Source of the DNA: a virus
Length of the DNA stretch: 64,000 bases
Direction: 5' to 3' (one strand)
Virus record (IMG/VR): IMGVR_UViG_3300035438_000194
Location: 49,847-113,846 of that record
Shown: positions 1-64,000 of the stretch, piece after piece
Numbering within the stretch: position 1 is the stretch's first letter
Layout of the letters: each line of letters starts with the position of its first letter
Notes under the pieces: model-generated
Told to the model about the DNA's origin: nothing
Database searches by the model: none
The model's input: only the letters and a program-made list of their open reading frames with translations
Position numbers and translations under genes: made by a program

Positions 1-660
1 GCTATTGCAAGTAAAACAAACTTCTTAACTACTCAGACCGGCCTTCTTGGGGAAGGTAAGATATGGAGACATAACCAAAGAACTGATGCATTTGCAAACT
101 ACTATGGTCAAGACTACCCATTTGAAATTGAGTTTATTAGTAATACAGGACAACAGGTAAACACACTTAAGAGTATTGAGTACCAGTTAGAGTGTTACAC
201 ATACCGCACAGATGGGTTAGATACATACCATGTGCTCGATCACAACTTTGATCATGCTGTAATATCCAACACTGAACAAGTTTCTGGTTTACTTAACTTG
301 AATATTATGCCTAAGAACAATGCACCAGCATTGGTAAACTATCCTGTAGTAAACTTAGGTAGCATTGATATTCTTTATAGTAAAGTAGAACAGAAATATA
401 GATTCAATCAATTCTGGGATATTACTAGAGACCGTGGTGAGTATACTTACCCTAACGTTCAACAACCTATTTGGAATACAGAACTAAATGGTTATATTAG
501 AACACTGAATCCTAACAACTTGAACTATCAGAAACCTGCATTCCAGCATAAGAAGTTTAGACACTACACATCTTATGTACTGTTATACAGAAATGTATCA
601 GGACCTGTGAAAATGTTGTTCAGGTTATCTACTAATAAGAATCTTAACTCACCTAGATAA
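1..660 (+). CDS. C-terminal part of a tail protein (tail stabilization-like), 5'-truncated
   Basis: Frame 1 is open from base 1 (AIASKTNFLTT...IWRHN...FANYYGQDYPFEIEF...LKSIEY) into the listed 232..660 ORF. The IWxHN...YG...PFxIE pattern resembles crAss-like tail protein C-termini, and the gene sits just before the cargo genes. Confidence 0.55.
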   Translation, partial: AIASKTNFLTTQTGLLGEGKIWRHNQRTDAFANYYGQDYPFEIEFISNTGQQVNTLKSIEYQLECYTYRTDGLDTYHVLDHNFDHAVISNTEQVSGLLNLNIMPKNNAPALVNYPVVNLGSIDILYSKVEQKYRFNQFWDITRDRGEYTYPNVQQPIWNTELNGYIRTLNPNNLNYQKPAFQHKKFRHYTSYVLLYRNVSGPVKMLFRLSTNKNLNSPR

Positions 661-1853
661 TGAAAGGTAACGTTACCAAAACAGGATACTGGCCAGATAG
701 TCCAGACAGAAATAATGACTTTAATATCATACCCTCCAATGAAATAACAATGGAGGGTATGGACATGCCTTTAATGGGTGTAAGTAATACAGGTGATAAG
801 AAGCTTATGCTTCCCGGTAAAAATTATAAATTCAAAGGTGAATCAGTTATGGAGACTCCTCTAGACAAAGGTATATTCCTAGGTGCTTACAAACAAGTTG
901 GTGGTCAACTAGTACCACATGATATATCAGTACCTAATCTTAGTAGACAGCAAGGTGGTTCTAATTTTAAAACTAAATTGAATCCTCAAGAGGAACAACA
1001 GTTTAAACAGTTTTACCAAACACTTCCTGGTAACCTAAGAGAGGATGATGCTAGCTATGATACACGTGGTTATTGGGATGCATCAGGAAGACCTTCAGAG
1101 TTTGATTACTCACAGCCTACAGATGAAGATGGTTATTACCATGCGTTTAGTAGACATCCTGAAACCGGTAAGATATTAAAGTCACCAGGACATCCTACAT
1201 TCAAGTATGCTGTAGATAAGACACCTATTGATGGTAACACTTATATACCTACCGTAGGAGTTGACGGTAATGTTTATATGAGAGATCTTAATCAAGATGC
1301 TGAAAGTCTACAAAGACAGAAGGGAGGTCCTGCTAAAAGATTTAATACAAATCTTAGGGGTGCTGAACTTGAAGCATTTAATCAACATGCTCAACAATTT
1401 CCATCATTAACAACAGATACTGGAGATTACGATACACAAGGTTTTTATAAAGAAGTTTATAATAAGAACAATGGTGACATGAATGCAATTACTGCAGCAT
1501 TAACCCCGGGTTCTCCAACAGCGCATGTTGGTAATGATAGGTATAAGAAACCTAATCATCCTACTTTCTCTAAAGAATCAAAGTATCATATACCTGTCTT
1601 AAGACCTGCTGGTGAATGGGGACATAATGAAGAGGGTGATTATGATTACTTCAATGCCTCTAGACGTAATATTAAAAACATGACTAAGTCTGATGGGTCT
1701 CCTTTAGATTATTTTAAAAGAGCGGAAGATTATAATCAAGATGGTACACCCGATGTCAAGTTGTTTTATAAAGGACAACCCGTGTTTAAAGAAGGAGGAT
1801 CAGTAAAGAAGGTTAAGATAAAGTCACTACCTAAGAATTGGAAAACCCAGTAA
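660..1853 (+). CDS. Putative virion protein with an internally duplicated YDTxG...HPTF domain and GG motifs
   Basis: 397-aa ORF coupled to the upstream stop (TAATG). Two similar modules (YDTRGYW..KSPGHPTF and YDTQGFY..KKPNHPTF) each follow an RQxGG motif. Confidence 0.6.
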   Translation: MKGNVTKTGYWPDSPDRNNDFNIIPSNEITMEGMDMPLMGVSNTGDKKLMLPGKNYKFKGESVMETPLDKGIFLGAYKQVGGQLVPHDISVPNLSRQQGGSNFKTKLNPQEEQQFKQFYQTLPGNLREDDASYDTRGYWDASGRPSEFDYSQPTDEDGYYHAFSRHPETGKILKSPGHPTFKYAVDKTPIDGNTYIPTVGVDGNVYMRDLNQDAESLQRQKGGPAKRFNTNLRGAELEAFNQHAQQFPSLTTDTGDYDTQGFYKEVYNKNNGDMNAITAALTPGSPTAHVGNDRYKKPNHPTFSKESKYHIPVLRPAGEWGHNEEGDYDYFNASRRNIKNMTKSDGSPLDYFKRAEDYNQDGTPDVKLFYKGQPVFKEGGSVKKVKIKSLPKNWKTQ

Positions 1854-1872
1854 AAATCAGTATCTTATAAAT

Positions 1873-1888
1873 AATTAGTATATTAGCA
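1873..1888 (+). promoter_or_regulatory. Candidate phage late promoter AATTAGTATATTAGCA
   Basis: 15/16 identical to 36562-36577. The core TATATTAG resembles the Bacteroidota -7 box TAnnTTTG. Intergenic. Confidence 0.5.
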
Positions 1889-1892
1889 AATT

Positions 1893-4448
1893 ATGGATAA
1901 TAACTATCTTTTTTTAGCAATGCAAACCGGAGGTCAGTTATCTCCTGAGCAATTGCAACGTGCCCAACAGATGGGTCAATTACCCCAAATGAATATGGGT
2001 GCAGGTCTTAATGATATTCAGAAAAAGAATATGGCAGAGGCTCAACATTACAATATGTTTAGAAAGGGCGGTGTACCTAAGAGGTATGCTGAAGGTGGAG
2101 AACAAGAAGAGATTGATCAGCAATATATGTCTCCATATACACAATATAATCAGCGTGTATCTGATTTCTTACAGAATCTTAGAGCTACATCAATGAATGC
2201 ATTGCAAGATGAGATGGTTGGTGTTAATGATGAGTATGCTGAAGAAGCTGATCAGATTGAGATGGAACAAGCTCAGTATGGTAGACAAGTATCACAATCT
2301 ACAGTAAACCCTCAGGGTATGGCTGCGGTTAATGCTTGGACTCAAGCTGCTCAAAATACAAAAGATTTAACTAAACCTCTTGCTCAAACAGCAGGACTAA
2401 TGTCTGGTCTTAAAGGATACTTTGGAGATAAAGCGTCTTATGAGGCTAACCCTTATAATGCTGCATGGAATCCTACAAGACTTACTATGACTAATGTAGG
2501 CACCGGTGAGAAGACTGTGACCCGTGCTGGACGTGATGGATTCTTTTCACAACCTGCACCAACAGGTACTCAAGCACCTGCAAATACAAATACTGAAGAA
2601 TGTACCCCAGGTATGAATTGTTTTGAATATGGTGGACAATACTTTCAAATAGGTGGTTCAAACTGGGAACAACAATTGTTTCAAGGTACACCTATGGCTC
2701 CACAACAAGCTCAACCACAACGTGGAACAGGTGACATGTTAAGAGTGCAGCCACAAGGATCTCAGTATAGTGCAGAAGCTATAGCAAATGCAAGAGCTAT
2801 GGGATGGGGTGATGATGTAGCTGGTTATGCTAATTCTGGATGGGGAGTGAATCCGGCAAGTCTACCAAAAACTACTAAAAAGAAATCGGGTACTAAAACT
2901 ACTCCTGCGGCTACTACAACTACAACTGCACCAGCTGCAACTACAGACGCTACTAAAAAAGCTGAAGAGGAAAAGAAAAAAGCTGATGAAGCTAAAAAGG
3001 CTGAAGAAGATAAGAAGGCTAAAGAAGAAGGTAAGACTACAACTACTGAAGAAAAGCCTAAGGAGGAACAAAAGAAAACAGGTGAAGTAGATTACTTAGC
3101 AATGTTAGCAGATCCAACTGGTCAGAATGCTGGGGGAGTGTATAGAACTGATAAGAATGGTAATCCTGTTCCTATGGCTTTCTATGATCCAAACATGCGT
3201 TTGACAGGAATGGATGCTACATATAGAAACAATGCTGCGTCATGGTTTAGAAAGAATAAGAAACCTGGGCAGATGAAGTCTGTATCATTTGACTTTGCAT
3301 CAGGAACACCTTATACAGTTCCTGGTACACAAACTCCTGCTGCAAATACAACAGCACCAACTGTTGCAAATAATGCAACAACTCCACAACCTGGAACTAC
3401 AACAACTCCAGCTAGTAATCAATCAGCACCAGCTGCTCAACCAGTACCTAACCAAACTAGTAGATTTTTCCCACAGGCTCCACAGCCTACAACAACATAT
3501 CCAGGAGGACCATTTCCTGCTGGTAATGTAAGTGATGCTAACTTTATAGATGAGCAATGGAAAGAAGCTGCTGCTAACTGGCGTCCTGGTATGCAATGGA
3601 ATGGTCCGCAAAATATGCTACCGTCATCTATTAGACAGACTCCAAAAGTAGCACCAGGATCAGCAACTCAAAGTATGATTGCTCCTAGTATTACACCAGG
3701 TATGCAGAATGTATTTCCTTACGCTCCTGCAACAGGTCCTGTACAACCTCAAGTTCAACCACAAGCTCCTGCTCCTCTTTCAGGAAGAGAACAAAGACAG
3801 CAAATAAGACAAACTGGTAGAGAGAACAGACGCAACTCAATTGAAGAAGCTAATAGAAGAGCAGCTGAAGAAATTCAAAAAGCTATACAAGGTTATGCTT
3901 ATGGAGGTCAGTACTTTCAAATAGGTGGTGAAGAAGAAGGTATTGGAGTTTTAGCAAATCCTGTAGCACCAGAAACTAATACCAATTTCTTTGAGACTGG
4001 TTTATTACCTAAAGCAGAAGAATCAAACTATATGTCTCCAGCTTTACCAGGTGAAACTGTTATAGAACAAGACAAGATGTTTAGAGCCACTTATGATAAG
4101 AATAAGAAGAGTAATCCATTCTTTGCTCCAGCTATGTTAGCTGGTCTTAATCTAGTAGCAGGTGCTGCTGAAAATATGGATGCTAAAAAGAAAGAAAAAG
4201 AAGCAAGAGGTAAGTTTTCATATGATCAAATCTATACTGCTAACCCTGAGACATCAGGTAGCAGAGGTGACTGGACAGTCAATGAAGGTTACAAGAGACC
4301 TAATGATACGGTAGCAACTCAGTTTACTGGAGCTGGTAGACAAATGCAATGGGGTGGAGCTTATGCTGAAGGTGATGAACTATACTTAGATGAAGATGCA
4401 ATCCAAGCATTCTTAGCAGCAGGTGGTCAGTTAGATTATTTAGATTAA
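1893..4448 (+). CDS. Putative internal virion/cargo protein, low complexity (Q/P/T/A/K/E-rich), multiple xxxGG motifs
   Basis: 851-aa ORF; YGGQYFQIGG occurs twice; a hydrophobic Gly/Ala segment lies near the C-terminus. Confidence 0.6.
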   Translation: MDNNYLFLAMQTGGQLSPEQLQRAQQMGQLPQMNMGAGLNDIQKKNMAEAQHYNMFRKGGVPKRYAEGGEQEEIDQQYMSPYTQYNQRVSDFLQNLRATSMNALQDEMVGVNDEYAEEADQIEMEQAQYGRQVSQSTVNPQGMAAVNAWTQAAQNTKDLTKPLAQTAGLMSGLKGYFGDKASYEANPYNAAWNPTRLTMTNVGTGEKTVTRAGRDGFFSQPAPTGTQAPANTNTEECTPGMNCFEYGGQYFQIGGSNWEQQLFQGTPMAPQQAQPQRGTGDMLRVQPQGSQYSAEAIANARAMGWGDDVAGYANSGWGVNPASLPKTTKKKSGTKTTPAATTTTTAPAATTDATKKAEEEKKKADEAKKAEEDKKAKEEGKTTTTEEKPKEEQKKTGEVDYLAMLADPTGQNAGGVYRTDKNGNPVPMAFYDPNMRLTGMDATYRNNAASWFRKNKKPGQMKSVSFDFASGTPYTVPGTQTPAANTTAPTVANNATTPQPGTTTTPASNQSAPAAQPVPNQTSRFFPQAPQPTTTYPGGPFPAGNVSDANFIDEQWKEAAANWRPGMQWNGPQNMLPSSIRQTPKVAPGSATQSMIAPSITPGMQNVFPYAPATGPVQPQVQPQAPAPLSGREQRQQIRQTGRENRRNSIEEANRRAAEEIQKAIQGYAYGGQYFQIGGEEEGIGVLANPVAPETNTNFFETGLLPKAEESNYMSPALPGETVIEQDKMFRATYDKNKKSNPFFAPAMLAGLNLVAGAAENMDAKKKEKEARGKFSYDQIYTANPETSGSRGDWTVNEGYKRPNDTVATQFTGAGRQMQWGGAYAEGDELYLDEDAIQAFLAAGGQLDYLD

Positions 4449-4451
4449 GCT

Positions 4452-7130
4452 ATGAGAAAAGTAAAAATTACAGGTTTACCAAAAAATGCCAAAGGCGGTA
4501 CAGCTCCAACAAGTTTGTACAAACAGATAGCGCCTAGCTATATGGCTGACTCTTTATCTACTAAAGAGTTAAAAAAGAAAACTACCTTAGGACCTGTACC
4601 TGAGGGTATGGCTAATCTTGAGGCGGAGAAGGGTGAAACAGCACTTGTTCCAGATGTTGATGGTTTACCAGCTCACTACCAGATTGGTGGTAAGCGTCAC
4701 TCACAAGGTGGTACTCCATTAAACTTACCAGAGAACTCATTTATCTTTAGTGATACATCTTCTATGAAGATTAAAGATCCTAAAGTTCTTGAGGAGTTTG
4801 GTATGCCTAAGAAGAAAGGTGGTTATACTCCAGCTGATGTAGCTAAAAGATATGATATCAATAAGTACCGCGAGATACTTTCTGATACAACTACAGACAA
4901 GATGGCTAAGGAGACAGCTGAGAAGATGATCTCTAACTATAACGTTAAGTTAGCTAAGCTTGCTTTATATCAAGAATCTAAGAAAGGTTTTCCTGATGGT
5001 ATTCCTACAGTAGCATTACCATACTTAGCAATGAATGCTGTTCAACCTCAGGATATATTACCTCTAAAAGAGGCTCAGACTCCCGCAATGCAAGGAGCTG
5101 AAGCTGAAGTTGAAGCTGCAAGTAATCCTACTGAGGCACAATTTGAAGCACAGCAAACTGAACCAATGGCTCGCTATGGTGGTGTTGCTAATAAGATTAA
5201 AGGTAACCCTTTGCTTAAGAAAGTATACGCTAAGTTAGGTGGATCTAAAAACAGATTCAAACCTGAGACTGGTATATATATGACTATGGCTGAAGGGGGT
5301 CCTGTATTTACTGATGGTAATGGTGTACAGTATTCTAAGAATACAAGTGACATTGATATTCCAGCTATGTTTGGATATGGTGGTCAAGCAATGTATCAGA
5401 AAGGTGGTGATGTACCAAACACTCCTGTAGATGCTTCTAAACCAGCTGATAATAAAATACCAGAGGGTAAGATTAAAAAGATTGATGATCCTTCACTAGC
5501 TGTAGGTGATTACTATAAAGATGCTGAAGGTAAAGTTAGAAAGGTAACTAAGATTAAGGCTACTGATAAAGTAGTAAACAAGTCTGTATCTGGTAAAGAG
5601 AACTACAAGCCTAAGTATGGTTCTGTAGAAGAAGATGTAAAGAAAGCTGAAGAGATCATGAAAGGTCTTGAAGCTAAAGGTTACGCTAAGAAAGGTGATA
5701 CAGGATGGATTGTATATAGAGGTGCTGCTAAAGCATTGAACCTACAAGATAAAGACTTCTTAACTGGACTATCTTCTTATAACAAAGGAGAAGACGGTAA
5801 GTCACTTGGTGCCCCAGGATTTAAAATTGCTAAGCAATCCTCATATGAGGACAAGACTATGAAGAAAAGAGTTAGTGATGGCTTCTATGGCTATGCTGAC
5901 CCAAGCATGGTTGAGTTACGTTACTGGCAGGCAAGAAATCCAAATGCTCCTATAGAAGAGTTTGATAAACTTGATGATAAAGCTAAGGTTCAGAACCGTA
6001 AGGAAATGCTTAAGTTTTATAACTACTCAGATGATGAGATTAACAAACTAGGTGATGCTATCAATGACCCTGCTAAGTTATATACCAAAGACTTTGTATC
6101 TAATAAAGAAAAAGGTTTAGTAAAGAGAAACCAACAGAAGTTTGAGACTTCAGGTTATCGTTCTCAATTAGGAGATGACTTTATGTTTGGTCTTGAGCAT
6201 ATGGACAAGTACAATATGGAGATGGCTCCAGAAGGTGATCTTGCTGATGCAGAAGTTACTAAAGAAAAGGATAACAAAGAGATACCAAAAAATGAATCAG
6301 AAGATCCAGCAGCTAAGCCTCAGATGGGTCCTGAGTGGTGGTTACAAGATGTAATCAAAACTGCAGGAGCTGCTGGTGATATGGCTCGTGTGCAAAAACG
6401 TTTACCTTGGGCACCTAAGTTAAACCCTGTATTAATGGATCCTACATTCTATGATCCAACTAGAGAGTTAGCTGCTACACAAGAACAGTATAACATAGGT
6501 ATGCAAGGAGCAACTGCTTATGCACCATCTCAAGCTTTGAATTCTCGTCAGTCTCAAATGGCTGGTCAAGGAGCTAAAGCTGCAGCAGATATACTAGGTA
6601 GATACAACAATATGAATGTAGGTCAAGCTAATCAGTTCTCAGCAACTAAAGCACAAGTCCTAAATCAGGCTAATGCAAGCAATGCTGAGATTACTAAAGG
6701 ATTGTTTGATGCTACTACTATTGCTAATCAGCAGTATGACAACGCTAAGAACCAAGCTCGCCAAGAATTACGTCAGTCTTACATTGATGCAATTACTAAT
6801 AAGGAACAAGCATATGCGTTGAACCAACTGTACCCTAACTATCAGATTGATCCTTCTCAAGGAGGTAGACTTATATTTTCAGGCGGTGATGATCTTACTG
6901 GTCAAACTACTGGAGATAACGCTAGTGTTGCAGCATTTAAGAAACTTAAGGATGATCCAGCTATGCAAGGTATAGATGATAACACATTGCTTCAGTTGGT
7001 TACAGGTAAGGGTTATACTCAACAACCTAAGTCTGAAAGTGACTCATGGTTGGCAGCAATGCAGAATATAGCTCCGGGTGGTGCAGGATTAGGACCTTAC
7101 TACCAACAAGGACCAGAGGATCAAGGATAA
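4452..7130 (+). CDS. Putative internal virion/cargo protein
   Basis: 892-aa ORF; the EAEKGET...GKRHSQGG...FIFSD motif resembles crAss-like virion proteins; Q/N/A-rich coiled C-terminus. Confidence 0.6.
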   Translation: MRKVKITGLPKNAKGGTAPTSLYKQIAPSYMADSLSTKELKKKTTLGPVPEGMANLEAEKGETALVPDVDGLPAHYQIGGKRHSQGGTPLNLPENSFIFSDTSSMKIKDPKVLEEFGMPKKKGGYTPADVAKRYDINKYREILSDTTTDKMAKETAEKMISNYNVKLAKLALYQESKKGFPDGIPTVALPYLAMNAVQPQDILPLKEAQTPAMQGAEAEVEAASNPTEAQFEAQQTEPMARYGGVANKIKGNPLLKKVYAKLGGSKNRFKPETGIYMTMAEGGPVFTDGNGVQYSKNTSDIDIPAMFGYGGQAMYQKGGDVPNTPVDASKPADNKIPEGKIKKIDDPSLAVGDYYKDAEGKVRKVTKIKATDKVVNKSVSGKENYKPKYGSVEEDVKKAEEIMKGLEAKGYAKKGDTGWIVYRGAAKALNLQDKDFLTGLSSYNKGEDGKSLGAPGFKIAKQSSYEDKTMKKRVSDGFYGYADPSMVELRYWQARNPNAPIEEFDKLDDKAKVQNRKEMLKFYNYSDDEINKLGDAINDPAKLYTKDFVSNKEKGLVKRNQQKFETSGYRSQLGDDFMFGLEHMDKYNMEMAPEGDLADAEVTKEKDNKEIPKNESEDPAAKPQMGPEWWLQDVIKTAGAAGDMARVQKRLPWAPKLNPVLMDPTFYDPTRELAATQEQYNIGMQGATAYAPSQALNSRQSQMAGQGAKAAADILGRYNNMNVGQANQFSATKAQVLNQANASNAEITKGLFDATTIANQQYDNAKNQARQELRQSYIDAITNKEQAYALNQLYPNYQIDPSQGGRLIFSGGDDLTGQTTGDNASVAAFKKLKDDPAMQGIDDNTLLQLVTGKGYTQQPKSESDSWLAAMQNIAPGGAGLGPYYQQGPEDQG

Positions 7131-7179
7131 CTCTTAAAAGTTTAAACTTAAATCATTTAATAAACTTCTAAGATTTTAT

Positions 7180-7191
7180 TTGTATATTTAC
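7180..7191 (+). promoter_or_regulatory. Candidate promoter (TTGTATATTTAC)
   Basis: TATATTTA variant of TAnnTTTG in a 71-bp AT-rich intergenic gap; the same 12-mer occurs at 58045-58056. Confidence 0.4.
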
Positions 7192-7201
7192 AATATAAAC
7201 T

Positions 7202-10033
7202 ATGGCAACGTACTTACAAGGTGTAACCGATTATATCCCACAGATTCAACCCTTCAAACCGGACTTGAATTTCTATCAGGGAGTGCTTGAAACTAAACAG
7301 GCACAATACAAGGCTGGCTATGACCAGCTTAACAACATTTATGGAACTATGCTTAACTCAGAGTTGTCTCGTACAGATAACAATGAGAGAAGAGATGAGT
7401 TCTTTAATAAGATTCAGACAGACATTCAGAAGATATCTGGTTTAGATCTTTCTCGCAATGAGAATGTTGAGGCGGCACAAAAAGTATTCCAACCTATTAT
7501 TGATGATAAGTACATCCTTAAAGACATGTCTTTTACCAAATCTTACAGAAGAGAACAAGGTAAGGCTGATGCTTTTATGAATTGTACAGATGAAAAGAAG
7601 TGTGGTGGTAAGTATTGGGAAGGTGGTGTAAGAGCTTTAGATTATCAGAGACAAGACTTTATGGATGCTGATATTGACCAATCACTTGGTTATCAGAATC
7701 CAACGTATACTCCTTATGTTAACGTGTATAAGAAAGCTATGGACTTTGCTAAGGACATGGGCTTTGATACTAAAACTGTAAGCTGGAGTCCAGACGGTAG
7801 ATATATTATTACTACCAAGAACGGTCCTCAGATGGTTACAGGATTAACTGATGCTTTTGTAAATGCATTTGCTGGTGACCCTACGGTTACAGGTATGTAT
7901 AAAACACAAGCGTACTTAGATAGAAAAGATTATACATCAGCAAACGCTGAAAGATTTGGTGGTGATAAAGTAGCTGCTGAAAAAGAATACCTTGTTGCAG
8001 AATCTAATAAGATTAACGAGTACATGCGTAACCTTCAAGCTCAAGCTGAAAAGGACAAAGAACAAGTTAAAGTAACTAAGGCTGCTGCACAAGAATCTGT
8101 AGAGAAGACTCCAATCAATCCTGATCTTGACCAAGGCTTTGCTGCTATGATCAATGGTTTGGATGCAGATGAGCAAAATGCTAATACAGTAGCTACTGTA
8201 GCAACAGAAAGTTTAGATGCAACAAATGGTATAGACTACAATAAGATGAGTCTAGAAGCATTGCGTTACAGAGTTGATACAGCTAAAGCTAATCAGTTAT
8301 TATACTCTGATATGGCTGGCGCTGCTGAGAACTATGCAATGAATACTATGGAACAAGAAGTAGAGGTAGACAAGTATGCCTTTGCTAACTTTGAACATGG
8401 TCTTAGAATGTCTGAGATTGCTTATAAGGATTCTCTTGAGCAAGCAAAAAAGAAAAAGGAAGATGAAGAGGAAGCTGCACTAGAAGCTGAGTATACCTTA
8501 AATGGTGAAATGGGAACTCCTGTAGATACTGGTGCTGACAGCGGTCTAGTAGACATGCAGAAACTTATTACAGATGCTCAGAATGAATCTGTTAGTGAAG
8601 TTACTGGTGCAACTGATAAGAAGTCATTGTATGTATATGAAAAGTTAAATACAATTGCTAACGGTTCTGGATACACAGATGCACAAAGAGCATCAGCTAA
8701 AGCGTCAATGCAAAATATCTTTGGTGGATTAGGTAGTACAGATGCTGAAATACGCGAGGCATTATCTACTGGTGGTCAAGGTGGTCTAGCTGAAATGTGG
8801 GGAACATTTAAAAAAGCAGTAAGAGGTAAAGACCTTAACGCTAAACTTGACGCATTTACTTCAACAGGAGGTAACGGTTTATTTAGAGAGGATGCTGCAT
8901 TCTCTGCAGATATGGCTAGATTTGATGCTCAGTTGGAACCAGCTAAGATGAAAGCTGAAGCTATTACTCAGGCTACTAAAGAAAACAATAAGGCTGTTAG
9001 ACAGCAAATGATAGCTGAAGGTATGGATCCTACTAAAGCAGATATGTTCATTGATGCTTCAGGAAATCTACGTGGAGTTAGTGAATTCAAGAAACGTTGG
9101 AACGGTAAGTATGGTGATAACTATATGATCAATGACTGGGAGGACGGTTTAGATGATTTACAAGAAAGATATAAGAAAATATATAATGGTGGTAAAGTTC
9201 CTATCAAATCTCACTTACAAGGTATGGATGAAGTAGGAGCAAGTGGTTTGCATGCTATGGCTACTATGTTTAGCATGGACCCTGCACAACTTGGAGGAAT
9301 GCGTACTAAAGCTAAGGAATTATATCAATCTGATATTATGCCAGCTATGATGGATCCTGCTAAAGGTAACGCACGTTTCTTTACTGGAGATATTATTGGC
9401 AAAGATGCAGATGATATTGCTGATCTAGAAGTAGATGGTGAAGACGCTGTATTAGCTAAGAACATGCTTAATGACATTATGCGTTCTGCATTCACTACTA
9501 AGTGGAAAGGTGAGAAAGCTGAAAGACCTACAATGGATATCACAAGACACTCTCTAGTAGGGGGTGATCCTAATAAAGTAGGTGTTACATTTACCATTAA
9601 CCAAAACTATATTGACGGGTTCAAAGGTTCTGCAAAAGAAAAAGGACTGTTAAATAGTATGTTTGGAGCAGCTGGTAACAATAAGATATCAGTTGTAATG
9701 GATAAGAAAGCTGCTAACTCAACGTTCTTTAGAGAGCTTGAGCCAACACCAGTAGAATATGTATTCAACAGTAAGGGTAGCATAGCAGTTAATGCGTTCG
9801 CTAACACAGCAGGGGCTGCTACTATTTCTAAAACACCAAGTGGATTTATTTCTATTACGGGTAATATGAAGGTGTTTGATCCAGACTCAGGAAGACTTGT
9901 AGACATGCCTAATGCGTGGAACGGTTTACTTGAGAATGATGCAAATATTAATGATGCATACGCAATGGTTACCCAAGCTTTACATGAACAAGCTCAAGAC
10001 AACATAGCTCAGTCTAGAGGCTTAATAAAATAA
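7202..10033 (+). CDS. Putative virion (ejected) protein
   Basis: 943-aa, largely helical ORF directly upstream of the giant-protein cluster. Confidence 0.55.
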   Translation: MATYLQGVTDYIPQIQPFKPDLNFYQGVLETKQAQYKAGYDQLNNIYGTMLNSELSRTDNNERRDEFFNKIQTDIQKISGLDLSRNENVEAAQKVFQPIIDDKYILKDMSFTKSYRREQGKADAFMNCTDEKKCGGKYWEGGVRALDYQRQDFMDADIDQSLGYQNPTYTPYVNVYKKAMDFAKDMGFDTKTVSWSPDGRYIITTKNGPQMVTGLTDAFVNAFAGDPTVTGMYKTQAYLDRKDYTSANAERFGGDKVAAEKEYLVAESNKINEYMRNLQAQAEKDKEQVKVTKAAAQESVEKTPINPDLDQGFAAMINGLDADEQNANTVATVATESLDATNGIDYNKMSLEALRYRVDTAKANQLLYSDMAGAAENYAMNTMEQEVEVDKYAFANFEHGLRMSEIAYKDSLEQAKKKKEDEEEAALEAEYTLNGEMGTPVDTGADSGLVDMQKLITDAQNESVSEVTGATDKKSLYVYEKLNTIANGSGYTDAQRASAKASMQNIFGGLGSTDAEIREALSTGGQGGLAEMWGTFKKAVRGKDLNAKLDAFTSTGGNGLFREDAAFSADMARFDAQLEPAKMKAEAITQATKENNKAVRQQMIAEGMDPTKADMFIDASGNLRGVSEFKKRWNGKYGDNYMINDWEDGLDDLQERYKKIYNGGKVPIKSHLQGMDEVGASGLHAMATMFSMDPAQLGGMRTKAKELYQSDIMPAMMDPAKGNARFFTGDIIGKDADDIADLEVDGEDAVLAKNMLNDIMRSAFTTKWKGEKAERPTMDITRHSLVGGDPNKVGVTFTINQNYIDGFKGSAKEKGLLNSMFGAAGNNKISVVMDKKAANSTFFRELEPTPVEYVFNSKGSIAVNAFANTAGAATISKTPSGFISITGNMKVFDPDSGRLVDMPNAWNGLLENDANINDAYAMVTQALHEQAQDNIAQSRGLIK

Positions 10034-10037
10034 TTTT

Positions 10038-13000
10038 ATGGCGGAACAAAATACTCCTGAGAAAGGTGCGCTTGTCACACCTGCTACTTTAAAATTGCAA
10101 AATGCACAAGGTGCTAAGTCACCTGTTAGTGGTGCTCCAGTAACTGGAGATATAAAAAGGGCAGCTGGTACTTCAGCAGGACCGCCTAATAAGCAGCCTG
10201 CTAACATGTCTAATCAGGAGAGGGCATTAGCACGTATGAACGGAGCTATGCTTAATGCATATACTCCAGATACAAATAAGTATAATAAGATTACTACCTA
10301 TAATGCAACGCATCATGGTAGAAACTTTGAAAGATACTATGCTCACCCTAAGTTTAAAGAGTTAGGCTTTAGTCCGTTTAGAGATAACGAGGCTCACTAT
10401 AATAAGAACTCTTCTCTATGGGATGATGCACAAAGAGGTATTGTAACCGCTGGTAAGCTATTTGGTGGAGCATTTGTTGGGGCAGCTAAGAACTGGTCTA
10501 ACCCGTTTTCAATGGAGCCTGATACAGAAGCTAGTGATGAAATGGAAAGACTTATGTCTATTGGTTCCTCAAATAGAGGAGGCTTTGGCTCAAGTGTAAT
10601 CAACTTTGGAGTTAACTCAGCTTACGGTTTTGGTGTAATGGGTGAGGTACTTGCTGAAGAAGCAGCGCTTGCATTAGGTACAGCTTTTTCTGGTGGTGCG
10701 TTAGGAGGGATGGCAGGTTTAAGAACCGCTTTAAATGCTAAGAAACTAGCAGGAGCATTTAGTTTAGGTAAAGCTGCAAAGTCTTTTACTAGTGCATTTA
10801 AAAATGTGACTAAGATAAATGAAGCACGTCAACTATGGGGTGCTGCAAAAGGAATTGGTAAAGCAGCTGATTATCTTACACCGTTTAGTCAAACAAGATC
10901 TTTACTTACTCAAGCAGGTAGAGCTGAAGCTAAATGGGATAGTCTCGATAACATGGCTAAAGTATCTAAAGGCTTTGGTTCATTCTACAGAGACTTACGT
11001 GAGATTAATGCTGTTACATATGAATCTAAATTAGAAGGTGGTGGAGTTCAGACTGAGGTTATTAACAACTTGATGTCTGACTTTAGAAAGAAGAACGGTA
11101 GAGACCCTAATGACCAAGAGGCACAGCTTATGTACCAACAAGGTCATAAAGCTGGGTACTTAAATGCTCAGATGAATGCTGTTGGTATTTATATATCTAA
11201 CAAGATTGTATTAGACAAAGCATTAAAGGGTATACCGGGAATGGCTCAAGCTGATAATGTAGCTAGAAGAACCATGAAAGGTACATTACTAAAGGTTCAG
11301 GACTGGGCTAAGAAAGGAGTTAATCCTTGGGAAGTTGCGTCTGGTATTAAGAAGTATGGTAAAGCTGCTTTCTACAAACAAACATTCAATCCAAAGAACT
11401 TAGCTAAAGGTGGTTTAGGTTACCTGTCTGCTAACTTAATGGAAGGTACTCAAGAGGTATACCAAGAAGCAATTGCTAATGGTATTACTAGTTATTATAT
11501 GGACTCATTTAATAATCCATCTCGTGTAGGTGGAGCAGAGTTCCAAGCTAAGATGTTAGGTGGTTTAAAGTCACAGATGAGTGGACAAGGTATGGAAACA
11601 TTCTTATCTGGATTCTTGATGGCTGGACCAATGACTGCAGCTCAGTCAGCATTCTTTAAAGGAATGGACATGACTAGAAGAGCTAAGTTAAAGATGCAAG
11701 ATAAAGCTTTTAAAGCTGATCCTGCTAATGCTGGTAAGGCAAGTCCATTTGAAGAACAACTCAATGCAGAGAAAGACTACGACAACAAAGTTGTAGATGC
11801 GTTGAATGATATGACAATGGATCCTAAGAAGTACTTCTCTGCTATTGAGCAGAACGCAAGAACTCAGGCTGACTTAGAAAGATTAGGAGAACAAGCCGCA
11901 GCTGATGGAGACATGCATGCTGCTAAAAATATTAAGGATGAATCATTGACCAACCACATTATTACAATGTTGGAGTCTGGTCACTTTGAAATATTCCAAG
12001 ACCAACTTAAAGGTCTTAAAGAGTTAGATACTCAAGAGTTACAAGAAGCTTTTGATGAGCCTGGTGATGCTAAGAAAACTGTAGCACAAAGAATTGATGC
12101 TGTACTTAAAAGAACAGAACAAATCAAAGCTACTTATCAAAAGTATCAAGAGAAAACAAATCCATTCTCAATGCGTGAAGACCCATTGAGCTATATGGCA
12201 TTTGAACAAGCTAGAAATATTGCTATTAGAAATGATGTGACCTACCAGCGTACTGGTGAGCGTATGACTGATATCTTAAATCAGTTTAATAGTAATATGC
12301 CTTTCACAAATGCTGATGCTACAGACTTTACTAATTTGTTTGTAGTAGGAGGTATGACTGAAGGCGGTAGTCCTAGAATAGGTTTAGGTAGTGAAATCAA
12401 CTTATTGGATCAACAAATCCAAGGTTTAGATCCAGACATCCCAGAACAAAAAGCTGAGATGGACCGCCTTACTGAGAAGAGAGATAATCTTAAAAGTCTT
12501 AGCGGAACCTTACAAGCTTTTGCGTCTGCTTATAAAACAACACAGTCTGCTGCTCAAACTGAAGAGAAACATGCTACTAACATGGATACCTTCATTGAGA
12601 CTGAGAAAGTATTCAAAGAAGCTTATGCTACTTATGTAAGAGGATTGGCTAAAGCTTCTGGTCAAACTGTTCTTGATTCAGCAATAGATGAAGGTTTCCA
12701 ACAACTAGCTGACTTCTGGAAACTTAATGCAGATAGACAAGATGTAGCTAATGCTGTTAACATGATGCAGAATCCTGACATGTACAGAAACGCTACGGAA
12801 AAGATAAGAGATGCAATGGATAAAGCATTTGCAGCTCGTAAAGAAAGTTTAAAGAAAGCACTAGATGGCTATAAGAAAAAGCATTTAGTTAACGCTTTCT
12901 TTAATGACTTATTTGAAAAGTATAATGCGTTTGTAGAACCAGAGGAAGCTAATGGTTATATAGATAAGAATATAGTACCTGAAACATTCTATGATGCTGA

Positions 13001-16000
13001 TACCCTAGAAGAAATTGAACCGGGGTCAGAAAAGTATAAAGGTATCATGGCACTGATTGATCAGTATGATGAAATTTACTTTGAAGAAACTGGTGAGCGT
13101 CTTATAAGAACAGAGTTACCAGAGAACATGCAAAGACTTGCAGGTTACAACACTGAGACTAAAGAAGCTATTTACCAAGAGTTCACACCTAGAGATCCTA
13201 AAGATAAGAGAAGTATTGCAGCTCTTGCAAAGGAGTTTGGGTTTAACAACATAGACACTGAGTCACCTGTTGAGGCCCTGGAGGTACTTAAAGCAATTGC
13301 TAGAAGCAAACATGGTTATGTACCAAGAGCGCAAAAGAAACTGGCTCAAGCCTTACTAGGATTTATTAAACCAGGTACATTAATCAGATTTAAGAATGGT
13401 CACCGTACAAATAGTACGTTTGATCCTGTTAATGGTATTATTGTAGATGCTAACTTCAGTGCAGAAGGTTTTCAAAATGCTAACATTCCTATTGAGTTCT
13501 CTATCTTAAATGCAGTAATGCAACAAGTAGCTTCTGAGTCATTAGCTGACCCGGACTTCAATAACAGAATAACAGCTCTTAGAGAACAGTTCAATGAGTC
13601 ATTAGAAGCAAACGATAGAAACTACTTTAAGTATGCTTTAGCAAATAACCAACAGTTTGTTGCAGAGGCGATGACCAATGCAGACTTACAAGCTGAGATG
13701 GGTAAGAAGCCATTTGAGGGAGAGATGACTGAACAAACCGCAGAGGCTAAGACCATGTGGGAATCATTCATGGACTCCATCTATGAGGCACTTGAGAAGA
13801 TATTTGGTGTTACAAGAGGTAAGAGCCTTTACCAAGAGGCTATGAATGTTATCACAAACAAGCTTGCTCAACCTGGCGTTGCTGGTCCTTCAGCTGTACC
13901 TAGTGTATTAGCTGAAGATGAGGTCATTGAAGATGATATTGATATTGAGGAAGATGAACCAGAGTTGGATCAAATGCTTCGTGCTAAATTCAACGAGATA
14001 GTAAATGCAATGCCTGCTGCAGACAAAGTAGGTATGAACTTTGAAACTTGGAAGCAAAGTGACTCAGTAGCTATCAGCATGCGTAATAAGTATAATGCTG
14101 ATAAGATTAAGAAAAAAACTGGCACCCCTGGTGGAGCTACAGTAATGACTGAGGCTGAGCAAGTTAGACGTTTAACATCTTTAGGTTATCAGATCTCTGA
14201 GATCAATAACATGAAGAAGGACGGTAAACAGGATGATATTGATAACATTATTAAGAATGATATCAAGAAGAAGATTCAGATACGTAGCGTTGACTCTAAG
14301 GGTAATGTAACTTACATCGAAGCAGACTATGATCAACCTATAACTGCACGACCTAATGTTATAGCAGCAATCAACAAAGCTGTTAAGACACTTGAAGACG
14401 CTAATGTTGGTTTGACAGCTGATGAAGAAAACTATATACAACGCGTACAAGTTGGTGTTGATGAAAAAACAGGAGAACCTATCTACAAGCAAAAAGAAGG
14501 TACACCTCTTTATGAGCGTACTTCACATGTTGTAAAAGATAAGTTTGAAGGTACTAATAAAGAAGCAACTGACCGTGGTAACATTATTGACTTACTACTA
14601 AGAGACTTCCTTAAAGGGGACATCTTAGATATCAGACAGTTTAGAAATGCTTACGCTAAATATCAAAAGAAGCATAGCTCTGCAGTATTTAGTGAAGAGA
14701 TGTTGAATGACTTATTTGATAAATTTAGAAGTGTGCAAATACTTTTAAAGTCAAACGGACTTACAGTAATCTCTAACTTACCGGGTCTTTATGGTAAAAT
14801 TGGTAAGAGATACACAGCAGGTGCAGTTGACCTTATTGCATATGATGCTGCTGGTAGAGTTTATATCATTGACCTTAAGACATCAACACAAGACAGAAGA
14901 GCTCAGTATAAACTAGAGACTGATCTTGAGAATGAATTTGGTGCTAGATACTCTGAAATCAAAGAAGCTATCAAAGGTGGACGTGAAAAGAAGAAGTCTT
15001 TAAGCGAGACCCTCAACAGTACTCGTATATCTGAGGAGGATAAGAAGAGAATCATGAAGGTGGCTGAAGCAAACCCTACTGAAGATGCTATCTACTTTTT
15101 CAAGGACCAGGATGCTAAGCAACAAAATGCCTATAAAGAGTTACTAAGACAATCAACAGGTTTGGTTGCTGATATGTTAACTATCTTCCCATTACTTACT
15201 TCTAAGACCGGTAAGATCTTTACTAAGGTAGAGTTCCAGAAAGAAGGAAAGGATCACTCTATGAGAGTAGAGACTTATGACATCCATGATAAACTTGGAT
15301 TGGTAAATGAGGCTACTTACCCAGAGAACCCTATTGACAGAGCTGCTAAAGAAACTCCTATAACCAAAGAACCTGCTGAGGAACCTATTACTGAAGTACC
15401 TAACTTTTTTACTTTAGGAGATGTTAACTACTCTGAGAATGGAATTGACACTAAGTATTATATTGCCGTTCCTCAAAGTTCAACCCTATCTTGGGATGAA
15501 ATAGTAGAAAAAAATAGCATAACCCGAGAAGAATATATTAAGGCTTATGCTGAAAGTTTAAAAGAAAAAGAAGCTATAAGAAAAAGAGAAGAGAAAGAAA
15601 GAGAGGTTGCTGAAGAAAAAAGAAAAAAAGAAGAAGCTTATTGGGGAAATAATACTAACAACCTAGTAGGTAAAACACTTCAATTTGATGTTGGAGAAAA
15701 TGAGAAAGGAGAGCCCTTTAGAAAAAGTGTTAAGATAGAAAAAGTTCACTTACTAGAGAATGGTAATTACAGAATCATTGCATCAAGCAGGGGTGGAAGA
15801 TTATATGATGTAACTACTGATGAAAATGGAAATATACTTTCTTATACGAGAGATGGTAAAACATTTAGTGGTAACATCACAGATGAAATATTTTTTCCAT
15901 CTGACTCTTTTGTAAAACCGCTAGAAAGTACTGTAGAAGAACAACCTACTCAAGAGAATGAGGGGCCTGTGTTTGAAGTTTTTGGTAATGATGTGGTTTA

Positions 16001-18797
16001 TACTGTAGATGGTTCTATAGCACAGGAGTATGATTCACCTGAAGCTGCTAGAGAAGGTCTTAAGGAATGGTTAGCCGTACAACAGAAAAATATTGATAAA
16101 GCTTTAATTGAGGCAGACAGAAGAAAAGCTCTAAGAGAAAACAAAGATGTACTTAACAATCAGTATGTTATTGGAAGCCCTGAAACAGTTGAGGAAAGAA
16201 TCAACAAGATATATGATCAAAAGTTAAGAGATGCTGGTATAACTCCTCCTACTCGAACTAAAGGTAGAGTTAAAGTTAAAGCATTTAGAACCACAGGTAC
16301 CTTCTCATCTAAAGTACAGTATGCTCAACGTGGTGCTGGAGAGTACTATGCATTGGACAAACCTTTCCAAGACTCTGCAGTACCTGGTGAAGTAACTGAA
16401 GTAGAAGTTGAGTATGATACCAACAAAACTTTAGATGCAACAACTGTAGCTGGTCAACAAGAGTTTATGGCTATTAAGATGAGTGCTATCAACGGTAAGA
16501 AGTTTAGCTCTCAAGATGAAATGAATGAGGCTGTGAGAACAGCAATGTTGGAAGCAGGCTATGAGTCACTTATAGGAAGAATCGATGAGGATGTTCCTTC
16601 TGCAGGTAGAGAACTTGTTCTTTACACTAGAATGCCTAATCAAGGTAGTGAGACCAGAGATAAGCAGGAGATGGAGGAAGAGTTTGAAGAACCGATTCCT
16701 GAAGAGAGAGAACCTGTTAGAGAGAAGACTAATCATGAGATAAACTTTGAGACCAGTCCTTTCCAATACAGACCTACTGCAACTACCCTTGGTTACTGGA
16801 ATAACATTGAAGGTAGAATTGTATACTTCAGTAAGAAAACCGGAGAAGAAATTCTTAATCCAAATAGAATTAGGAAAGCTGCGCAAAAAACATTTGATCC
16901 TAACAACAAGAAGACACACGCTAACTTTAAGTTCTGGTGGAATAATCTTCTTAATGATAGACAACGTTATGCTCTCAGAGAAGGTTTGAGGAGTGAGCTT
17001 TGGACAGCTGCAGGTAATGGTGATGACATGTATAGTGATGAGTATCGCATAATGTCAAGACTAAGATACATGAAGTTTAAACCCACTAAATTTAATAAAG
17101 CTGAGTTTACAGATGTTAGTCAAAAAGTATGGTTCTCTGATAAAGGAGCAGCCTTAGATTTGTTTGTGCTGGAAGATCTTATAGGTAATGTTAATAACGG
17201 TTTTCCTGAAGATACTGATCAGCAGTACTTACAAGATATGGTCATTGATCTAATCAAGCAGTATCCTAACGGTATAACTAATTATGACCTAAAGCAAATC
17301 CTAAGAAGAGATAGCTTCCAAGTTCAATTTGAAGAACTTATGGATGGCTTTACAACAAGCTATGGTGTTGACTTAAACAGTCTAGCTGCTTTGATGGATA
17401 TGTATGTAGATACACTAAAACCAGTTAAATCAATACAAGAAATAAATGAACAAGAAGACCGTGAAAGTCAAGGACCATCCACAGATCAAGAGGGCGATGG
17501 CGAGCAGAGAACTCCTACTGAAGTTGCTCCGAGGTTCCAAGGAAAAGTAATTGTTACAAACTTTAGTAGCGATACTCCCCTTGTAAAAGACATTCCGGGT
17601 GTTACTTATGGTACAGATCTTTATGCAGAAGCGTTACCTAAGTTCTTCACTCCAGAAGTACTTGCTATAATGGCTAATGCTAGCATATCAGGTGAGAATC
17701 AATTAGTAAACTCAATATGGGAAGCTGCTAAATTCTTATCAGAAGGTAAAGAACTCACAGCTGAAGATGTTAAAAAAATAAACTCTATACTGGGTCTTTC
17801 TGTATATGTGAAGAATAAGTTTCTTTCAGATCCTAAATTCCCATATAGTGATCGTCCTAAAAACGCACAATTAACACTTGACACCTTAACTAGACTTAAG
17901 GAAGCTGTTGATAATCAAGTAGTTAAAGATGCTAGAGTTATTGCTGAAAATGGTGGTACTGTTGTATTTGATAACAACTCATTGATTACACACCCTGGTG
18001 TAGATGAAGTGTTAATCAGCAAAAGTTCTGATGACTACCAGAAAAAGGCACCAACCTCTGAATCAAGAAGAAACTTTGACGCCCTTATTAGCAATGTTAG
18101 TTACACAGACATCTCAGGTAAAGACCTTGTAGATTATCTTAAGGGTACTGAAACACTGCGGTATACGCTAGATCCTAAACTTAAGAATATAAGAGAGGCT
18201 CTTTCTAAAGCAGAAGACCGTTTGGCAGTAGCAAAAATCATAACGGATACAGGGATTTTAAACGACATAGGTGTGTTGGATCAAATACTTAAAGAACAGA
18301 ACTTAACTAGAGATGAACTTCGTGAACTGAGTTCTAATGCTAAGGCTAGATTCAAGGGTACTCTTGCTTTTGCTGATATTGCGCAACGTATTAAACCAGG
18401 GTTACCAATTGAAGAACGTATTATCCAATACACTGATAAAGATGGTAATGTTAAGACTGGTGTAATTATGGAAGTTATAGGCTTTGTTGATAACGTAGAA
18501 GTTGCTCCATATACTGGTAAAGAAAGTATGTCAGATTTGCAAGATCAGTCAAAGTGGGTTACCTTTACAGTAGGTGAAATACCTTATAAACTATTTGATG
18601 TTAAAACAACACCGCCAGTGACTGCAACTCCAGATATAACTCAACAATCAGATGATTTACTTAAGGCTGAGCAAGCTAATAAAGCTGCTGCAGTAGAAGC
18701 ATTTAAGAATAAAATCAATGATGATGACTTTAAAAATGAATCTGTTGATGATGCTGAGGATGATTTGTTTGACGGACTTCAAGAATGCCCCTTTTAA
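10038..18797 (+). CDS. Giant polyvalent virion protein: Gly/Ala hydrophobic N-region, degenerate zincin, PD-(D/E)XK nuclease, ART-like domain
   Basis: 2919 aa. AGAVDLIAY...IIDLKTS...QQNAY is a PD-(D/E)XK pattern. FRTTG...GAGEYY...GYESLI...ELVLY is ART-like. SILNAVMQ...QFVAEAMTN is a zincin-like scaffold lacking HExxH. Confidence 0.7.
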   Translation: MAEQNTPEKGALVTPATLKLQNAQGAKSPVSGAPVTGDIKRAAGTSAGPPNKQPANMSNQERALARMNGAMLNAYTPDTNKYNKITTYNATHHGRNFERYYAHPKFKELGFSPFRDNEAHYNKNSSLWDDAQRGIVTAGKLFGGAFVGAAKNWSNPFSMEPDTEASDEMERLMSIGSSNRGGFGSSVINFGVNSAYGFGVMGEVLAEEAALALGTAFSGGALGGMAGLRTALNAKKLAGAFSLGKAAKSFTSAFKNVTKINEARQLWGAAKGIGKAADYLTPFSQTRSLLTQAGRAEAKWDSLDNMAKVSKGFGSFYRDLREINAVTYESKLEGGGVQTEVINNLMSDFRKKNGRDPNDQEAQLMYQQGHKAGYLNAQMNAVGIYISNKIVLDKALKGIPGMAQADNVARRTMKGTLLKVQDWAKKGVNPWEVASGIKKYGKAAFYKQTFNPKNLAKGGLGYLSANLMEGTQEVYQEAIANGITSYYMDSFNNPSRVGGAEFQAKMLGGLKSQMSGQGMETFLSGFLMAGPMTAAQSAFFKGMDMTRRAKLKMQDKAFKADPANAGKASPFEEQLNAEKDYDNKVVDALNDMTMDPKKYFSAIEQNARTQADLERLGEQAAADGDMHAAKNIKDESLTNHIITMLESGHFEIFQDQLKGLKELDTQELQEAFDEPGDAKKTVAQRIDAVLKRTEQIKATYQKYQEKTNPFSMREDPLSYMAFEQARNIAIRNDVTYQRTGERMTDILNQFNSNMPFTNADATDFTNLFVVGGMTEGGSPRIGLGSEINLLDQQIQGLDPDIPEQKAEMDRLTEKRDNLKSLSGTLQAFASAYKTTQSAAQTEEKHATNMDTFIETEKVFKEAYATYVRGLAKASGQTVLDSAIDEGFQQLADFWKLNADRQDVANAVNMMQNPDMYRNATEKIRDAMDKAFAARKESLKKALDGYKKKHLVNAFFNDLFEKYNAFVEPEEANGYIDKNIVPETFYDADTLEEIEPGSEKYKGIMALIDQYDEIYFEETGERLIRTELPENMQRLAGYNTETKEAIYQEFTPRDPKDKRSIAALAKEFGFNNIDTESPVEALEVLKAIARSKHGYVPRAQKKLAQALLGFIKPGTLIRFKNGHRTNSTFDPVNGIIVDANFSAEGFQNANIPIEFSILNAVMQQVASESLADPDFNNRITALREQFNESLEANDRNYFKYALANNQQFVAEAMTNADLQAEMGKKPFEGEMTEQTAEAKTMWESFMDSIYEALEKIFGVTRGKSLYQEAMNVITNKLAQPGVAGPSAVPSVLAEDEVIEDDIDIEEDEPELDQMLRAKFNEIVNAMPAADKVGMNFETWKQSDSVAISMRNKYNADKIKKKTGTPGGATVMTEAEQVRRLTSLGYQISEINNMKKDGKQDDIDNIIKNDIKKKIQIRSVDSKGNVTYIEADYDQPITARPNVIAAINKAVKTLEDANVGLTADEENYIQRVQVGVDEKTGEPIYKQKEGTPLYERTSHVVKDKFEGTNKEATDRGNIIDLLLRDFLKGDILDIRQFRNAYAKYQKKHSSAVFSEEMLNDLFDKFRSVQILLKSNGLTVISNLPGLYGKIGKRYTAGAVDLIAYDAAGRVYIIDLKTSTQDRRAQYKLETDLENEFGARYSEIKEAIKGGREKKKSLSETLNSTRISEEDKKRIMKVAEANPTEDAIYFFKDQDAKQQNAYKELLRQSTGLVADMLTIFPLLTSKTGKIFTKVEFQKEGKDHSMRVETYDIHDKLGLVNEATYPENPIDRAAKETPITKEPAEEPITEVPNFFTLGDVNYSENGIDTKYYIAVPQSSTLSWDEIVEKNSITREEYIKAYAESLKEKEAIRKREEKEREVAEEKRKKEEAYWGNNTNNLVGKTLQFDVGENEKGEPFRKSVKIEKVHLLENGNYRIIASSRGGRLYDVTTDENGNILSYTRDGKTFSGNITDEIFFPSDSFVKPLESTVEEQPTQENEGPVFEVFGNDVVYTVDGSIAQEYDSPEAAREGLKEWLAVQQKNIDKALIEADRRKALRENKDVLNNQYVIGSPETVEERINKIYDQKLRDAGITPPTRTKGRVKVKAFRTTGTFSSKVQYAQRGAGEYYALDKPFQDSAVPGEVTEVEVEYDTNKTLDATTVAGQQEFMAIKMSAINGKKFSSQDEMNEAVRTAMLEAGYESLIGRIDEDVPSAGRELVLYTRMPNQGSETRDKQEMEEEFEEPIPEEREPVREKTNHEINFETSPFQYRPTATTLGYWNNIEGRIVYFSKKTGEEILNPNRIRKAAQKTFDPNNKKTHANFKFWWNNLLNDRQRYALREGLRSELWTAAGNGDDMYSDEYRIMSRLRYMKFKPTKFNKAEFTDVSQKVWFSDKGAALDLFVLEDLIGNVNNGFPEDTDQQYLQDMVIDLIKQYPNGITNYDLKQILRRDSFQVQFEELMDGFTTSYGVDLNSLAALMDMYVDTLKPVKSIQEINEQEDRESQGPSTDQEGDGEQRTPTEVAPRFQGKVIVTNFSSDTPLVKDIPGVTYGTDLYAEALPKFFTPEVLAIMANASISGENQLVNSIWEAAKFLSEGKELTAEDVKKINSILGLSVYVKNKFLSDPKFPYSDRPKNAQLTLDTLTRLKEAVDNQVVKDARVIAENGGTVVFDNNSLITHPGVDEVLISKSSDDYQKKAPTSESRRNFDALISNVSYTDISGKDLVDYLKGTETLRYTLDPKLKNIREALSKAEDRLAVAKIITDTGILNDIGVLDQILKEQNLTRDELRELSSNAKARFKGTLAFADIAQRIKPGLPIEERIIQYTDKDGNVKTGVIMEVIGFVDNVEVAPYTGKESMSDLQDQSKWVTFTVGEIPYKLFDVKTTPPVTATPDITQQSDDLLKAEQANKAAAVEAFKNKINDDDFKNESVDDAEDDLFDGLQECPF

Positions 18798-18817
18798 TAA
18801 TTTTAAAAAATTGAGTA

Positions 18818-21800
18818 ATGATTTGTAAACCTGACGGAACATACGAGATAGAACAATCTGATATTGATAAAGTTAATAAATGGGTATATAAGCTTCTTAG
18901 CACTAGAGCTACTAGCGGTACCCGTACTTTTGACCTTAATGCTTTTGTTAAGTATGTATATACCAGAAGTTTAGAAAAAACAAATGATGCTCAAAAGGCA
19001 TTAACAATTGCTAGACAGGTTCCAATTGCTATTGATCTTGTTATCAGCGCTGATCCTGATCTTAGAAAAGGATTAGCTGCTTTACAAGGTTACTCAAGAG
19101 ATGCAGTTGATGCTATGGGAGATTCTTTCTTAGAGTCTATGACTGCTGTATCTGATTTGGTTAATACAGACCCTACTAAGAAGGATCTTGCTAATACCTT
19201 AGCAGCAACTGCAAATGTAGAATTGTTACAACCTGTAACTCCTACAATACAAGCAGGTGCATTAGAGACTGGTAGAGAACTTGTAAGTGATTTGCCTTAT
19301 ACACCTCTCAGTACAACTGGTAATGAAGATATACCAGGTAGAGAATGGTACTATGGTTTTATAAAGAATATTAGCAATCAAGATCTTGGATTAAGTAATA
19401 CTGGTACTGCATCATACTTTGGTGTTAAAGATGGTATCCGCATTGCTATGGTGCTTGGTAGTCAGATTCCTGTAGATCAGTTATACTTGGATGTACAGAA
19501 TCAAACTGACATTGAAGACATAAAAAAGAATCAGTTGTTTACTGTAGTTACAGATAATGCTGGAAACTTTGTATACTTTAATGAGAACTATGAGGTAACT
19601 GATGCTGAGAATGGTAAACTAGTATACTTCCCTACAAGAACTATCCCTTCTATGAAGGTAGTAGATGGACGCAAGGTGTTTAATCTAGGTGAGCAATCTG
19701 ACCGTACTGTACAAAGTATTAAGGATAAAGTGCGTAAAATAATGGCTGACGCTCCTTTGCTTAAAGAGAAAGATGCAAGAGAGCAAGTAGAAGTAGAGTT
19801 CCAAGGAGCCTACAGTCTACTTAGTGATATAGCAGATCATTTACAAAATAATCCTTCAGATAAGGTATTACTAAACTTGACTGGTATCAATAAGGGTACA
19901 TTGCGCTATGACCAAGATACGGTTACTCCGCTATCCTCTATCAAGAACTTAGGCGCACTGAATCTTAGGATTAGAACAACTGGCGTTAGTTCTGAAGGAA
20001 CCAAACAAGAATTTGAAACAAGAAGATATCTTGCTATTGATGGTGTATCAGACAAGATAGGATTCTCTATGAACAGCTTTAGTACAGCAATGGCCTCTAA
20101 AGTAGCTGACTTATTAGTCAATGATGTTTATACAGAAGATGGCACTCGTTTGTCTACAGATGACAAATACAAGATGATAAGAACCTTTGTACCATTGGGT
20201 ACTACAGGTCTTACTATAGTTACGGCAAATAATGAAATCAAGATTGGTGGTAATACAGTAGACTTATCAGATAAAGCTGCAGCAAAAGCAGCTATAGTAG
20301 AATTCCTTACAAGAACCATTAAAGTAAATGATTCAAAAGGGAACGAGATAGAGATTAAAAACCAACTGCGATTTGACGGAAAGACTTACGAGGCTTCTAA
20401 CGGAGTCATTGATGATTTTACTATTACACCAGCATCAGATGGAACATACACAGTTGCTAGCAATTTAGTTGACTACAAGACTTGGCTTAAGGATAATGCT
20501 TATATCAAAATACAACTTGACTCTAACGGTAACGTTACACAAGTTAATGGTTACTTTGAATTCAATGCAAGTCCTGAGACAAGAAAAACTATAGCAAGTA
20601 GACAAGTTGAGCAGATGGCTGTACCTAAGAAAGGTGGAGATCTTTCTTTGAACGGTTTGACTGCACCAACAGTTGAGGATAAAGAAAACGCATTAGCTAA
20701 AATTAGAGAAAGAGCAAAGGGTAGAAACAACAAACCTTTGTTCTCAATGCGTCATGATTCATTAGCTGCAAACAAGGCTCAGATTAGACGAGGTAAGAAG
20801 TGGTTTGATACTACTGAAATTAAGTTTAAAGATGCAGACGGAAAAGTTGTAACTAAGAAACTATCAGAGATTGTACCTTATGAGGTTATGTTTAACGTGA
20901 TCAACAGCAATGGTGATATACGTGCTACATGGACCCGTAATGGTATTACCCTTTTCAATGGATCAGACTATACAGACCTTTACCATGAAGCATGGCATGG
21001 CTTTACTCAGTTGTTCTTAACTGCTGATCAGAAGACTGCTTTGTATAATGAGGTAAAGAGTCTTAAAGAAGACATTAAGTACTATGATCATAAGGCTGGA
21101 GAATGGAAGACCATGAACTCCAAAGACTTAGATTTTAGCGACAGAAATCATATTATATATGCTGAAGAATATCTAGCAGACAAGTTTAGAAAATATTCAA
21201 TGGACAGATCTGCACCAAGTGCTAAAGTTAAGTCCATCTTCAGAAAGATATGGGATGCTATTAAAGCATTGTTTAGCAGAAGCACTAAAGAATCTGCGGC
21301 TAACCCATATAACAACACATTAATAAATCAAGCATTTGACCAGTTATATACTGGTAACTTAGTTGACTATACATTTGATCAAGCTAACATTCAGTTTGGT
21401 CAGTTAAACTATGGTATAACAGCCATTGATAAAGATTTAAACGGTATAGAAGGTCTTAGTGTTGAAGACTCTCTTGCTATATCAGAAGGTATAAACCACT
21501 ACATAGCTGAGTATATTGATATGGCGGTAGCTGGTCTAGTATACGGTGATGCTAATCCTGCATATAGTTCTTTGATCCTAACGGACGCTGAGTACAAAAA
21601 GGAAGCATTATTTTACGCTAAGGATATGTTACAGGTTCAGCTTGATAAACTTTTAGCTGAGTATGGTACAAAGGTTTCCTACGAGAAGCAAATAGCTGAG
21701 AGACAAATCAAAACATTAACATTTGCTATTGATCAGTTTGGTGATCTAGATGATTTACGTAATAATAAGAAAGGTACATTAGCATTCTTTAATAAGAAGA

Positions 21801-24800
21801 CCGGTTACTTAGATCTTACTACGTATAAGACTGATGATAATACAGATGATGCTACTGAGGAGGATGACGATGATTCTGGAAGACCAACAAAGTCAAAGGA
21901 CAGAACTGGTATGTATGCTGGTAACGGTACGGAACTTTCTGGTCTTGAGAGAATGGACTCAATATTAAAGTTTGCATTCTCAAACATAACAGAGATAGGA
22001 CCTGATGGGATAAAGCGTAATCAGATGGGTCTTCCTGTAATGGCTTCTTCAAAAACAATCTTCAATATGGTTTCTTCCCTTACGGAGAATCTTAATGATA
22101 GAGAGGAAATGTATAGAGCCATTTGGAATAAGTCAGAGGAGAAAGAAAGAAATGGTGAGCCTACACCTATGGCTCAAATGCTCAAGCAGTTCCTAAGCAA
22201 AGTAGGAGAGCCTAAGGATGCTACAAGCGGTATTGCGCAATTGTTTTGGAATAAAGTATTCCATGGTTTACGTACAGACCGTTTAACGAGCATACAAGTA
22301 AACATTAATAAGACAAAATACGGTCACGAAGTTATAGTTGGTGAGACTGACTCTTCTGATAAAGCTATCTTAAGAGGTTGGCAAGATGCCTTTGTGTTTA
22401 ATAATAAGTCTGATTATCTTATTGTAGATCCTAAGACTAATGAGAAGTACTTAGACCTGAAAGCATTGAATGCAAAGTATGGTAATATTGGTCCGGGTCA
22501 GCCTATTGAAAGTATTGACCAAATCAATCCTTATCAATTCTTTAAAGATTTTGGTATTCTCATAACACCAACTAATAAGAATCTTAAGGCTATAAGAGAT
22601 CAAGATATTATAAGAACTCTACTTAGATTTAGGCTTGCCCCTTTAATGAGGATTCCTGATTTAAAAGTAACTAGCTATAATAGTCTTTTTATGGAGAACC
22701 ATCCTTACATTGATGCTAAGGGTGAGAAGTCGGTATTACAAGAACAAGGTGGTGTAATGAATAAATTACTAGCACTTGAGTCAAAAGCCAATCCAAAGTA
22801 TTCTGACTACATGCGTTTGTTTGGTGCTGATGCAAGAAGTGAGAGATCAAATCCAAGCGGTCCAGGTAATACACTCATTGCTTTAAATAAAGCAGGTAAC
22901 TTCAATAATATAATATCAAGACCTGAGCTTAGTCAATATAACCCTAAGAAGAATCCTGCAGTTAAGACATCTGTTATTTTTAATAAGATGTTCCCTAGTT
23001 TAGGGGCAAGAGATCAAAGATACAGTCTTGACTACCAAGCAATGTTAGGTACTCAGTATATTGATAAGAGAGCGGGTATTGATACATTAGTAACTAGTCT
23101 AGCATCAGCAGAATCAGATGAGCAAGTAGCATATCTACGTGACTTCTTCTCTTTCTCATTGCATGGTGCAGCTGAAGCGTTCAAGCATGCTGATAAGAAC
23201 ATGGCTTATATCGTACAGCTACTTGGTCCACAAATGTTCTATATACCCATAGCAGACTTTGCAAAAGGTACTGGAGAAGGTAACACAGGAAAACAAGCTG
23301 CAAACAAAATTATAACTGGTTACATAGCTGCTGAGTTAGAAAGAATCAAGAAGGTACTAGCTAGTAAAGAACTTACATCTGGTGAGAAAGCATCAGACAT
23401 TATATTATATACAGATTCAGAGGCAACTGTAAAAGATGAGGATGGTTTAATCAGAGAAGTAAAGTATAAAACACTAGCTGATGTTGGTGTTGAGTTTACC
23501 GTGTTTGATGACATCCTATCAGATGATTTAAAGGCTAGACTTATAAATGATAAGAGTATTCAGACAGTTGAAGACTTCCTAAAGTTATTATCTGGTGATA
23601 AAGCCTTAGAACAAAGCATTCACAGAGAGTTAAATACTTACTTTGCTAAGCTGGTAAAAGAAGATAGAGACCAACTTGAGTCTTTTGAGTTCTTTAAAGG
23701 CGCTAATAAAGCTAAGTCACTTAGTACTATTAAAAACAGATCGTTTAAAAATAGTAGTCTTAGTACTGATGAAATCTTTGATGCATCAGTGTTACACTAT
23801 GTGTATGCATCATTCATCCACAAGATGGAGATGAGCACCTTGTTCTATGGGGATGCTGTTATGTTCCAGCATGATAAGGATGAGCATATGAAAAGGATTC
23901 CTACATTCTTTGCTACAGGAAAGATTCCAGTGTTTGATGACACTATGGAAAACTGGTTGTTATCATCAGCAGGAGGTTACTATAAATCTGAGTTCTTTAA
24001 AAACTCTGGGTTGACTCAACCTACTAGTAATCAATTAGTTACAAGACAATTGAATACTGCTATCCTTGAGGATGCCATAGAAAGTATATCAAAAGAAGCC
24101 TTTGACCAAATGGTGGAGGCGTACCTAAAAAATAATCCAGGAGCTACAGAAGCTGAAGCTAAAGCTAAGTACAAGTCATATAGGAATATGAAGTCAGCGG
24201 ATGCTCAAGGATGGATTTCCTTTGATGCTTACCGTGCTTTAGAAATACGCTTAGACAACTGGAGCCCTGCTAAAGAAGTAGTATACCAAGAGGTGTTAAA
24301 AGGAGAGATCAGTGACCCTGAAATACTTGAGACATTCTTCCCTGTTAAGAAGATGCAGTATGCTGGACCTATGGGTACTGAGAACTTTGCGGCTAATGCT
24401 GTACACAAGTACTCATTGATGCCTTTGATTCCTACTATTATTAAAGATACAGAGCTCGAGAAACTACACAATAAGATGGTTTCTCAGAACATTGCTTACT
24501 CTGTAATGCACAGTGGTTCTAAGGTTGCTAGTATAGGTAATGGTAATAAGTTAAGTAAGTTCTACACTGAACCGAACGGTAACCGCACATTGGCATTTAC
24601 TGCTCCTGATTACCAGTTCTCTTCTAGTGTTATCTACTTAGATTACTTTAAAGAGCAGCTCGTAACACATGATACTGCAAAGGGTAAAGTAAAGTTCCCA
24701 ACACAGAAACGTGCATTGGTTACATCTGGCCTTGATGAGTTTGGTGTACCTACAGACTTTGAAGTAGGTAGCACTGATGATGAAAGATTAACTGCTTGGA

Positions 24801-27800
24801 ATGCGCTGCCTGATGAGAAAGCTAGACTAAAAGCATCTAAAGCATATACCCTTAAGAGAAACTATCAAAAGGCATTTAAAGAACTATTTGATACAGCTAA
24901 AGACAAGTTGAAGATGGAACTTGGTTACAAGGATCCTAAATCAACTTCAAAAACAGAAGGTCTTAACTTAGAGAAACTTATGGCTTTTGTAGAGGAGCAA
25001 CTCCTTAACAGAGAGACCTTGTCTGAGTATGAGTTAGACTTTTTGCAAATGAGCCCTAGCGGTCAGTTGATTTATCCGCAAGACTTTGGTTCAGATCCAT
25101 CACAGATTGAAAAACTTATATCATCATTGGTCAATAAGAGAATTACTGACCAGATGTCTAGAGGTGAGTCTTTCATCCAAGTGTCTAGTGTTGGTTTTAG
25201 AAAAGCTGATTTGGCAGCAGATTCTAGTTTATTATTCTACCGTATAGGACCTGATGGTAAAACGTTACCAATGCAGGTTAAGATACCATTGATGGGTGAC
25301 TTTAAAAACCTATTGAACCATGTGGACAATGATGGTAAAAAGATTGGTACCCTGGCTCGTTTAAATGAGTTGATCAAGGATGAGAAGTGGATGAATGAGA
25401 ACCGTGAAATGCTTACTATGGGCGGTGACCGTATTCCAATTCAGGGTCACAACTCTATGGAGGTTATGGAAGTAGCTGAGTTCTTTGATCCTGCTGGTGG
25501 TAACATGATGGTATTACCATTAGAGATTGTTGCTAAGACCGGTGGTGACTTTGACATTGATAAGCTTATCTGCTTGATCCCTGTTATCAAAAACAACATG
25601 GGTGTAGTAGAACTATCTAAACCCACTAAGACCCGTAAGGTACTTAAGACTATTGTTAAGGAGAAGAGTGACTTGTATAATGAACTTAAGGCTTTAAGAA
25701 AACAATATATTAAAGAAGAACTTACACCAGAGTTTAGAGAAGAAATTAGTAAACTTGAAGATGAGCAAAGAGCAGCTCAGCAAGAGTTTAATGAAAATTA
25801 TATTAATGATTACTATGTAGGCGGATCATTAGATAAGTATATGAACCGTATCAACAGTGCTCAACAAACTATTGATGCTATATATGATCAACTCTTTGAA
25901 GACAGGAAAGAAGTATTCCAAGGTGAATTTGATCAGTATATTGATGAGGCTCAACCTATACTTAATAAGTTACGTGAGTTAAACAGACAAGAAGATACAT
26001 TCAGTCCCGATGCCTATCAGAATAATCTGATGCAAGCAATGAATGATATATTACTAAGAGGTGAAAACTTTACTAACCTTACACTTCCTAATGATACAGA
26101 GACCTATACAGCTAAGGGTGGTATTGTTGATGAATTTACAAGTGTAAACAGACCTTATCAAAGAAGTAATAATAAGACTAATAACAGAAGAAAGAAAATG
26201 TCTCCTACCCGTATCATGGAGAATCGTTACAACAATGTTAAAGCATTTGCAATGAGTGCGGGTAAGAGCGGTGTAAGTTTGGGTGCTAAGACTAACAAGA
26301 TCTTTATAAAATATAAAGAGGTTGGTTTGTACTTTGAACCTACTTATACAGCTATTAAAGGAAACAAGCAGTACCCTATTAAGCAAAGATTACTAGTAGA
26401 TCATAAGACTGTTTTAGTTAATGGTAAACGAGCAATCTCTATGGGGCATGGTAAGGATGTGAATGGTAAAGATATTTCAGATCAGATCTCTCAGTTGATG
26501 AATGGTTACTTAGACGTAGCTAAAGAAGACTGGGTATTTGATATCAATGCTGTAAAAGAATTAGAACCTGAGTTCTTATTATTGTTACAGGCGGGTGTTG
26601 GTCCTAGAATGGCAACAGCTTTAATATCACAACCTTTAGTTAAGAAGTATGTAGAAGCTATCCGTAAGAGAAGTAATGCATTCTCATTAGCTGTTAGTGA
26701 TAAAGAAACTTCTTTAAGCTTTGCTAAGTATGAAGCCTTGTTAGAAATATTGGACAAAAACATGCCTGATATATTCAACTATGCTGATGCACCTGTAAAT
26801 CAGGAAACTGGAAATATTATAACTCCATCAAATGAAAAGTTATTGTTTGATGCGCAAAGGTTTTTAGGTAATCGCGGAAACTTTAATATTGATGATCTTA
26901 TAGCTAATGCTAAGAAGGGTCCTGATTCTGGAGTCACTGGATATGATATAGAGGCATTTGCTCACTTCATGGAGATCATGGATCTTACTAAAGGAGACAA
27001 AGAACTTAAGCAAAGCATAGATATTGACACTAAGAAGCAATTGACTGCGTTAGATGCGACTAAGAAAATTAATGCGCTTAAAGACCTATCTGGTAGATTC
27101 CCTAAGAGTAAGATTAAAAGTCTTCTGGATGACACATATTTATCTAACTTTAAGACTCAGGGTCTTCTGCTTGAAGCTATTTCAAAAGTGTTACCATTAC
27201 GAGGTTTAAAATCTTTAAATGACTTTGCATACGATCTTAGTAAGAATAAAAAGTTTGATGATCAGAAAGCAAGAGAGAACTATGAAAAGAACTTGATTGC
27301 TGACTTTCCTTCTTACATTGCAGCTAATGCTAGACCACGTGTAACTAGTAATGATGCAAGTTATAGAGGTGTTGAAATTGAACAAACTATACCAATCAAT
27401 AAGCAAACATTACTTAAGTTTGGAGCTATCTATATGGATGGTGCTCTTCAAGTAGACCAGACTCAGATTGACATTGACTTTGATAACAGAGCTTATACTA
27501 AAGATGGTTATGGAGACGGTCTTCTTGCTAAACTACCACCTACCGTATTCTCAGAATATGATAAAGGTAAAAAGACTGCTAGAAACTTATACAGAGCATT
27601 TGTATTTGAAAGAGAGATAGCACGTGCAGCATTCCCTTATACTGAGATAGAAGGCACTGATGATCAGTTTGAGTTATTTAGAGCAGAGTTTCAAATGTAT
27701 CAAGTAATGCGTATGAACACCCCTGGTGGTGCAAAGCTTGACCTAGTGGATCAGTATGAAGAGTTTATCAGAAACAAAGCATTATATAATGCAGGAATTG

Positions 27801-30800
27801 ATGCTGGTAGATTTATGTCTATGCCTAGCATGGGTATCTTTAGTATGTATGATACTTTCTCAGCTATACTTAACCAGGCAAATATTCAAGGTGTAAATCT
27901 AAAAGAACAGTTCCCTGTATTAGAAAGCCTTAGACAAACTGAAGTAGAAGGTAAGAAGTTTAACTTTATTACTTTAGCTAGAAAGGTTAAAGATGTAGAT
28001 GATCGTACATCATTTACAGCACAGTTGCTTAGCTTGATGAATCCTAATGTCCGTAAGGTTGGTAATGAAGGTTTCAATCTTGCTATCAGTTCTTTCTTTG
28101 CTAAGTTCCCAGAGATGGCATTTGCCCAAGCTGGTAACAACAGTGCAAGTGGGTTATACATTGGTTCAATCGTAGACGCTAAGTCTATAGCAGTTGCCCA
28201 AGCGGACAACTTAAATGAGTACATTGAAGCCCTTAAGGATCCTGAAACAGCTAAAAACATCTTAAATGACTACGCTAGAAAGTTTGAGCAAAAAGCTCCT
28301 TACAAAAACAAAGCAGCTTATTTTAACTATAACAGTAACAAGGATATCACTGATTATATTCCTGAGGCGCTACCAGAAGATGCATTATCAATTGCAGAAT
28401 CAGAAGTAAAGAAAGAGCCACACTGGAGAAAGGATGAGGCTATGGCCAATGCTTCAACAAAGGCAATTGCTAAAGCTACACAGCCAAAAGATGTTACTTA
28501 TAGAAGTTCAACCAAAGCTTATCTAGAAGCCCTTGGCGGAGCATCTACAGACTTTACAAGTTCTGATGCTGTATGGATATTTGGAGCAGGTGCTTGGAGT
28601 GCTACAGCAAAGAATATCAAAGAAGACTTTGATAATTACTATGTACCTATGATCAATAGAGCCTTAGAATCAGGTGTCACTACCTTCAATATAGGTACAG
28701 CATCTGGTATTGATACTATGGCAACAGACTACTTAAAGAGTAAAGGCTTTACTGTAGAGTCACAGGGTGAGTGGAATAAACTTACTGGTGGACCGGTAAC
28801 AGCTGTTGAAACAGCTAGAACCATCTATGATAAAATTAATAAAGATCAAACAACGCAGTCAGAAAATGTAGTATTACCTAAAGATTTAGAAGACAATAAA
28901 ATATATTCAGGTAAGGAATTCTGGAATAAAATTGTACCAGAAGCGAGGGATATGTTTGATGATAAGGTAAATCCAAAAACAGGTCAGACAAGACCAATGA
29001 TTGTTGCGTATAGAGGTAGTCATAAAAAAACGTTTTTGCAGAACTACAAAGATGGCCTTACTGTAGGTAATCCTTTTGATTGGCAAGTTGAAACAGGCAC
29101 TGGGGATGAGAAAGGTATAAAGTCTACTAAACGATTTATACATTGGATGATTACCGGAGATAACATGGGGACAGCTGCAGCTACTCCAGAGTACAGACAA
29201 GCTATCATAGATGATATTAAGTCAGGTAAGATAAAAGGCAGTCCTATTCTTTACTATGCAGAGAAGAACTATGCTACTCACGCAACAGCTTTAGACTATC
29301 TGATCAATAAGCATGACTGGGATGCTCAAGCTCCCGGTGCTCGTAAAACTTATACTGGGAAAATAACTAGTTTGCAACCTAATCAAATATTTGTATTTGG
29401 TTCCAATGAAGGAAGTTCTAAAGGAGGTAAACCTACACATGGATCAGGTTCTGCTAAAGATGCTAAAGACAAATTTGGAGCTATTCAAGGTCAAAGCAGA
29501 GGAGCTCAAGGACAGTCTTATGCAATTGTAACTAAGAAGTTCTACGATGTAAAAAAGTCTAGCACTCCTCAAGAAATCATAGAAGAGATCAAAGGTTTAT
29601 ATGCATATGCTGAACAAAACTCTGATAAAGATTTCTTAGTATCTGACTACTCTGAGAGTAACCTTAATGGTTATACCGGGCAAGAGATGGCAGATATGTT
29701 TAATGCTGCTGGATCTATACCTTCTAACATTGTGTTTAATCAAAACTTTGATAAGCTATTACCTAGTACTCAAGCTCCTAGAGCTACTGTAAAAGGACCC
29801 GGTCCAGAGACTAAGATGAATATTTATGCCGGTACAGGAGAGAATGCTGAATTAAGTAACTTTGCTAATAGACCTTTTTTCCCTACAACTAATGGATTGG
29901 CACAAGCTAGATTTAATAATGTAGAAAGTGCATATCAAGCAGCTAAGATTCTATTCTATACAGATAAAAGTGATAAGGCTACACTTGAATATAATGCATC
30001 TCTATATAACCAACTTAAAAATACCAATGGTTCTCAAGCTAAATCTATAGGTAAAAATATTAGATCTTTAAACATTCAAGATTGGGATGCTAATTCTTCT
30101 AGAATAATGAAGGAACTGTTAAAACAGTCCTTTGAACAAAATCCAGATGCTCTTGCTAAACTTCTTGCTACAGGTAATGCTACTCTTACACATACACAAG
30201 ATAGAGGTAAGTGGGCTACAGAGTTTCCAAGATTGCTTATGGAGGTAAGAGAAGAGCTAAGTCCTTCTCAACCACAAGCAGCAGCTGGACCAACTGTACA
30301 AGCTGCCCAAGCTGCACCAGGTCTTATCATTGACATAAGAGGTCCTAAGGAACTAGTTGATTATGAGACTGGTGATTTGATACCTGTAGCTAAAGTATAC
30401 AAGCAGACTCAGTTCATTACAAAAAATGGAGACGGAGTGGAGATTGCTTATACTCTTCCTGAACAACTTGCTAAACAAATAATGGATGAGAATCCAAACA
30501 ATGTATTTGTATTTGATTGGTTCCGTCCTCACAGTACTGGTAAAGAAAACACTGCTGCAAGAAACAATACTAGACAAGCTTGGAGATCAGGTTTAGCAAC
30601 TGGACAAAGTTTTGGTATCACTACTAGAACCTTTGAAGGAAAAACACCAAGTGATGTACAGTTTGAAGGTGTTAAAAAAGTTATTGATGAGCAGATTGAA
30701 CAACTTGTACAACTCCGTGACTCAGGTAAGATCATTACCTTCCCTTCAGATGGTATAGGTCAGAACTTTAAAGGCTCAGGTGCTGATCGAATCTTTGTAT

Positions 30801-31009
30801 ATTTGTCTAAGAAGCTTCTTGAGAATTTTGGTTACAGAAATCCAGCGTTTGATAACATAAGCTTAGTACTTGGACCTTTAGAAGTAACAGGTACAGACTA
30901 TACGCAAGACTTCTATAAGAAGATGGCGGATGCTGAGTCTGGAGAAAAGGCTCAGACAGTTACAGACAATGAAGTTAGAGAACATATTAAAACGTGTAAA
31001 ATAAAGTAA
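18818..31009 (+). CDS. Virion RNA polymerase polyprotein (crAss-like) with N-terminal zincin and C-terminal accessory domains
   Basis: 4063 aa. Catalytic GGDFDIDK (DFDID at 25547-25561) is preceded by RIPIQGHNSM. HEAWH at 20984-20998. The C-terminus holds SLOG-like, DUF4326-like, macro-like and NADAR domains. Confidence 0.9.
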   Translation: MICKPDGTYEIEQSDIDKVNKWVYKLLSTRATSGTRTFDLNAFVKYVYTRSLEKTNDAQKALTIARQVPIAIDLVISADPDLRKGLAALQGYSRDAVDAMGDSFLESMTAVSDLVNTDPTKKDLANTLAATANVELLQPVTPTIQAGALETGRELVSDLPYTPLSTTGNEDIPGREWYYGFIKNISNQDLGLSNTGTASYFGVKDGIRIAMVLGSQIPVDQLYLDVQNQTDIEDIKKNQLFTVVTDNAGNFVYFNENYEVTDAENGKLVYFPTRTIPSMKVVDGRKVFNLGEQSDRTVQSIKDKVRKIMADAPLLKEKDAREQVEVEFQGAYSLLSDIADHLQNNPSDKVLLNLTGINKGTLRYDQDTVTPLSSIKNLGALNLRIRTTGVSSEGTKQEFETRRYLAIDGVSDKIGFSMNSFSTAMASKVADLLVNDVYTEDGTRLSTDDKYKMIRTFVPLGTTGLTIVTANNEIKIGGNTVDLSDKAAAKAAIVEFLTRTIKVNDSKGNEIEIKNQLRFDGKTYEASNGVIDDFTITPASDGTYTVASNLVDYKTWLKDNAYIKIQLDSNGNVTQVNGYFEFNASPETRKTIASRQVEQMAVPKKGGDLSLNGLTAPTVEDKENALAKIRERAKGRNNKPLFSMRHDSLAANKAQIRRGKKWFDTTEIKFKDADGKVVTKKLSEIVPYEVMFNVINSNGDIRATWTRNGITLFNGSDYTDLYHEAWHGFTQLFLTADQKTALYNEVKSLKEDIKYYDHKAGEWKTMNSKDLDFSDRNHIIYAEEYLADKFRKYSMDRSAPSAKVKSIFRKIWDAIKALFSRSTKESAANPYNNTLINQAFDQLYTGNLVDYTFDQANIQFGQLNYGITAIDKDLNGIEGLSVEDSLAISEGINHYIAEYIDMAVAGLVYGDANPAYSSLILTDAEYKKEALFYAKDMLQVQLDKLLAEYGTKVSYEKQIAERQIKTLTFAIDQFGDLDDLRNNKKGTLAFFNKKTGYLDLTTYKTDDNTDDATEEDDDDSGRPTKSKDRTGMYAGNGTELSGLERMDSILKFAFSNITEIGPDGIKRNQMGLPVMASSKTIFNMVSSLTENLNDREEMYRAIWNKSEEKERNGEPTPMAQMLKQFLSKVGEPKDATSGIAQLFWNKVFHGLRTDRLTSIQVNINKTKYGHEVIVGETDSSDKAILRGWQDAFVFNNKSDYLIVDPKTNEKYLDLKALNAKYGNIGPGQPIESIDQINPYQFFKDFGILITPTNKNLKAIRDQDIIRTLLRFRLAPLMRIPDLKVTSYNSLFMENHPYIDAKGEKSVLQEQGGVMNKLLALESKANPKYSDYMRLFGADARSERSNPSGPGNTLIALNKAGNFNNIISRPELSQYNPKKNPAVKTSVIFNKMFPSLGARDQRYSLDYQAMLGTQYIDKRAGIDTLVTSLASAESDEQVAYLRDFFSFSLHGAAEAFKHADKNMAYIVQLLGPQMFYIPIADFAKGTGEGNTGKQAANKIITGYIAAELERIKKVLASKELTSGEKASDIILYTDSEATVKDEDGLIREVKYKTLADVGVEFTVFDDILSDDLKARLINDKSIQTVEDFLKLLSGDKALEQSIHRELNTYFAKLVKEDRDQLESFEFFKGANKAKSLSTIKNRSFKNSSLSTDEIFDASVLHYVYASFIHKMEMSTLFYGDAVMFQHDKDEHMKRIPTFFATGKIPVFDDTMENWLLSSAGGYYKSEFFKNSGLTQPTSNQLVTRQLNTAILEDAIESISKEAFDQMVEAYLKNNPGATEAEAKAKYKSYRNMKSADAQGWISFDAYRALEIRLDNWSPAKEVVYQEVLKGEISDPEILETFFPVKKMQYAGPMGTENFAANAVHKYSLMPLIPTIIKDTELEKLHNKMVSQNIAYSVMHSGSKVASIGNGNKLSKFYTEPNGNRTLAFTAPDYQFSSSVIYLDYFKEQLVTHDTAKGKVKFPTQKRALVTSGLDEFGVPTDFEVGSTDDERLTAWNALPDEKARLKASKAYTLKRNYQKAFKELFDTAKDKLKMELGYKDPKSTSKTEGLNLEKLMAFVEEQLLNRETLSEYELDFLQMSPSGQLIYPQDFGSDPSQIEKLISSLVNKRITDQMSRGESFIQVSSVGFRKADLAADSSLLFYRIGPDGKTLPMQVKIPLMGDFKNLLNHVDNDGKKIGTLARLNELIKDEKWMNENREMLTMGGDRIPIQGHNSMEVMEVAEFFDPAGGNMMVLPLEIVAKTGGDFDIDKLICLIPVIKNNMGVVELSKPTKTRKVLKTIVKEKSDLYNELKALRKQYIKEELTPEFREEISKLEDEQRAAQQEFNENYINDYYVGGSLDKYMNRINSAQQTIDAIYDQLFEDRKEVFQGEFDQYIDEAQPILNKLRELNRQEDTFSPDAYQNNLMQAMNDILLRGENFTNLTLPNDTETYTAKGGIVDEFTSVNRPYQRSNNKTNNRRKKMSPTRIMENRYNNVKAFAMSAGKSGVSLGAKTNKIFIKYKEVGLYFEPTYTAIKGNKQYPIKQRLLVDHKTVLVNGKRAISMGHGKDVNGKDISDQISQLMNGYLDVAKEDWVFDINAVKELEPEFLLLLQAGVGPRMATALISQPLVKKYVEAIRKRSNAFSLAVSDKETSLSFAKYEALLEILDKNMPDIFNYADAPVNQETGNIITPSNEKLLFDAQRFLGNRGNFNIDDLIANAKKGPDSGVTGYDIEAFAHFMEIMDLTKGDKELKQSIDIDTKKQLTALDATKKINALKDLSGRFPKSKIKSLLDDTYLSNFKTQGLLLEAISKVLPLRGLKSLNDFAYDLSKNKKFDDQKARENYEKNLIADFPSYIAANARPRVTSNDASYRGVEIEQTIPINKQTLLKFGAIYMDGALQVDQTQIDIDFDNRAYTKDGYGDGLLAKLPPTVFSEYDKGKKTARNLYRAFVFEREIARAAFPYTEIEGTDDQFELFRAEFQMYQVMRMNTPGGAKLDLVDQYEEFIRNKALYNAGIDAGRFMSMPSMGIFSMYDTFSAILNQANIQGVNLKEQFPVLESLRQTEVEGKKFNFITLARKVKDVDDRTSFTAQLLSLMNPNVRKVGNEGFNLAISSFFAKFPEMAFAQAGNNSASGLYIGSIVDAKSIAVAQADNLNEYIEALKDPETAKNILNDYARKFEQKAPYKNKAAYFNYNSNKDITDYIPEALPEDALSIAESEVKKEPHWRKDEAMANASTKAIAKATQPKDVTYRSSTKAYLEALGGASTDFTSSDAVWIFGAGAWSATAKNIKEDFDNYYVPMINRALESGVTTFNIGTASGIDTMATDYLKSKGFTVESQGEWNKLTGGPVTAVETARTIYDKINKDQTTQSENVVLPKDLEDNKIYSGKEFWNKIVPEARDMFDDKVNPKTGQTRPMIVAYRGSHKKTFLQNYKDGLTVGNPFDWQVETGTGDEKGIKSTKRFIHWMITGDNMGTAAATPEYRQAIIDDIKSGKIKGSPILYYAEKNYATHATALDYLINKHDWDAQAPGARKTYTGKITSLQPNQIFVFGSNEGSSKGGKPTHGSGSAKDAKDKFGAIQGQSRGAQGQSYAIVTKKFYDVKKSSTPQEIIEEIKGLYAYAEQNSDKDFLVSDYSESNLNGYTGQEMADMFNAAGSIPSNIVFNQNFDKLLPSTQAPRATVKGPGPETKMNIYAGTGENAELSNFANRPFFPTTNGLAQARFNNVESAYQAAKILFYTDKSDKATLEYNASLYNQLKNTNGSQAKSIGKNIRSLNIQDWDANSSRIMKELLKQSFEQNPDALAKLLATGNATLTHTQDRGKWATEFPRLLMEVREELSPSQPQAAAGPTVQAAQAAPGLIIDIRGPKELVDYETGDLIPVAKVYKQTQFITKNGDGVEIAYTLPEQLAKQIMDENPNNVFVFDWFRPHSTGKENTAARNNTRQAWRSGLATGQSFGITTRTFEGKTPSDVQFEGVKKVIDEQIEQLVQLRDSGKIITFPSDGIGQNFKGSGADRIFVYLSKKLLENFGYRNPAFDNISLVLGPLEVTGTDYTQDFYKKMADAESGEKAQTVTDNEVREHIKTCKIK

Positions 31010-31010
31010 A

Positions 31011-34000
31011 ATGGCAAATAGTTGTGCATTTGGTAAGGATTGGGATGAGCTCGTAGAAGCGGTAGGTTTATTCCAAGCAAGTAAGGATTATATTGAGAAC
31101 AATGGAGAGGTTCGTACCCCTGATGAAGTAATAGCTAAGCTAGAAGCTAGAGGGGAATGGGCTGAAGAATCTACTCAGGACTTTACCAGACCAATGCTAA
31201 GAGGAACTGAGATGGACATGTTAGCTGAAATGGCTAACACTATCCCTGGTTTCTCTACTATATTTAATCCAATACACCTATCAAAGGCTGCTACAGACAT
31301 GCGTAAAGGAAACTCTACGCTAGACTTTACTATAGGCAACCTAAGTTCACGTCTTGGTATACCATACCAGATGGTTGATGAGGTAGAAGCACAAACTATA
31401 TTGGATAACTCAGGTACTCCTTATACAGGAGAAGCTGGTTTCTATGTAGGTGGTGTTGTATACTTTATCAAAGACAAGGTAAATACAGAGGTGGCATTCC
31501 ACGAGTTTGCTCACCCATTTGTAAGAGCTATTGCAAAAGAGAACAACGTGTTGTTTGAAAAGCTGCATGCAGACTTACTTCTAACACCTGAAGGCAGACT
31601 CTTAGAGAAACTAATGAGCAACCTTCACCCAGAATTAGAAGCGGGTGCAGAACTATACAAAGAGGAAATGTTGGTACGAGCTTTAACAAAAGCATCTGTT
31701 GACAAGAAGAATAATAAGAAACCATCTTCTGGCTTTGTTAAGTTCCTTAAAGACCTATTGTATGCAATCAAACAGGTTTTTAGAAAGTATGTAGGTAAAT
31801 CAGTTGCAATCTCTGAGCTTACACAAGACACAACTCTAGATGAGTTAGCTGATATTTATACAGAAGCTAATATAAACTTTGATATAGAGTTAGTTAACCA
31901 GAAGGATGTTGTTGCATTTATTAGAGAGACCCGTACTCAAGTTGATGATATAGTTAATATACTTAATACAGATGAGGGTGCTCAAGTTATCAAGAAGGGT
32001 CTAGATAACATCAATCAAGTAGTTAATGAGCATACTGACCGTCTTATAAAGAATAAGAACTTAGATGAAATGTTAGCTATTCTAGAGACAGGATTTGACC
32101 AAGCTGACTTACAAATTATACGTTCTAATATAACTCAGTACAGTAATCTTATAAATGCAAAGTTTACTACTCTTGCAGAAGAGAACAATCGTGTTCAACA
32201 GCAATCAGCAGCTTTTGTAAATACTGTTTTCCAGATCAAAGCAATGGCTGATAAGATGATTCTGCATATGCAGGAGTTATCTAAAAGAGAAACTGATCCT
32301 AGTAAGGTAAAGAAGTTCTACTACTATGAGCAATTGACTAATGACTGGAAGAGAACAATGGCTCAGATCCGTATTGACATGAGTAATGCTGGTATCCTAG
32401 AAGGGCCAATGCTTGATGTTATAGGATCTATTGAGACTAAGTTACAAACAGCTGATACAATTGCAGGACGTGTGCATCTTGAGGGCTCATCTGAATTACT
32501 TGAGAGTGTACTAGAACCACTATCTAAAGAAGTAGATAGATACTATAAAGAAATTATTGAAGAGTTAGAAAAGAAAGGTGCTCCTGATAGAATCTTGAAC
32601 CGTTACAAAGCGGAGTATGATAGCGCTAAACTTGACAAAGCTACACTTAAGAGCTGGTTATCAGGTGAGCAGGGAGACACAAACGTAATCAGTGCATGGA
32701 TGGAGTCATTCATGAACATACAAGACCCGGTTATATTTGGTCTTGCATCTTACGTAAACAACAATATGATGGATGTTATGACTACTGTACAACAGAAGTA
32801 TAACAGACAGTCACAAGATATTAAAGAACTTCTTGATTCAGTTGGTTACAATCCTAATAACCCAAAAGGGATATTAGATCTTGTAGGTTATACTGAGAAA
32901 GAAGGTACATATGGTAAGGACGGTAAGTTTGTAGAGAAAGAAAGAAAAGCTTTCATTCACCACGTTAAAGGGTATGACATAGAGATCACTCGTAAGAATG
33001 ATCAGATTAAACAAGCTGAGCTAGAGTTCAAGAAGACTGGAGACAGTACTGACCTAGACAGATTATATATTGAACGTGAAAACTTACTTAAAGATTTTCA
33101 CAGGGAATATTCAGAGGAAGTTTATGCTAAGGATGATCTTCTTAGCAAAGATGAGATAGGTAAAAAGGCCTATCTTGAACGCTTTAAGATTCTTAGTAAG
33201 ATACAGAACTTAAATGCTACACTTGAAAGTGCGGCAGACAGACATGATCCAGACTACCAGATGTCATTAGCTACATACTGGCAAGAGTATAAGCAATTAT
33301 ATTCTTTATCATATGCTGATGGTACTCAAAAGAAAGGTGATGATCTTGATGTTTCTGTAAGACTTAGAGAACATAGAGAAGCAACTAGAAAGTTCTATGA
33401 GTGGGTACCAAGAAAAGGTATGTTCCAAGGGGCTCTGAAGGCTTATGAGCAACAGATCCTTGATACTAATCCTAGTATTAAATACGGTGGCCCTGAGTTT
33501 AACAGACTACGTGAAGAGTGGCTTAACAATAATACAGTTGTTGCAATTAAACCAGAGTTCTTTAGAGACCGTCAAGTTATCTTAGATAGAATTAATGAAC
33601 TGAAGGCTAAGTTACCACAGTCTGTACAAGACCAGCTAAAGTTAGATGAGATCCTTAAGGAGATGAATGACCAAATCTCTGCTTACAGAGATGACAGCGG
33701 TCAGCCTGAAGGTACTGCAATGAGTGATACAAAACTTGCTCGATTGAAGGAACTACAAGAGCAGTTTGAATTGTATAAAGATGACCTTCTAACAGTACAA
33801 GGTGTAACTAAAGCTGATATTGCGTTTAAGAAACAGATTGATGCAGCTATAGTTGAGTATACACTTAGAGGTAAAGGAGAACATCCGTTAAGTGATCCTG
33901 ATGTAGCACTACGCTATGCTGATATTATCAATGATATGAATGACTTTGGTTTATCTGAAGAAGATGCAGCAGAGTTAACAGAGCTATATCAGAAGTTGTT

Positions 34001-36560
34001 TAGCATCTCAGATAAAGAAGCTACAGATGACTATATAAATGTTGTCAATGCTTTAATGCAACCAGGTAATGACCCAGATGATTCAATTGACGGTTCTTAT
34101 TTGTATGATACATTTAACTTAACATCATTTGATAAGAATACTATTGATGAAGTATTGACTGAAGAAGTAGCTAATACTTTAATGGGTCAGAGTTCTGCAT
34201 TTAAGAAGTGGTTCTTAGCTAATCATATCAAGACCGTGTTTGTAACAAACAGAGGTGACGAGATTGTAAAGTATAAAAGAACAGCAGCTTGGAGCGTAAC
34301 CAGACCGGTTGATGTAAAGTACTATGAGACTACAGATATCCTAGATGAAGTTGGTAATGTAGTTGAAACTATACAGCGTAAACCAAAGATTGATTACTTC
34401 AGAAGAAGGGTTAAAGAGGAGTATAGAACCAAGCGTGTTACAATGCTTGAAGCTTTGGAACAAGGAGACTTAAGCTTAGCTAATGTTGATCACAATGGTA
34501 ACTGGTTACCTAAAGCAGATAGTAAGTACCGTAATGAAGAGTACTACAATCTTAGAAACAGAGGTGGTAATGAGTTTAAGCTATTGACTACACTGCTTAC
34601 GTATCACTTGGAAAATCAACAAGGTCTTAATAGAAACTCTAGACTGGGTGTATTCATTCCAAGATACCGTAAAGAAAATAGAGAACTTTTAGTAGAAAGA
34701 GGAGGAGCTCAGAGTAAGTTATCAAGCTGGGCTAGCAATGTTAAAGCTAGCTTTAGTAGAGCTAAAGATGACATGGAAGATGGTTACAATCCAGAGATTG
34801 ACACAACCTTCATTAACTTAGACTTGTTTGATAACGAGATTACAGGTATTCCTATTTCTGGTAAGTATGACTTAGAACTAGATGAGACTTCAAATGATGT
34901 TCTTATGGGTATAATGCGTTATATGCAGAGTGCTGAAAGACACAAGAAGTTAATTGAAATCAGTCCTGAAGTGCGTGCAATTCAGAAAGTTGTTAATGGT
35001 TCTGAAGGAGCTATTAAAGATATGACTAAGGCTAGTAAGTCTGACTTTATTGAACGTAACTTAATGCGTTATGCAACTAGAAAAGGAACATCAGTAAGAG
35101 CCCAGACTGTTAATGCTTTTATAGAAAGAGAGTTTGAGGGTAAGACACAAGCTGGTGCATTAGCAGATCTAACAGGTCTTAATAAGACAGTAAACAATTT
35201 ACTAGGTCTTTCTTCTATGGCCTTCTTTGCATTGGATATACCATCAGCATTGAAGAACTCATTAGGAGCAAGATTCCAGTCCATCATACACGCAGCTGGT
35301 GGTAAAGACATCAGTGCTATGAGTTTAGGTAAAGGTACCCTATGGGGTAATATTACTTCAGCAGAGGTAAGCTTCCAGATTTACAGATATGGACCTAAGA
35401 GTCTTAATGTACAGTTGTATGAAGTGTTTGACCCGGACCAAAAGTTTGCGGACAAAGAAGGTAAGTTTGCAGAAGGTATGTCTAGAACATTCTCTAAGGA
35501 CGTTATGTCTGGTAGCTGGTTAACCAATACCAGAGAATGGACTCAGATGAATGCATCCCTAGGTTTATTTGGTGGGCTTATGTATCACCAAATGGTAGAT
35601 CAAACTATTGATGGCGTAACTAAACAGATTCCATACATAGAAGCATGGGAAGTTAAAGACGGTCAACTTACAGTTAAGGAAGGTATTGATAAGGATTGGG
35701 ATCTTGGGGGTAAGAACTTTAAGATGATGCGCGCTAAGGTACAAGGTGTAAACCGTAAACTTAACGGAGCATACTCCAAGTTTGATAAGACACAAGGTGA
35801 AAGATACTTACTAGTAAGATTAATATCATTCTTAAAGCGTCACTTTACAAGAATGTTCTTGAACAGATGGGGCTACAGAGGAAACTTCCTTGAGCCAAAG
35901 GCTAGATGGGATGTAGGTTCAAATGAAATGGAGATAGGTTACTATACACAATCAATAGCCTCTATTGTAAATGGTTTTAAGTCTGGAGGTAGAGACTTCA
36001 AGTATATGACCCAGAGAGAGAAGGTAGCATTCAAGAAGTTTGCTACTGAATTAGTTCTTGTATTAGCTGCAGGTATGCTTGTTAAACTTATCTTTAGCTA
36101 TGATGAGGATGACGAGGATCGTTTTGAGAAGTTGAGACAGAAGTCAGGACCGTTACCAATGCCTTGGGCAACTGAATCACCATACAAGTTTAACTTTAGT
36201 GGGTATATGTCTAACCAAGCGCTGTTCTTATCTAAGGCTACACTTAATGAGAACTCAGCATTCTTACCGTTTCCTAGTATGGGACTAGATGACTATAGAG
36301 CAATCTTAGACTTTAACTCTATTGCGTTTGGTAATACTCTATCTAACTACGTTAAGATAGTAGATAACTTAGCAGGTATGATAACAGGTGATGAAGGTGC
36401 CTACTATAAGAAAGATGTAGGTCCTTATAGCTGGCAGGATGAAGGTTCTGCTAAAGTATGGAACTATCTAGGTAAGAGTATTGGTTTATCCGGTTCTCAA
36501 GTTGACCCAGCATTACGTCTTAAGAATTTAGAATCAATACAAAACAGATTAAAAGGTTAA
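31011..36560 (+). CDS. Giant virion protein of the RNAP cluster with an N-terminal zincin (HEFAH)
   Basis: 1849 aa; AFHEFAHPF...EEMLV; third gene of the crAss-like giant triplet. Confidence 0.7.
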   Translation: MANSCAFGKDWDELVEAVGLFQASKDYIENNGEVRTPDEVIAKLEARGEWAEESTQDFTRPMLRGTEMDMLAEMANTIPGFSTIFNPIHLSKAATDMRKGNSTLDFTIGNLSSRLGIPYQMVDEVEAQTILDNSGTPYTGEAGFYVGGVVYFIKDKVNTEVAFHEFAHPFVRAIAKENNVLFEKLHADLLLTPEGRLLEKLMSNLHPELEAGAELYKEEMLVRALTKASVDKKNNKKPSSGFVKFLKDLLYAIKQVFRKYVGKSVAISELTQDTTLDELADIYTEANINFDIELVNQKDVVAFIRETRTQVDDIVNILNTDEGAQVIKKGLDNINQVVNEHTDRLIKNKNLDEMLAILETGFDQADLQIIRSNITQYSNLINAKFTTLAEENNRVQQQSAAFVNTVFQIKAMADKMILHMQELSKRETDPSKVKKFYYYEQLTNDWKRTMAQIRIDMSNAGILEGPMLDVIGSIETKLQTADTIAGRVHLEGSSELLESVLEPLSKEVDRYYKEIIEELEKKGAPDRILNRYKAEYDSAKLDKATLKSWLSGEQGDTNVISAWMESFMNIQDPVIFGLASYVNNNMMDVMTTVQQKYNRQSQDIKELLDSVGYNPNNPKGILDLVGYTEKEGTYGKDGKFVEKERKAFIHHVKGYDIEITRKNDQIKQAELEFKKTGDSTDLDRLYIERENLLKDFHREYSEEVYAKDDLLSKDEIGKKAYLERFKILSKIQNLNATLESAADRHDPDYQMSLATYWQEYKQLYSLSYADGTQKKGDDLDVSVRLREHREATRKFYEWVPRKGMFQGALKAYEQQILDTNPSIKYGGPEFNRLREEWLNNNTVVAIKPEFFRDRQVILDRINELKAKLPQSVQDQLKLDEILKEMNDQISAYRDDSGQPEGTAMSDTKLARLKELQEQFELYKDDLLTVQGVTKADIAFKKQIDAAIVEYTLRGKGEHPLSDPDVALRYADIINDMNDFGLSEEDAAELTELYQKLFSISDKEATDDYINVVNALMQPGNDPDDSIDGSYLYDTFNLTSFDKNTIDEVLTEEVANTLMGQSSAFKKWFLANHIKTVFVTNRGDEIVKYKRTAAWSVTRPVDVKYYETTDILDEVGNVVETIQRKPKIDYFRRRVKEEYRTKRVTMLEALEQGDLSLANVDHNGNWLPKADSKYRNEEYYNLRNRGGNEFKLLTTLLTYHLENQQGLNRNSRLGVFIPRYRKENRELLVERGGAQSKLSSWASNVKASFSRAKDDMEDGYNPEIDTTFINLDLFDNEITGIPISGKYDLELDETSNDVLMGIMRYMQSAERHKKLIEISPEVRAIQKVVNGSEGAIKDMTKASKSDFIERNLMRYATRKGTSVRAQTVNAFIEREFEGKTQAGALADLTGLNKTVNNLLGLSSMAFFALDIPSALKNSLGARFQSIIHAAGGKDISAMSLGKGTLWGNITSAEVSFQIYRYGPKSLNVQLYEVFDPDQKFADKEGKFAEGMSRTFSKDVMSGSWLTNTREWTQMNASLGLFGGLMYHQMVDQTIDGVTKQIPYIEAWEVKDGQLTVKEGIDKDWDLGGKNFKMMRAKVQGVNRKLNGAYSKFDKTQGERYLLVRLISFLKRHFTRMFLNRWGYRGNFLEPKARWDVGSNEMEIGYYTQSIASIVNGFKSGGRDFKYMTQREKVAFKKFATELVLVLAAGMLVKLIFSYDEDDEDRFEKLRQKSGPLPMPWATESPYKFNFSGYMSNQALFLSKATLNENSAFLPFPSMGLDDYRAILDFNSIAFGNTLSNYVKIVDNLAGMITGDEGAYYKKDVGPYSWQDEGSAKVWNYLGKSIGLSGSQVDPALRLKNLESIQNRLKG

Positions 36561-36561
36561 A

Positions 36562-36577
36562 AATTAATATATTAGCA
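36562..36577 (+). promoter_or_regulatory. Candidate late promoter AATTAATATATTAGCA before the lysis cassette
   Basis: Near-identical copy of 1873-1888; fills the 19-bp intergenic gap. Confidence 0.5.
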
Positions 36578-36579
36578 GC

Positions 36580-37125
36580 ATGAAAAAGTATAGTTACACA
36601 GAACTAGAAGCAAAGTTTGCTGAACTAGGTTACCAGTGGCCAACTCTTCACATTGTAGGAGTAAGGTCTGCAGCTAATGAGAAGAACAAGTTTGATGATC
36701 ACATCTACTTGATCAATGGTCCAATGATGCATGTATTTACAGGAACAACTAACCCTGGTACACACTGGCTAAAGAACCTGTTGAACCCAAAAGGTACAGC
36801 GGTATTGAAACCCGGACAATATGTAGACAGTTGGAAGTTAGGTTTACACCAAGGTAAGTACAAAGCTTTAGTACAAGCTAAGCCTATTACTGTGTATCGT
36901 GATGGTGATAAGGATGATGTTGCTGAAGAAACAAAAGTAGAGCAAACCGGTTTATTTGGTATTAACATACACCGTGCTAATGCATCAGCTATAAGTTCTA
37001 TTATAGATAAGTGGTCAGCAGGATGTCAAGTGTTAAACAATCCCGAACAGTTCAATACATTGCTTGCAGCTTGTGAAAGATCTGGTAAAAAGACATTTAC
37101 TTACACCTTGTTAAGAGAGTTCTAA
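36580..37125 (+). CDS. Putative endolysin, L,D-transpeptidase (YkuD)-like Cys peptidase
   Basis: GINIH-x14-SAGC matches the H-x14-17-S-x-G-C catalytic pattern; immediately followed by holin-like and spanin-like genes. Confidence 0.6.
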   Translation: MKKYSYTELEAKFAELGYQWPTLHIVGVRSAANEKNKFDDHIYLINGPMMHVFTGTTNPGTHWLKNLLNPKGTAVLKPGQYVDSWKLGLHQGKYKALVQAKPITVYRDGDKDDVAEETKVEQTGLFGINIHRANASAISSIIDKWSAGCQVLNNPEQFNTLLAACERSGKKTFTYTLLREF

Positions 37126-37403
37126 TGAAGAAGTGGATACTATCTATACTAAGTAAAGACGGAGACCAGAGTTCTAAAAGACTTGTGGGTCTTTACTGTA
37201 TCCTAACAGGATCAGCCTTAGCGTGGATTGCCACATTTTCAGATTATAAAACCCCTGAGTATATGTATAACACCATCATGTTTATAGGTGGTGGTGTATT
37301 TGTGGGAACTATGATAGAGGGGGTGTTTACTCAGAAGATGAATGTACCATTTAAACCTAAAGAAGATGCCAATGACACCCCGCCAACTGAAGAAACTGTA
37401 TAG
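37125..37403 (+). CDS. Putative holin
   Basis: 92 aa, two hydrophobic helices after SSKR, charged C-tail, adjacent to the lysin. Confidence 0.55.
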   Translation: MKKWILSILSKDGDQSSKRLVGLYCILTGSALAWIATFSDYKTPEYMYNTIMFIGGGVFVGTMIEGVFTQKMNVPFKPKEDANDTPPTEETV

Positions 37404-37737
37404 TGACATAGCTGTAGCAGTAGTATTAGTAGCAATTGTAGCCTTTATCGCAATATTGCAATATAAGAATAAGGTAAAAGATCTTAAGATAGAAGACCTT
37501 AAGCGTCAGGCTTATGCTGGTGATATCAGAGATAGTATTGTTATTGACTCTTTAAAGTTTAAGATACTGCAGGACAGTTTACATATTGTTGATATTCAAA
37601 GAGTTAACCATATAAACACTATAAACAAACAAGATGACAAAGATAAAGGTAACAGGGATATTGTTATTGCTATTATCCCTAACGCAACTGATGAACAGCG
37701 GGACCGTATATGGGCAACTTACACCCCAAAGAATTAA
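37372..37737 (+). CDS. Putative inner-membrane spanin-like protein
   Basis: N-terminal TM segment (IAVAVVLVAIVAFIAIL) followed by a soluble helical domain; start taken at MTPRQ. Confidence 0.45.
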   Translation: MTPRQLKKLYSDIAVAVVLVAIVAFIAILQYKNKVKDLKIEDLKRQAYAGDIRDSIVIDSLKFKILQDSLHIVDIQRVNHINTINKQDDKDKGNRDIVIAIIPNATDEQRDRIWATYTPKN

Positions 37738-38098
37738 CTGGAATGGTAACAAAGGTATCTTCTTCACAGATAAACAAGAGGAGGTCTTGCTTAAATCTAT
37801 TGTGGACTATGACTACCTGCAGAAAAGCATTGCAGGTAAAAACGAGATTATTCAGACCCAAGAACTCCGCATTCTTGATAAGGAGTATGAGATCAAAAAG
37901 ATGGCTGGATACCTGGATGCAGCAAACCAGAGAACAACAGAGTGCCTTGATAGAAACTTTGTTTTACAATCAGACCTGGTGGGAGCAAGAGACTCACTAC
38001 AAACATCACAAGAAAACCTAGGAGTATCTAGAAGAAACAATTGGATCTTTGGAGGAATTTCCGTATTTTTATTAAGTATACTTATAATAACAAATTAA
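37634..38098 (+). CDS. Putative spanin-like partner (signal-like N-terminus, coiled coil, C-terminal TM)
   Basis: Overlaps the previous gene by 104 bp in another frame; C-terminal WIFGGISVFLLSILII; no lipobox Cys. Confidence 0.45.
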   Translation: MTKIKVTGILLLLLSLTQLMNSGTVYGQLTPQRINWNGNKGIFFTDKQEEVLLKSIVDYDYLQKSIAGKNEIIQTQELRILDKEYEIKKMAGYLDAANQRTTECLDRNFVLQSDLVGARDSLQTSQENLGVSRRNNWIFGGISVFLLSILIITN

Positions 38099-38099
38099 T

Positions 38100-38243
38100 A
38101 TGAAAGCTAACGCAAAGCTTGGTAACAAGTTAGAAGCAAGAACTGGTCAGAAACCAGTGGACATGCTGACCGGTAAATCAGTAGTGAACAAACCAGGAAC
38201 GGTTGTACCTACTAGTTTAAAGTATGGAGGTAAATCTTGTTAA
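38100..38243 (+). CDS. 47-aa basic microprotein (ends LKYGGKSC)
   Basis: Translated by hand: MKANAKLGNKLEARTGQKPVDMLTGKSVVNKPGTVVPTSLKYGGKSC; tiles exactly between its neighbours. Confidence 0.6.
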   Translation: MKANAKLGNKLEARTGQKPVDMLTGKSVVNKPGTVVPTSLKYGGKSC

Positions 38244-38244
38244 T

Positions 38245-38406
38245 ATGAGTGACAACCAGTACAACTTTCTAAAGGCACAGGTGAAAGCATTCCATCCTAA
38301 CTGGTCAGAGGAACAGGTAGATGCAGAATGCAAGAAGATAATAGAGAAAGGTGATAGTAACTCATCCCCTGAAGAAGACACAGACTGCTTATACTGCGGA
38401 TCATGA
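38245..38406 (+). CDS. Microprotein with C-terminal CLYCGS
   Basis: Start taken at MSDNQ, 1 nt after the previous stop; acidic tail ending in CxxC. Confidence 0.6.
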   Translation: MSDNQYNFLKAQVKAFHPNWSEEQVDAECKKIIEKGDSNSSPEEDTDCLYCGS

Positions 38407-38510
38407 TGAAGAACCCTAATAAGAAAGCTGGTAACTGGGGTGCGTTAAAGAACAAACCTCAAAACCTAGTACCGTTTAAAAAAGGTGGAACAATTAAAAA
38501 GAAAAAATAA
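38403..38510 (+). CDS. 35-aa Lys-rich microprotein (FKKGG)
   Basis: MMKNPNKKAGNWGALKNKPQNLVPFKKGGTIKKKK; coupled on both sides (ATGA / TAATG). Confidence 0.55.
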   Translation: MMKNPNKKAGNWGALKNKPQNLVPFKKGGTIKKKK

Positions 38511-38800
38511 TGAAAGACGATATCAGATTACTAATGATAAACATGCCTACTGTAATGGCATTGATGACGGAACTTAATACTCTAGTGAACAACTTACCTA
38601 AGGAAGCTCCTACTGATCTTACTATTACGGCAGGTAAGTCTACATTTAAACTTAATAAAGAAAGAGACAAAGACCTTTATGTAAAGTTCTTAGAGACTAT
38701 TAATAACACATCTACTGAGAAGATTTATAACCTTAGAGATAAGATTGATTCTTTATTATACAATTCAGAAGAAGCATTAACTAAAGCACTACCAGCATAA
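38510..38800 (+). CDS. Hypothetical protein
   Basis: 96-aa ORF with TAATG coupling. Confidence 0.6.
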   Translation: MKDDIRLLMINMPTVMALMTELNTLVNNLPKEAPTDLTITAGKSTFKLNKERDKDLYVKFLETINNTSTEKIYNLRDKIDSLLYNSEEALTKALPA

Positions 38801-38943
38801 TGGCAAAAGTAAACGTAGCAAAAAGTAGCTATGCTCCAAAGGCAACTAAGGTTAGCCGCCCTGGAGTAATAGCAAAATCTAAGACTAGTAAATTAAAGTC
38901 TAGCAAGAACTATAAGAAAGCCTATCGCGGACAAGGACGTTAA
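38800..38943 (+). CDS. 47-aa highly basic microprotein ending YRGQGR
   Basis: MAKVNVAKSSYAPKATKVSRPGVIAKSKTSKLKSSKNYKKAYRGQGR; the YRGQG terminus resembles small basic phage proteins. Confidence 0.65.
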   Translation: MAKVNVAKSSYAPKATKVSRPGVIAKSKTSKLKSSKNYKKAYRGQGR

Positions 38944-39323
38944 ACTCCTAGTATCTTACTGATATTAGGTTTAAAGTAATTCTTACCCTTAAGGATCTTC
39001 CCATCTTCTCTGAGGATGGGTTTTCCATTTTCATCTAGTTTGCTCATGTTAGATCTGTGGATCTCTGTGAAGACTTCCTCAATCCTGTCTTGTAAGCCAT
39101 GCTTAAGTATAGTCCCGTAAATGATATAAAGCTGGTCACCAAGAGCATCAGCAATACCCACCAAGTCATCATGACCGCAAGCTTCAAGGTACTCGTTGTT
39201 CTCTTCTTCCAAGAGCCTGTGACGTAACTCATATTGTTCTGGGGTTAACTGTTTGTAATCTTGTGGGTCAGGCATATTAAACGCGGTATGGAACTCCGCT
39301 ACCATATTGATATACTTCTTCAT
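38940..39323 (-). CDS. MazG-like / PRA-PH family nucleotide pyrophosphohydrolase
   Basis: EEnnE...DALGD...EIHRSNMSKL...GKILKG motifs. Confidence 0.8.
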   Translation of the reverse strand: MKKYINMVAEFHTAFNMPDPQDYKQLTPEQYELRHRLLEEENNEYLEACGHDDLVGIADALGDQLYIIYGTILKHGLQDRIEEVFTEIHRSNMSKLDENGKPILREDGKILKGKNYFKPNISKILGV

Positions 39324-39826
39324 TAATATCCTTTATCTCCGTTAGTATTATAATTGATCTTGTCTATATCATGATCACTACCATTCTTAGCCATACTGAC
39401 CAAGCCTAGCATGTCCGTGTTCTTAGTGTAGTCACTAGTCCACATGGATAATCTGTCTACAGACTTATTATATTGTTTAGCTTTAGCATATGCTTCTTTA
39501 AGCTTACAATGTCTTTCAGCTTTTTGATTCAGCATTGCCTCTAGTAAGATAAGATAGTTAATCACATCTCCAATCTTCTCAGATACTACAGCTGTATCAG
39601 CTGATTTATTCTCAGCTACAATATCTTTAATAGAAACAAGATGCTTAGTCATGTAGCTCCAGAGAACTTCAGCTGATGTGCTGTGGAGGGAAAATCCCCC
39701 CGCAGCTTCATCAAAGTTTCTGAATACATTATCATCTTTAGCGTACTCTTTATGCTTAGTAAGTAAAGTTTGACGTACTAAATCAATACGTTTCTCTACT
39801 CTTTTACTAAATTCTTCTCTTGTCAT
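39323..39826 (-). CDS. Nucleotide-modification-associated (DUF1599/Nmad1-like) all-alpha protein
   Basis: KHKEYA...FRNF...KH...IGDVINYLILL pattern. Confidence 0.5.
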   Translation of the reverse strand: MTREEFSKRVEKRIDLVRQTLLTKHKEYAKDDNVFRNFDEAAGGFSLHSTSAEVLWSYMTKHLVSIKDIVAENKSADTAVVSEKIGDVINYLILLEAMLNQKAERHCKLKEAYAKAKQYNKSVDRLSMWTSDYTKNTDMLGLVSMAKNGSDHDIDKINYNTNGDKGY

Positions 39827-40848
39827 AAGTCTGGTAATTCAAATGTGGGTAAGTCTGAGTCACCAAAGTTAAAGAATTCTTCATCAGGATCAGCAATACC
39901 TTCAGCAGTTTTTTGCTCTAAGCTATTATCAATAGCCATTTGCTCTTGAACTTCTACAGGTACTTCCATTAAAAGACTTAAGTCATCTTCTATAACATCA
40001 GTAGGACCAGTGAGTACTGGTCTAGTTGCTTCAGCTATTGCCTCAAACAAATCCAGTTGGTTAGCGGGTTGTACGTCCTCCTGTACAGAATTCTGTACAA
40101 GTTCAATAGGAAGATCTATTTGCGTAAGTGCGGCTAACGCAAAGTAACTGTTAATAAACTTATGGGTATTTGCTTGATCCTCAAACCAACATTTAGGATG
40201 AGACATACGTAAAGCTGTAGCCACAGAGTTGTAAAAGTTCCAGGCATTGTCCCACGTTACGTTATCTAATAAGATAACTTTGTTCATTATATTATCAGCT
40301 ATAGAAGTCATTTGGTAAGTACTGATAATCTTCTCATCAATATACATACGGCCAACCAACTCTGAATAAGTTTTAGCAGTAGCTGTTTGATTAATAAGAA
40401 TATCTCTTGATGCAAGTAAGTCAGCATAGTGTACGTTAGCCATGTTAAGCTGAGTCTGAATCATTTGGATAGCTTCTTCATCAGCCTTACCTGTATGCTT
40501 TCTACCATAGCTAGATAGGTTACCAGCAAAGATATAGTTACCAGTTTTTGGTATATATACACCAACACCACACTTAAACCTCATAGACTTATCATATGAG
40601 TTACCCCATACAAACATCATCTTCATATCAGGATCTGTACCCTGATCTAAAACATACATTCCGTTTGCAATATCACCGCCTCTAGTAGCACGGTATAATT
40701 CTGTTTCTACATTAAAGCCACGCTTAGCAAGTTCTTCATGAACTTTATCTATAATTGATTTGTGGCTTATAGGTGTATAACGCCCCCCGTGATTGGGGAG
40801 CGCTATACTTTCTAAATAACTTCTAGTACTACTTGTAATCTTACTCAT
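39823..40848 (-). CDS. DUF932/DUF945-like protein
   Basis: YTPISH...NSYDKS...KHTG motifs; acidic tail. Confidence 0.6.
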   Translation of the reverse strand: MSKITSSTRSYLESIALPNHGGRYTPISHKSIIDKVHEELAKRGFNVETELYRATRGGDIANGMYVLDQGTDPDMKMMFVWGNSYDKSMRFKCGVGVYIPKTGNYIFAGNLSSYGRKHTGKADEEAIQMIQTQLNMANVHYADLLASRDILINQTATAKTYSELVGRMYIDEKIISTYQMTSIADNIMNKVILLDNVTWDNAWNFYNSVATALRMSHPKCWFEDQANTHKFINSYFALAALTQIDLPIELVQNSVQEDVQPANQLDLFEAIAEATRPVLTGPTDVIEDDLSLLMEVPVEVQEQMAIDNSLEQKTAEGIADPDEEFFNFGDSDLPTFELPDL

Positions 40849-42851
40849 TAGAATAAACTTAGTTGTGATTTCTCTTTCTTCTTACTGATCTTCTCAATTT
40901 CCTTATATACCTGATCCAGGTAGTAGTCATCGTTCACATCATATAAGTTCCAGGTTTTATTTTCATACAGATTAAACTCGGTCTGCATCCACTTACCTGC
41001 CTCTACTTGTACCTCTCTTCCGTCTGCAGAATTCACCTTGATGATCTTACAGCCTTTGTTAGAAATATAGTAACGCACAATACCTTGGAGCTCCTTGTTG
41101 AATCGTTGACCTTTAGCAAAACAGGTCTCTAGGAAAAACCAATCACCTTTTCTTTTAACACCTTTACAATAGTCAAAGATGCTGCGGTTCTCTTGAATGA
41201 ACTTCTCAGGAACCACATCTTTTACAAAATAATTATAAATAGCTTTGGGTACTATAAGGGCGGACTTATTCTTGTGTAAAGCTAAATCGCTGAACTCAAA
41301 TCTGCCTTTACACTTGGTAGCATTGTAATAATACTTACCATCCTTCATTGTGTAAACATAGTGAGGAGTCTTCTTCTTCATAGCCTCATAGTCCTCATAG
41401 CTTACCTCTTTAGATTTAAGTACAGCGATATAGTTATTCACATCACCAATGATCATCTTCTCATACTCATCATGCTCTAACTGTAACATGGTCATATCTT
41501 CCCACTTCTTGCACGTATCAAGATATACATCTCTCATGTGTGCAGGAATCATCATCTCAAGACCATCAGTATTTTGCATGAGTGGTATGCTACCAGGGAT
41601 AGCATCTGACAACATCTCATAGAGCATTGCCAAACTCAGCTGACCATTAATAGTAATACGCATAGTAAACTCTGGATCATACAGAAAACTATTCTCATCA
41701 TTACTTAAACCATAAGTACTGTTAAGAATAATCTTGTATACGTAGTTCTTTGGATCCTTCTTAGGTATCTTCTTTCTCTCATCAAAGAACCACTCGTACT
41801 GCTCACAGAATTCTTTCTGCGGGATATGTTCAGGTGACCACTTGTTTCTGATAGCAAGGTTAGGATAGAAACTAGTAACGTCAGACGTCATTATTATCAT
41901 ACCATCCTTAGCCTCATACACACCAGCTTTAGTAGCCCCATGCACACCACCCAGACCAAAATCGGTTTTTACACCTTTATGAGTAATTGAATACTTAAAT
42001 CCACCCTTTGTCTCACCAGTATTTATAATCAGAGATTTAAACTTCTCATGAATATTTATAAACTCTTTACGTTTAAACGTGATATATGGTAGTATGATAT
42101 CAGCTACCACAATCTGTTCCCTAGGAGTTCTCATCTGCTTAAGATCAAACTTACTTATACAAGTCTTCTTACTCAAGAAATAAAGGAATAACTCCTTAGA
42201 TATCTTAGGCTCGGAAGCACTCATTAAGTTAATCTTGTACTCAGCTGTTAACGTTTTCCTCAACATGATCTGCTCCTGACTAAGCTCCATAATACGCTTA
42301 GTAGCAGCAACGTCATTCACACAATAGTTAACAATAGTATCAATCTCTTGCATGGTTTGGACATACGTGCTATGATGTATAGGCATATCACGTACATTGT
42401 CCCAATCCATAGAGAACTCAATCCACTTAAGACTAGACCGTTTAGCGGGATTATCCCAGTGATTCAACCTGAAGACATCAAGCTGTGGAATCTGTAGAGC
42501 CCTTTCAGGAAACTCTGGAAACTCCCCAGCATTAGATAGTTCTATAACATGTTGAGCCTGTAGATAAATAGTGTGAGCAATCCTCTCAGGTTCCATCTCA
42601 CTTAGCTCATCACCTTCCCGCAAAAGAAACTCAGTTATCTGAGCATCAAAGTTTAAACCGTTGTATGATATATGATACTCACCCACATAGTCATCATGAG
42701 ACTTATGCTCATGTATAAATCTAAGGAATGCATCATAATCATTACGGAGACTATGAACTACAAATACTTTGGTTTCTCCAGTCTTATACTCAGTAAATAC
42801 GGCAGTAAAGCAATTGATTAAGGTTTCATAATCCATTACCCAATGGGCCAT
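40848..42851 (-). CDS. polB: Family B DNA polymerase
   Basis: Exonuclease motifs DYE, YNGLNFD, YCVND; polymerase motifs DVTSFYP, KIILNSTYG, NTDG. Confidence 0.92.
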   Translation of the reverse strand: MAHWVMDYETLINCFTAVFTEYKTGETKVFVVHSLRNDYDAFLRFIHEHKSHDDYVGEYHISYNGLNFDAQITEFLLREGDELSEMEPERIAHTIYLQAQHVIELSNAGEFPEFPERALQIPQLDVFRLNHWDNPAKRSSLKWIEFSMDWDNVRDMPIHHSTYVQTMQEIDTIVNYCVNDVAATKRIMELSQEQIMLRKTLTAEYKINLMSASEPKISKELFLYFLSKKTCISKFDLKQMRTPREQIVVADIILPYITFKRKEFINIHEKFKSLIINTGETKGGFKYSITHKGVKTDFGLGGVHGATKAGVYEAKDGMIIMTSDVTSFYPNLAIRNKWSPEHIPQKEFCEQYEWFFDERKKIPKKDPKNYVYKIILNSTYGLSNDENSFLYDPEFTMRITINGQLSLAMLYEMLSDAIPGSIPLMQNTDGLEMMIPAHMRDVYLDTCKKWEDMTMLQLEHDEYEKMIIGDVNNYIAVLKSKEVSYEDYEAMKKKTPHYVYTMKDGKYYYNATKCKGRFEFSDLALHKNKSALIVPKAIYNYFVKDVVPEKFIQENRSIFDYCKGVKRKGDWFFLETCFAKGQRFNKELQGIVRYYISNKGCKIIKVNSADGREVQVEAGKWMQTEFNLYENKTWNLYDVNDDYYLDQVYKEIEKISKKKEKSQLSLF

Positions 42852-42852
42852 A

Positions 42853-43266
42853 TTACTTTACGATATTAAGTTCACTAGGAAATTCTGATGTTGGTTCTTC
42901 TGCAGGTACCATATCCAAGTAAGTCTTGAAGTCATAAGTATCAGCATTACCAGCAAAGTGTTTGATGAAAGCTTCAATATCAGAACGCTCTTCCAAATAG
43001 TATTCTTGGAATGTTTCAATAGTTCTACGCTCTTGTTTAATTGGAGAACCATCACGTCCTGGAGTCTTACGCATTTCTGCGTCACCGTTAGGATCTAGCT
43101 TAGGCATCATATGGAAAATGTCCTTCTTTACTGCACCGATAGCAGCTAATACTTTCATATCAGTATCATAGATAGCCTCAACATATGGGCAGTCTGCAGT
43201 TGTTGGGATCAATTTAAAAGTCTTACCATTCTTCCAGGTAGACGTAATTAACATCATGTTATTCAT
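42853..43266 (-). CDS. Hypothetical protein
   Basis: 137-aa ORF tiled in the operon. Confidence 0.6.
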   Translation of the reverse strand: MNNMMLITSTWKNGKTFKLIPTTADCPYVEAIYDTDMKVLAAIGAVKKDIFHMMPKLDPNGDAEMRKTPGRDGSPIKQERRTIETFQEYYLEERSDIEAFIKHFAGNADTYDFKTYLDMVPAEEPTSEFPSELNIVK

Positions 43267-43285
43267 ATTGGTTTTTTTAATGTGG

Positions 43286-43846
43286 TCAAATATAGTCTAA
43301 AAACTGAATCTGCTTTACCTCACTTAACAGATTTTCTTTATTGAAATCTGGAGGAGAACATAACTGTCCTACTTCTTTAAGTACCTCTACAGGTACAGCA
43401 AGATGGTTGGCATATGTTTCATAATACTTCTCAGGATATAGGTAGCTTGTGATAAGGTTATGATTACTTATGTTACCTTCAAAGAATTTGAGAATTGTCT
43501 TCTTCTTATCATCAGGAAACTTAGCATACTTACCTTTTGCAAACAAATCCCATACAGCTCCTTCATTAGTATAATCAAACAAGTAAGCGCCCTTGTTATC
43601 AGGAAGCTCATAGAAGCTAGAGAACTTAGGATTACCCAGCAGTTTGGTTCTTTCAAACAACTTAAAGTCATCCTCTTCACTTAGCTCATATACGCAGATT
43701 AACTTCTTATCCTGTACTTCAGATATACCTGTCCAAGATACATAGCTCTCTATTGGCGTGATGCTAACACCGCGCCTGATACCTAGGAATGGATAGAGAA
43801 ACATTCTAGATTTTTGTGTGTACTTAGTATACAAGGATTTTATCAT
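43286..43846 (-). CDS. Hypothetical protein
   Basis: 186-aa ORF tiled in the operon. Confidence 0.6.
   Translation of the reverse strand: MIKSLYTKYTQKSRMFLYPFLGIRRGVSITPIESYVSWTGISEVQDKKLICVYELSEEDDFKLFERTKLLGNPKFSSFYELPDNKGAYLFDYTNEGAVWDLFAKGKYAKFPDDKKKTILKFFEGNISNHNLITSYLYPEKYYETYANHLAVPVEVLKEVGQLCSPPDFNKENLLSEVKQIQFLDYI
43287..43294 (-). promoter_or_regulatory. Bacteroidota-type -7 promoter box TATATTTG
   Basis: Exact TAnnTTTG about 20 nt upstream of the 43266 ATG, followed by an A-rich leader. Confidence 0.45.
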
Positions 43847-43853
43847 AAGATTT

Positions 43854-44822
43854 TTACAGTATTACATTACCTACCTCATACTCATAAGGTAAGTTATATT
43901 TTCTATTTGTGTAATGATAGTCTGCAATTTTCATTACCTCATCAAGCTTATCCATCCAGCTATTAAGAGTTACAGTACTAACTTCAAATGCATAACACTG
44001 GGTGAGTTTGTCAACCACTATGAAATGAAACTTAATCTTGTAATTACTTAAGCTATAGTTAGCTCTTACTAATCTACAGTACACTGCAGCTTGCAACCAA
44101 TACTTGTAATACTCTATAGTCTCTGGGAAATCTTGTAGCAGTTTTCCGCTGGTCTTGAGATCATTAATATAAATCACTTTGGCGTCATGATCAATGTTAA
44201 TGTTATCTACAAAACCTCTAAGACCAAAGCCATACTGTGTATCCATTACAAGTGGCACCTCACTCTGACTATAGGGACCCCCTATATTGAGTAAGCTTGT
44301 AATCTTCTCATTAGATCTAACGATCTCAGCATAACCTTTTACTTTATTCAGGGTGTCTTCATCTATAACAGCTTTGTCACCCTTTGTAGTCAAGAAGTTA
44401 TAGTAACTTATACTTGCGTCAGTAACTACCTTCTCAACTCTTTGTGCATCAGTCTTGAGACTCTGATACAGATTGATCTCCTTTAATATATCAAGGATCT
44501 CAAACTCATTCTGCTCCAAAGATAAATCAAGATTGTTATTTACCAAAGCCCTTACAAAGACTTTATCAACAACATTCTTAATGCTGTCACCCGGTAAGTT
44601 AACCGGGGACACCACATACTTATCATGAAACTTATCTTCCTCTAGGAGAAGACAGTGAAGCAGGCTACCTTCAATCAGGTGCTGCTCCATCTTGTCCTCT
44701 CTTTGGTTTAAGATGTAATGCTTATAGAAAGCACTTGGGGCAAACAATAACTTGTTAAACCCGGAATAACTAAAGTGAAACTTCTTCTTGTAGAAGTTCT
44801 CCTCCGCTTGGAAATCTATCAT
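43854..44822 (-). CDS. PD-(D/E)XK exonuclease (RecE/ExoVIII-like)
   Basis: SYS...GSLLHC...E...RGFVD...DLKT...YWLQAAVY. Confidence 0.8.
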   Translation of the reverse strand: MIDFQAEENFYKKKFHFSYSGFNKLLFAPSAFYKHYILNQREDKMEQHLIEGSLLHCLLLEEDKFHDKYVVSPVNLPGDSIKNVVDKVFVRALVNNNLDLSLEQNEFEILDILKEINLYQSLKTDAQRVEKVVTDASISYYNFLTTKGDKAVIDEDTLNKVKGYAEIVRSNEKITSLLNIGGPYSQSEVPLVMDTQYGFGLRGFVDNINIDHDAKVIYINDLKTSGKLLQDFPETIEYYKYWLQAAVYCRLVRANYSLSNYKIKFHFIVVDKLTQCYAFEVSTVTLNSWMDKLDEVMKIADYHYTNRKYNLPYEYEVGNVIL

Positions 44823-45903
44823 CTTGCTTGTTTAAAAGTTTATCTACCTTGACTTGAACCTCAGCGGTTAATCTAACATCTACAACCTCATAGTTACTAC
44901 TAAAAGTTCTAGACTCTTCTAATATACTAGCCTTAATAGTATCCAATAGTTCTTGGGTCAGTAACCCCTTCTCTATAGATACATCTAAGATAGCATCCTT
45001 ATCCCAGCGGTACTTGCTATAACCAAGCCAGTTGAGTAAAGACTTAAAGGCTACACTTGTTCTATACTTCTGATTATAAATAGTGTTGCTACCAAATTCC
45101 TCAAGTAGTAATGCCAAGTATACAAAGCTTTTCTCATAGTTACATCCGGCCATAATGGTCATAGCAACTAAGTGATTATCCTTGTCCATACTTTTAAGCA
45201 TGGTTCGGATAGAATCAAATGCATCCCTATCAATAACGGTATCACCAATTAAGTTATTAAACTCTTCTTGTGAATAAACATTACTGAAGTTCTTAGCGTC
45301 TAAGAAGTAATCATCTGTTACTGTTGATATCCAACTACCAGACATATTGCCACTATAAAATGACATACTACTTAGAATAGATCTGTTATTATAACCACTA
45401 GTCTTAGCAGGATTGTTATGGTTATTTATATAAAAAGATTCTACAAGAGCCTTATTTATAATAACATAGTTACCTTTATAGTTATTAATAATATCAGTAA
45501 GATGTTGCTTATCAGCACCTCTTAGAAACCCATTAATAAAAGGTATCATATCACTTGTTTCTACATAATACATATGATCTTTGCGTATACCTGACTCTAC
45601 AGAATCAGTACATGCAATAATAACATCTGCAGTAGCTCTATCCCTAACAGTTTTAATCTTTCTCTCCTCCAAGAAAGGCTTGGCCTTATCTCTAGGAATA
45701 CTGCACTTAGGTGCAAAGTATATTGTTTTTACATTAGTAAGATCTAATTTCTTACCCTCAACACTTTGTTTAAAAGGTTTAAGATAATTAGTATCATTCC
45801 AGCGGTGATAAGTAAATGTACCATCAGGGTCTATTAATACATTGCTGGTTACAAGTTCTAACTGATTATTAATAACCGTTAGCGTTAGTTGTTCTTTTAT
45901 CAT
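44770..45903 (-). CDS. Hypothetical protein, BRCT-like segment plus shared helical domain (paralog A)
   Basis: IYFAPKCSIPR...ADVII; VIDRDAFDSIRTMLKS...CNYEKS is shared with the neighbouring gene. Confidence 0.55.
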   Translation of the reverse strand: MIKEQLTLTVINNQLELVTSNVLIDPDGTFTYHRWNDTNYLKPFKQSVEGKKLDLTNVKTIYFAPKCSIPRDKAKPFLEERKIKTVRDRATADVIIACTDSVESGIRKDHMYYVETSDMIPFINGFLRGADKQHLTDIINNYKGNYVIINKALVESFYINNHNNPAKTSGYNNRSILSSMSFYSGNMSGSWISTVTDDYFLDAKNFSNVYSQEEFNNLIGDTVIDRDAFDSIRTMLKSMDKDNHLVAMTIMAGCNYEKSFVYLALLLEEFGSNTIYNQKYRTSVAFKSLLNWLGYSKYRWDKDAILDVSIEKGLLTQELLDTIKASILEESRTFSSNYEVVDVRLTAEVQVKVDKLLNKQDDRFPSGGELLQEEVSL

Positions 45904-45905
45904 AA

Positions 45906-47015
45906 TTAAAAAGGTAATGGAGCTTCAGGTTTAGGCTCTTCTTTAGGAGCCCTCTCCTGTAAATACTCAGTGTATGTCTTAATACAAAATGCTTCTATCC
46001 TAAAGAACTTTTGATCATCTCTAGCAAGACCTGCATTTAGATCATGAAGTTTATCATTCACCATGCGGTCATAGTTATCCTCGGTAAGATAACCGTGATC
46101 ATAGAAATGCTTAATGTCTTTAGGAAACTCTAGTTGTTTAATTCTATATGAATCAATCTTAGCGTCAAATACTTTCCAGTTAGTATTACTCATATGATGC
46201 TGGAGATCATAGTAGTGATCCTCAAACAAGCGGTAGATATAATACATTGAATCCTTATAGTTACAATTGTATACCATCTCTGCAGCAACGCGCTTATCAT
46301 CACTGCTGCTACTGAGCATAGAGTGTAGAGCATTATACATATCCTCATCTATAACCAAGCGCTCAATAGAATCAAAGATAAGATCTTCATCTACTACTGG
46401 TACTTTCTTAGCGAGTATCTGATATATTATCTCTACAGTTCTTGCAGGTAATAAGTTATATTGTACATCGTTACCATGCAATGCTGACCAAGAATCATAA
46501 TAGTGGTAGTATCTTTTTGAGAATAATACTGCTTTCTCGTCATCCCCTACAAACTCAAATCTTGATATATATGCTGTAAGTTTTGCCTTAGCAAATGCAT
46601 CAGGTAAAACATAGGTATAACAACTAACACCTGAACATATAAGATTATCAGGAACCTGTTGATTCTGATTACCAGTACTCTTTACATTCTTATGGCTAAT
46701 AAAGAAATCTGCTTTAGCAGGATCAGTAGTAATAGTAAACCCAGAGATCTTAGCAATATCCTTTAATTGACCAACAGTATATTTACAACCGGGTATAACA
46801 TACCCTTTAGACTTAGGAGCTAGAGAAGGTAGCGCACCCCCTTTCAGGAGTGCACTAATCTTTTCTACTGAGTCTTCTTCTACACTATACATCCACGTAT
46901 CTTCTCTAGGTTTGTCGCCTTTACCTAAAGACACATAGCGGTACTTACCTTGAATAAACGGTAACTGTTTCAGCATTACATCTGTAACATTACCTAGACT
47001 CAAATCCATCTTCAT
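45906..47015 (-). CDS. Hypothetical protein, BRCT-like segment plus shared helical domain (paralog B)
   Basis: YVIPGCKYT...ADFFI; VIDEDMYNALHSMLSS...CNYKDS. Confidence 0.55.
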   Translation of the reverse strand: MKMDLSLGNVTDVMLKQLPFIQGKYRYVSLGKGDKPREDTWMYSVEEDSVEKISALLKGGALPSLAPKSKGYVIPGCKYTVGQLKDIAKISGFTITTDPAKADFFISHKNVKSTGNQNQQVPDNLICSGVSCYTYVLPDAFAKAKLTAYISRFEFVGDDEKAVLFSKRYYHYYDSWSALHGNDVQYNLLPARTVEIIYQILAKKVPVVDEDLIFDSIERLVIDEDMYNALHSMLSSSSDDKRVAAEMVYNCNYKDSMYYIYRLFEDHYYDLQHHMSNTNWKVFDAKIDSYRIKQLEFPKDIKHFYDHGYLTEDNYDRMVNDKLHDLNAGLARDDQKFFRIEAFCIKTYTEYLQERAPKEEPKPEAPLPF

Positions 47016-48208
47016 TATTTAACAGCGATAGCTGCGATTTGTGGGTTTAACATAAGCTTTGTGAACTTAATCTTGTTGCCGTTTAAGATACCCTTGATAA
47101 GAGCATACTTAAGGTCATTGGTGAATATCTCTTTATCAGTGATAAAGTTAGTGATACGGTCAATGATCTTCTGATCTACTGTGTTATCAGTAGAGAAGTG
47201 AACAGCATAGTTAGTGAAACGCAATGCCATAATACTAGCAATGTCTGCACGGTATGCATCATCTTTACCAATAGTACCCATCAATTGACCCTTGATATAT
47301 TCCCAGCTGTTGTTAGTCAACATATCTTTAGGGGTAACCAATTTGTCAAGCTTGTTATTGATGAATGTAGTAAACAAAGTAGCAAACTCGCTACCAACAC
47401 TACCCTCACCAATCATTTGGATCAACGGCAAGCTCTCCTCAAAGTTCTCAATGCTAGAGATACTGTTGAAGAAAGTAGTAATACTACGAGCATTAGTTGT
47501 CTGTGTAACCAACTCAGGATGCATCAACAAAAAGTTAATACAACGAGAGTCAATCTCATTTTGCTCAGCCCAACGAGCCCAGCAATCTGAATCAAACTTT
47601 AAGTAAGCTGTGATAAAGCGAGTCTTCTGAGCAGCATCCATAGATGTTACTTGATAGTCACCATTATCAGGATTACTAGTCAATACAATATGCCAGTTCT
47701 TAGGAAGCTCCCATGAGATATACTTCTGACGGTCAATCAATTCCATTGCAGCCTGAGTAAATCTTTGGTCAGCACGGCTGTAGTCATCTAAGATTAAGAT
47801 ACCACCTTGCTCCTTACCTTGAATCCACTCTGGAGTTGCATAACCCATACGCTTCTCACCACTAGGAACATACTTGTTCTGAATATACATAGGCATGATG
47901 TTCTCAGGTACCCACTTGGCTACCTTCTTGCCATCATCTGTAGTTTTAATTACTTCAAATTCCTTAATTGGAAAACCGGTAAGGTCACCAAGCTCCTCGA
48001 TCTGAGCAAGGTTTAACTTAACTACATCTAGTCCTAGCTCTTTACCAATCTGCAATATAGTAGTGGTCTTACCAATACCTGCCTCACCCTCAATGTTTAC
48101 AGCTACTGGAATCTTTCCGTTAGCTTGGATATGCTGATTGTTCTTTACAATGTGTCCGATGAATTCTTTTAGTTCATCTGTGTTTAAGTTAACTTGATTT
48201 GCGCTCAT
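47015..48208 (-). CDS. MoxR-like AAA+ ATPase
   Basis: Walker A GEAGIGKT, Walker B ILILDD, TSNP, MDAAQKTRF, NARS. Confidence 0.8.
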   Translation of the reverse strand: MSANQVNLNTDELKEFIGHIVKNNQHIQANGKIPVAVNIEGEAGIGKTTTILQIGKELGLDVVKLNLAQIEELGDLTGFPIKEFEVIKTTDDGKKVAKWVPENIMPMYIQNKYVPSGEKRMGYATPEWIQGKEQGGILILDDYSRADQRFTQAAMELIDRQKYISWELPKNWHIVLTSNPDNGDYQVTSMDAAQKTRFITAYLKFDSDCWARWAEQNEIDSRCINFLLMHPELVTQTTNARSITTFFNSISSIENFEESLPLIQMIGEGSVGSEFATLFTTFINNKLDKLVTPKDMLTNNSWEYIKGQLMGTIGKDDAYRADIASIMALRFTNYAVHFSTDNTVDQKIIDRITNFITDKEIFTNDLKYALIKGILNGNKIKFTKLMLNPQIAAIAVK

Positions 48209-48212
48209 ACTC

Positions 48213-48944
48213 TTAGTTTAATTTAATTAAATAACCTTTGCAGGTTTTGTTTTTCTTAGCAGCCTGGTGTATAGATTGTACACTAACTTTTAATAAGAAT
48301 GCTGCTTCATTTATACTTTTTACAGTTAATGTTTCTGTATCAGAAACTAAAATGATTTTTTTATACTTTACATTACTAGGTTTCTTAGGAGCTTTAGCTT
48401 TAAGTTTCTTAACTTTTTTAAAGCTCCACATATAACCGCCCAATGTTTTAGTATTTCCAATAGATGTTTTATGCATTGTCTTACCGTTTAAACCAACAGC
48501 TAATGCTGCAGCTTTTAATGTTGGGTAAGATGCTACATATACACCCTCTTTTGTATACTGATGAATAGTTCTAGATGCATGGTTATCCTCACCAAGCCTT
48601 TTACCGGTATTAGCAATAGAAAGTTTTAACTTAGTTGCTTCACTTTTTATTCGTGATATAGGGTCTTGCTCAACATTTATGTTAGGTTTTAAGCAAGCTA
48701 TATAATGGGCTTCCCTTTCAACATAGTTATCACAAAACTCTAATACACAACAGTTTAAACTTTCTTCTCCATACTTAGAATAGACTCTTTGTAGATGCTG
48801 ATTGTAATGCTTACACCGCTTTAAAGAGTTCTTATGTTCCTTAAGACGTATGTAAATATTCTTACTGCTTCCTACATAGTAATGACCATTACCATACATC
48901 ATATAAACACCTGCTTTATTCTTTAAATCATAACTTATCTTCAT
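48213..48944 (-). mobile_element. Free-standing GIY-YIG homing endonuclease gene with NUMOD-type DNA-binding repeats
   Basis: GVY...YVGSSKNIYIRL..H; SEATKLKLS (NUMOD3-like); IHQYTKEG...AA and SINEAA..L..S..SI (NUMOD1-like); more AT-rich than its flanks; interrupts the vWA-MoxR pair. Confidence 0.8.
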
Positions 48945-49006
48945 AATCTTTTTTTATAAAGATAAGTAACAATAAGTTATAATCCTAGTAGGACCTCAAA
49001 TTTAAA

Positions 49007-50206
49007 TCAATTAAGCTTTATCTGGGGTCCGGGCAAGTCTTTGTTTATACTCCCACGGGTAGATATTACCCATAGCATTTTGCCTCTTGGCTTTACAGAA
49101 CAATCACATTCACCATCAGTTAAGTATATCAAACAAGTATACTTATCTTGGCTATCATTATACAGTTCCAATACTGGATCAAAGTAAGTACCACCGCGTC
49201 CATGTATCTCAATCTTATCTCCTGCCTTGTATGGCCCGATATGACGGATATGTGTATCACATTGTACTACAGTAATCTCTGCACCAGTCTTATTAATATG
49301 ACCAATCTCATGGAAGAACTCTTGTACTTCCTTATCACTAACGGAACCGCTAGTATCTACAGCAACTAAGATATGCTTACGGTGTTTAATCTTAAGACCG
49401 GGGTTATCCTCAAATCTTTTATTAAACTTACGTCTAAGCTTCTTAGTAAATACTTTCTGACTACCTCCAGTAAAGCGTCTAAGATATGCTTTCCAGTCAA
49501 ACTTAGGTGGCTCTTTACTATTGAGTTTATCTAGTAGTCCTTTAAGTTCTCCAGGTACATGACCACGAGACTTCTCTACTTGTTCTGCAATCTCCTTAAG
49601 TTGATGCTCTACTTGTTTCTGTACAAGTTTCTTTTCTGCTTCACTCAGGTCATTAAATTCATCCCAGGTACTATGATCAGGAACAGGATTACCGTCACCA
49701 TAAGTTGGTTGACCTTGACCCATTGCCTTCATCATCTTCTCAAAATCACTAGTACCATTTCCTTGATCTAGCTGCTGTTGTAGTAGGTCATAATAAACTC
49801 TACAACCTGCTTTAGGAGGAAGATTCATTGGAGCAAACATCTCGTTATCAATAGTACATCCACCGTCTGGTAGATACATCTTATCAATATACTGGTTGAT
49901 CTCCAAGTCCATAGCCACATTGGCTAACTTCTTATCTGCAAAATCATCATGCATAGTAAGATGGAAGAATGCAATATGCAAGAGCTCATGTTTCAAGAGA
50001 CCAATGTGGTGCTCAGGACTCAAGCTCTCCCAGAATTCTTCATTGATTGCTAACTGGAAGTTGATGTTATGCTTAGACACACCAGCAGTTGGCACTCTCT
50101 TACTCCATAATTTATTTAAGCCAATGAGAAAGAGCCCATAAAAGGGCTCCTTTAACATCAGTTCTTTACTAGCCTTAGCTAGACTTTCTTGTTTTGTATG
50201 CTTCAT
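49007..50206 (-). CDS. Metallopeptidase-vWA protein (DUF2201-like)
   Basis: N-terminal KHELLH (HExxH) and NVAMDLEIN; C-terminal MIDAS motif DTSGS, GRGGT, LTDG. Confidence 0.85.
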   Translation of the reverse strand: MKHTKQESLAKASKELMLKEPFYGLFLIGLNKLWSKRVPTAGVSKHNINFQLAINEEFWESLSPEHHIGLLKHELLHIAFFHLTMHDDFADKKLANVAMDLEINQYIDKMYLPDGGCTIDNEMFAPMNLPPKAGCRVYYDLLQQQLDQGNGTSDFEKMMKAMGQGQPTYGDGNPVPDHSTWDEFNDLSEAEKKLVQKQVEHQLKEIAEQVEKSRGHVPGELKGLLDKLNSKEPPKFDWKAYLRRFTGGSQKVFTKKLRRKFNKRFEDNPGLKIKHRKHILVAVDTSGSVSDKEVQEFFHEIGHINKTGAEITVVQCDTHIRHIGPYKAGDKIEIHGRGGTYFDPVLELYNDSQDKYTCLIYLTDGECDCSVKPRGKMLWVISTRGSINKDLPGPQIKLN

Positions 50207-50610
50207 TTACCCTTAGGTATTAATGTTAGTTGATACTTCTCCATGAATGTAAACCCAGCAACTTCTAATTGCTTCCCTAACTCATCTGAAAATCTGTTAA
50301 TAAAGAACGCCATAGCAATAGGATCTACATTCTTATTATCGTGCAAGACGTGATACATTTGATTCCAAGTTAATGCATTACCATAAGCAATACCGGTAAG
50401 TCCTTTTATCTTTTCTACAGTAGTCTCATCAAGAGCTAGATTTCTATACCCAGCTTCTTTGTACAACATAAGGATGTACGGTAAGTTTGCCTCAACGTCT
50501 GCAGAATCAATAAGATTCTTAACTACAACCATGTTCTCTTTATCTAGAGATGTTGCCATAGACAACAAGTTCTTATATGTTACTTCATCAAGTTTAAATA
50601 CTTCTCCCAT
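50203..50610 (-). CDS. Hypothetical protein with the helical domain shared with 44770-47015 (paralog C)
   Basis: LDEVTYKNLLSMATSLDKENMVV aligns with paralogs A and B. Confidence 0.5.
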   Translation of the reverse strand: MGEVFKLDEVTYKNLLSMATSLDKENMVVVKNLIDSADVEANLPYILMLYKEAGYRNLALDETTVEKIKGLTGIAYGNALTWNQMYHVLHDNKNVDPIAMAFFINRFSDELGKQLEVAGFTFMEKYQLTLIPKGK

Positions 50611-50615
50611 TAGTC

Positions 50616-50738
50616 TTATTTTTTAAGTAATTCTTCAAGCTTATTTTCAAATTCATTTCTCATTTCATCTTCATCAAAGACTTTATTACCTGCATCATCT
50701 ATATAATAATAGATACCTACTGTTATTTGATCTTCCAT
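50616..50738 (-). CDS. 40-aa acidic microprotein
   Basis: MEDQITVGIYYYIDDAGNKVFDEDEMRNEFENKLEELLKK; TAATG-coupled. Confidence 0.55.
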   Translation of the reverse strand: MEDQITVGIYYYIDDAGNKVFDEDEMRNEFENKLEELLKK

Positions 50739-51079
50739 TAGTCTTCTATCTTTAAAGTTTTTAACATCCATATCGGAGGGTTATTCATATTAGTGATCCA
50801 CTCCTTTGCACTTGGTAGATAACCATTGCAATCTTCTTTTACATGCTGCTCGCCTACATAGCGAGTCATAACTTTCTTACCCTTAGAGTTAATGAAAAAG
50901 GGTCCGAAGACCCTCTCGCATTCAAAGATACCTTCACTGTGGTGCCTAAACAATCTATGCATACTGTGACCATACCACCCTTTAGTTTCATCGAACCAAT
51001 TATGAATATGGAGATATTCTTCAGGTTCACCGCCCCACTTCTTAGCAGAGCTTCTACAATGATCATATGGATGCGCCAT
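50738..51079 (-). CDS. DUF6915-like His-rich protein
   Basis: MAHPYDHCRSSAKKWGG...HNWFD...HRLFRHH...EQHVKED. Confidence 0.6.
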   Translation of the reverse strand: MAHPYDHCRSSAKKWGGEPEEYLHIHNWFDETKGWYGHSMHRLFRHHSEGIFECERVFGPFFINSKGKKVMTRYVGEQHVKEDCNGYLPSAKEWITNMNNPPIWMLKTLKIED

Positions 51080-51438
51080 TATTCTCCCCAATCTATGTTT
51101 ACAAGATTAACAGAGCTATATGCATCAGCAAGTTCTCTTACATAACCATCAACATTTATTGTTGGCTCATCATCCTCAAAACTAATATGTACAGCACCGT
51201 AACCACCATCATTATTATACCAGTCGTATTCATAATGATCATGAAGTATGCGATAAGCTAGGTCTTGAAGATCGCCCTCAAACCTCTCATTAAGGTCACC
51301 TCCATCTAAATTATCTCCAAAAAATTCTACATCTTCTACCTGGCCAGAGTCTCCTCCGCCATCATATCTAATCTCTACATTTGTTACACCTGCATCTTTT
51401 AATGCTGTAAATAACGTTGCTAATTTTAAACTTGCCAT
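51079..51438 (-). CDS. DUF6878-like acidic protein
   Basis: YDGGGDSGQVE...DWYNNDGGYG. Confidence 0.6.
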   Translation of the reverse strand: MASLKLATLFTALKDAGVTNVEIRYDGGGDSGQVEDVEFFGDNLDGGDLNERFEGDLQDLAYRILHDHYEYDWYNNDGGYGAVHISFEDDEPTINVDGYVRELADAYSSVNLVNIDWGE

Positions 51439-51439
51439 A

Positions 51440-51859
51440 TTACTTTTGTTTATAGAACCTTCCCAGTATGTTTGCGTTTAACCAGAAGTCTTTCTCTAGT
51501 ACTTCACACATGAACTGGTACTTTACCTCTTGATAAGAAAGCTCAGTCTTAGAGTAGCATATCTTTAGGATAGTCCTTTTGATTTGTACCCCAGCCTTAT
51601 GAGCTGCCTTAAGTTTTTCATTACTACTATAGTAGTTCTGATATACAATTTTTCTTACGCGCTTGTAAGTCTTCTTACGTTTATCTGTAGACAATGCCTT
51701 CTTAGAAAGCTTTGTCTTAACATCCGCAAAGAAGTTCTTCTTGCCTATGTAGGACTTGCGTTCACCATCTAGGATAACATCCATCTGATATACAAATCCT
51801 ACAGCACCATCAGGAATCATATCCTCGGTGAATTCTTTTAATTGGTAGATCCAACTCAT
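51440..51859 (-). CDS. Small GIY-YIG family nuclease
   Basis: GFVY...YIGKK...YYSS...E...NANI. Confidence 0.65.
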   Translation of the reverse strand: MSWIYQLKEFTEDMIPDGAVGFVYQMDVILDGERKSYIGKKNFFADVKTKLSKKALSTDKRKKTYKRVRKIVYQNYYSSNEKLKAAHKAGVQIKRTILKICYSKTELSYQEVKYQFMCEVLEKDFWLNANILGRFYKQK

Positions 51860-52827
51860 TTCTTTAGTGCTTCTTTTAATAAAGGGTGTAATACTTTTCT
51901 TGTCTCAGGTATACCATAGTCTCTAACAGAATCAGATAGATCCTTAGACATTGGTAATATAACACCCGGTAAATCATACTCATCTTGATACTTCTGTGCG
52001 GCCTTAATACCAGCCTCATCATTATCAAACAGAGTACAGATTGCTTTATACTTCAACTTATACATTGACATAGCGCCATTAGGTATCAGAGTATTCTCAC
52101 TATCTGGAGCAACAACTTCAGTGTTGTAACCAAACTTAGTAAGACACATGGCATCCTTAAGAGAACTACATATAACAAGGTTAGGTACATTAAACTTCAA
52201 TTGATCAGTACCCTGAATATAATTCTTAACCTTGAAGAACTTATGCTCAGTAACCTTAGGTTGATACACCTTGTAGATAGTGCCATCAATCCTAGTATAA
52301 CCATAAAGATTAGGCCCAGATATAACAACTCTATCAGAGTTATCTTCCTTTACCATAGCATATGAATCAAGCGGTATAACATTAAAGTTTGACAGCGTAT
52401 CAGAATCAATACGGAACTGTGTCCAGAAATCTGCATCCTGTTTAGTCCAACCTCTTTTATTATACTCCCTTACTTGATACTTAGCTTGCTTCTTAAAATC
52501 TCTAAGGTCATCACTAAGTCTACCAGTAAGTATGAATTCATTATAATCACATAGTATCTTCTGAGCAGCTTGCCCAAAGTTCATATCATACATCATCATA
52601 ACAAGATCAACACCATTACCACCAGCACCAGTACTGAAGTCTTTGAATCTATACTTGTCATCTCTAACATAGATGCAGAAACTAGGAGTTCTTTCATCAG
52701 GTTTGAACAGAGATTTAATCTTCATGTCTTGACCAGTAAGTCTCTCAGATAACCTGCAGTAGAATTCAAATATCCAATAGCTTGGCACCTGTACAACATC
52801 ATCTAATAGTTGTTTAGTACTTATCAT
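51856..52827 (-). CDS. DNA primase (Toprim)
   Basis: ERTPSF...FKDFSTG..G; SSLKD; LFDNDEAG; KDLSD. Start placed at MISTKQ because the longer ORF runs through a terminator. Confidence 0.8.
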   Translation of the reverse strand: MISTKQLLDDVVQVPSYWIFEFYCRLSERLTGQDMKIKSLFKPDERTPSFCIYVRDDKYRFKDFSTGAGGNGVDLVMMMYDMNFGQAAQKILCDYNEFILTGRLSDDLRDFKKQAKYQVREYNKRGWTKQDADFWTQFRIDSDTLSNFNVIPLDSYAMVKEDNSDRVVISGPNLYGYTRIDGTIYKVYQPKVTEHKFFKVKNYIQGTDQLKFNVPNLVICSSLKDAMCLTKFGYNTEVVAPDSENTLIPNGAMSMYKLKYKAICTLFDNDEAGIKAAQKYQDEYDLPGVILPMSKDLSDSVRDYGIPETRKVLHPLLKEALKK

Positions 52828-52845
52828 AATCAAAAGTTTAGGGAT

Positions 52846-52872
52846 GAAAAAGGGGAGTAAATGTACTCCCCT
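52846..52872 (-). terminator. Intrinsic terminator
   Basis: Minus strand AGGGGAGTA-CATT-TACTCCCCT followed by a T run, downstream of the SSB-like gene. Confidence 0.7.
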
Positions 52873-52893
52873 CTCCATCAATAATCAAACTTA

Positions 52894-53577
52894 TTATAAC
52901 TCAAAATCAGAACCCACTGAAGATGAAGTAGTTACGTTTGAATCACCAAATGATTGAACCGGTTCTACTTTCTTTCTTCTAATGTGTTGCTCCTCATCAA
53001 AGGTTACAACTTGACTTGGTTTAACTCCAGCTGCCTCATATGCATAAGACCCTCTAGAAGTTCTTGGGAAATACAAATCAAAGTTTGTATAACCTTGCTT
53101 GTTGGTATACTCACTACCTGCAATACAGCAGTATAGTTGTTTACCAGCAAACGGTTTGTCACTAGCAAACTGTGCAAACAAACTCTCCATAGTATCATGG
53201 TTGTTGTTCTGTGCTAGCAACCAGTCATTGCAACCAAATGCTTTACACAATGTTTGCAATGCTCTTAGCAACTCAACGTCACGCTTTACAGCAACACCAG
53301 ACTTAGTAGTGCCATCAGAGAATGCATACTGTGATAACTTAACAGAAGCTACCTGACCTTTATGGCGTCCCAAAGACTCATCATCTTTGTTAACCCAGAA
53401 ACCTTCAAAGGTCTCACCCATATCAGGACCCTCTACACCAAGAACTACATTGATAGCATCCTTGTTGTAAGGTGGAACTTCTAGTTTAACTGTATTAACG
53501 GTTACAGTATGATTACCTGGTTGTAGAACTTTGGGTACTCCTGACCCTTCGCCTGGGATGTTAATTGTGCTTATCAT
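52894..53577 (-). CDS. Putative single-stranded DNA-binding protein
   Basis: Beta-rich; acidic/aromatic C-tail (SDFEL); next to the Sak4-like ATPase; followed by a terminator. Confidence 0.5.
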   Translation of the reverse strand: MISTINIPGEGSGVPKVLQPGNHTVTVNTVKLEVPPYNKDAINVVLGVEGPDMGETFEGFWVNKDDESLGRHKGQVASVKLSQYAFSDGTTKSGVAVKRDVELLRALQTLCKAFGCNDWLLAQNNNHDTMESLFAQFASDKPFAGKQLYCCIAGSEYTNKQGYTNFDLYFPRTSRGSYAYEAAGVKPSQVVTFDEEQHIRRKKVEPVQSFGDSNVTTSSSVGSDFEL

Positions 53578-53590
53578 TTTTTCTTAAAGG

Positions 53591-54334
53591 TTAGTCAATA
53601 TAAATTTTATTCCAGTGAGTTTGTACCTCACCCTTCTCGTCCATTTCAGAGAGAACAATCTCTTGGTTACTCAAGTGCTTAGGTCTTGCACCGCATGCGA
53701 TGTCATCACTAGTCTTGAAGCTCAAGATATTCTTCTTTCCTTTTCTGTATAAGTATCCAATAGAGTCAGAGTTTGACGCAGTAATTCTTTTCAGCTTACC
53801 CGTCAAGTCTAAGTCTAGTGAATTAAAATCAGATCCATTCTTCTCAAGAACGGTATCTTTCACGTGTCCTACCAGTATTATTCTAGGTGCCCACGTTTGA
53901 ATGTAAGCTACAACTTTAGTAAATGCTTCTCTAAGATACTGATAACCAGCACCGTTAGGTAGCCCTATGATTGTACCGTACTTAAGCTTACCATCAGTTG
54001 GCCAGTTCTTACCCATAGGGGTCTTCATGTACAACTCTTCAGCATAAGGGATACACATCTCTTCTAATGCAGTGATGGTATCTACAGCTACATAATCATA
54101 AGGATTGCCAGCATCTTTAATAGCTTTACCTACAGCCTTGATATCAGCAATTGAGTTTGCTTCAACCTTCATTGCCTCTAGATACTTAGAACCTTGCTCA
54201 AGGTCTAGTATCAAACAGTTATCAAGCTGTGATAATAGTGTAGTCTTGCCAGTCTTTGGCTTTGAAAAGATAATCAGGTTCCGAGGACTCAGTGCCTCAG
54301 CTGGAACCTTACCAGTAGGAAGTTTAATCTCCAT
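53591..54334 (-). CDS. AAA_24 / Sak4-like ATPase
   Basis: SKPKTGKTT, LDLEQG, VAVDT, ILVGH. Confidence 0.75.
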   Translation of the reverse strand: MEIKLPTGKVPAEALSPRNLIIFSKPKTGKTTLLSQLDNCLILDLEQGSKYLEAMKVEANSIADIKAVGKAIKDAGNPYDYVAVDTITALEEMCIPYAEELYMKTPMGKNWPTDGKLKYGTIIGLPNGAGYQYLREAFTKVVAYIQTWAPRIILVGHVKDTVLEKNGSDFNSLDLDLTGKLKRITASNSDSIGYLYRKGKKNILSFKTSDDIACGARPKHLSNQEIVLSEMDEKGEVQTHWNKIYID

Positions 54335-54336
54335 TT

Positions 54337-54870
54337 TTATTTAAGTAAATTATTTAACCATTCTTTCTTACTAACCGGAGACTTTGATAGGATTGCTAAC
54401 AAGTCTCTGATAGTCATGTCACTAATAGGTGCGTCATCATCACCAGTTAAGAATCCTTCTTCAAAGATATCTTTCTGTTGAACAACTTCACTCTTCTTAG
54501 GAGCATTAACTTTAATAAGTTCCTTCACAGGGATTAAGTATCTAGGTTGTACATCGTTAGTACATTCATACTCATCCTCCCAGTGTGGGTTAAATCTCCA
54601 TTTCCATAGAGTTCTTTCTGGATCTTCTGCTTCATACTCTCTACTTACAAATTCTGTGTAGATATCATACCCTCGTTTCAATTCACTAGGAAAGAAACTT
54701 ACATACAATTCATCTTTACCTTTAGGTCTGTAAGACATCTTAGGAAAGAACAATGCGCTGCTTACACCGAGTGCATCAAACAATGGTTGTTGATGATCTC
54801 TTAGATCTCCAATGCGTTGCTTTCTTTCTTCAGTTGTCATAGCCCCAGGCGGGTTTGTGCTTATTGCCAT
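54337..54870 (-). CDS. Hypothetical protein
   Basis: 177-aa ORF in the replication operon; C-terminal MTIRD...PVS.KEWLN. Confidence 0.6.
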   Translation of the reverse strand: MAISTNPPGAMTTEERKQRIGDLRDHQQPLFDALGVSSALFFPKMSYRPKGKDELYVSFFPSELKRGYDIYTEFVSREYEAEDPERTLWKWRFNPHWEDEYECTNDVQPRYLIPVKELIKVNAPKKSEVVQQKDIFEEGFLTGDDDAPISDMTIRDLLAILSKSPVSKKEWLNNLLK

Positions 54871-54873
54871 AAC

Positions 54874-55863
54874 TTATACTTTAGATCTTTTTTCTTGTTG
54901 CGGTGGAGTGGGCATCTCCGCTATGCGCATCCGAGCAAACTCTGCTCTGAAGAAACTCATGCGGTTATCACCATTCCTACACTTTAAAAAGTGTAATACT
55001 AAAACTTTATCATCCTCTATTAAGTATCTATCAGGACCATACAGTTTAATCTTCTGTTTACCTGGTCTGTTAATACCAATGAGGGTGTCTGCGTGTTGAA
55101 GCAAGGCATCTGACCCAAAGATATCAGACTCCAGTATGTAGTTACCATACTTACCGTCTTCATTTCTTTCAGGATTATCAATACCTCTGTTCAATTGTGT
55201 CAGGATGATGAAGGCTATAGGATACTTACGCTTAAGTTCCGTGATAGCTTCTCCTAAATTGTACAGAGTATCAAACTTGTCCTTTTCAAATGGGGCTTTC
55301 TTCAACAACAAAGAGTGATCTAAGGTTACAATTGTTTTGGTGTACTCATAATCTCCTGACTCGTTAGTGATCATGTTATGCTGCATATAATCAACAATAA
55401 CTTCTCTTAACTCGTTTACGGTGATAGGTTCTTCAACAATATCAATTGCTAACTTAACTCTCTCTTTAGCGTGATCATAACAAATCTGAAGGTCTTCGGT
55501 TGTTAACTTACCATCTGCACTACAGAGATACTTATAGGACTTGCCAAGTACACTACTATATTCTCTTATTGCAGAGGTACGTGCTAGCATTTCAAACTGA
55601 AACTCTAACACACGAAAACTCTCAGTGGGGTTAAGCTTGAATGCTTCTCTTACTATCTGATCTTTAATAAGAGTTTTCCCGCTACCAGGTCTTCCACCTA
55701 TAACAGTCATGGAGTGCCATTCCAGACCGTCAGTTGTAGCATCATTAAACTTATCCCAAGGTGTCTTAATACTTTTAATACTCCCCTCCATCCTACCTTT
55801 TAGGTAATGTAAGGAGTCAGCAAAGCCTTCCTTCTGATTTTTCCAGAGGTGTTGTTTAGACAT
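54874..55863 (-). CDS. dnaB: DnaB-like replicative helicase (SF4)
   Basis: GGRPGSGKT, FEM, LDH, LTQLNR, GSDALLQHAD, KCRNG. Confidence 0.85.
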   Translation of the reverse strand: MSKQHLWKNQKEGFADSLHYLKGRMEGSIKSIKTPWDKFNDATTDGLEWHSMTVIGGRPGSGKTLIKDQIVREAFKLNPTESFRVLEFQFEMLARTSAIREYSSVLGKSYKYLCSADGKLTTEDLQICYDHAKERVKLAIDIVEEPITVNELREVIVDYMQHNMITNESGDYEYTKTIVTLDHSLLLKKAPFEKDKFDTLYNLGEAITELKRKYPIAFIILTQLNRGIDNPERNEDGKYGNYILESDIFGSDALLQHADTLIGINRPGKQKIKLYGPDRYLIEDDKVLVLHFLKCRNGDNRMSFFRAEFARMRIAEMPTPPQQEKRSKV

Positions 55864-55875
55864 AAAATGTGGGGA

Positions 55876-56073
55876 TTATTCTTCTACAGATTGGATCTGC
55901 TTGACTACAAATGTATAAGATTTGTATGCAAAAACCAAGAGAAATTCAATAAAAATATATTCAATTAAACTAACTGGTACAATTAAATTATCAATCAAAG
56001 TCCAGCATACTATACTCATAATTACTGATGCTAAGACCATTAGCATTATCTTCTCAAACTTTCTTTGCGTCAT
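55876..56073 (-). CDS. Small membrane protein
   Basis: Two hydrophobic segments in 65 aa. Confidence 0.5.
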   Translation of the reverse strand: MTQRKFEKIMLMVLASVIMSIVCWTLIDNLIVPVSLIEYIFIEFLLVFAYKSYTFVVKQIQSVEE

Positions 56074-56639
56074 ACTACTTTATCAGAAAAATGTGGAGCA
56101 TCCTCTAGATCCTCACCGTTAATAATTATCTCACAGTAATTAGCAAGCTCTGAGTCCCAGGACTTATCAGTGTTCTGCTTGCGTATAAAGTACTGCGAGT
56201 TCTTCATATACATATAGTTAGCCTTCTCATAGGTGTCCACATAGTATAGAGTTGCACGTAGTATGGTATCCCAATCATACGTATAATTCTTATGGAACCA
56301 CTTGAAGGACTCTTCTATGTTCTTTCTATTCACTCTAGCAGGTTTACCACTAGGCAACTTACCCTTTGGAAAGATCATAAGGAACTTCATTATGTTATCT
56401 TCCGCAGTGTCTACAGTTGCAGCCATACCTCCGCCAGGTAAATTGCTAATAACTTCAGTACCATTTGTAGTCAACTCATACTTAGCAGTTAACAGATCAG
56501 CATTGATCAGTAACCGTAGCTCAGTATGCACATTGATACCTACATGCTGAGTCTTACGCTTGTTAGCGATGGACCACAGTATATACAAGCTGTTAGGAGT
56601 AAGTTCCTTTGCTTCTAGGTATTCAAATAGCTTTATCAT
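56070..56639 (-). CDS. Putative replication initiator/helicase loader-like protein
   Basis: N-terminal wHTH-like region; C-terminal FP...Y...YMKNSQYFI; upstream of DnaB. Confidence 0.4.
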   Translation of the reverse strand: MIKLFEYLEAKELTPNSLYILWSIANKRKTQHVGINVHTELRLLINADLLTAKYELTTNGTEVISNLPGGGMAATVDTAEDNIMKFLMIFPKGKLPSGKPARVNRKNIEESFKWFHKNYTYDWDTILRATLYYVDTYEKANYMYMKNSQYFIRKQNTDKSWDSELANYCEIIINGEDLEDAPHFSDKVV

Positions 56640-57157
56640 AGTGCGTCAATTGGATCTAAAGATACAAATGATTTAGAGAAGTTTCTCTTCTGCATCTCCG
56701 CCATAAGGTTACTCCATATAGGTAATACAGCTTTGTCTTTGATCTCCAATGCGGTACGAGCTTTCTTTACACCATGTAACATGGTAGCATGATGAGTAAC
56801 TTTTCCTCCATGTATATCATTAAGAACTCTCACCATATGTGAATAACTTAAACCAAGCTCATGACCTATCAGATAGCAACAGTGTCTTATTATAATCACT
56901 TGTGCACCACGATAACTCATATTCTTTGTGAAAGGTTTATCATCAGGATAAAGTTCCTCAGCTAGATCAATCACAACTTGAAAGTTATCTATACCAGGTA
57001 TAATAGAATGAGAATTACCTATGTACTTATCATATTTGTTTAGATCTTTCTGAATACTGTTAAAGAACTTAGAAATAACTAGGTTCAAATCATAGTTGAG
57101 CTGGGCCAAATCTTGCTTGATATTCCCTCTCAGCTTCATAACGTCTTTCTCTGCCAT
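56636..57157 (-). CDS. DnaA domain IV-like HTH protein
   Basis: RHCCYLI...LSYSHM...HHATMLHG resembles DnaA_C (R..A.Y...S...IG...DHTTV.H). Confidence 0.55.
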   Translation of the reverse strand: MAEKDVMKLRGNIKQDLAQLNYDLNLVISKFFNSIQKDLNKYDKYIGNSHSIIPGIDNFQVVIDLAEELYPDDKPFTKNMSYRGAQVIIIRHCCYLIGHELGLSYSHMVRVLNDIHGGKVTHHATMLHGVKKARTALEIKDKAVLPIWSNLMAEMQKRNFSKSFVSLDPIDAL

Positions 57158-57389
57158 ACTTTGTGTAATCTATTGGTTCTAAATGATAAAACTTACCAGT
57201 GTTGGTACACTTGGATACATCTGCCACAATATGCTTAGCTCTCTCAAGCTCAATACCGTGTTCAGATAGAGCATCATATAGACATTTGTTTTTAATATTT
57301 GTTCCTTCTATTTGAAACTCTACCTCACCAAACTTTGGATCCAGTACGAGTTTAACTTTAATTCTACCAGGATATTCTTTGTTTACCAT
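57090..57389 (-). CDS. Hypothetical protein
   Basis: 99-aa ORF overlapping its neighbours. Confidence 0.45.
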   Translation of the reverse strand: MVNKEYPGRIKVKLVLDPKFGEVEFQIEGTNIKNKCLYDALSEHGIELERAKHIVADVSKCTNTGKFYHLEPIDYTKYGRERRYEAEREYQARFGPAQL

Positions 57390-58068
57390 CTTGCTCTAGG
57401 TATTTATTAATCTTGTTCCATACATCTTCACAGTCCCACTCATCAAGGTTACCATAAGCTGCACTAGCAGGGTGTGATACCATGATCTTATAGTTGTTAT
57501 CAGGTACTAGATCAGCAAAGTCCTGAGCCTTCTTGCCCATAAACACGTAGATCAATCCCGGTTTCTCCCATATAAGACTATCAATTACTTGTGCAGTAAA
57601 TGATCTCCATAGCATCTGATGGCTACTCGGTTTATTAATAGTAGTAGTTAAGGCTGTGTTCAATAGAAGTATACCTTGATCTGCCCAACAGGTTAGATCT
57701 TTCTCTCCTATATAACCAGGTACCGCAGTCTTCTTAATAGAATCCTGTATGTACGCTAGAGACTTCTGAATAGTACCTTTACTACAACTAAATGCTAAGC
57801 CATCAGCTTGTCCGATAACAGGGTAAGGATCTTGCCCTAGTAGTACTACACGAGTGTTATCATATGGACACGCAATGAATGCATTGAACACATCTTTAAT
57901 CTGTGGAGTAAACCGTTTGTTATCTTGAGCCTCCTTGAGTAGGGTGTTTAAGATTTTGGTCATGTCATTACTTACCAAGAAAGTCTTAAGCTTATCAGCC
58001 CATCCGCTTTCTTTTAACTTATCATACAATTTGTCTTGGACTTCTTGTATATTTACTTTATCTAACAT
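57364..58068 (-). CDS. ung: Uracil-DNA glycosylase, family 1
   Basis: GQDPYP, GLAFS, QGILLLN, SHPAS, C-terminal ISW. Confidence 0.9.
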   Translation of the reverse strand: MLDKVNIQEVQDKLYDKLKESGWADKLKTFLVSNDMTKILNTLLKEAQDNKRFTPQIKDVFNAFIACPYDNTRVVLLGQDPYPVIGQADGLAFSCSKGTIQKSLAYIQDSIKKTAVPGYIGEKDLTCWADQGILLLNTALTTTINKPSSHQMLWRSFTAQVIDSLIWEKPGLIYVFMGKKAQDFADLVPDNNYKIMVSHPASAAYGNLDEWDCEDVWNKINKYLEQDGKQRISW

Positions 58069-58075
58069 AGCTTTG
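58045..58075 (+). promoter_or_regulatory. Host-type promoter (TTG-N20-TAGCTTTG) for the lone + strand gene
   Basis: Exact TAnnTTTG at 58068-58075 with TTG 20 nt upstream; ATG 14 nt downstream. Confidence 0.5.
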
Positions 58076-58089
58076 TTAAAATTATTATT

Positions 58090-58410
58090 ATGTCTGAAGA
58101 ATCAGCACCAGTTATCAGAGAAGTAGAGATACTAAAGAAGGACACCGTGATAGATGTCAAACTTCCAGTAGACTTTTACTTTAGATTTAACCAGTTTATG
58201 ACTGAGTTCTTCCCTGTAAAGGATGCTAAGCATCTAGAAGAGATACTTAAACTTATCCAGGAAGGCAAAGATAATGATGATGTGCATGCATACCACTTCA
58301 GGACCTTACTTTCTTTCCTACTTCTTGTAGAAGATGAGGCTAGAAAACAAGGTCATACTGAAATGATAAAGCTTAACACCACAACAGGTGAGAAGATTAG
58401 TAAAGACTAA
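58090..58410 (+). CDS. Hypothetical protein (counter-oriented)
   Basis: 106-aa ORF filling a gap in the minus-strand tiling. Confidence 0.65.
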   Translation: MSEESAPVIREVEILKKDTVIDVKLPVDFYFRFNQFMTEFFPVKDAKHLEEILKLIQEGKDNDDVHAYHFRTLLSFLLLVEDEARKQGHTEMIKLNTTTGEKISKD

Positions 58411-58771
58411 ACCCTACTAGCTCACCTATCTCTATGCTGGCCTGAATAGCCATTGACATCTCATCCTTTGAGCAGTCACTAAAAGATTTACAACTCTCAT
58501 TATCACAAAGACCAGCGCGTAACTTAACCTGCAGTTTCATATCCTCAAAGGTATCACCTGTATAGTTAGCTAGTTCTCTAATGTGTTTGTGAAGCTTGCT
58601 CAACTGAGCATAGCTATGATCATTACTCTGTACCTCATAGGTGATAACAACTGTCTCACCTTCTTGCAATCCTTTAATAAACAATCCTAACTTAGCAGAT
58701 CCCAAAGGATCAATCTCCAAGTTCTTATTTACTACTTTTGCGCGTATACTTACGGGTAGTTGGTCTGCCAT
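58397..58771 (-). CDS. NinB/Orf-like recombination accessory protein (tentative)
   Basis: SYAQL...IRELA...G...EDMK...K...SFSDCSKDEMS pattern. Confidence 0.4.
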   Translation of the reverse strand: MADQLPVSIRAKVVNKNLEIDPLGSAKLGLFIKGLQEGETVVITYEVQSNDHSYAQLSKLHKHIRELANYTGDTFEDMKLQVKLRAGLCDNESCKSFSDCSKDEMSMAIQASIEIGELVGFSLY

Positions 58772-59021
58772 TTTCTTTAGGTTTATTTGTACTTCCTTTA
58801 GGTCTTCCTACTCTCTTCTTACTTGCATCAGCTCTAGCTTTCTGAATACTTTGAGCGTAGAACTTTTCCATATATAAATCTAGTAAACGAGTATATGACC
58901 CGTCAGCAGCATCAATCTGATGCTTAAGATTATTTATTTGCTTGCCTCTAATAGCAAGACCTGCTGATAAACCGGTAACTAAACCAGTAAATACTAATAC
59001 ACATACATCAAATGTTTCCAT
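58725..59021 (-). CDS. Membrane-anchored protein with an AT-hook-like motif
   Basis: N-terminal TM segment; KKRVGRPKGS. Confidence 0.5.
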   Translation of the reverse strand: METFDVCVLVFTGLVTGLSAGLAIRGKQINNLKHQIDAADGSYTRLLDLYMEKFYAQSIQKARADASKKRVGRPKGSTNKPKENGRPTTRKYTRKSSK

Positions 59022-59349
59022 TTCTTTTTTCTTTTAAATAGTTTTTAATTAGTTTAATACTCTCCTCCATTTCCAGATAGTCCATATCAGTTATGAGCTC
59101 TGCAAATTGAGACAATCTACTAGACATTTCTCCCATATCTATCTGCTCAGGCATATCCCAGAATGCTTTCAGTAGGGCACCGTGTTCCTTAACAACGGTA
59201 TCACTAAAGTTATTTAAAACATACTTGGTTCTGTGCCTATTGAACCATGAGATACTCATAGTCTCATCCGCTGCAAACACTGCCATCTGCAACCACACTA
59301 CAAGGTTAGCAACCTTGACTCTATCTAACTCTTCTTGCGTTAATGACAT
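59008..59349 (-). CDS. Hypothetical protein
   Basis: 113-aa tiled ORF. Confidence 0.55.
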   Translation of the reverse strand: MSLTQEELDRVKVANLVVWLQMAVFAADETMSISWFNRHRTKYVLNNFSDTVVKEHGALLKAFWDMPEQIDMGEMSSRLSQFAELITDMDYLEMEESIKLIKNYLKEKRNGNI

Positions 59350-59648
59350 AAATGTAATTTAGCTATTCCTTCTTCTACTGTAATATACTCTATCTTAAGA
59401 CCTTGCCAGTCATATAGGAATTCTCCCATATCTGTACCACTTATCTCCTCACCGTGCCAATCTGCTTGAGCAGTAATGTATGGTCCACCACTAGGGTCAA
59501 TCATAGAGAACTTATAGTTAGGCATGCCTACTTCACCAGGCCATCCACCTACACGGTAGTGCTCAGTAAATCCAGTCATCTCTATGATGTTATCTTTCTT
59601 CTCAAAGGTGATCACATCACCATAGCGATTTCTATACTGTGTCTTCAT
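59340..59648 (-). CDS. Hypothetical protein (NRYGD...DPSGGP)
   Basis: 102-aa tiled ORF. Confidence 0.55.
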   Translation of the reverse strand: MKTQYRNRYGDVITFEKKDNIIEMTGFTEHYRVGGWPGEVGMPNYKFSMIDPSGGPYITAQADWHGEEISGTDMGEFLYDWQGLKIEYITVEEGIAKLHLCH

Positions 59649-59785
59649 TGCTTAAGAGTCTTTATCTTTTTATACACTAGTTCAATACAATCTTCAATAC
59701 CCTTGTATGGGTTAAGATATGGTACCGTCTTGTTGTTACGCAAGCTATCCATCTCTTTGATTAGTTCTTCTAATACTTCTTTCAT
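59645..59785 (-). CDS. 46-aa microprotein
   Basis: MKEVLEELIKEMDSLRNNKTVPYLNPYKGIEDCIELVYKKIKTLKQ; ATGA-coupled on both sides. Confidence 0.5.
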   Translation of the reverse strand: MKEVLEELIKEMDSLRNNKTVPYLNPYKGIEDCIELVYKKIKTLKQ

Positions 59786-59982
59786 AGGTTATCAGGATCA
59801 GTTGTTGTGCCTACAGTTAACGGGTCTACATATACAGTATCCTCCGGTATCTTTACAGCTTTAAACATTTGGTAGTCCTCTATCTCAAGAGGTTCATCCT
59901 TTACAGATAGGTATAAACCTATTGTAGCAGCACAATCTAGTAGTAAGATAAATGCTAATGCCCATAATAAATACTTAGTCAT
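59782..59982 (-). CDS. Small membrane protein
   Basis: Start taken at MTKYLLW; single TM segment. Confidence 0.45.
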   Translation of the reverse strand: MTKYLLWALAFILLLDCAATIGLYLSVKDEPLEIEDYQMFKAVKIPEDTVYVDPLTVGTTTDPDNL

Positions 59983-60196
59983 TGTTCCCTCCTGTTTGAT
60001 ATTGATTACCTTTTTGCTCAATAGCATCTAATACTCTAAACAAAGGAACTAATACTGTCCCGTTAGTGTATACCTCTTTGCTATCTTTAAAGCTGTAGTC
60101 CATGATGAAATCTATTACCTTAAGCTGTTCCTCATCGGTAATGTATTGCAGTCTGCTCTTTATGGCTACGTCTTGTTTAACCTCTTCCTTACTCAT
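59975..60196 (-). CDS. Hypothetical protein
   Basis: 73-aa tiled ORF. Confidence 0.5.
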   Translation of the reverse strand: MSKEEVKQDVAIKSRLQYITDEEQLKVIDFIMDYSFKDSKEVYTNGTVLVPLFRVLDAIEQKGNQYQTGGNND

Positions 60197-60482
60197 TCTC
60201 TTGTTCTAGTTCAGGACGGTTGACCTTAAGGCCCCACATCAGGTTATACATAGAAGCAGATGTATTAGCATACCTAACAGTAAGCTTTCTATGCTTACGG
60301 AGGTACCCTACCATCCACTCCATCCACTTTTCTTCTTGCTCAGGAGTCATGGTCCATTCTTCATACCATTTATCCTTACGGTCTTTGATGTCCTCATAGG
60401 TTACATCATGACCAGCTATTATAAACATGGTGTTGATTATATCTTTTACCATGTCATCATCCGATAGTCTTTTACTTTTCAT
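60189..60482 (-). CDS. Hypothetical protein (Trp-rich)
   Basis: 97-aa tiled ORF. Confidence 0.55.
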   Translation of the reverse strand: MKSKRLSDDDMVKDIINTMFIIAGHDVTYEDIKDRKDKWYEEWTMTPEQEEKWMEWMVGYLRKHRKLTVRYANTSASMYNLMWGLKVNRPELEQENE

Positions 60483-60775
60483 GGGTCTTCTATTTCACAG
60501 GTTAAATCTAATTCACCAAACACCTTGGCAATTGGTTCAAGCTTATCACGAGAAGCGTACTTTGCTACAGCCTTACCATCATTGTGTACCTTCATAGCAA
60601 TCTCTGCAGCCTTAGCACCAGATATCTCACAGTATATCATAAGAGCCATAATGACTTTATCAAAGCTGTTGTGATCATCATTATACAAGACGAGCTTGCT
60701 GTCCTCCATAAAGGACAGATCAAGCGTTACGTCTTCATCAGTTACAGTCTTAGTCTCTCCAGTTGCACCAGTCAT
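60479..60775 (-). CDS. clpS: ClpS N-degron adaptor
   Basis: LVLYNDDHNSFDKVI...A..IAMKVHNDGKAV; start taken at MTGATG. Confidence 0.85.
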   Translation of the reverse strand: MTGATGETKTVTDEDVTLDLSFMEDSKLVLYNDDHNSFDKVIMALMIYCEISGAKAAEIAMKVHNDGKAVAKYASRDKLEPIAKVFGELDLTCEIEDP

Positions 60776-60992
60776 CTGCTTGTTCTTCTTTAAAACAATC
60801 ACGGCATAAGTCTGCTTCTTCTAGCATTGCCTCAAAGTGTTCTTGTACATCTGCATCATCAGGCGTAGCTTCTTGAGCCATACTTCTAATGGTATCTCTA
60901 TCACAGTATCTACATAAATCATTTACTTGATTCCAGGGTGCAGTAACATCATGCTCTGCTCCAGCTGGCAAATTGGAGTTGTCCATTTTCAA
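60750..60992 (-). CDS. Small Zn-ribbon protein
   Basis: SNLPAGAEHD..APWN; CRYC...CRDC. Confidence 0.55.
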   Translation of the reverse strand: MKMDNSNLPAGAEHDVTAPWNQVNDLCRYCDRDTIRSMAQEATPDDADVQEHFEAMLEEADLCRDCFKEEQADDWCNWRD

Positions 60993-62067
60993 TCCAGGTT
61001 ATTTTAGAATTATCATATTGTTCAAGAGCTTGGATAACCCAAGTCTCATCCACAGTACCCTCATAACATAGGATATGTATAACAGCTTTCTCATCAGGAT
61101 TAAGACGGAGTAATCTACCCAATCTTTGTGCTGACTTACGCTCATTACCATATGCATGCATAATGATACCCTGTTTTAGGTTAGGGATATTCACACCTTC
61201 ATTTAGTTGTAACACACACGAAAGTTTATTTATATCCCCAGATTTAAACTTATCAAGGTTAACTTCTGACTCCTTGTTAGCACTATGATAACTGTAGTCA
61301 CAAAGTTTATCAGCCTGATCTTGAGTATTAGCAAACAGGATTACCTTATCATTGATTGTATCAAACAATCTCTTAGCATACCTTTCTTTACTAGGGAAAC
61401 TCATCAGTGCTTTCATCCTCATAACACGAGTAATCTGTACATCTTTACCAGAGTTTGCATTAAGTAAACGCTCAGTCCAGTAGTTGTAACTTGCTAACTC
61501 TGAAGTAGGAAACTCACCTCTCTTAGTCTTCTGCATAAAATTCTTACGGTCATCTAACTTCATCTTGTGTACAACAATCTGGTAGTCATTTAGAATACCA
61601 TCTTGCACAGCGTCATCAGTTACATACTCATAAGTCATAGGACAATACTTGTTCACCATCATACCCTTCTCTGAAGAAGCTATCTTAGGTGGTGTACCAG
61701 TCAACCCAACAATTCTACCCTTATAGTTTGACAACCATGCATCATGCGTAAAGAGTAAGTTGTGACACTCATCTAGGTATATGATATCATAGTCAGCAGT
61801 TTGCTTAGTAAGCGACAGGTATGTTGAGAAGGTTATGTGAGCAAGGAGGTGGTCAAGATTGAACTTTTTTGCTTCATCAAGCCACGACTTAAGAATAGAA
61901 CGTTTAGGTGCTACAACTAATACCTTTAGAGTATCATCATAGTTCTGAAAGATATGCTGTAGACCAATTAATGTTTTACCAACACCCATAGATACAGCAA
62001 TACCACAACGGTCACATCCTTCAATAGCTTTCAGGGCATCATTCTGTATTTCTTCTCTACTTACCAT
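60949..62067 (-). CDS. Superfamily 2 DExH helicase
   Basis: SMGVGKT, DECH, GLTGTP, EGVNIP, QRLGRLLR. Confidence 0.85.
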   Translation of the reverse strand: MVSREEIQNDALKAIEGCDRCGIAVSMGVGKTLIGLQHIFQNYDDTLKVLVVAPKRSILKSWLDEAKKFNLDHLLAHITFSTYLSLTKQTADYDIIYLDECHNLLFTHDAWLSNYKGRIVGLTGTPPKIASSEKGMMVNKYCPMTYEYVTDDAVQDGILNDYQIVVHKMKLDDRKNFMQKTKRGEFPTSELASYNYWTERLLNANSGKDVQITRVMRMKALMSFPSKERYAKRLFDTINDKVILFANTQDQADKLCDYSYHSANKESEVNLDKFKSGDINKLSCVLQLNEGVNIPNLKQGIIMHAYGNERKSAQRLGRLLRLNPDEKAVIHILCYEGTVDETWVIQALEQYDNSKITWIENGQLQFASWSRA

Positions 62068-62303
62068 TGGCTTTGATTAGTTACACAGAAGTTACTACCC
62101 ACATAGGCATTCATCCACACGCTCTGATCAAAACAGAATGTCTTTCTATTACCTGAACAGTCATTCTCAATCTCTAGCCAGTAACAGCTACCATTGATAC
62201 CATCATTTAGAATAGTACCACAGTTACACTGCTTGTTATCTTCTTCTTTACTACAGCTAACTAATCCAATAGCTAGCATTAAAATCATTATTAACTTCTT
62301 CAT
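62061..62303 (-). CDS. Cys-rich lipoprotein
   Basis: MKK + hydrophobic stretch + LVSC lipobox; six further Cys. Confidence 0.65.
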   Translation of the reverse strand: MKKLIMILMLAIGLVSCSKEEDNKQCNCGTILNDGINGSCYWLEIENDCSGNRKTFCFDQSVWMNAYVGSNFCVTNQSQW

Positions 62304-62635
62304 ACTTTTTTTATATAAAAATTATTTGGGTAATCAGGTCCTACATACAAGAGCATTAGCTCACATATATAGTGGAGCCCTAGTGTACTATGAGAATAAG
62401 TCATACCGTGTAAATGCTTGCAACAGTCACGCTCAATAGTAAACCTCTCACTATCTGGTAACGGTGTAGCAGATATCTCAAAGGTCATTAATTGATCATC
62501 TGTATCACCGTATAGTTTGCGGATAATCTTACTTAACTCAACATCTATTACAAGATCACCACTATCTCCTCTCCACGTAGGTTCTACTAGTCTTAGGTTA
62601 TCAAACCCTTCTAGTGTTTCAAATTTTATAATCAT
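62300..62635 (-). CDS. Hypothetical protein
   Basis: 111-aa tiled ORF. Confidence 0.5.
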   Translation of the reverse strand: MIIKFETLEGFDNLRLVEPTWRGDSGDLVIDVELSKIIRKLYGDTDDQLMTFEISATPLPDSERFTIERDCCKHLHGMTYSHSTLGLHYICELMLLYVGPDYPNNFYIKKV

Positions 62636-63048
62636 GATTCTCTTGATTTACTAAAGTCTAATAACTTTGCTTCTTTAGGATGTGTTTCAATCCAGGTGTG
62701 ACAAGTTCTACATACAGCCAAGAACTCGGTATCATCTAGGAATAGAATACCAGTTCTACCTTTCTTATGGTGTACATCACAAGCATTGACTGAACAATCA
62801 GGTAGATGCGCTTCACAAAAAGGTTTTCTCTTCAGGAACTGTTCCCGTAGTACGGAGTATGCAGCATTCAGTTTAATAATCTTGGAAGATTGAAGGCGCA
62901 TTGGCTTCTTAGCGGTTGGTTTTTTAGTGCTTGATAAACCCTTAAATTGTTTACTCCAGCATTGCTTGCAAAACTTCTGCTTACCTTCTCTCTTCCAGAT
63001 TATTGTTACTTCATTGCAGCCGTCACATAACTTCTGCTTAGCTTGCAT
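62632..63048 (-). CDS. HNH-family nuclease with Zn fingers
   Basis: CDGC..CKQC; CEAHLPDC...DVHH...AVCRTCH. Confidence 0.65.
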   Translation of the reverse strand: MQAKQKLCDGCNEVTIIWKREGKQKFCKQCWSKQFKGLSSTKKPTAKKPMRLQSSKIIKLNAAYSVLREQFLKRKPFCEAHLPDCSVNACDVHHKKGRTGILFLDDTEFLAVCRTCHTWIETHPKEAKLLDFSKSRES

Positions 63049-63049
63049 A

Positions 63050-63328
63050 TTACCAAGTAAAACCGGTTAATGCTGATAGGCAGGCAACACCTGCACCTAT
63101 CATAGTCCATACAACATCTTTCCAATCTGGCTTACCATCTAATGCATCATACATCTCTTTACCAATGGCAAAGAATAATGCTAACAGTAAACCATTTTGA
63201 GAACTTAATGTATAGTTACCAATCAAAAAGATAACAGCACCATATACAAAATGGTTAGCCTTATCACCTGGTATTACAAGAAATTCTACTACTCTTTGGA
63301 ATAGGTTTTTACCTTCAAATATTGCCAT
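63050..63328 (-). CDS. Small membrane protein (VanZ-like DK..HF...KE..D...D)
   Basis: Three hydrophobic helices plus the motif pattern. Confidence 0.5.
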   Translation of the reverse strand: MAIFEGKNLFQRVVEFLVIPGDKANHFVYGAVIFLIGNYTLSSQNGLLLALFFAIGKEMYDALDGKPDWKDVVWTMIGAGVACLSALTGFTW

Positions 63329-63530
63329 CGTTTTCAGATATTGGAGCAGCGGTAGACTGCATTATGATTATTGAATCACCACCATAAGTAAGGGCAATAT
63401 GACTGCCCTCACCTACGTGTGTAATGATATTCTCTTGCTTGGTTAGTTGCTTTAACATAACCTCTTCAGCCTCTGTTTCAGGCGTCAGTACCAATCTTGT
63501 GGTACCATTCATTATAAACGTTGTCTTCAT
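63315..63530 (-). CDS. Hypothetical protein
   Basis: 71-aa tiled ORF. Confidence 0.5.
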   Translation of the reverse strand: MKTTFIMNGTTRLVLTPETEAEEVMLKQLTKQENIITHVGEGSHIALTYGGDSIIIMQSTAAPISENDGNI

Positions 63531-63841
63531 TAGATCATCATTTTATTGAAGCAGCCTTTTACGTTATCATAAAGATCCAGGTCAACATCTTCTATAAGTT
63601 CTACAATAGGATGTAACTTTTCATGTATAGCGATTGCTAACTTATAGTGCTCAGTATCTTGTATAGTATCTATATCCTCATCAGATAGGTTTTGTGTAAC
63701 CCGTATCTGACCAAAGTCTAGGATACTCATAACATCTTCAATGCTTTTATGCTCAAAGATATCTTCATAGGTATCAATCCACTTACGATTGCTGAAATAG
63801 ATAAACAAGATTTGGCGGTTGTCTAGATCATTAAGATTCAT
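63530..63841 (-). CDS. Hypothetical protein
   Basis: 103-aa tiled ORF. Confidence 0.5.
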   Translation of the reverse strand: MNLNDLDNRQILFIYFSNRKWIDTYEDIFEHKSIEDVMSILDFGQIRVTQNLSDEDIDTIQDTEHYKLAIAIHEKLHPIVELIEDVDLDLYDNVKGCFNKMMI

Positions 63842-63999
63842 ACTGCTTCTTTTAGTTGGTAAAAATTACTTGGTAATATCTTCTCTTCAATCAACTTATT
63901 GACAATCTGTAACTTGGAAACACCAAGGTCCTTGAATTCAACAGTGCTAATATAAGTAGGATCAATATCACACGCAAACTTTTCTTTGTAGTCCTTGGC
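63838..63999 (-). CDS. Partial hypothetical protein (5' end outside the window)
   Basis: Open frame AKDYKEKFACDIDP...NFYQLKEAV*, ATGA-coupled to the next gene. Confidence 0.5.
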   Translation of the reverse strand, partial: AKDYKEKFACDIDPTYISTVEFKDLGVSKLQIVNKLIEEKILPSNFYQLKEAV

Positions 64000-64000
64000 C

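What the first reader, a model, noticed from the sequence alone, without database searches (positions are those of the whole stretch)
18786..31025. Terminal cysteines pair up across the three giant proteins: candidate disulfide-linked head-to-tail ejection chain
Seen (Cys counted by eye): the 2919-aa protein has one Cys, third from the C-end (ECPF*, 18786). The 4063-aa RNAP has Cys3 (MICK, 18824), Cys4060 (TCKIK*, 30995) and one internal Cys next to the active site. The 1849-aa protein has one Cys, at position 5 (MANSC, 31023). So 4 of 5 Cys in about 8,800 residues lie within 5 aa of exactly the termini that face each other in gene order, while the outer termini have none. Known: crAss-like RNAP-cluster proteins are packaged and are thought to be ejected unfolded through the tail. 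Inference: C-term(A)-S-S-N-term(B) and C-term(B)-S-S-N-term(C) bonds, or shared metal sites, would join about 1 MDa of cargo into one thread. It could be ejected in fixed order and released by reduction in the host cytoplasm. I do not know of a description of such a system.
Basis: partly seen in the sequence, partly recalled or inferred. Interest (0 to 1): 0.85.

Follow-up and report, generated by a model that had tools for sequence, protein, structure and literature searches.

The report
Terminal cysteines chain crAss cargo proteins
Three giant proteins of this crAss-like phage, with its particle-borne RNA polymerase in the middle, have almost no cysteine except one at each end that faces the next protein; relatives across the phage order keep this rule and lose the pair where the genes are fused, which points to untested end-to-end disulfide links joining about 1 MDa of injected cargo into one chain.

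Summary
The three ORFs hold 5 Cys in 8,831 residues, and 4 of them lie 3-5 residues from the facing termini.

It is strongly conserved. In 77 independently fetched loci, 160 adjacent pairs of large ORFs gave 113 with both Cys, 46 with neither and 1 with one only. In that one case the upstream protein's sole Cys sits 21 residues from its end.

213 chain proteins (506,314 aa) hold only 31 internal Cys, or 0.006%, against 1.39% in neighbouring genes. Outer termini never carry the Cys.

The pair follows polypeptide breaks. It is absent where modules are fused and present where the same module stands alone. In crAss001 it persists although gp47 and gp50 lie on opposite strands.

Cultured phages obey the rule: phi14:2, crAss001, Rudgehvirus and Fpv1.

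One structural precedent exists. Cryo-EM of Anabaena phage A-4L shows a disulfide between gp27 Cys1715 and gp26 Cys5, and each is the sole Cys of its protein.

The best reading is a head-to-tail disulfide tether between consecutive cargo proteins. The bond itself, ordered ejection and release by reduction remain untested.

This scan noted the same rule earlier on other crAss-like genomes. I found no paper describing it for Crassvirales.

The parts
10038..18797 (+). Protein A, 2919 aa, first chain member; type '-C' (no N-terminal Cys, sole Cys near the C-end)
   Evidence: 58 homologues each have exactly one Cys, 1-11 residues from the C-end. A weak HMM match to crAss001 gp47, E 3.5e-9.
18786..18788 (+). 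Cys2917 codon (TGC) of A, third residue from the end (ECPF*)
18818..31009 (+). Protein B, 4063 aa, virion-type RNA polymerase with accessory domains; type 'NC' (Cys at both ends)
   Evidence: About 24% identity to Crassvirales 'RNAP catalytic subunit' proteins. C3 and C4060 are invariant in a 15-sequence alignment at 24-66% identity. NADAR domain at 3675-3796.
18824..18826 (+). Cys3 codon (TGT) of B (MICK)
   Evidence: invariant column.
20984..20998 (+). HExxH motif of B (residues 723-727), zincin-like
   Evidence: Y722, H723, E724 and H727 are invariant in the alignment.
25547..25561 (+). DFDID catalytic motif of B (residues 2244-2248)
   Evidence: D2244, F2245, D2246 and D2248 are invariant. 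This is the DFDxD motif of crAss-like virion RNAPs (10.1101/2020.03.07.982082).
25571..25573 (+). Cys2252 codon, the only internal Cys of the three proteins
   Evidence: It is kept only in relatives at 57% identity or more and is absent in those at about 40%.
30995..30997 (+). Cys4060 codon (TGT) of B, fourth residue from the end (TCKIK*)
   Evidence: invariant column.
31011..36560 (+). Protein C, 1849 aa, last chain member; type 'N-' (Cys5 only, no C-terminal Cys); HExxH at residues 164-168
   Evidence: HMM match to crAss001 gp49, E 2e-27. Homologues carry Cys at position 3-6 and never within 12 residues of the C-end, apart from one weak, unrelated hit (P0137).
31023..31025 (+). Cys5 codon (TGT) of C (MANSC)
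   Evidence: invariant column C5 in a 22-sequence alignment.
307..10033 (+). Five upstream Cys-poor ORFs of the same block (117, 397, 851, 892 and 943 aa; 4 Cys in total, as two C-x5-C pairs). They are probable cargo or tail proteins and are not part of the terminal-Cys chain.
   Evidence: The equivalent upstream proteins in related loci have no terminal Cys (46 'neither' pairs).

Best explanation
A, B and C are the virion-packaged cargo set of a crAss-like phage. B is the injected RNA polymerase and C carries an HExxH motif that is probably zincin-like. Selection has removed almost every cysteine from them but keeps one cysteine within about 10 residues of each terminus that adjoins the next protein in the series. 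The most likely meaning is that in the particle the C-terminal Cys of each protein is disulfide-bonded to the N-terminal Cys of the next: A-S-S-B-S-S-C, about 8,830 residues or 1 MDa. The separate gene products would then behave like one long polyvalent protein. Because the links sit at the extreme ends, the joined chain stays nearly linear. It could pass the portal and tail channel partly unfolded and in a fixed order, and it would fall apart into subunits in the reducing host cytoplasm. Shown here: the sequence rule, its conservation, and its gain and loss with gene fission and fusion. Shown elsewhere: virion location of the homologues, disulfides in a crassvirus particle, and one such disulfide in phage A-4L. 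Inferred: the bond in this phage, threading in order, and release by reduction.
For: (1) The exact pattern is present in the window.
(2) Homologues keep the types. B-type proteins have Cys at position 3-8 and at 1-6 residues from the end, mostly with no other Cys in 3,400-4,700 aa. A-type proteins have one Cys, 1-11 from the end. C-type proteins have Cys at 3-6, mostly as the sole Cys.
(3) 77 IMG/VR loci were chosen by B homology only. Among 160 adjacent large-ORF pairs, both Cys were present in 113, neither in 46 and one only in 1. Fisher p = 1e-39, though the loci are related and not independent events. 0 of 66 complete last members have a C-terminal Cys.
(4) Internal Cys make up 0.006% of 506,314 residues, against 1.39% in neighbouring minus-strand ORFs.
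(5) The pair follows breaks and not particular domains. The L046 583-aa protein with Cys at both ends is 40% identical to the N-terminal 563 aa of the fused L013 protein, which has no Cys at that point. An ART-PolyVal module stands alone with both terminal Cys in L078 and L077, but lies inside B or C elsewhere without flanking Cys. The A+B fusion in L082 has only a C-terminal Cys.
(6) The cause is not at the DNA or junction level. In crAss001, gp47 (Cys 3 from the end) lies on the opposite strand from gp50 (Cys 5 and Cys 9 from the end) and gp49 (Cys 5). The rule also holds across gaps of 0.5-1.3 kb.
(7) The flanking sequence turns over, with 105 and 113 distinct contexts, while the Cys stays. 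Lys is frequent next to the C-terminal Cys.
(8) Cultured phages obey the rule: phi14:2 gp67, gp66 and gp65, Rudgehvirus, Fpv1 and uncultured Steig-, Intesti- and Suoliviridae genomes.
(9) crAss001 gp47, gp49 and gp50 are in the virion by mass spectrometry, and that particle contains structural disulfides (PMC10172136).
(10) Cryo-EM of Anabaena phage A-4L shows a gp27 Cys1715 to gp26 Cys5 disulfide. Each is the sole Cys of its protein, 3 residues from the end and at position 5 (PMC12002296).
Against: There is no direct evidence of a disulfide in any crAss-like phage. The crAss001 atlas did not resolve these proteins and does not mention their cysteines. Assembly takes place in a reducing cytoplasm, and many of these phages live in the anaerobic gut, so when and how oxidation would occur is unknown. 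In gut Intestiviridae the RNAP protein has up to 15 internal Cys, so strict Cys avoidance is not universal. In A-4L the disulfide staples a folded pre-ejectosome, and a threading role is not shown there either. Recombinant phi14:2 gp66 is active on its own according to the preprint's abstract, so the link is not needed for catalysis. The related loci share ancestry, so the counts overstate the number of independent events.
Confidence: 0.68

Rival explanations
1. The terminal Cys pairs do bond, but only as a staple of a folded cargo or pre-ejectosome complex inside the capsid, giving stoichiometric co-packaging and stability. There is no single-file threading and no ordered ejection.
For: This is how the only solved example is described. 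In A-4L the gp27 C-terminal helix sits in a cleft of gp26, 'further stabilized' by the disulfide. Other disulfides in crAss001 are structural staples.
Against: A staple could sit anywhere on a surface. Here the Cys is always within about 10 residues of a terminus, with one case at 21. It is always C-end to N-end, in the order of the series, in two unrelated phage groups. The flanking sequence is highly variable, which fits poorly with a fixed docking interface.
Confidence: 0.2
2. The facing Cys pairs are joined through a shared metal ion (Zn or Fe), or through another thiol chemistry, and not by a disulfide.
For: A metal site would form in the reducing cytoplasm during assembly. The three-protein sets offer four thiols.
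Against: Two-member chains have only two thiols. No conserved His, Cys or Asp co-ligands lie near the Cys. The one solved case is a disulfide.
Confidence: 0.07
3. Each terminal Cys acts on its own, for example by attaching to capsid, portal or another partner, by forming homodimers, or as a processing signal. The apparent pairing would then be coincidental or a by-product of gene-junction DNA such as translational coupling.
For: None specific. Most pairs lie at tightly spaced gene junctions.
Against: Co-occurrence is near-perfect, 113 both and 46 neither against 1. Both Cys are lost together on fusion. Outer termini lack Cys. The rule holds for crAss001 gp47 and gp50 on opposite strands and across gaps of 0.5-1.3 kb.
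Confidence: 0.03

Closest known systems
Anabaena cyanopodophage A4 (A-4L) pre-ejectosome, gp27-gp26 disulfide (PNAS 2025, PMC12002296; PDB 9K3A)
   Same: Two consecutive ejection-protein genes are involved. The upstream protein (1717 aa) has its sole Cys 3 residues from the C-end (NPCQF*). The downstream protein (1114 aa) has its sole Cys at position 5 (MSKHC). The disulfide between them is seen by cryo-EM. The window's A|B and B|C junctions show the same sequence signature.
   Different: There is no detectable sequence similarity (9K3A is in the searched copy). A4 has a single link, no RNA polymerase and a different phage family (Saffermanviridae). The paper reports the bond as a structural detail, not as a rule, a chain or a substitute for gene fusion.
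RNA-polymerase cargo block of cultured Crassvirales: phi14:2 gp67-gp66-gp65 and crAss001 gp47-gp50-gp49
   Same: These are homologous proteins, found in virions by mass spectrometry. They have the same DFDxD polymerase and the same terminal-Cys pattern. The preprint notes that the three proteins are fused in some phages.
   Different: The papers I could search do not mention the cysteines. The window's proteins are much larger and carry extra domains (NADAR and a second HExxH). The domain order along the chain differs between lineages.
Cysteine-free ejection proteins of Schitoviridae (N4 gp50 vRNAP, DEV gp71-gp73)
   Same: A giant virion RNA polymerase is ejected through a short tail, and Cys is strongly suppressed in the ejection operon (0.00075% in gp71 homologues; PMC11445570).
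   Different: Those proteins have no Cys at all, including at the termini. There the suppression is explained by passage through the periplasm. Here the suppression is combined with positively retained junction Cys.
Polyvalent proteins of phages and conjugative elements (many effector domains in one giant delivered polypeptide)
   Same: Effector modules (ART-PolyVal, NADAR, zincin) are strung along delivered giant proteins.
   Different: Here the string is cut into separate gene products whose cut ends carry matching Cys. This suggests that disulfides stand in for peptide bonds.

Membership tests
crAss-like (Crassvirales-type) virion RNAP cargo block | Giant protein with the DFDxD catalytic motif, related to crAss-like RNAPs | tested here: met
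   DFDID at B 2244-2248 is invariant in 15 homologues. tblastn matched 76 phage records, nearly all crAss-like or Flavobacterium Fpv phages, at about 24% identity.
crAss-like (Crassvirales-type) virion RNAP cargo block | Flanking giant partner proteins homologous to crAss001 gp47 and gp49 (phi14:2 gp67 and gp65) | tested here: met
   Family HMMs gave A against gp47 at E 3.5e-9, B against gp50 at 4e-18 and C against gp49 at 2e-27. C has an HExxH motif, as does the zincin protein gp65.
crAss-like (Crassvirales-type) virion RNAP cargo block | Proteins packaged in the virion and injected | not testable with these tools
   Known by mass spectrometry for crAss001 and phi14:2 only.
A4-type head-to-tail disulfide between ejection proteins | Upstream protein with a Cys within a few residues of its C-end and downstream protein with a Cys at about position 5, each (nearly) the only Cys | tested here: met
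   A Cys2917 of 2919, B Cys3 and Cys4060 of 4063, C Cys5. A-4L gp27 has Cys1715 of 1717 and gp26 has Cys5.
A4-type head-to-tail disulfide between ejection proteins | Disulfide bond observed between the two Cys | not testable with these tools
   Seen only in the A4 cryo-EM structure. There are no data for any crAss-like phage.
A4-type head-to-tail disulfide between ejection proteins | Sequence homology to A4 gp26 or gp27 | tested here: not met
   A and C gave no PDB hit at E<=1, although 9K3A chain B is in the library. The resemblance is one of mechanism, not of family.
Schitoviridae-type Cys-free ejection proteins | Complete absence of Cys from the vRNAP and co-ejected proteins | tested here: not met
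   Internal Cys are nearly absent, but terminal Cys are retained in 113 of 114 junctions.

The most novel reading that the evidence does not exclude
Crass-like phages, and convergently at least one cyanopodophage, deliver their polymerase and effector enzymes as one disulfide-stitched 'train'. Peptide bonds and terminal disulfides would be interchangeable through gene fission and fusion. Small effectors such as a stand-alone ADP-ribosyltransferase would ride as beads with a Cys at each end. The host's reducing cytoplasm would be the release switch. This would be a general, undescribed principle of ordered protein ejection in the most abundant human gut viruses.
Probability: 0.4. Interest if true: 0.88.

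Novelty: new variant of a known kind. Interest (0 to 1): 0.8.

Why it matters
How crassviruses get megadaltons of folded cargo, including their RNA polymerase, through a narrow tail and in what order is an open question; the crAss001 atlas says so explicitly. A conserved covalent head-to-tail tether would give a concrete, testable mechanism for co-packaging at fixed stoichiometry, ordered ejection and redox-triggered release. It would explain why these genes fuse and split so freely. It would also give a simple sequence rule, a Cys at each interior terminus, for recognising which proteins belong to the injected set, including small effectors. It can be tested at once on cultured phages (phi14:2, crAss001) with non-reducing gels and cross-link mass spectrometry.

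Tried and rejected
- **Complex prediction.** C residues 1-400 were folded with B residues 3860-4063, both as alignments. The score was 0.03 and gave no verdict, so it counts neither way.
- **PHROGs and Pfam on A and C.** No families were found.
- **PDB sequence search with A, B and C.** There was no informative hit. B did not reach phi14:2 gp66 by phmmer.
- **BLASTP and HMM tests for fusions.** I tried to show that the Intestiviridae RNAP protein is B+C and that the Fpv1 4401-aa protein is A+B. Only the B core was detectable, so these two fusions remain plausible by length and are not shown. Fusion was shown for L082 (A+B) and for L013 against L046.
- **p-crAssphage.** It could not be fetched under NC_024711 or JQ995537.
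- **One in-frame error.** A tblastn query had the wrong frame and was corrected.
- **Readings rejected:**
  - Chance, at p about 1e-10 in the window alone.
  - Mis-called starts. Only 0-12 codons lie between the upstream stop and the ATG, and the Cys codon is conserved.
  - Translational-coupling or DNA constraint, ruled out by the crAss001 strand arrangement.
  - A single Zn(Cys)4 site formed by all four termini, because two-member chains have only two Cys.
  - An intramolecular B N-to-C bond, because Intestiviridae RNAP proteins lack the C-terminal Cys, and A+B fusions lose A(C-end) and B(N-end) together.
  - Intein-like or ligation chemistry, because no such domains are present and the Cys is not residue 1.
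Full report
**1. The observation**

The + strand of the window carries a block of Cys-poor ORFs that ends in three giants:
- A: 10038..18797, 2919 aa.
- B: 18818..31009, 4063 aa.
- C: 31011..36560, 1849 aa.

An exact count gives the following.
- A has one Cys, at 2917 (ends ECPF*).
- B has three Cys, at 3 (starts MICK), 2252 and 4060 (ends TCKIK*).
- C has one Cys, at 5 (starts MANSC).

That makes 5 Cys in 8,831 residues (0.06%), while minus-strand genes of the same window have 0.5-1.9%. If the 5 Cys were placed at random, 4 or more would fall in the 20 facing-terminus positions with p = 1.3e-10.

**2. What the proteins are**

B is a crAss-type virion RNA polymerase.
- Its middle part matches 76 phage records, nearly all crAss-like or Flavobacterium Fpv phages, at about 24% identity. 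These include 'putative RNAP catalytic subunit' of Rudgehvirus jaberico.
- An alignment of B with 14 homologues (24-66% identity) has an invariant DFDID at 2244-2248 and an invariant HExxH at 723-727.
- Pfam finds a NADAR domain at 3675-3796.

Family HMMs built from the homologues link the three proteins to crAss001:

| Window protein | crAss001 protein | E-value |
|---|---|---|
| A | gp47 | 3.5e-9 |
| B | gp50 | 4e-18 |
| C | gp49 | 2e-27 |

C has its own HExxH at 164-168, like the zincin protein gp65 of phi14:2. In crAss001, gp47, gp49 and gp50 are in the virion by mass spectrometry and are assigned to the capsid cargo zone (PMC10172136).

**3. Conservation**

Three searches of the large protein collection gave 47, 91 and 64 homologues.
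- **B-type proteins.** Nearly all have exactly two Cys in 3,400-4,700 aa: one at position 3-8 and one at 1-6 residues from the end. C3 and C4060 are invariant alignment columns.
- **A-type proteins.** They have exactly one Cys, 1-11 residues from the C-end, and none at the N-end.
- **C-type proteins.** They have a Cys at 3-6, mostly as the sole Cys, and never one within 12 residues of the C-end, apart from one weak, unrelated hit (P0137). The few exceptions start later than their relatives and look like truncated gene calls.

**4. An unbiased junction test**

I fetched 77 IMG/VR loci by B homology alone, with 10-kb flanks. I called ORFs from the first ATG and scored every adjacent pair of + strand ORFs of 500 aa or more.

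| Upstream C-terminal Cys | Downstream N-terminal Cys | Pairs |
|---|---|---|
| yes | yes | 113 |
| no | no | 46 |
| no | yes | 1 |

Both Cys were scored within 12 residues of the end. Fisher p = 1e-39, although the loci are related and are not independent events. In the single exception (L074) the upstream protein's only Cys lies 21 residues from its end.

Other results from the same loci:
- The C-terminal Cys lies 1-10 residues from the end, with a mode of 1-3. The N-terminal Cys lies at position 3-7 and never at position 2.
- 0 of 66 complete last members have a C-terminal Cys.
- First members have no N-terminal Cys wherever the locus includes the true first member.
- 213 chain proteins (506,314 aa) hold 31 internal Cys, or 0.006%. 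Minus-strand ORFs of the same loci have 1.39%.
- The flanks of the Cys are very diverse, with 105 distinct N-terminal and 113 distinct C-terminal contexts. There is only a loose bias: acidic residues, then Lys-Lys-Cys-Lys at C-ends, and M-x(1-2)-C-[P/S] at N-ends. The cysteine itself is the selected feature.

**5. The pair follows polypeptide breaks**

Chains have two, three or four members. Four cases show the link between breaks and Cys pairs.
- **L046.** A 583-aa protein with Cys 4 and Cys 581 sits between B and C. It is 40% identical over its whole length to the first 563 residues of the 2352-aa C-type protein of L013. That protein has Cys only at 4 and 1647, so none at the corresponding point.
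- **L078 and L077.** A 328-aa ART-PolyVal ADP-ribosyltransferase has Cys 3 and Cys 325. The same module lies inside the C-type protein of L026 and near the C-end of the B-type proteins of L035 and L007, without flanking Cys.
- **L082.** A 4424-aa protein matches the A HMM at its N-terminal part (E 4.8e-6) and the B HMM afterwards (E 2e-100). Its only Cys is its last residue. The A(C-end) and B(N-end) Cys are lost together while B(C-end) and C(N-end) stay.
- **Two-member systems.** These behave the same way.

| Phage or group | Upstream protein | Downstream protein |
|---|---|---|
| Fpv1 | 4401 aa, sole Cys 2 from the end | 1596 aa, Cys 3 |
| Suoliviridae cr50_1, cr4_1, cr56_1 | C-terminal Cys | N-terminal Cys |
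| Intestiviridae Rudgehvirus, cr11_1, cr271_1, cr8_1 | zincin protein ending in Cys | RNAP protein starting with Cys, last in the block, no C-terminal Cys |

These patterns exclude an intramolecular N-to-C bond in B, a single four-Cys site, and homodimers. They fit pairing between neighbours in the series.

**6. Not a DNA-level effect**

In crAss001 the Cys positions are as follows:
- gp47: 2341 aa, sole Cys 3 residues from the end.
- gp50: Cys 5, Cys 1334, and Cys 2404, which is 9 from the end.
- gp49: sole Cys at 5.

gp47 is on the + strand, while gp50 and gp49 are on the - strand. Several loci also keep the pair across gaps of 0.5-1.3 kb. In phi14:2:
- gp67: 1797 aa, and its sole Cys is the last residue.
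- gp66: the crystallised RNAP, with only Cys 3 and Cys 2179 of 2180.
- gp65: sole Cys at 3.

**7. Chemistry and precedent**

The crAss001 particle contains inter-subunit disulfides in the gp57 dimer, tail hubs and rings. Oxidised cysteines therefore do exist in crassvirus virions.

A note from this scan's earlier work pointed me to PNAS 2025, PMC12002296, which I read. Cryo-EM of Anabaena phage A-4L shows a disulfide between Cys1715 of gp27 and Cys5 of gp26 in the pre-ejectosome. In the GenBank record gp27 is 1717 aa with Cys1715 as its only Cys, and gp26 is 1114 aa with Cys5 as its only Cys. gp26 is the next gene downstream of gp27. This is the same signature as in the window. A and C show no sequence similarity to those chains, so the resemblance is functional and not one of family.

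Cys suppression in ejected proteins is known for Schitoviridae. There it is complete, with no terminal Cys (PMC11445570).

**8. Literature check**

Full-text searches and reading covered the crAss001 atlas, the phi14:2 RNAP preprint, the Yutin 2021 genomics paper and the N4 and DEV papers. None mentions terminal cysteines in crAss-like cargo proteins. The phi14:2 preprint does note that the three proteins are fused in some phages and are 'likely cleaved'.

This scan's own notes record the same rule on many other crAss-like genomes. 142 notes in at least 127 genomes held my seven search words, and the 8 shown all describe this rule. So it is a repeated finding within the scan.

**9. Interpretation**

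Best reading (0.68): consecutive cargo proteins are tethered head to tail by disulfides between their terminal Cys. Separate gene products would then behave as one polyvalent chain of about 1 MDa.

The extreme terminal position in two unrelated phage groups argues that the joined chain must stay linear. That fits partly unfolded, ordered passage through the tail followed by reductive release.

Fused versions, possibly cut by the built-in zincin protease, and split versions joined by disulfides would be two ways to the same end: linked in the particle and separate in the host.

These functional steps are inferred. The rivals are a purely structural staple (0.2), a metal bridge (0.07) and independent roles for each Cys (0.03).

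**10. Limits**

- There is no direct evidence for the bond in any crAss-like phage.
- The complex prediction gave no verdict.
- Some presumed fusions could not be shown by homology.
- p-crAssphage was not in the collection under the accessions I tried.

Noticed in passing
window 1893-4448 and 7202-10033: Two upstream Cys-poor cargo-block proteins (851 and 943 aa) each have exactly two Cys, spaced C-x5-C (237/243 and 128/134). Similar close pairs occur in crAss001 gp45 (390/398), phi14:2 g069 (369/378) and cr271_1 (337/347). This may be a conserved small disulfide loop or a metal site in cargo protein 1 homologues.
   Followed up: partly
L078:6660-7646 and L077 (identical 328-aa protein); L046:17545-19296; L075:8510-10030: Small proteins of 328-583 aa with a Cys at both ends sit between the B-type and C-type giants. 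The 328-aa one is an ART-PolyVal ADP-ribosyltransferase. In other phages the same module lies inside B or C. This suggests that stand-alone effectors ride in the chain.
   Followed up: partly
window 20984-20998 and 31500-31514: Both B (HEAWH, residues 723-727) and C (HEFAH, residues 164-168) carry conserved HExxH zincin-like motifs. In phi14:2 the zincin domain is in gp65, and in Intestiviridae it is in the protein before the RNAP. So the order of domains along the chain differs between lineages while the Cys rule holds.
   Followed up: partly
window 36530-36560 and homologues P0048-P0110: The outer ends of the chain have conserved, Cys-free motifs of their own. C-type proteins end in a motif like ES-x-Q-N-R-[LF]-K, and A-type proteins start with an acidic MAE/MEN stretch. 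These are candidate leading or trailing signals for docking to the portal or capsid.
   Followed up: no
L003:12600-24190 (cr108_1): The B-type reading frame is annotated as two genes (2967 aa and 798 aa) with a 290-nt gap, yet the B-family HMM runs on from one into the other. Only the second piece has the C-terminal Cys. This may be an intron, a frameshift or an annotation split.
   Followed up: no
L039:9908-22262 compared with L023:9908-22261: L039 has the B-type ORF broken into 3699 aa plus 361 aa, while L023, whose matching ORFs have identical ends and coordinates, has one 4117-aa ORF. This is probably a frameshift or an assembly error. The C-terminal Cys is on the 361-aa piece.
   Followed up: no
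L001 (Rudgehvirus), L003 (cr108_1), L085 (cr8_1): Several crassvirus genomes have a small thioredoxin gene annotated in the replication block. It could bear on making or breaking the proposed disulfides, but phage thioredoxins commonly accompany ribonucleotide reductase. No obvious CxxC thioredoxin motif was seen in the window's ORFs by a simple pattern scan.
   Followed up: partly

Follow-up and report, generated by a model that had tools for sequence, protein, structure and literature searches.

A crAss-type virion RNA polymerase with a variable C-terminal array of predicted NAD- and ADP-ribose-related modules

Among phages of the human gut, Crassvirales are the most abundant, and they also occur widely in the environment; the virion RNA polymerase of crAss-like phages is the first phage enzyme to become active in the cell. 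In phage phi14:2 the early genes are transcribed by this polymerase, gp66, which is part of the virion; each Asp of its DFDID motif is essential, its crystal form is self-inhibited and requires activation, and Drobysheva et al. (bioRxiv 10.1101/2020.03.07.982082) raise the possibility that it is activated by proteolysis and that fused polyproteins are cleaved. In crAss001, mass spectrometry of virions revealed three RNAP-associated proteins with listed full masses of 154-277 kDa, for which ejection by partial unfolding has been proposed (PMC10172136). A separate line of work has described polyvalent proteins, including fusions to the virion polymerase of N4 (Iyer, Burroughs, Anand, de Souza, Aravind 2017, PMC5512222), and phage fusions of SLOG, Macro, NADAR, and DUF4326 domains that are frequently packaged in the virion (Iyer et al. 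2022, PMC9503650, section 3.7.4, Fig. 5h). Finally, the phage NADAR proteins AdfN-T4, AdfN-Bas32, and AdfN-Bas60 defeat DarTG1 by removing ADP-ribose from DNA (PMC11825919).

The locus described here combines features of these systems. With polyvalent proteins it shares a giant, virion-associated polypeptide, several independent conflict or effector domains whose sets vary, and a predicted co-delivery with the DNA; however, the N4 polymerase is T7-like, whereas the carrier here is a crAss-type two-barrel (DPBB) polymerase, and its cassettes share one defined location, after the polymerase body and before a constant end module. With the fusions of the 2022 study it shares the same four domain kinds and the same proposal, namely early processing of ADP-ribose derivatives by proteins that are often packaged, but those proteins are typically stand-alone or small fusions, unlike the giant polymerase tail found here. 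The 2017 paper mentions neither crAss, NADAR, nor YbiA, the 2022 paper neither crAss, vRNAP, nor virion RNA polymerase, and our literature search found no paper that describes a crAss-type polymerase as the carrier of these domains. Since polyvalent proteins and packaged ADP-ribose-processing domains, and thus both the domain combinations and the idea of virion delivery, have already been published, the gain lies in the carrier, which is new, and in a clear site for cassettes; the principle itself was known.

The window, that is, the whole 64,000-nucleotide stretch of IMG/VR virus record IMGVR_UViG_3300035438_000194 that was analyzed, contains on its + strand a single open frame of 4063 aa (18818..31009; P0001), located among giant cargo-type ORFs and upstream of an endolysin. 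A preliminary description made from the DNA letters had taken its product for a virion RNA polymerase, which is borne out by two observations: the protein carries a DFDID catalytic motif at aa 2244-2248 (25547..25561, +), the same motif as 1361-DFDID-1365 of phi14:2 gp66, and a profile of aa 2074-2378 built from 34 relatives matches residues 1210-1572 of PDB 6VR4, the phi14:2 gp66 DNA-dependent RNA polymerase, at E 2.4e-61. D171, F172, D173, and D175 are invariant in all 34 aligned relatives. The profile was needed to reach 6VR4 because phmmer with the whole protein against the PDB did not match that structure and returned marginal NADAR matches only. As both homology to the DPBB core of gp66 and the DFD(I/V)D motif are present in the 4063-aa ORF, the carrier of the modules is, by its sequence, a crAss-type virion RNA polymerase of the phi14:2 gp66 family. 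It resembles gp66 and gp47/gp49/gp50 of crAss001 in the homologous catalytic region with its DFDID motif and in the block of giant-protein genes adjoining the lysis genes, and it differs from gp66 in size (4063 aa versus 2180 aa), with approximately 880 additional N-terminal residues and an 874-residue C-terminal array. At aa 723 the same ORF also has a HEAWH motif of the zincin type.

The polymerase body ends near aa 3185, and the final 874 aa consist of five modules separated by short linkers rich in Q, A, P, and T: a SLOG-like module (M1), a DUF4326-like module (M2), an A1S_2505 macro-fold module (M3), a NADAR domain (M4), and a DUF7831/macro-like module (M5). Their borders are marked independently by the start and stop points of BLAST and HMM matches among 120 giant homologues and fall within approximately 30 nt of the ranges first proposed from the translation of ORF 18818-31009, in which all of the motifs quoted at that time were found again. 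The domain names given then hold for M3 and M4 and are supported for M2 and M5, while the SLOG-like name of M1 received moderate support only. The profiles of M1, M2, M3, and M5 did not match the sequence of 6VR4, megablast found no match to the tail among phage records, and, in hhalign comparisons of all module pairs, M3 and M5 alone were related to each other (others <6%).

The clearest assignment is that of M4 (aa 3656-3825; 29783..30292, +), where Pfam NADAR (PF08719) matches aa 3675-3796 (29840-30205, +) at E 6.9e-15 and 56.1 bits, above the cut-off of 35.1. NADAR domains rely on a catalytic Glu and Lys (E43/K50 in the P. nicotianae protein, E36/K43 in T4 AdfN), with a third position that is Glu, Asp, or, in phage NADARs, His (PMC11543638). 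The corresponding residues here, E3703 (29924-29926, +), K3710 (29945-29947, +), and H3792 within an LTH motif (30191-30193, +), are 100% conserved among 58 homologous M4 modules, with a spacing of 7 residues between Glu and Lys. M4 shares its fold and the conserved Glu/Lys pair with AdfN (T4 gp30.3, Bas32, Bas60; PMC11825919) and, like the T4-type AdfN clade, has His where the YbiA family has Glu; it is 34% identical to T5-like phage NADARs and does not match Pfam Phage_30_3. We therefore regard M4 firmly as a NADAR domain, as had been proposed, with intact predicted catalytic residues and the phage-type His. One difference concerns the context, since the AdfN proteins are synthesized as free proteins once infection is under way, whereas M4 is a domain of a polymerase that is probably packaged beforehand.

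M3 (aa 3507-3655; 29336..29782, +) matches the A1S_2505_Nterm family of NCBIfam (NF049995, E 5e-25) and PHROG 2072 (E 2.5e-28), and its AlphaFold2 model (pLDDT 94.4) shows a three-layer alpha/beta fold that can be superposed on macrodomains of solved structure. Foldseek ranked TARG1 (2l8r) first, at E 4e-4, TM 0.67, and probability 1.00, with macrodomains in all of the top 13 listed rows; VIA placed macro-fold chains, mostly titled macrodomains, at ranks 1-25 (Z 8.1-10.6), among them DarG (5m3i, Z 10.6), TARG1 (Z 10.1), and Poa1p (Z 9.8). The TARG1/DarG macrodomains (2L8R, 4J5S, 5M3I, 5M3E) are thus the best structural matches (VIA Z 10.1-10.6 over 125-127 residues), but their sequence identity to M3 is just 13-16%. 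Pfam Macro (PF01661) was not matched by M3 and was matched weakly by 3 of 70 relatives (best E 0.095). Taken together, these model-based comparisons make the macrodomain fold, and with it the earlier macro-like label, firm at the level of the fold. The invariant residues of the family, FVFGSN, H-G-x-G-x-A, and T3572, are compatible with a putative binding cleft; T3572 (99/99) is followed by K3573 (84/99), and the Lys of this pair may be the counterpart of the catalytic Lys of TARG1 and DarG.

The related module M5 (aa 3826-4063; 30293..31006, +) comprises a divergent DUF7831/macro-like core (30470-30766, +) and a conserved C-terminal extension ending in ..REHIKTCKIK. In P0001 itself, Pfam DUF7831 (PF25176) reaches E 1.7e-4 and 21.9 bits, under the cut-off of 27; 9 of 12 relatives match it (best E 1.3e-37), and it is present in the close homologues P0129 and P0130. 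A profile search of the PDB returned nothing for M5, and hhalign links it to M3 at 81% (E 1.2e-5, 110 columns; 67% in an independent run). These sequence comparisons support a relationship of M5 to M3 and its placement as a divergent DUF7831 domain, in agreement with its initial description as a second macro-like domain. GSN and HGxGxA, both invariant in M3, are absent from M5, which may therefore not bind ADP-ribose.

The two modules at the start of the array are more distant from described families. M2 (aa 3326-3506; 28793..29335, +) consists of a leader (TARTIYDK..QSENV) and a core (28955-29335, +) with the motifs GNPF, FIHW, ILYY, and THATALDYLIN. Its family is present in 58 viral loci, and 16 of 42 members match Pfam DUF4326 (PF14216) at E<=1 (best E 4.5e-4); the M2 of P0001 has no DUF4326 match at E<=10, nothing relevant in NCBIfam, and no usable match in the ESM Atlas. 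DUF4326 is asserted to have a rhodanese-phosphatase-like fold (PMC9503650). The M2 model is well predicted (pLDDT 91.6), and we leave it without a fold assignment because Foldseek gave no match at E<=0.001 and VIA reached at most Z 3.8 (3g5j), several rhodanese domains scoring 2.0-2.5. M2 defines a real, recurrent family and is probably a divergent DUF4326-like domain, the name it had been given from its motifs, with support that is transitive, through its relatives. M1 (aa 3190-3325; 28385..28792, +) likewise belongs to a real, recurrent family by sequence, with 221 representative clusters at E<=0.001. Its N-terminal half carries KDEAMANAST.AIG ... SST.AY, and its C-terminal half (VWIFGAG ... 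GTASGID) resembles SLOG/YAcAr domains: hhalign relates M1 residues 65-125 to three phage YAcAr proteins at 71% (E 3.8e-5, 53 columns), a comparison with an alignment of three sequences only that covers about half a SLOG domain, while M2-M5 as controls remain at <0.5%. An ESM lead also connects M1 to YAcAr/DprA (0.87). Set against this, the M1 of the polymerase has no relevant direct match in Pfam or NCBIfam and no SLOG family (PF10686, PF02481, and similar) at E<=10, Pfam detects no SLOG family among 12 relatives from M1 loci or 27 small M1 homologues, and the M1 profile finds no SLOG structure in the PDB. The SLOG-like label is therefore moderately supported, by the profile comparison and the ESM lead. 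One small M1-family protein contains DUF4326 (E 1.2e-14); a further match of the M1 profile, to eight stretches of P0273, was set aside as spurious because this is an ankyrin-repeat protein.

A comparison of the tails of 25 polymerases with a collinear body addresses the question of domain turnover that the preliminary description had raised. Tail lengths range from 244 to 1543 aa, and modules differ in order, are lost, or give way to other inserts, some without an assignment and some probably AlkB-like or ART domains, up to P0012, in which the polymerase body is followed by M5 and no other module. The leader and trailer sequences of the modules are conserved across relatives, and Pfam annotation of whole proteins places AlkB-like, ART-PolyVal, SF1 helicase, or DnaJ domains in other giant relatives. 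M5, by contrast with the variable modules, lies at the tail end in 22 of the 25. Judged from these sequences, the cassettes shuffle at a single hypervariable site, which follows the end of the polymerase body near aa 3185 and precedes M5, and M5 is the constant end of the polymerase clade and not part of a variable payload. At least two unrelated effector-type domains, in varying sets and within a single virion or late-block polypeptide, the hallmark of a polyvalent protein, are thus found here, with five modules in P0001 and differing sets in the 25 collinear relatives. The constancy of M5, and the location of the other four modules in a hypervariable insertion site, had been missed in the preliminary description.

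On these grounds we favor, with a probability of roughly 0.6, the reading that the array is a set of autonomous cassettes in the style of polyvalent proteins that serves injected counter-defense against NAD/ADP-ribose-based immunity. Three of the five domains are of kinds that process ADP-ribose, and the phage is probably pre-armed against defenses of this type. The polymerase is most likely packed into the particle, which makes injection of the array plausible; that the tail is packaged, survives maturation cleavage, is ejected, and refolds we infer from distant relatives, phi14:2 and crAss001 being the only phages in which presence in virions and ejection are known for this family. The reading accords with the packaging and ejection of these homologues, with the defeat of DarTG1 by NADARs of T4 and T5-like phages, and with the 2022 proposal of Iyer et al. 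The array would be packaged and then ejected with the polymerase ahead of or alongside the DNA, refold in the cytoplasm, and work ahead of any phage gene expression. There, the NADAR domain would strip ADP-ribose from DNA guanine after a DarT1-type attack, the macro-fold module M3 could remove ADP-ribose at other positions or break down ADP-ribose-derived molecules, and the DUF4326-like and SLOG-like modules may process or bind further NAD-derived nucleotides. Cassette sets would then differ by phage lineage, following the defenses used by the hosts.

It is quite unlikely, in our view, that nothing enzymatic is injected, either because the array works in the producing cell, as late protection of replicating or packaged DNA, or because it is an assembly or targeting appendage cleaved before packaging. 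The proteolytic activation and polyprotein cleavage raised by Drobysheva et al., the HEAWH motif in the same ORF, and the exposed Q/A/P-rich stretches that form the linkers would all suit such a removal. However, M5 follows the variable cassettes and is kept at the C terminus, which would hardly be expected of a tail that is routinely removed, and the RNAP-associated proteins of crAss001 are found in virions at their listed full masses.

We consider it improbable that the modules do housekeeping, erasing ADP-ribosylation made by a co-injected phage ART or clearing by-products of RNA repair (ADP-ribose-1''-phosphate, Appr>p), although ART-PolyVal is annotated by Pfam alongside the modules in some giant relatives (e.g., P0009, P0018, P0020, P0022, and P0033), RNA-repair by-products have been linked to Poa1p-type macro domains and NADAR (PMC9503650), and M3 has Poa1p as one of its best structural matches. 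Against this, the genome contains no match to ART-PolyVal or KptA/Tpt1 at E<=1, its three giant proteins are without a Pfam ART match, and many relatives possess the modules yet lack an ART. The idea that the genome pairs these erasers with an ART as writer was rejected, as no ART match was found in these searches. Highly improbable is a role as ligand sensors, in which the SLOG-like and macro-like modules would respond to bound NAD-derived signals by adjusting polymerase activity or the release of self-inhibition: SLOG and some macro domains do sense ligands (PMC9503650), crystallized gp66 needs activating, and M5 is devoid of the motifs invariant in M3, but the NADAR catalytic residues are all kept, and free shuffling and loss of modules among nearly identical polymerase bodies speaks against an integrated allosteric role.

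If the tail does deliver ADP-ribose erasers, as we favor, DarT-type or NAD-signal-based immunity would be neutralized before transcription, by a route distinct from that of known counter-defense proteins, which need prior expression. The variable cassette set could then mark which host defenses each lineage meets, and the array would be a source of uncharacterized enzyme families, namely, M1, the DUF4326-like module, and DUF7831.

It is tempting to take this reading further and to regard the site between body and M5 as a dedicated, recombination-prone effector slot for cassette swapping, with in-frame Q/A/P linkers (the CTCAAGCTCC pair bracketing M3 exactly), and the polymerase-tethered erasers as a pre-loaded, transcription-coupled means of clearing ADP-ribose from the template, because the enzyme that carries them is the first to meet the incoming DNA; this combined proposal is unlikely. 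The linker copies in question are CTCAAGCTCCCGGTGCT at the M2/M3 joint (29325..29341, +; codes AQAPGA) and CTCAAGCTCCTAGAGCT at the M3/M4 joint (29769..29785, +; codes TQAPRA), 444 nt (148 codons) downstream, and they account for the only two CAAGCNCC sites in the 12.2-kb ORF. As a significant DNA repeat the pair was rejected, since chance alone would yield approximately 4 exact 10-mer pairs in 2.85 kb. Among the 25 families of similar repeats listed, it is the placement of this one at both borders of M3 that alone sets it apart.

The modules described here lie at the 3′ end of one open frame on the + strand (18818-31009; 12,192 nt) coding for a 4063-aa protein, P0001, in a source record that represents a complete virus genome of 113.8 kb with direct terminal repeats. 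The preliminary description took the carrier to be a virion RNA polymerase, and by homology this identity holds: P0001 contains DFDID at aa 2244, the profile of this region built from 34 relatives matches the phi14:2 gp66 DNA-dependent RNA polymerase (PDB 6VR4, gp66 residues 1210-1572, E 2.4e-61), and nearly every one of the 120 retrieved giant homologues also has DFD(I/V)D. In phi14:2, the same motif is catalytic, and gp66 is a virion component that transcribes the early genes (bioRxiv 10.1101/2020.03.07.982082). As a crAss-type enzyme by homology, P0001 is itself presumably packaged in virions.

Against the giant homologues, BLAST and HMM matches start and stop at sharp points, splitting residues 3190-4063 into five modules (M1-M5) whose borders agree essentially with those proposed earlier for the five tail domains. 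Every module retains a leader and a trailer of its own in all contexts, with short Q/A/P/T/S linkers between modules. Comparing the tail among relatives, a check suggested at the outset, revealed cassette turnover at the sequence level. P0001 and 25 other polymerases share a collinear body up to approximately aa 3120-3189, beyond which the tails span 244-1543 aa; module order varies (e.g., M1-M4-x-M2-M5 in the homologue P0006), modules are missing in some proteins (P0012 consists of the body and M5 only, P0016 carries M4-M5), and inserts outside the five module profiles are interspersed among the modules. For some such proteins, precomputed Pfam annotation at the whole-protein level lists an AlkB-like 2OG oxygenase, ART-PolyVal, SF1 helicase, or DnaJ. 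None of the other proteins retrieved had five modules in the order of P0001, and a large group of ~4900-5070 aa proteins, on contigs of ~98-100 kb, carries M3-M4 plus a helicase. Since M5 forms the tail end in 22 of the 25 collinear polymerases, these comparisons identify it as the constant C-terminus of the polymerase clade, ahead of which the variable cassettes are inserted.

Within this array, M4 (aa 3656-3825) matches Pfam PF08719 at 56 bits against a cut-off of 35 and, on this match, is a bona fide NADAR, as its NADAR/YbiA pattern had indicated. A Glu/Lys pair seven residues apart (E3703 and K3710) is equivalent to E43/K50 in the enzyme from Phytophthora and to E36/K43 in T4 AdfN, a phage NADAR anti-DarT1 factor (PMC11543638, PMC11825919), and a His (H3792) occupies the third NADAR position, where YbiA-type proteins have Glu, DarT1-associated ones Asp, and phage ones His (PMC11543638). 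Each of these residues is 100% conserved across 58 homologous modules, and the alignment shows the predicted active site to be intact. Phage NADARs reverse guanine ADP-ribosylation by DarT1 and so rescue phages from DarTG1 (PMC11825919). The combination also occurs in RefSeq crassviruses. In Kolpuevirus hominis cr126_1 (NC_055884.1, 8851-16059), a 2402-aa protein annotated merely “DUF1768 domain-containing protein” carries a NADAR at aa 50-202 and DFD(I/V)D at aa 1509, so that here the eraser domain is joined to the N-terminus of the polymerase, opposite to its place in P0001. The giant polymerase CDS of Chuhaivirus simiae cr130_1 (NC_055901.1, 1-10626), in which 38 TAG codons are read through (TAG=Q recoding), carries a NADAR (E 5e-7) and, scoring above the cut-off at 28.3 bits, a DUF7831 domain, both near its C-terminus, together with a weak match to Pfam Phage_30_3, the T4 AdfN family.

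The two modules originally called macro-like proved to be the sole related pair when all ten module pairs were compared. NCBIfam A1S_2505_Nterm (E 5e-25) and PHROG 2072 both match M3 (aa 3507-3655), and Pfam Macro does not recognise it. Its AlphaFold2 model, computed from a 70-sequence alignment, is confident (pLDDT 94.4), and the best Foldseek matches are all macrodomains (TARG1, E 4e-4, TM 0.67); VIA likewise placed macro-fold chains at ranks 1-25 (DarG Z 10.6, alphavirus nsP3 10.3, TARG1 10.1, Poa1p 9.8). On the predicted structure, the term is therefore right at the fold level. The macrodomains of DarG and TARG1 remove ADP-ribose from thymine or protein. For M5 (aa 3826-4063, window 30293-31006), profile-profile comparison links the core to M3 (81% probability, 110 columns); two motifs invariant in M3, GSN and HGxGxA, are missing from M5. 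M5 itself scores 21.9 bits against Pfam DUF7831, below the cut-off of 27, and 9 of 12 relatives match that family (best E 1.3e-37). It also contains an additional conserved C-terminal piece of ~80 aa (FVYLSKxLLENFGYxNP ... VREHIKxCK); at its end, three residues from the stop, Cys4060 is invariant in 23 relatives.

Judged by recurrence (221 representative clusters, mostly within giant proteins), M1 (aa 3190-3325) is a real family, yet its SLOG-like name is the least secure of the five. No SLOG model was matched, directly or via relatives, but an ESM lead points to YAcAr/DprA clusters (0.87), and hhalign against three phage YAcAr proteins gave 71% (other four modules as controls, <0.5%), pairing VWIFGAG...GTASGID with YAcAr strand 1, helix, strand 2, and the GGAxGAD motif. 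The N-terminal half (aa 3190-3254, window 28385-28580) falls outside this alignment and matches nothing known; it has a conserved pattern, LSIxxSE..KDEAMANASTKAIG....SSTxAY, with D3206, M3209, I3217, S3230, and Y3235 each at least 90% conserved (162 sequences). The DUF4326-like label of M2 (aa 3326-3506) is supported through relatives: M2 has no direct family match, but 16 of 42 family members match Pfam DUF4326 (best E 4.5e-4), and the core family comprises 58 viral loci, nearly always within giant ORFs. A structure search with the confident M2 model (pLDDT 91.6) gave no clear match among solved structures. Several rhodanese domains are among the weak top hits, which is compatible with, and no proof of, the assignment of DUF4326 to the rhodanese-phosphatase superfamily in the literature (PMC9503650). 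A leader of ~50 aa (window 28811-28954, aa 3332-3379) precedes the DUF4326-like core and may be a separate mini-domain; close relatives conserve the pattern TARTIYxK(L)GNKTQSENVV..., including W3369 and P3374, and distant ones have a related IYSQLGxKTQSENV motif.

Polymerases of the crass type occur in virions, as do their partner giants, and extrusion in a partly unfolded state, before the DNA, has been proposed for them (bioRxiv 10.1101/2020.03.07.982082, PMC10172136), and SLOG, Macro, NADAR, and DUF4326 domains co-occur in phages, where early-infection processing of ADP-ribose derivatives has been proposed (PMC9503650). We infer, with a probability of roughly 0.6, that the array would enter the cell riding on the polymerase and would act before any phage gene is expressed. 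Alternatively, it might serve ADP-ribosylation or RNA repair carried out by the phage itself, a reading that loses weight because no ART or KptA was matched in this genome (ART-PolyVal absent at E≤1). Other alternatives to delivery on the polymerase are that the tail is removed before it can be packaged or works late inside the cell, and that the array senses ligands to tune the polymerase. Earlier papers already cover these kinds of domain, their fusions, and the idea of virion delivery (PMC5512222, PMC9503650); our literature search found no paper connecting NADAR or DUF1768 with a crAss-type polymerase, and public records carry automatic labels only. Most useful among the specifics are the structural assignment of the A1S_2505 module to the macro fold, the recognition of M5 as a constant end module, and a cleanly defined cassette site.

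At the nucleotide level, M3 is bracketed exactly by an imperfect 17-nt direct repeat, CTCAAGCTCC(C/T)(G/A)G(T/A)GCT, at 29325-29341 and 29769-29785 (444 nt, or 148 codons, apart; exact 10-nt core CTCAAGCTCC), coding for (A/T)QAP(G/R)A. CAAGCNCC has only two sites in the 12.2-kb ORF, both in this pair, and a related CAAGCTGCACCAGGT lies in the M4/M5 linker; taken as a repeat, the M3-flanking pair is within chance expectation. At its other end, P0001 is ~880 residues longer than phi14:2 gp66, and this excess contains HEAWH, a zincin-type HExxH motif (window 20984-20998, aa 723-727). In phi14:2, the zincin-like domain is on gp65, a separate neighbour of gp66, so the ORF may be a gp65-gp66 fusion; the HEAWH region could also supply a protease for self-processing. 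P0001 is the middle one of three successive giant ORFs (2919, 4063, and 1849 aa), whose outer members (10038-18797 and 31011-36560) gave no Pfam match at E≤0.01 and no PHROG at E≤0.001. Directly after this block, an endolysin-like 181-aa ORF (36580-37125) matches PHROG 3000 (E 1.7e-38) and the endolysin PHROG 33083 (E 1e-15).
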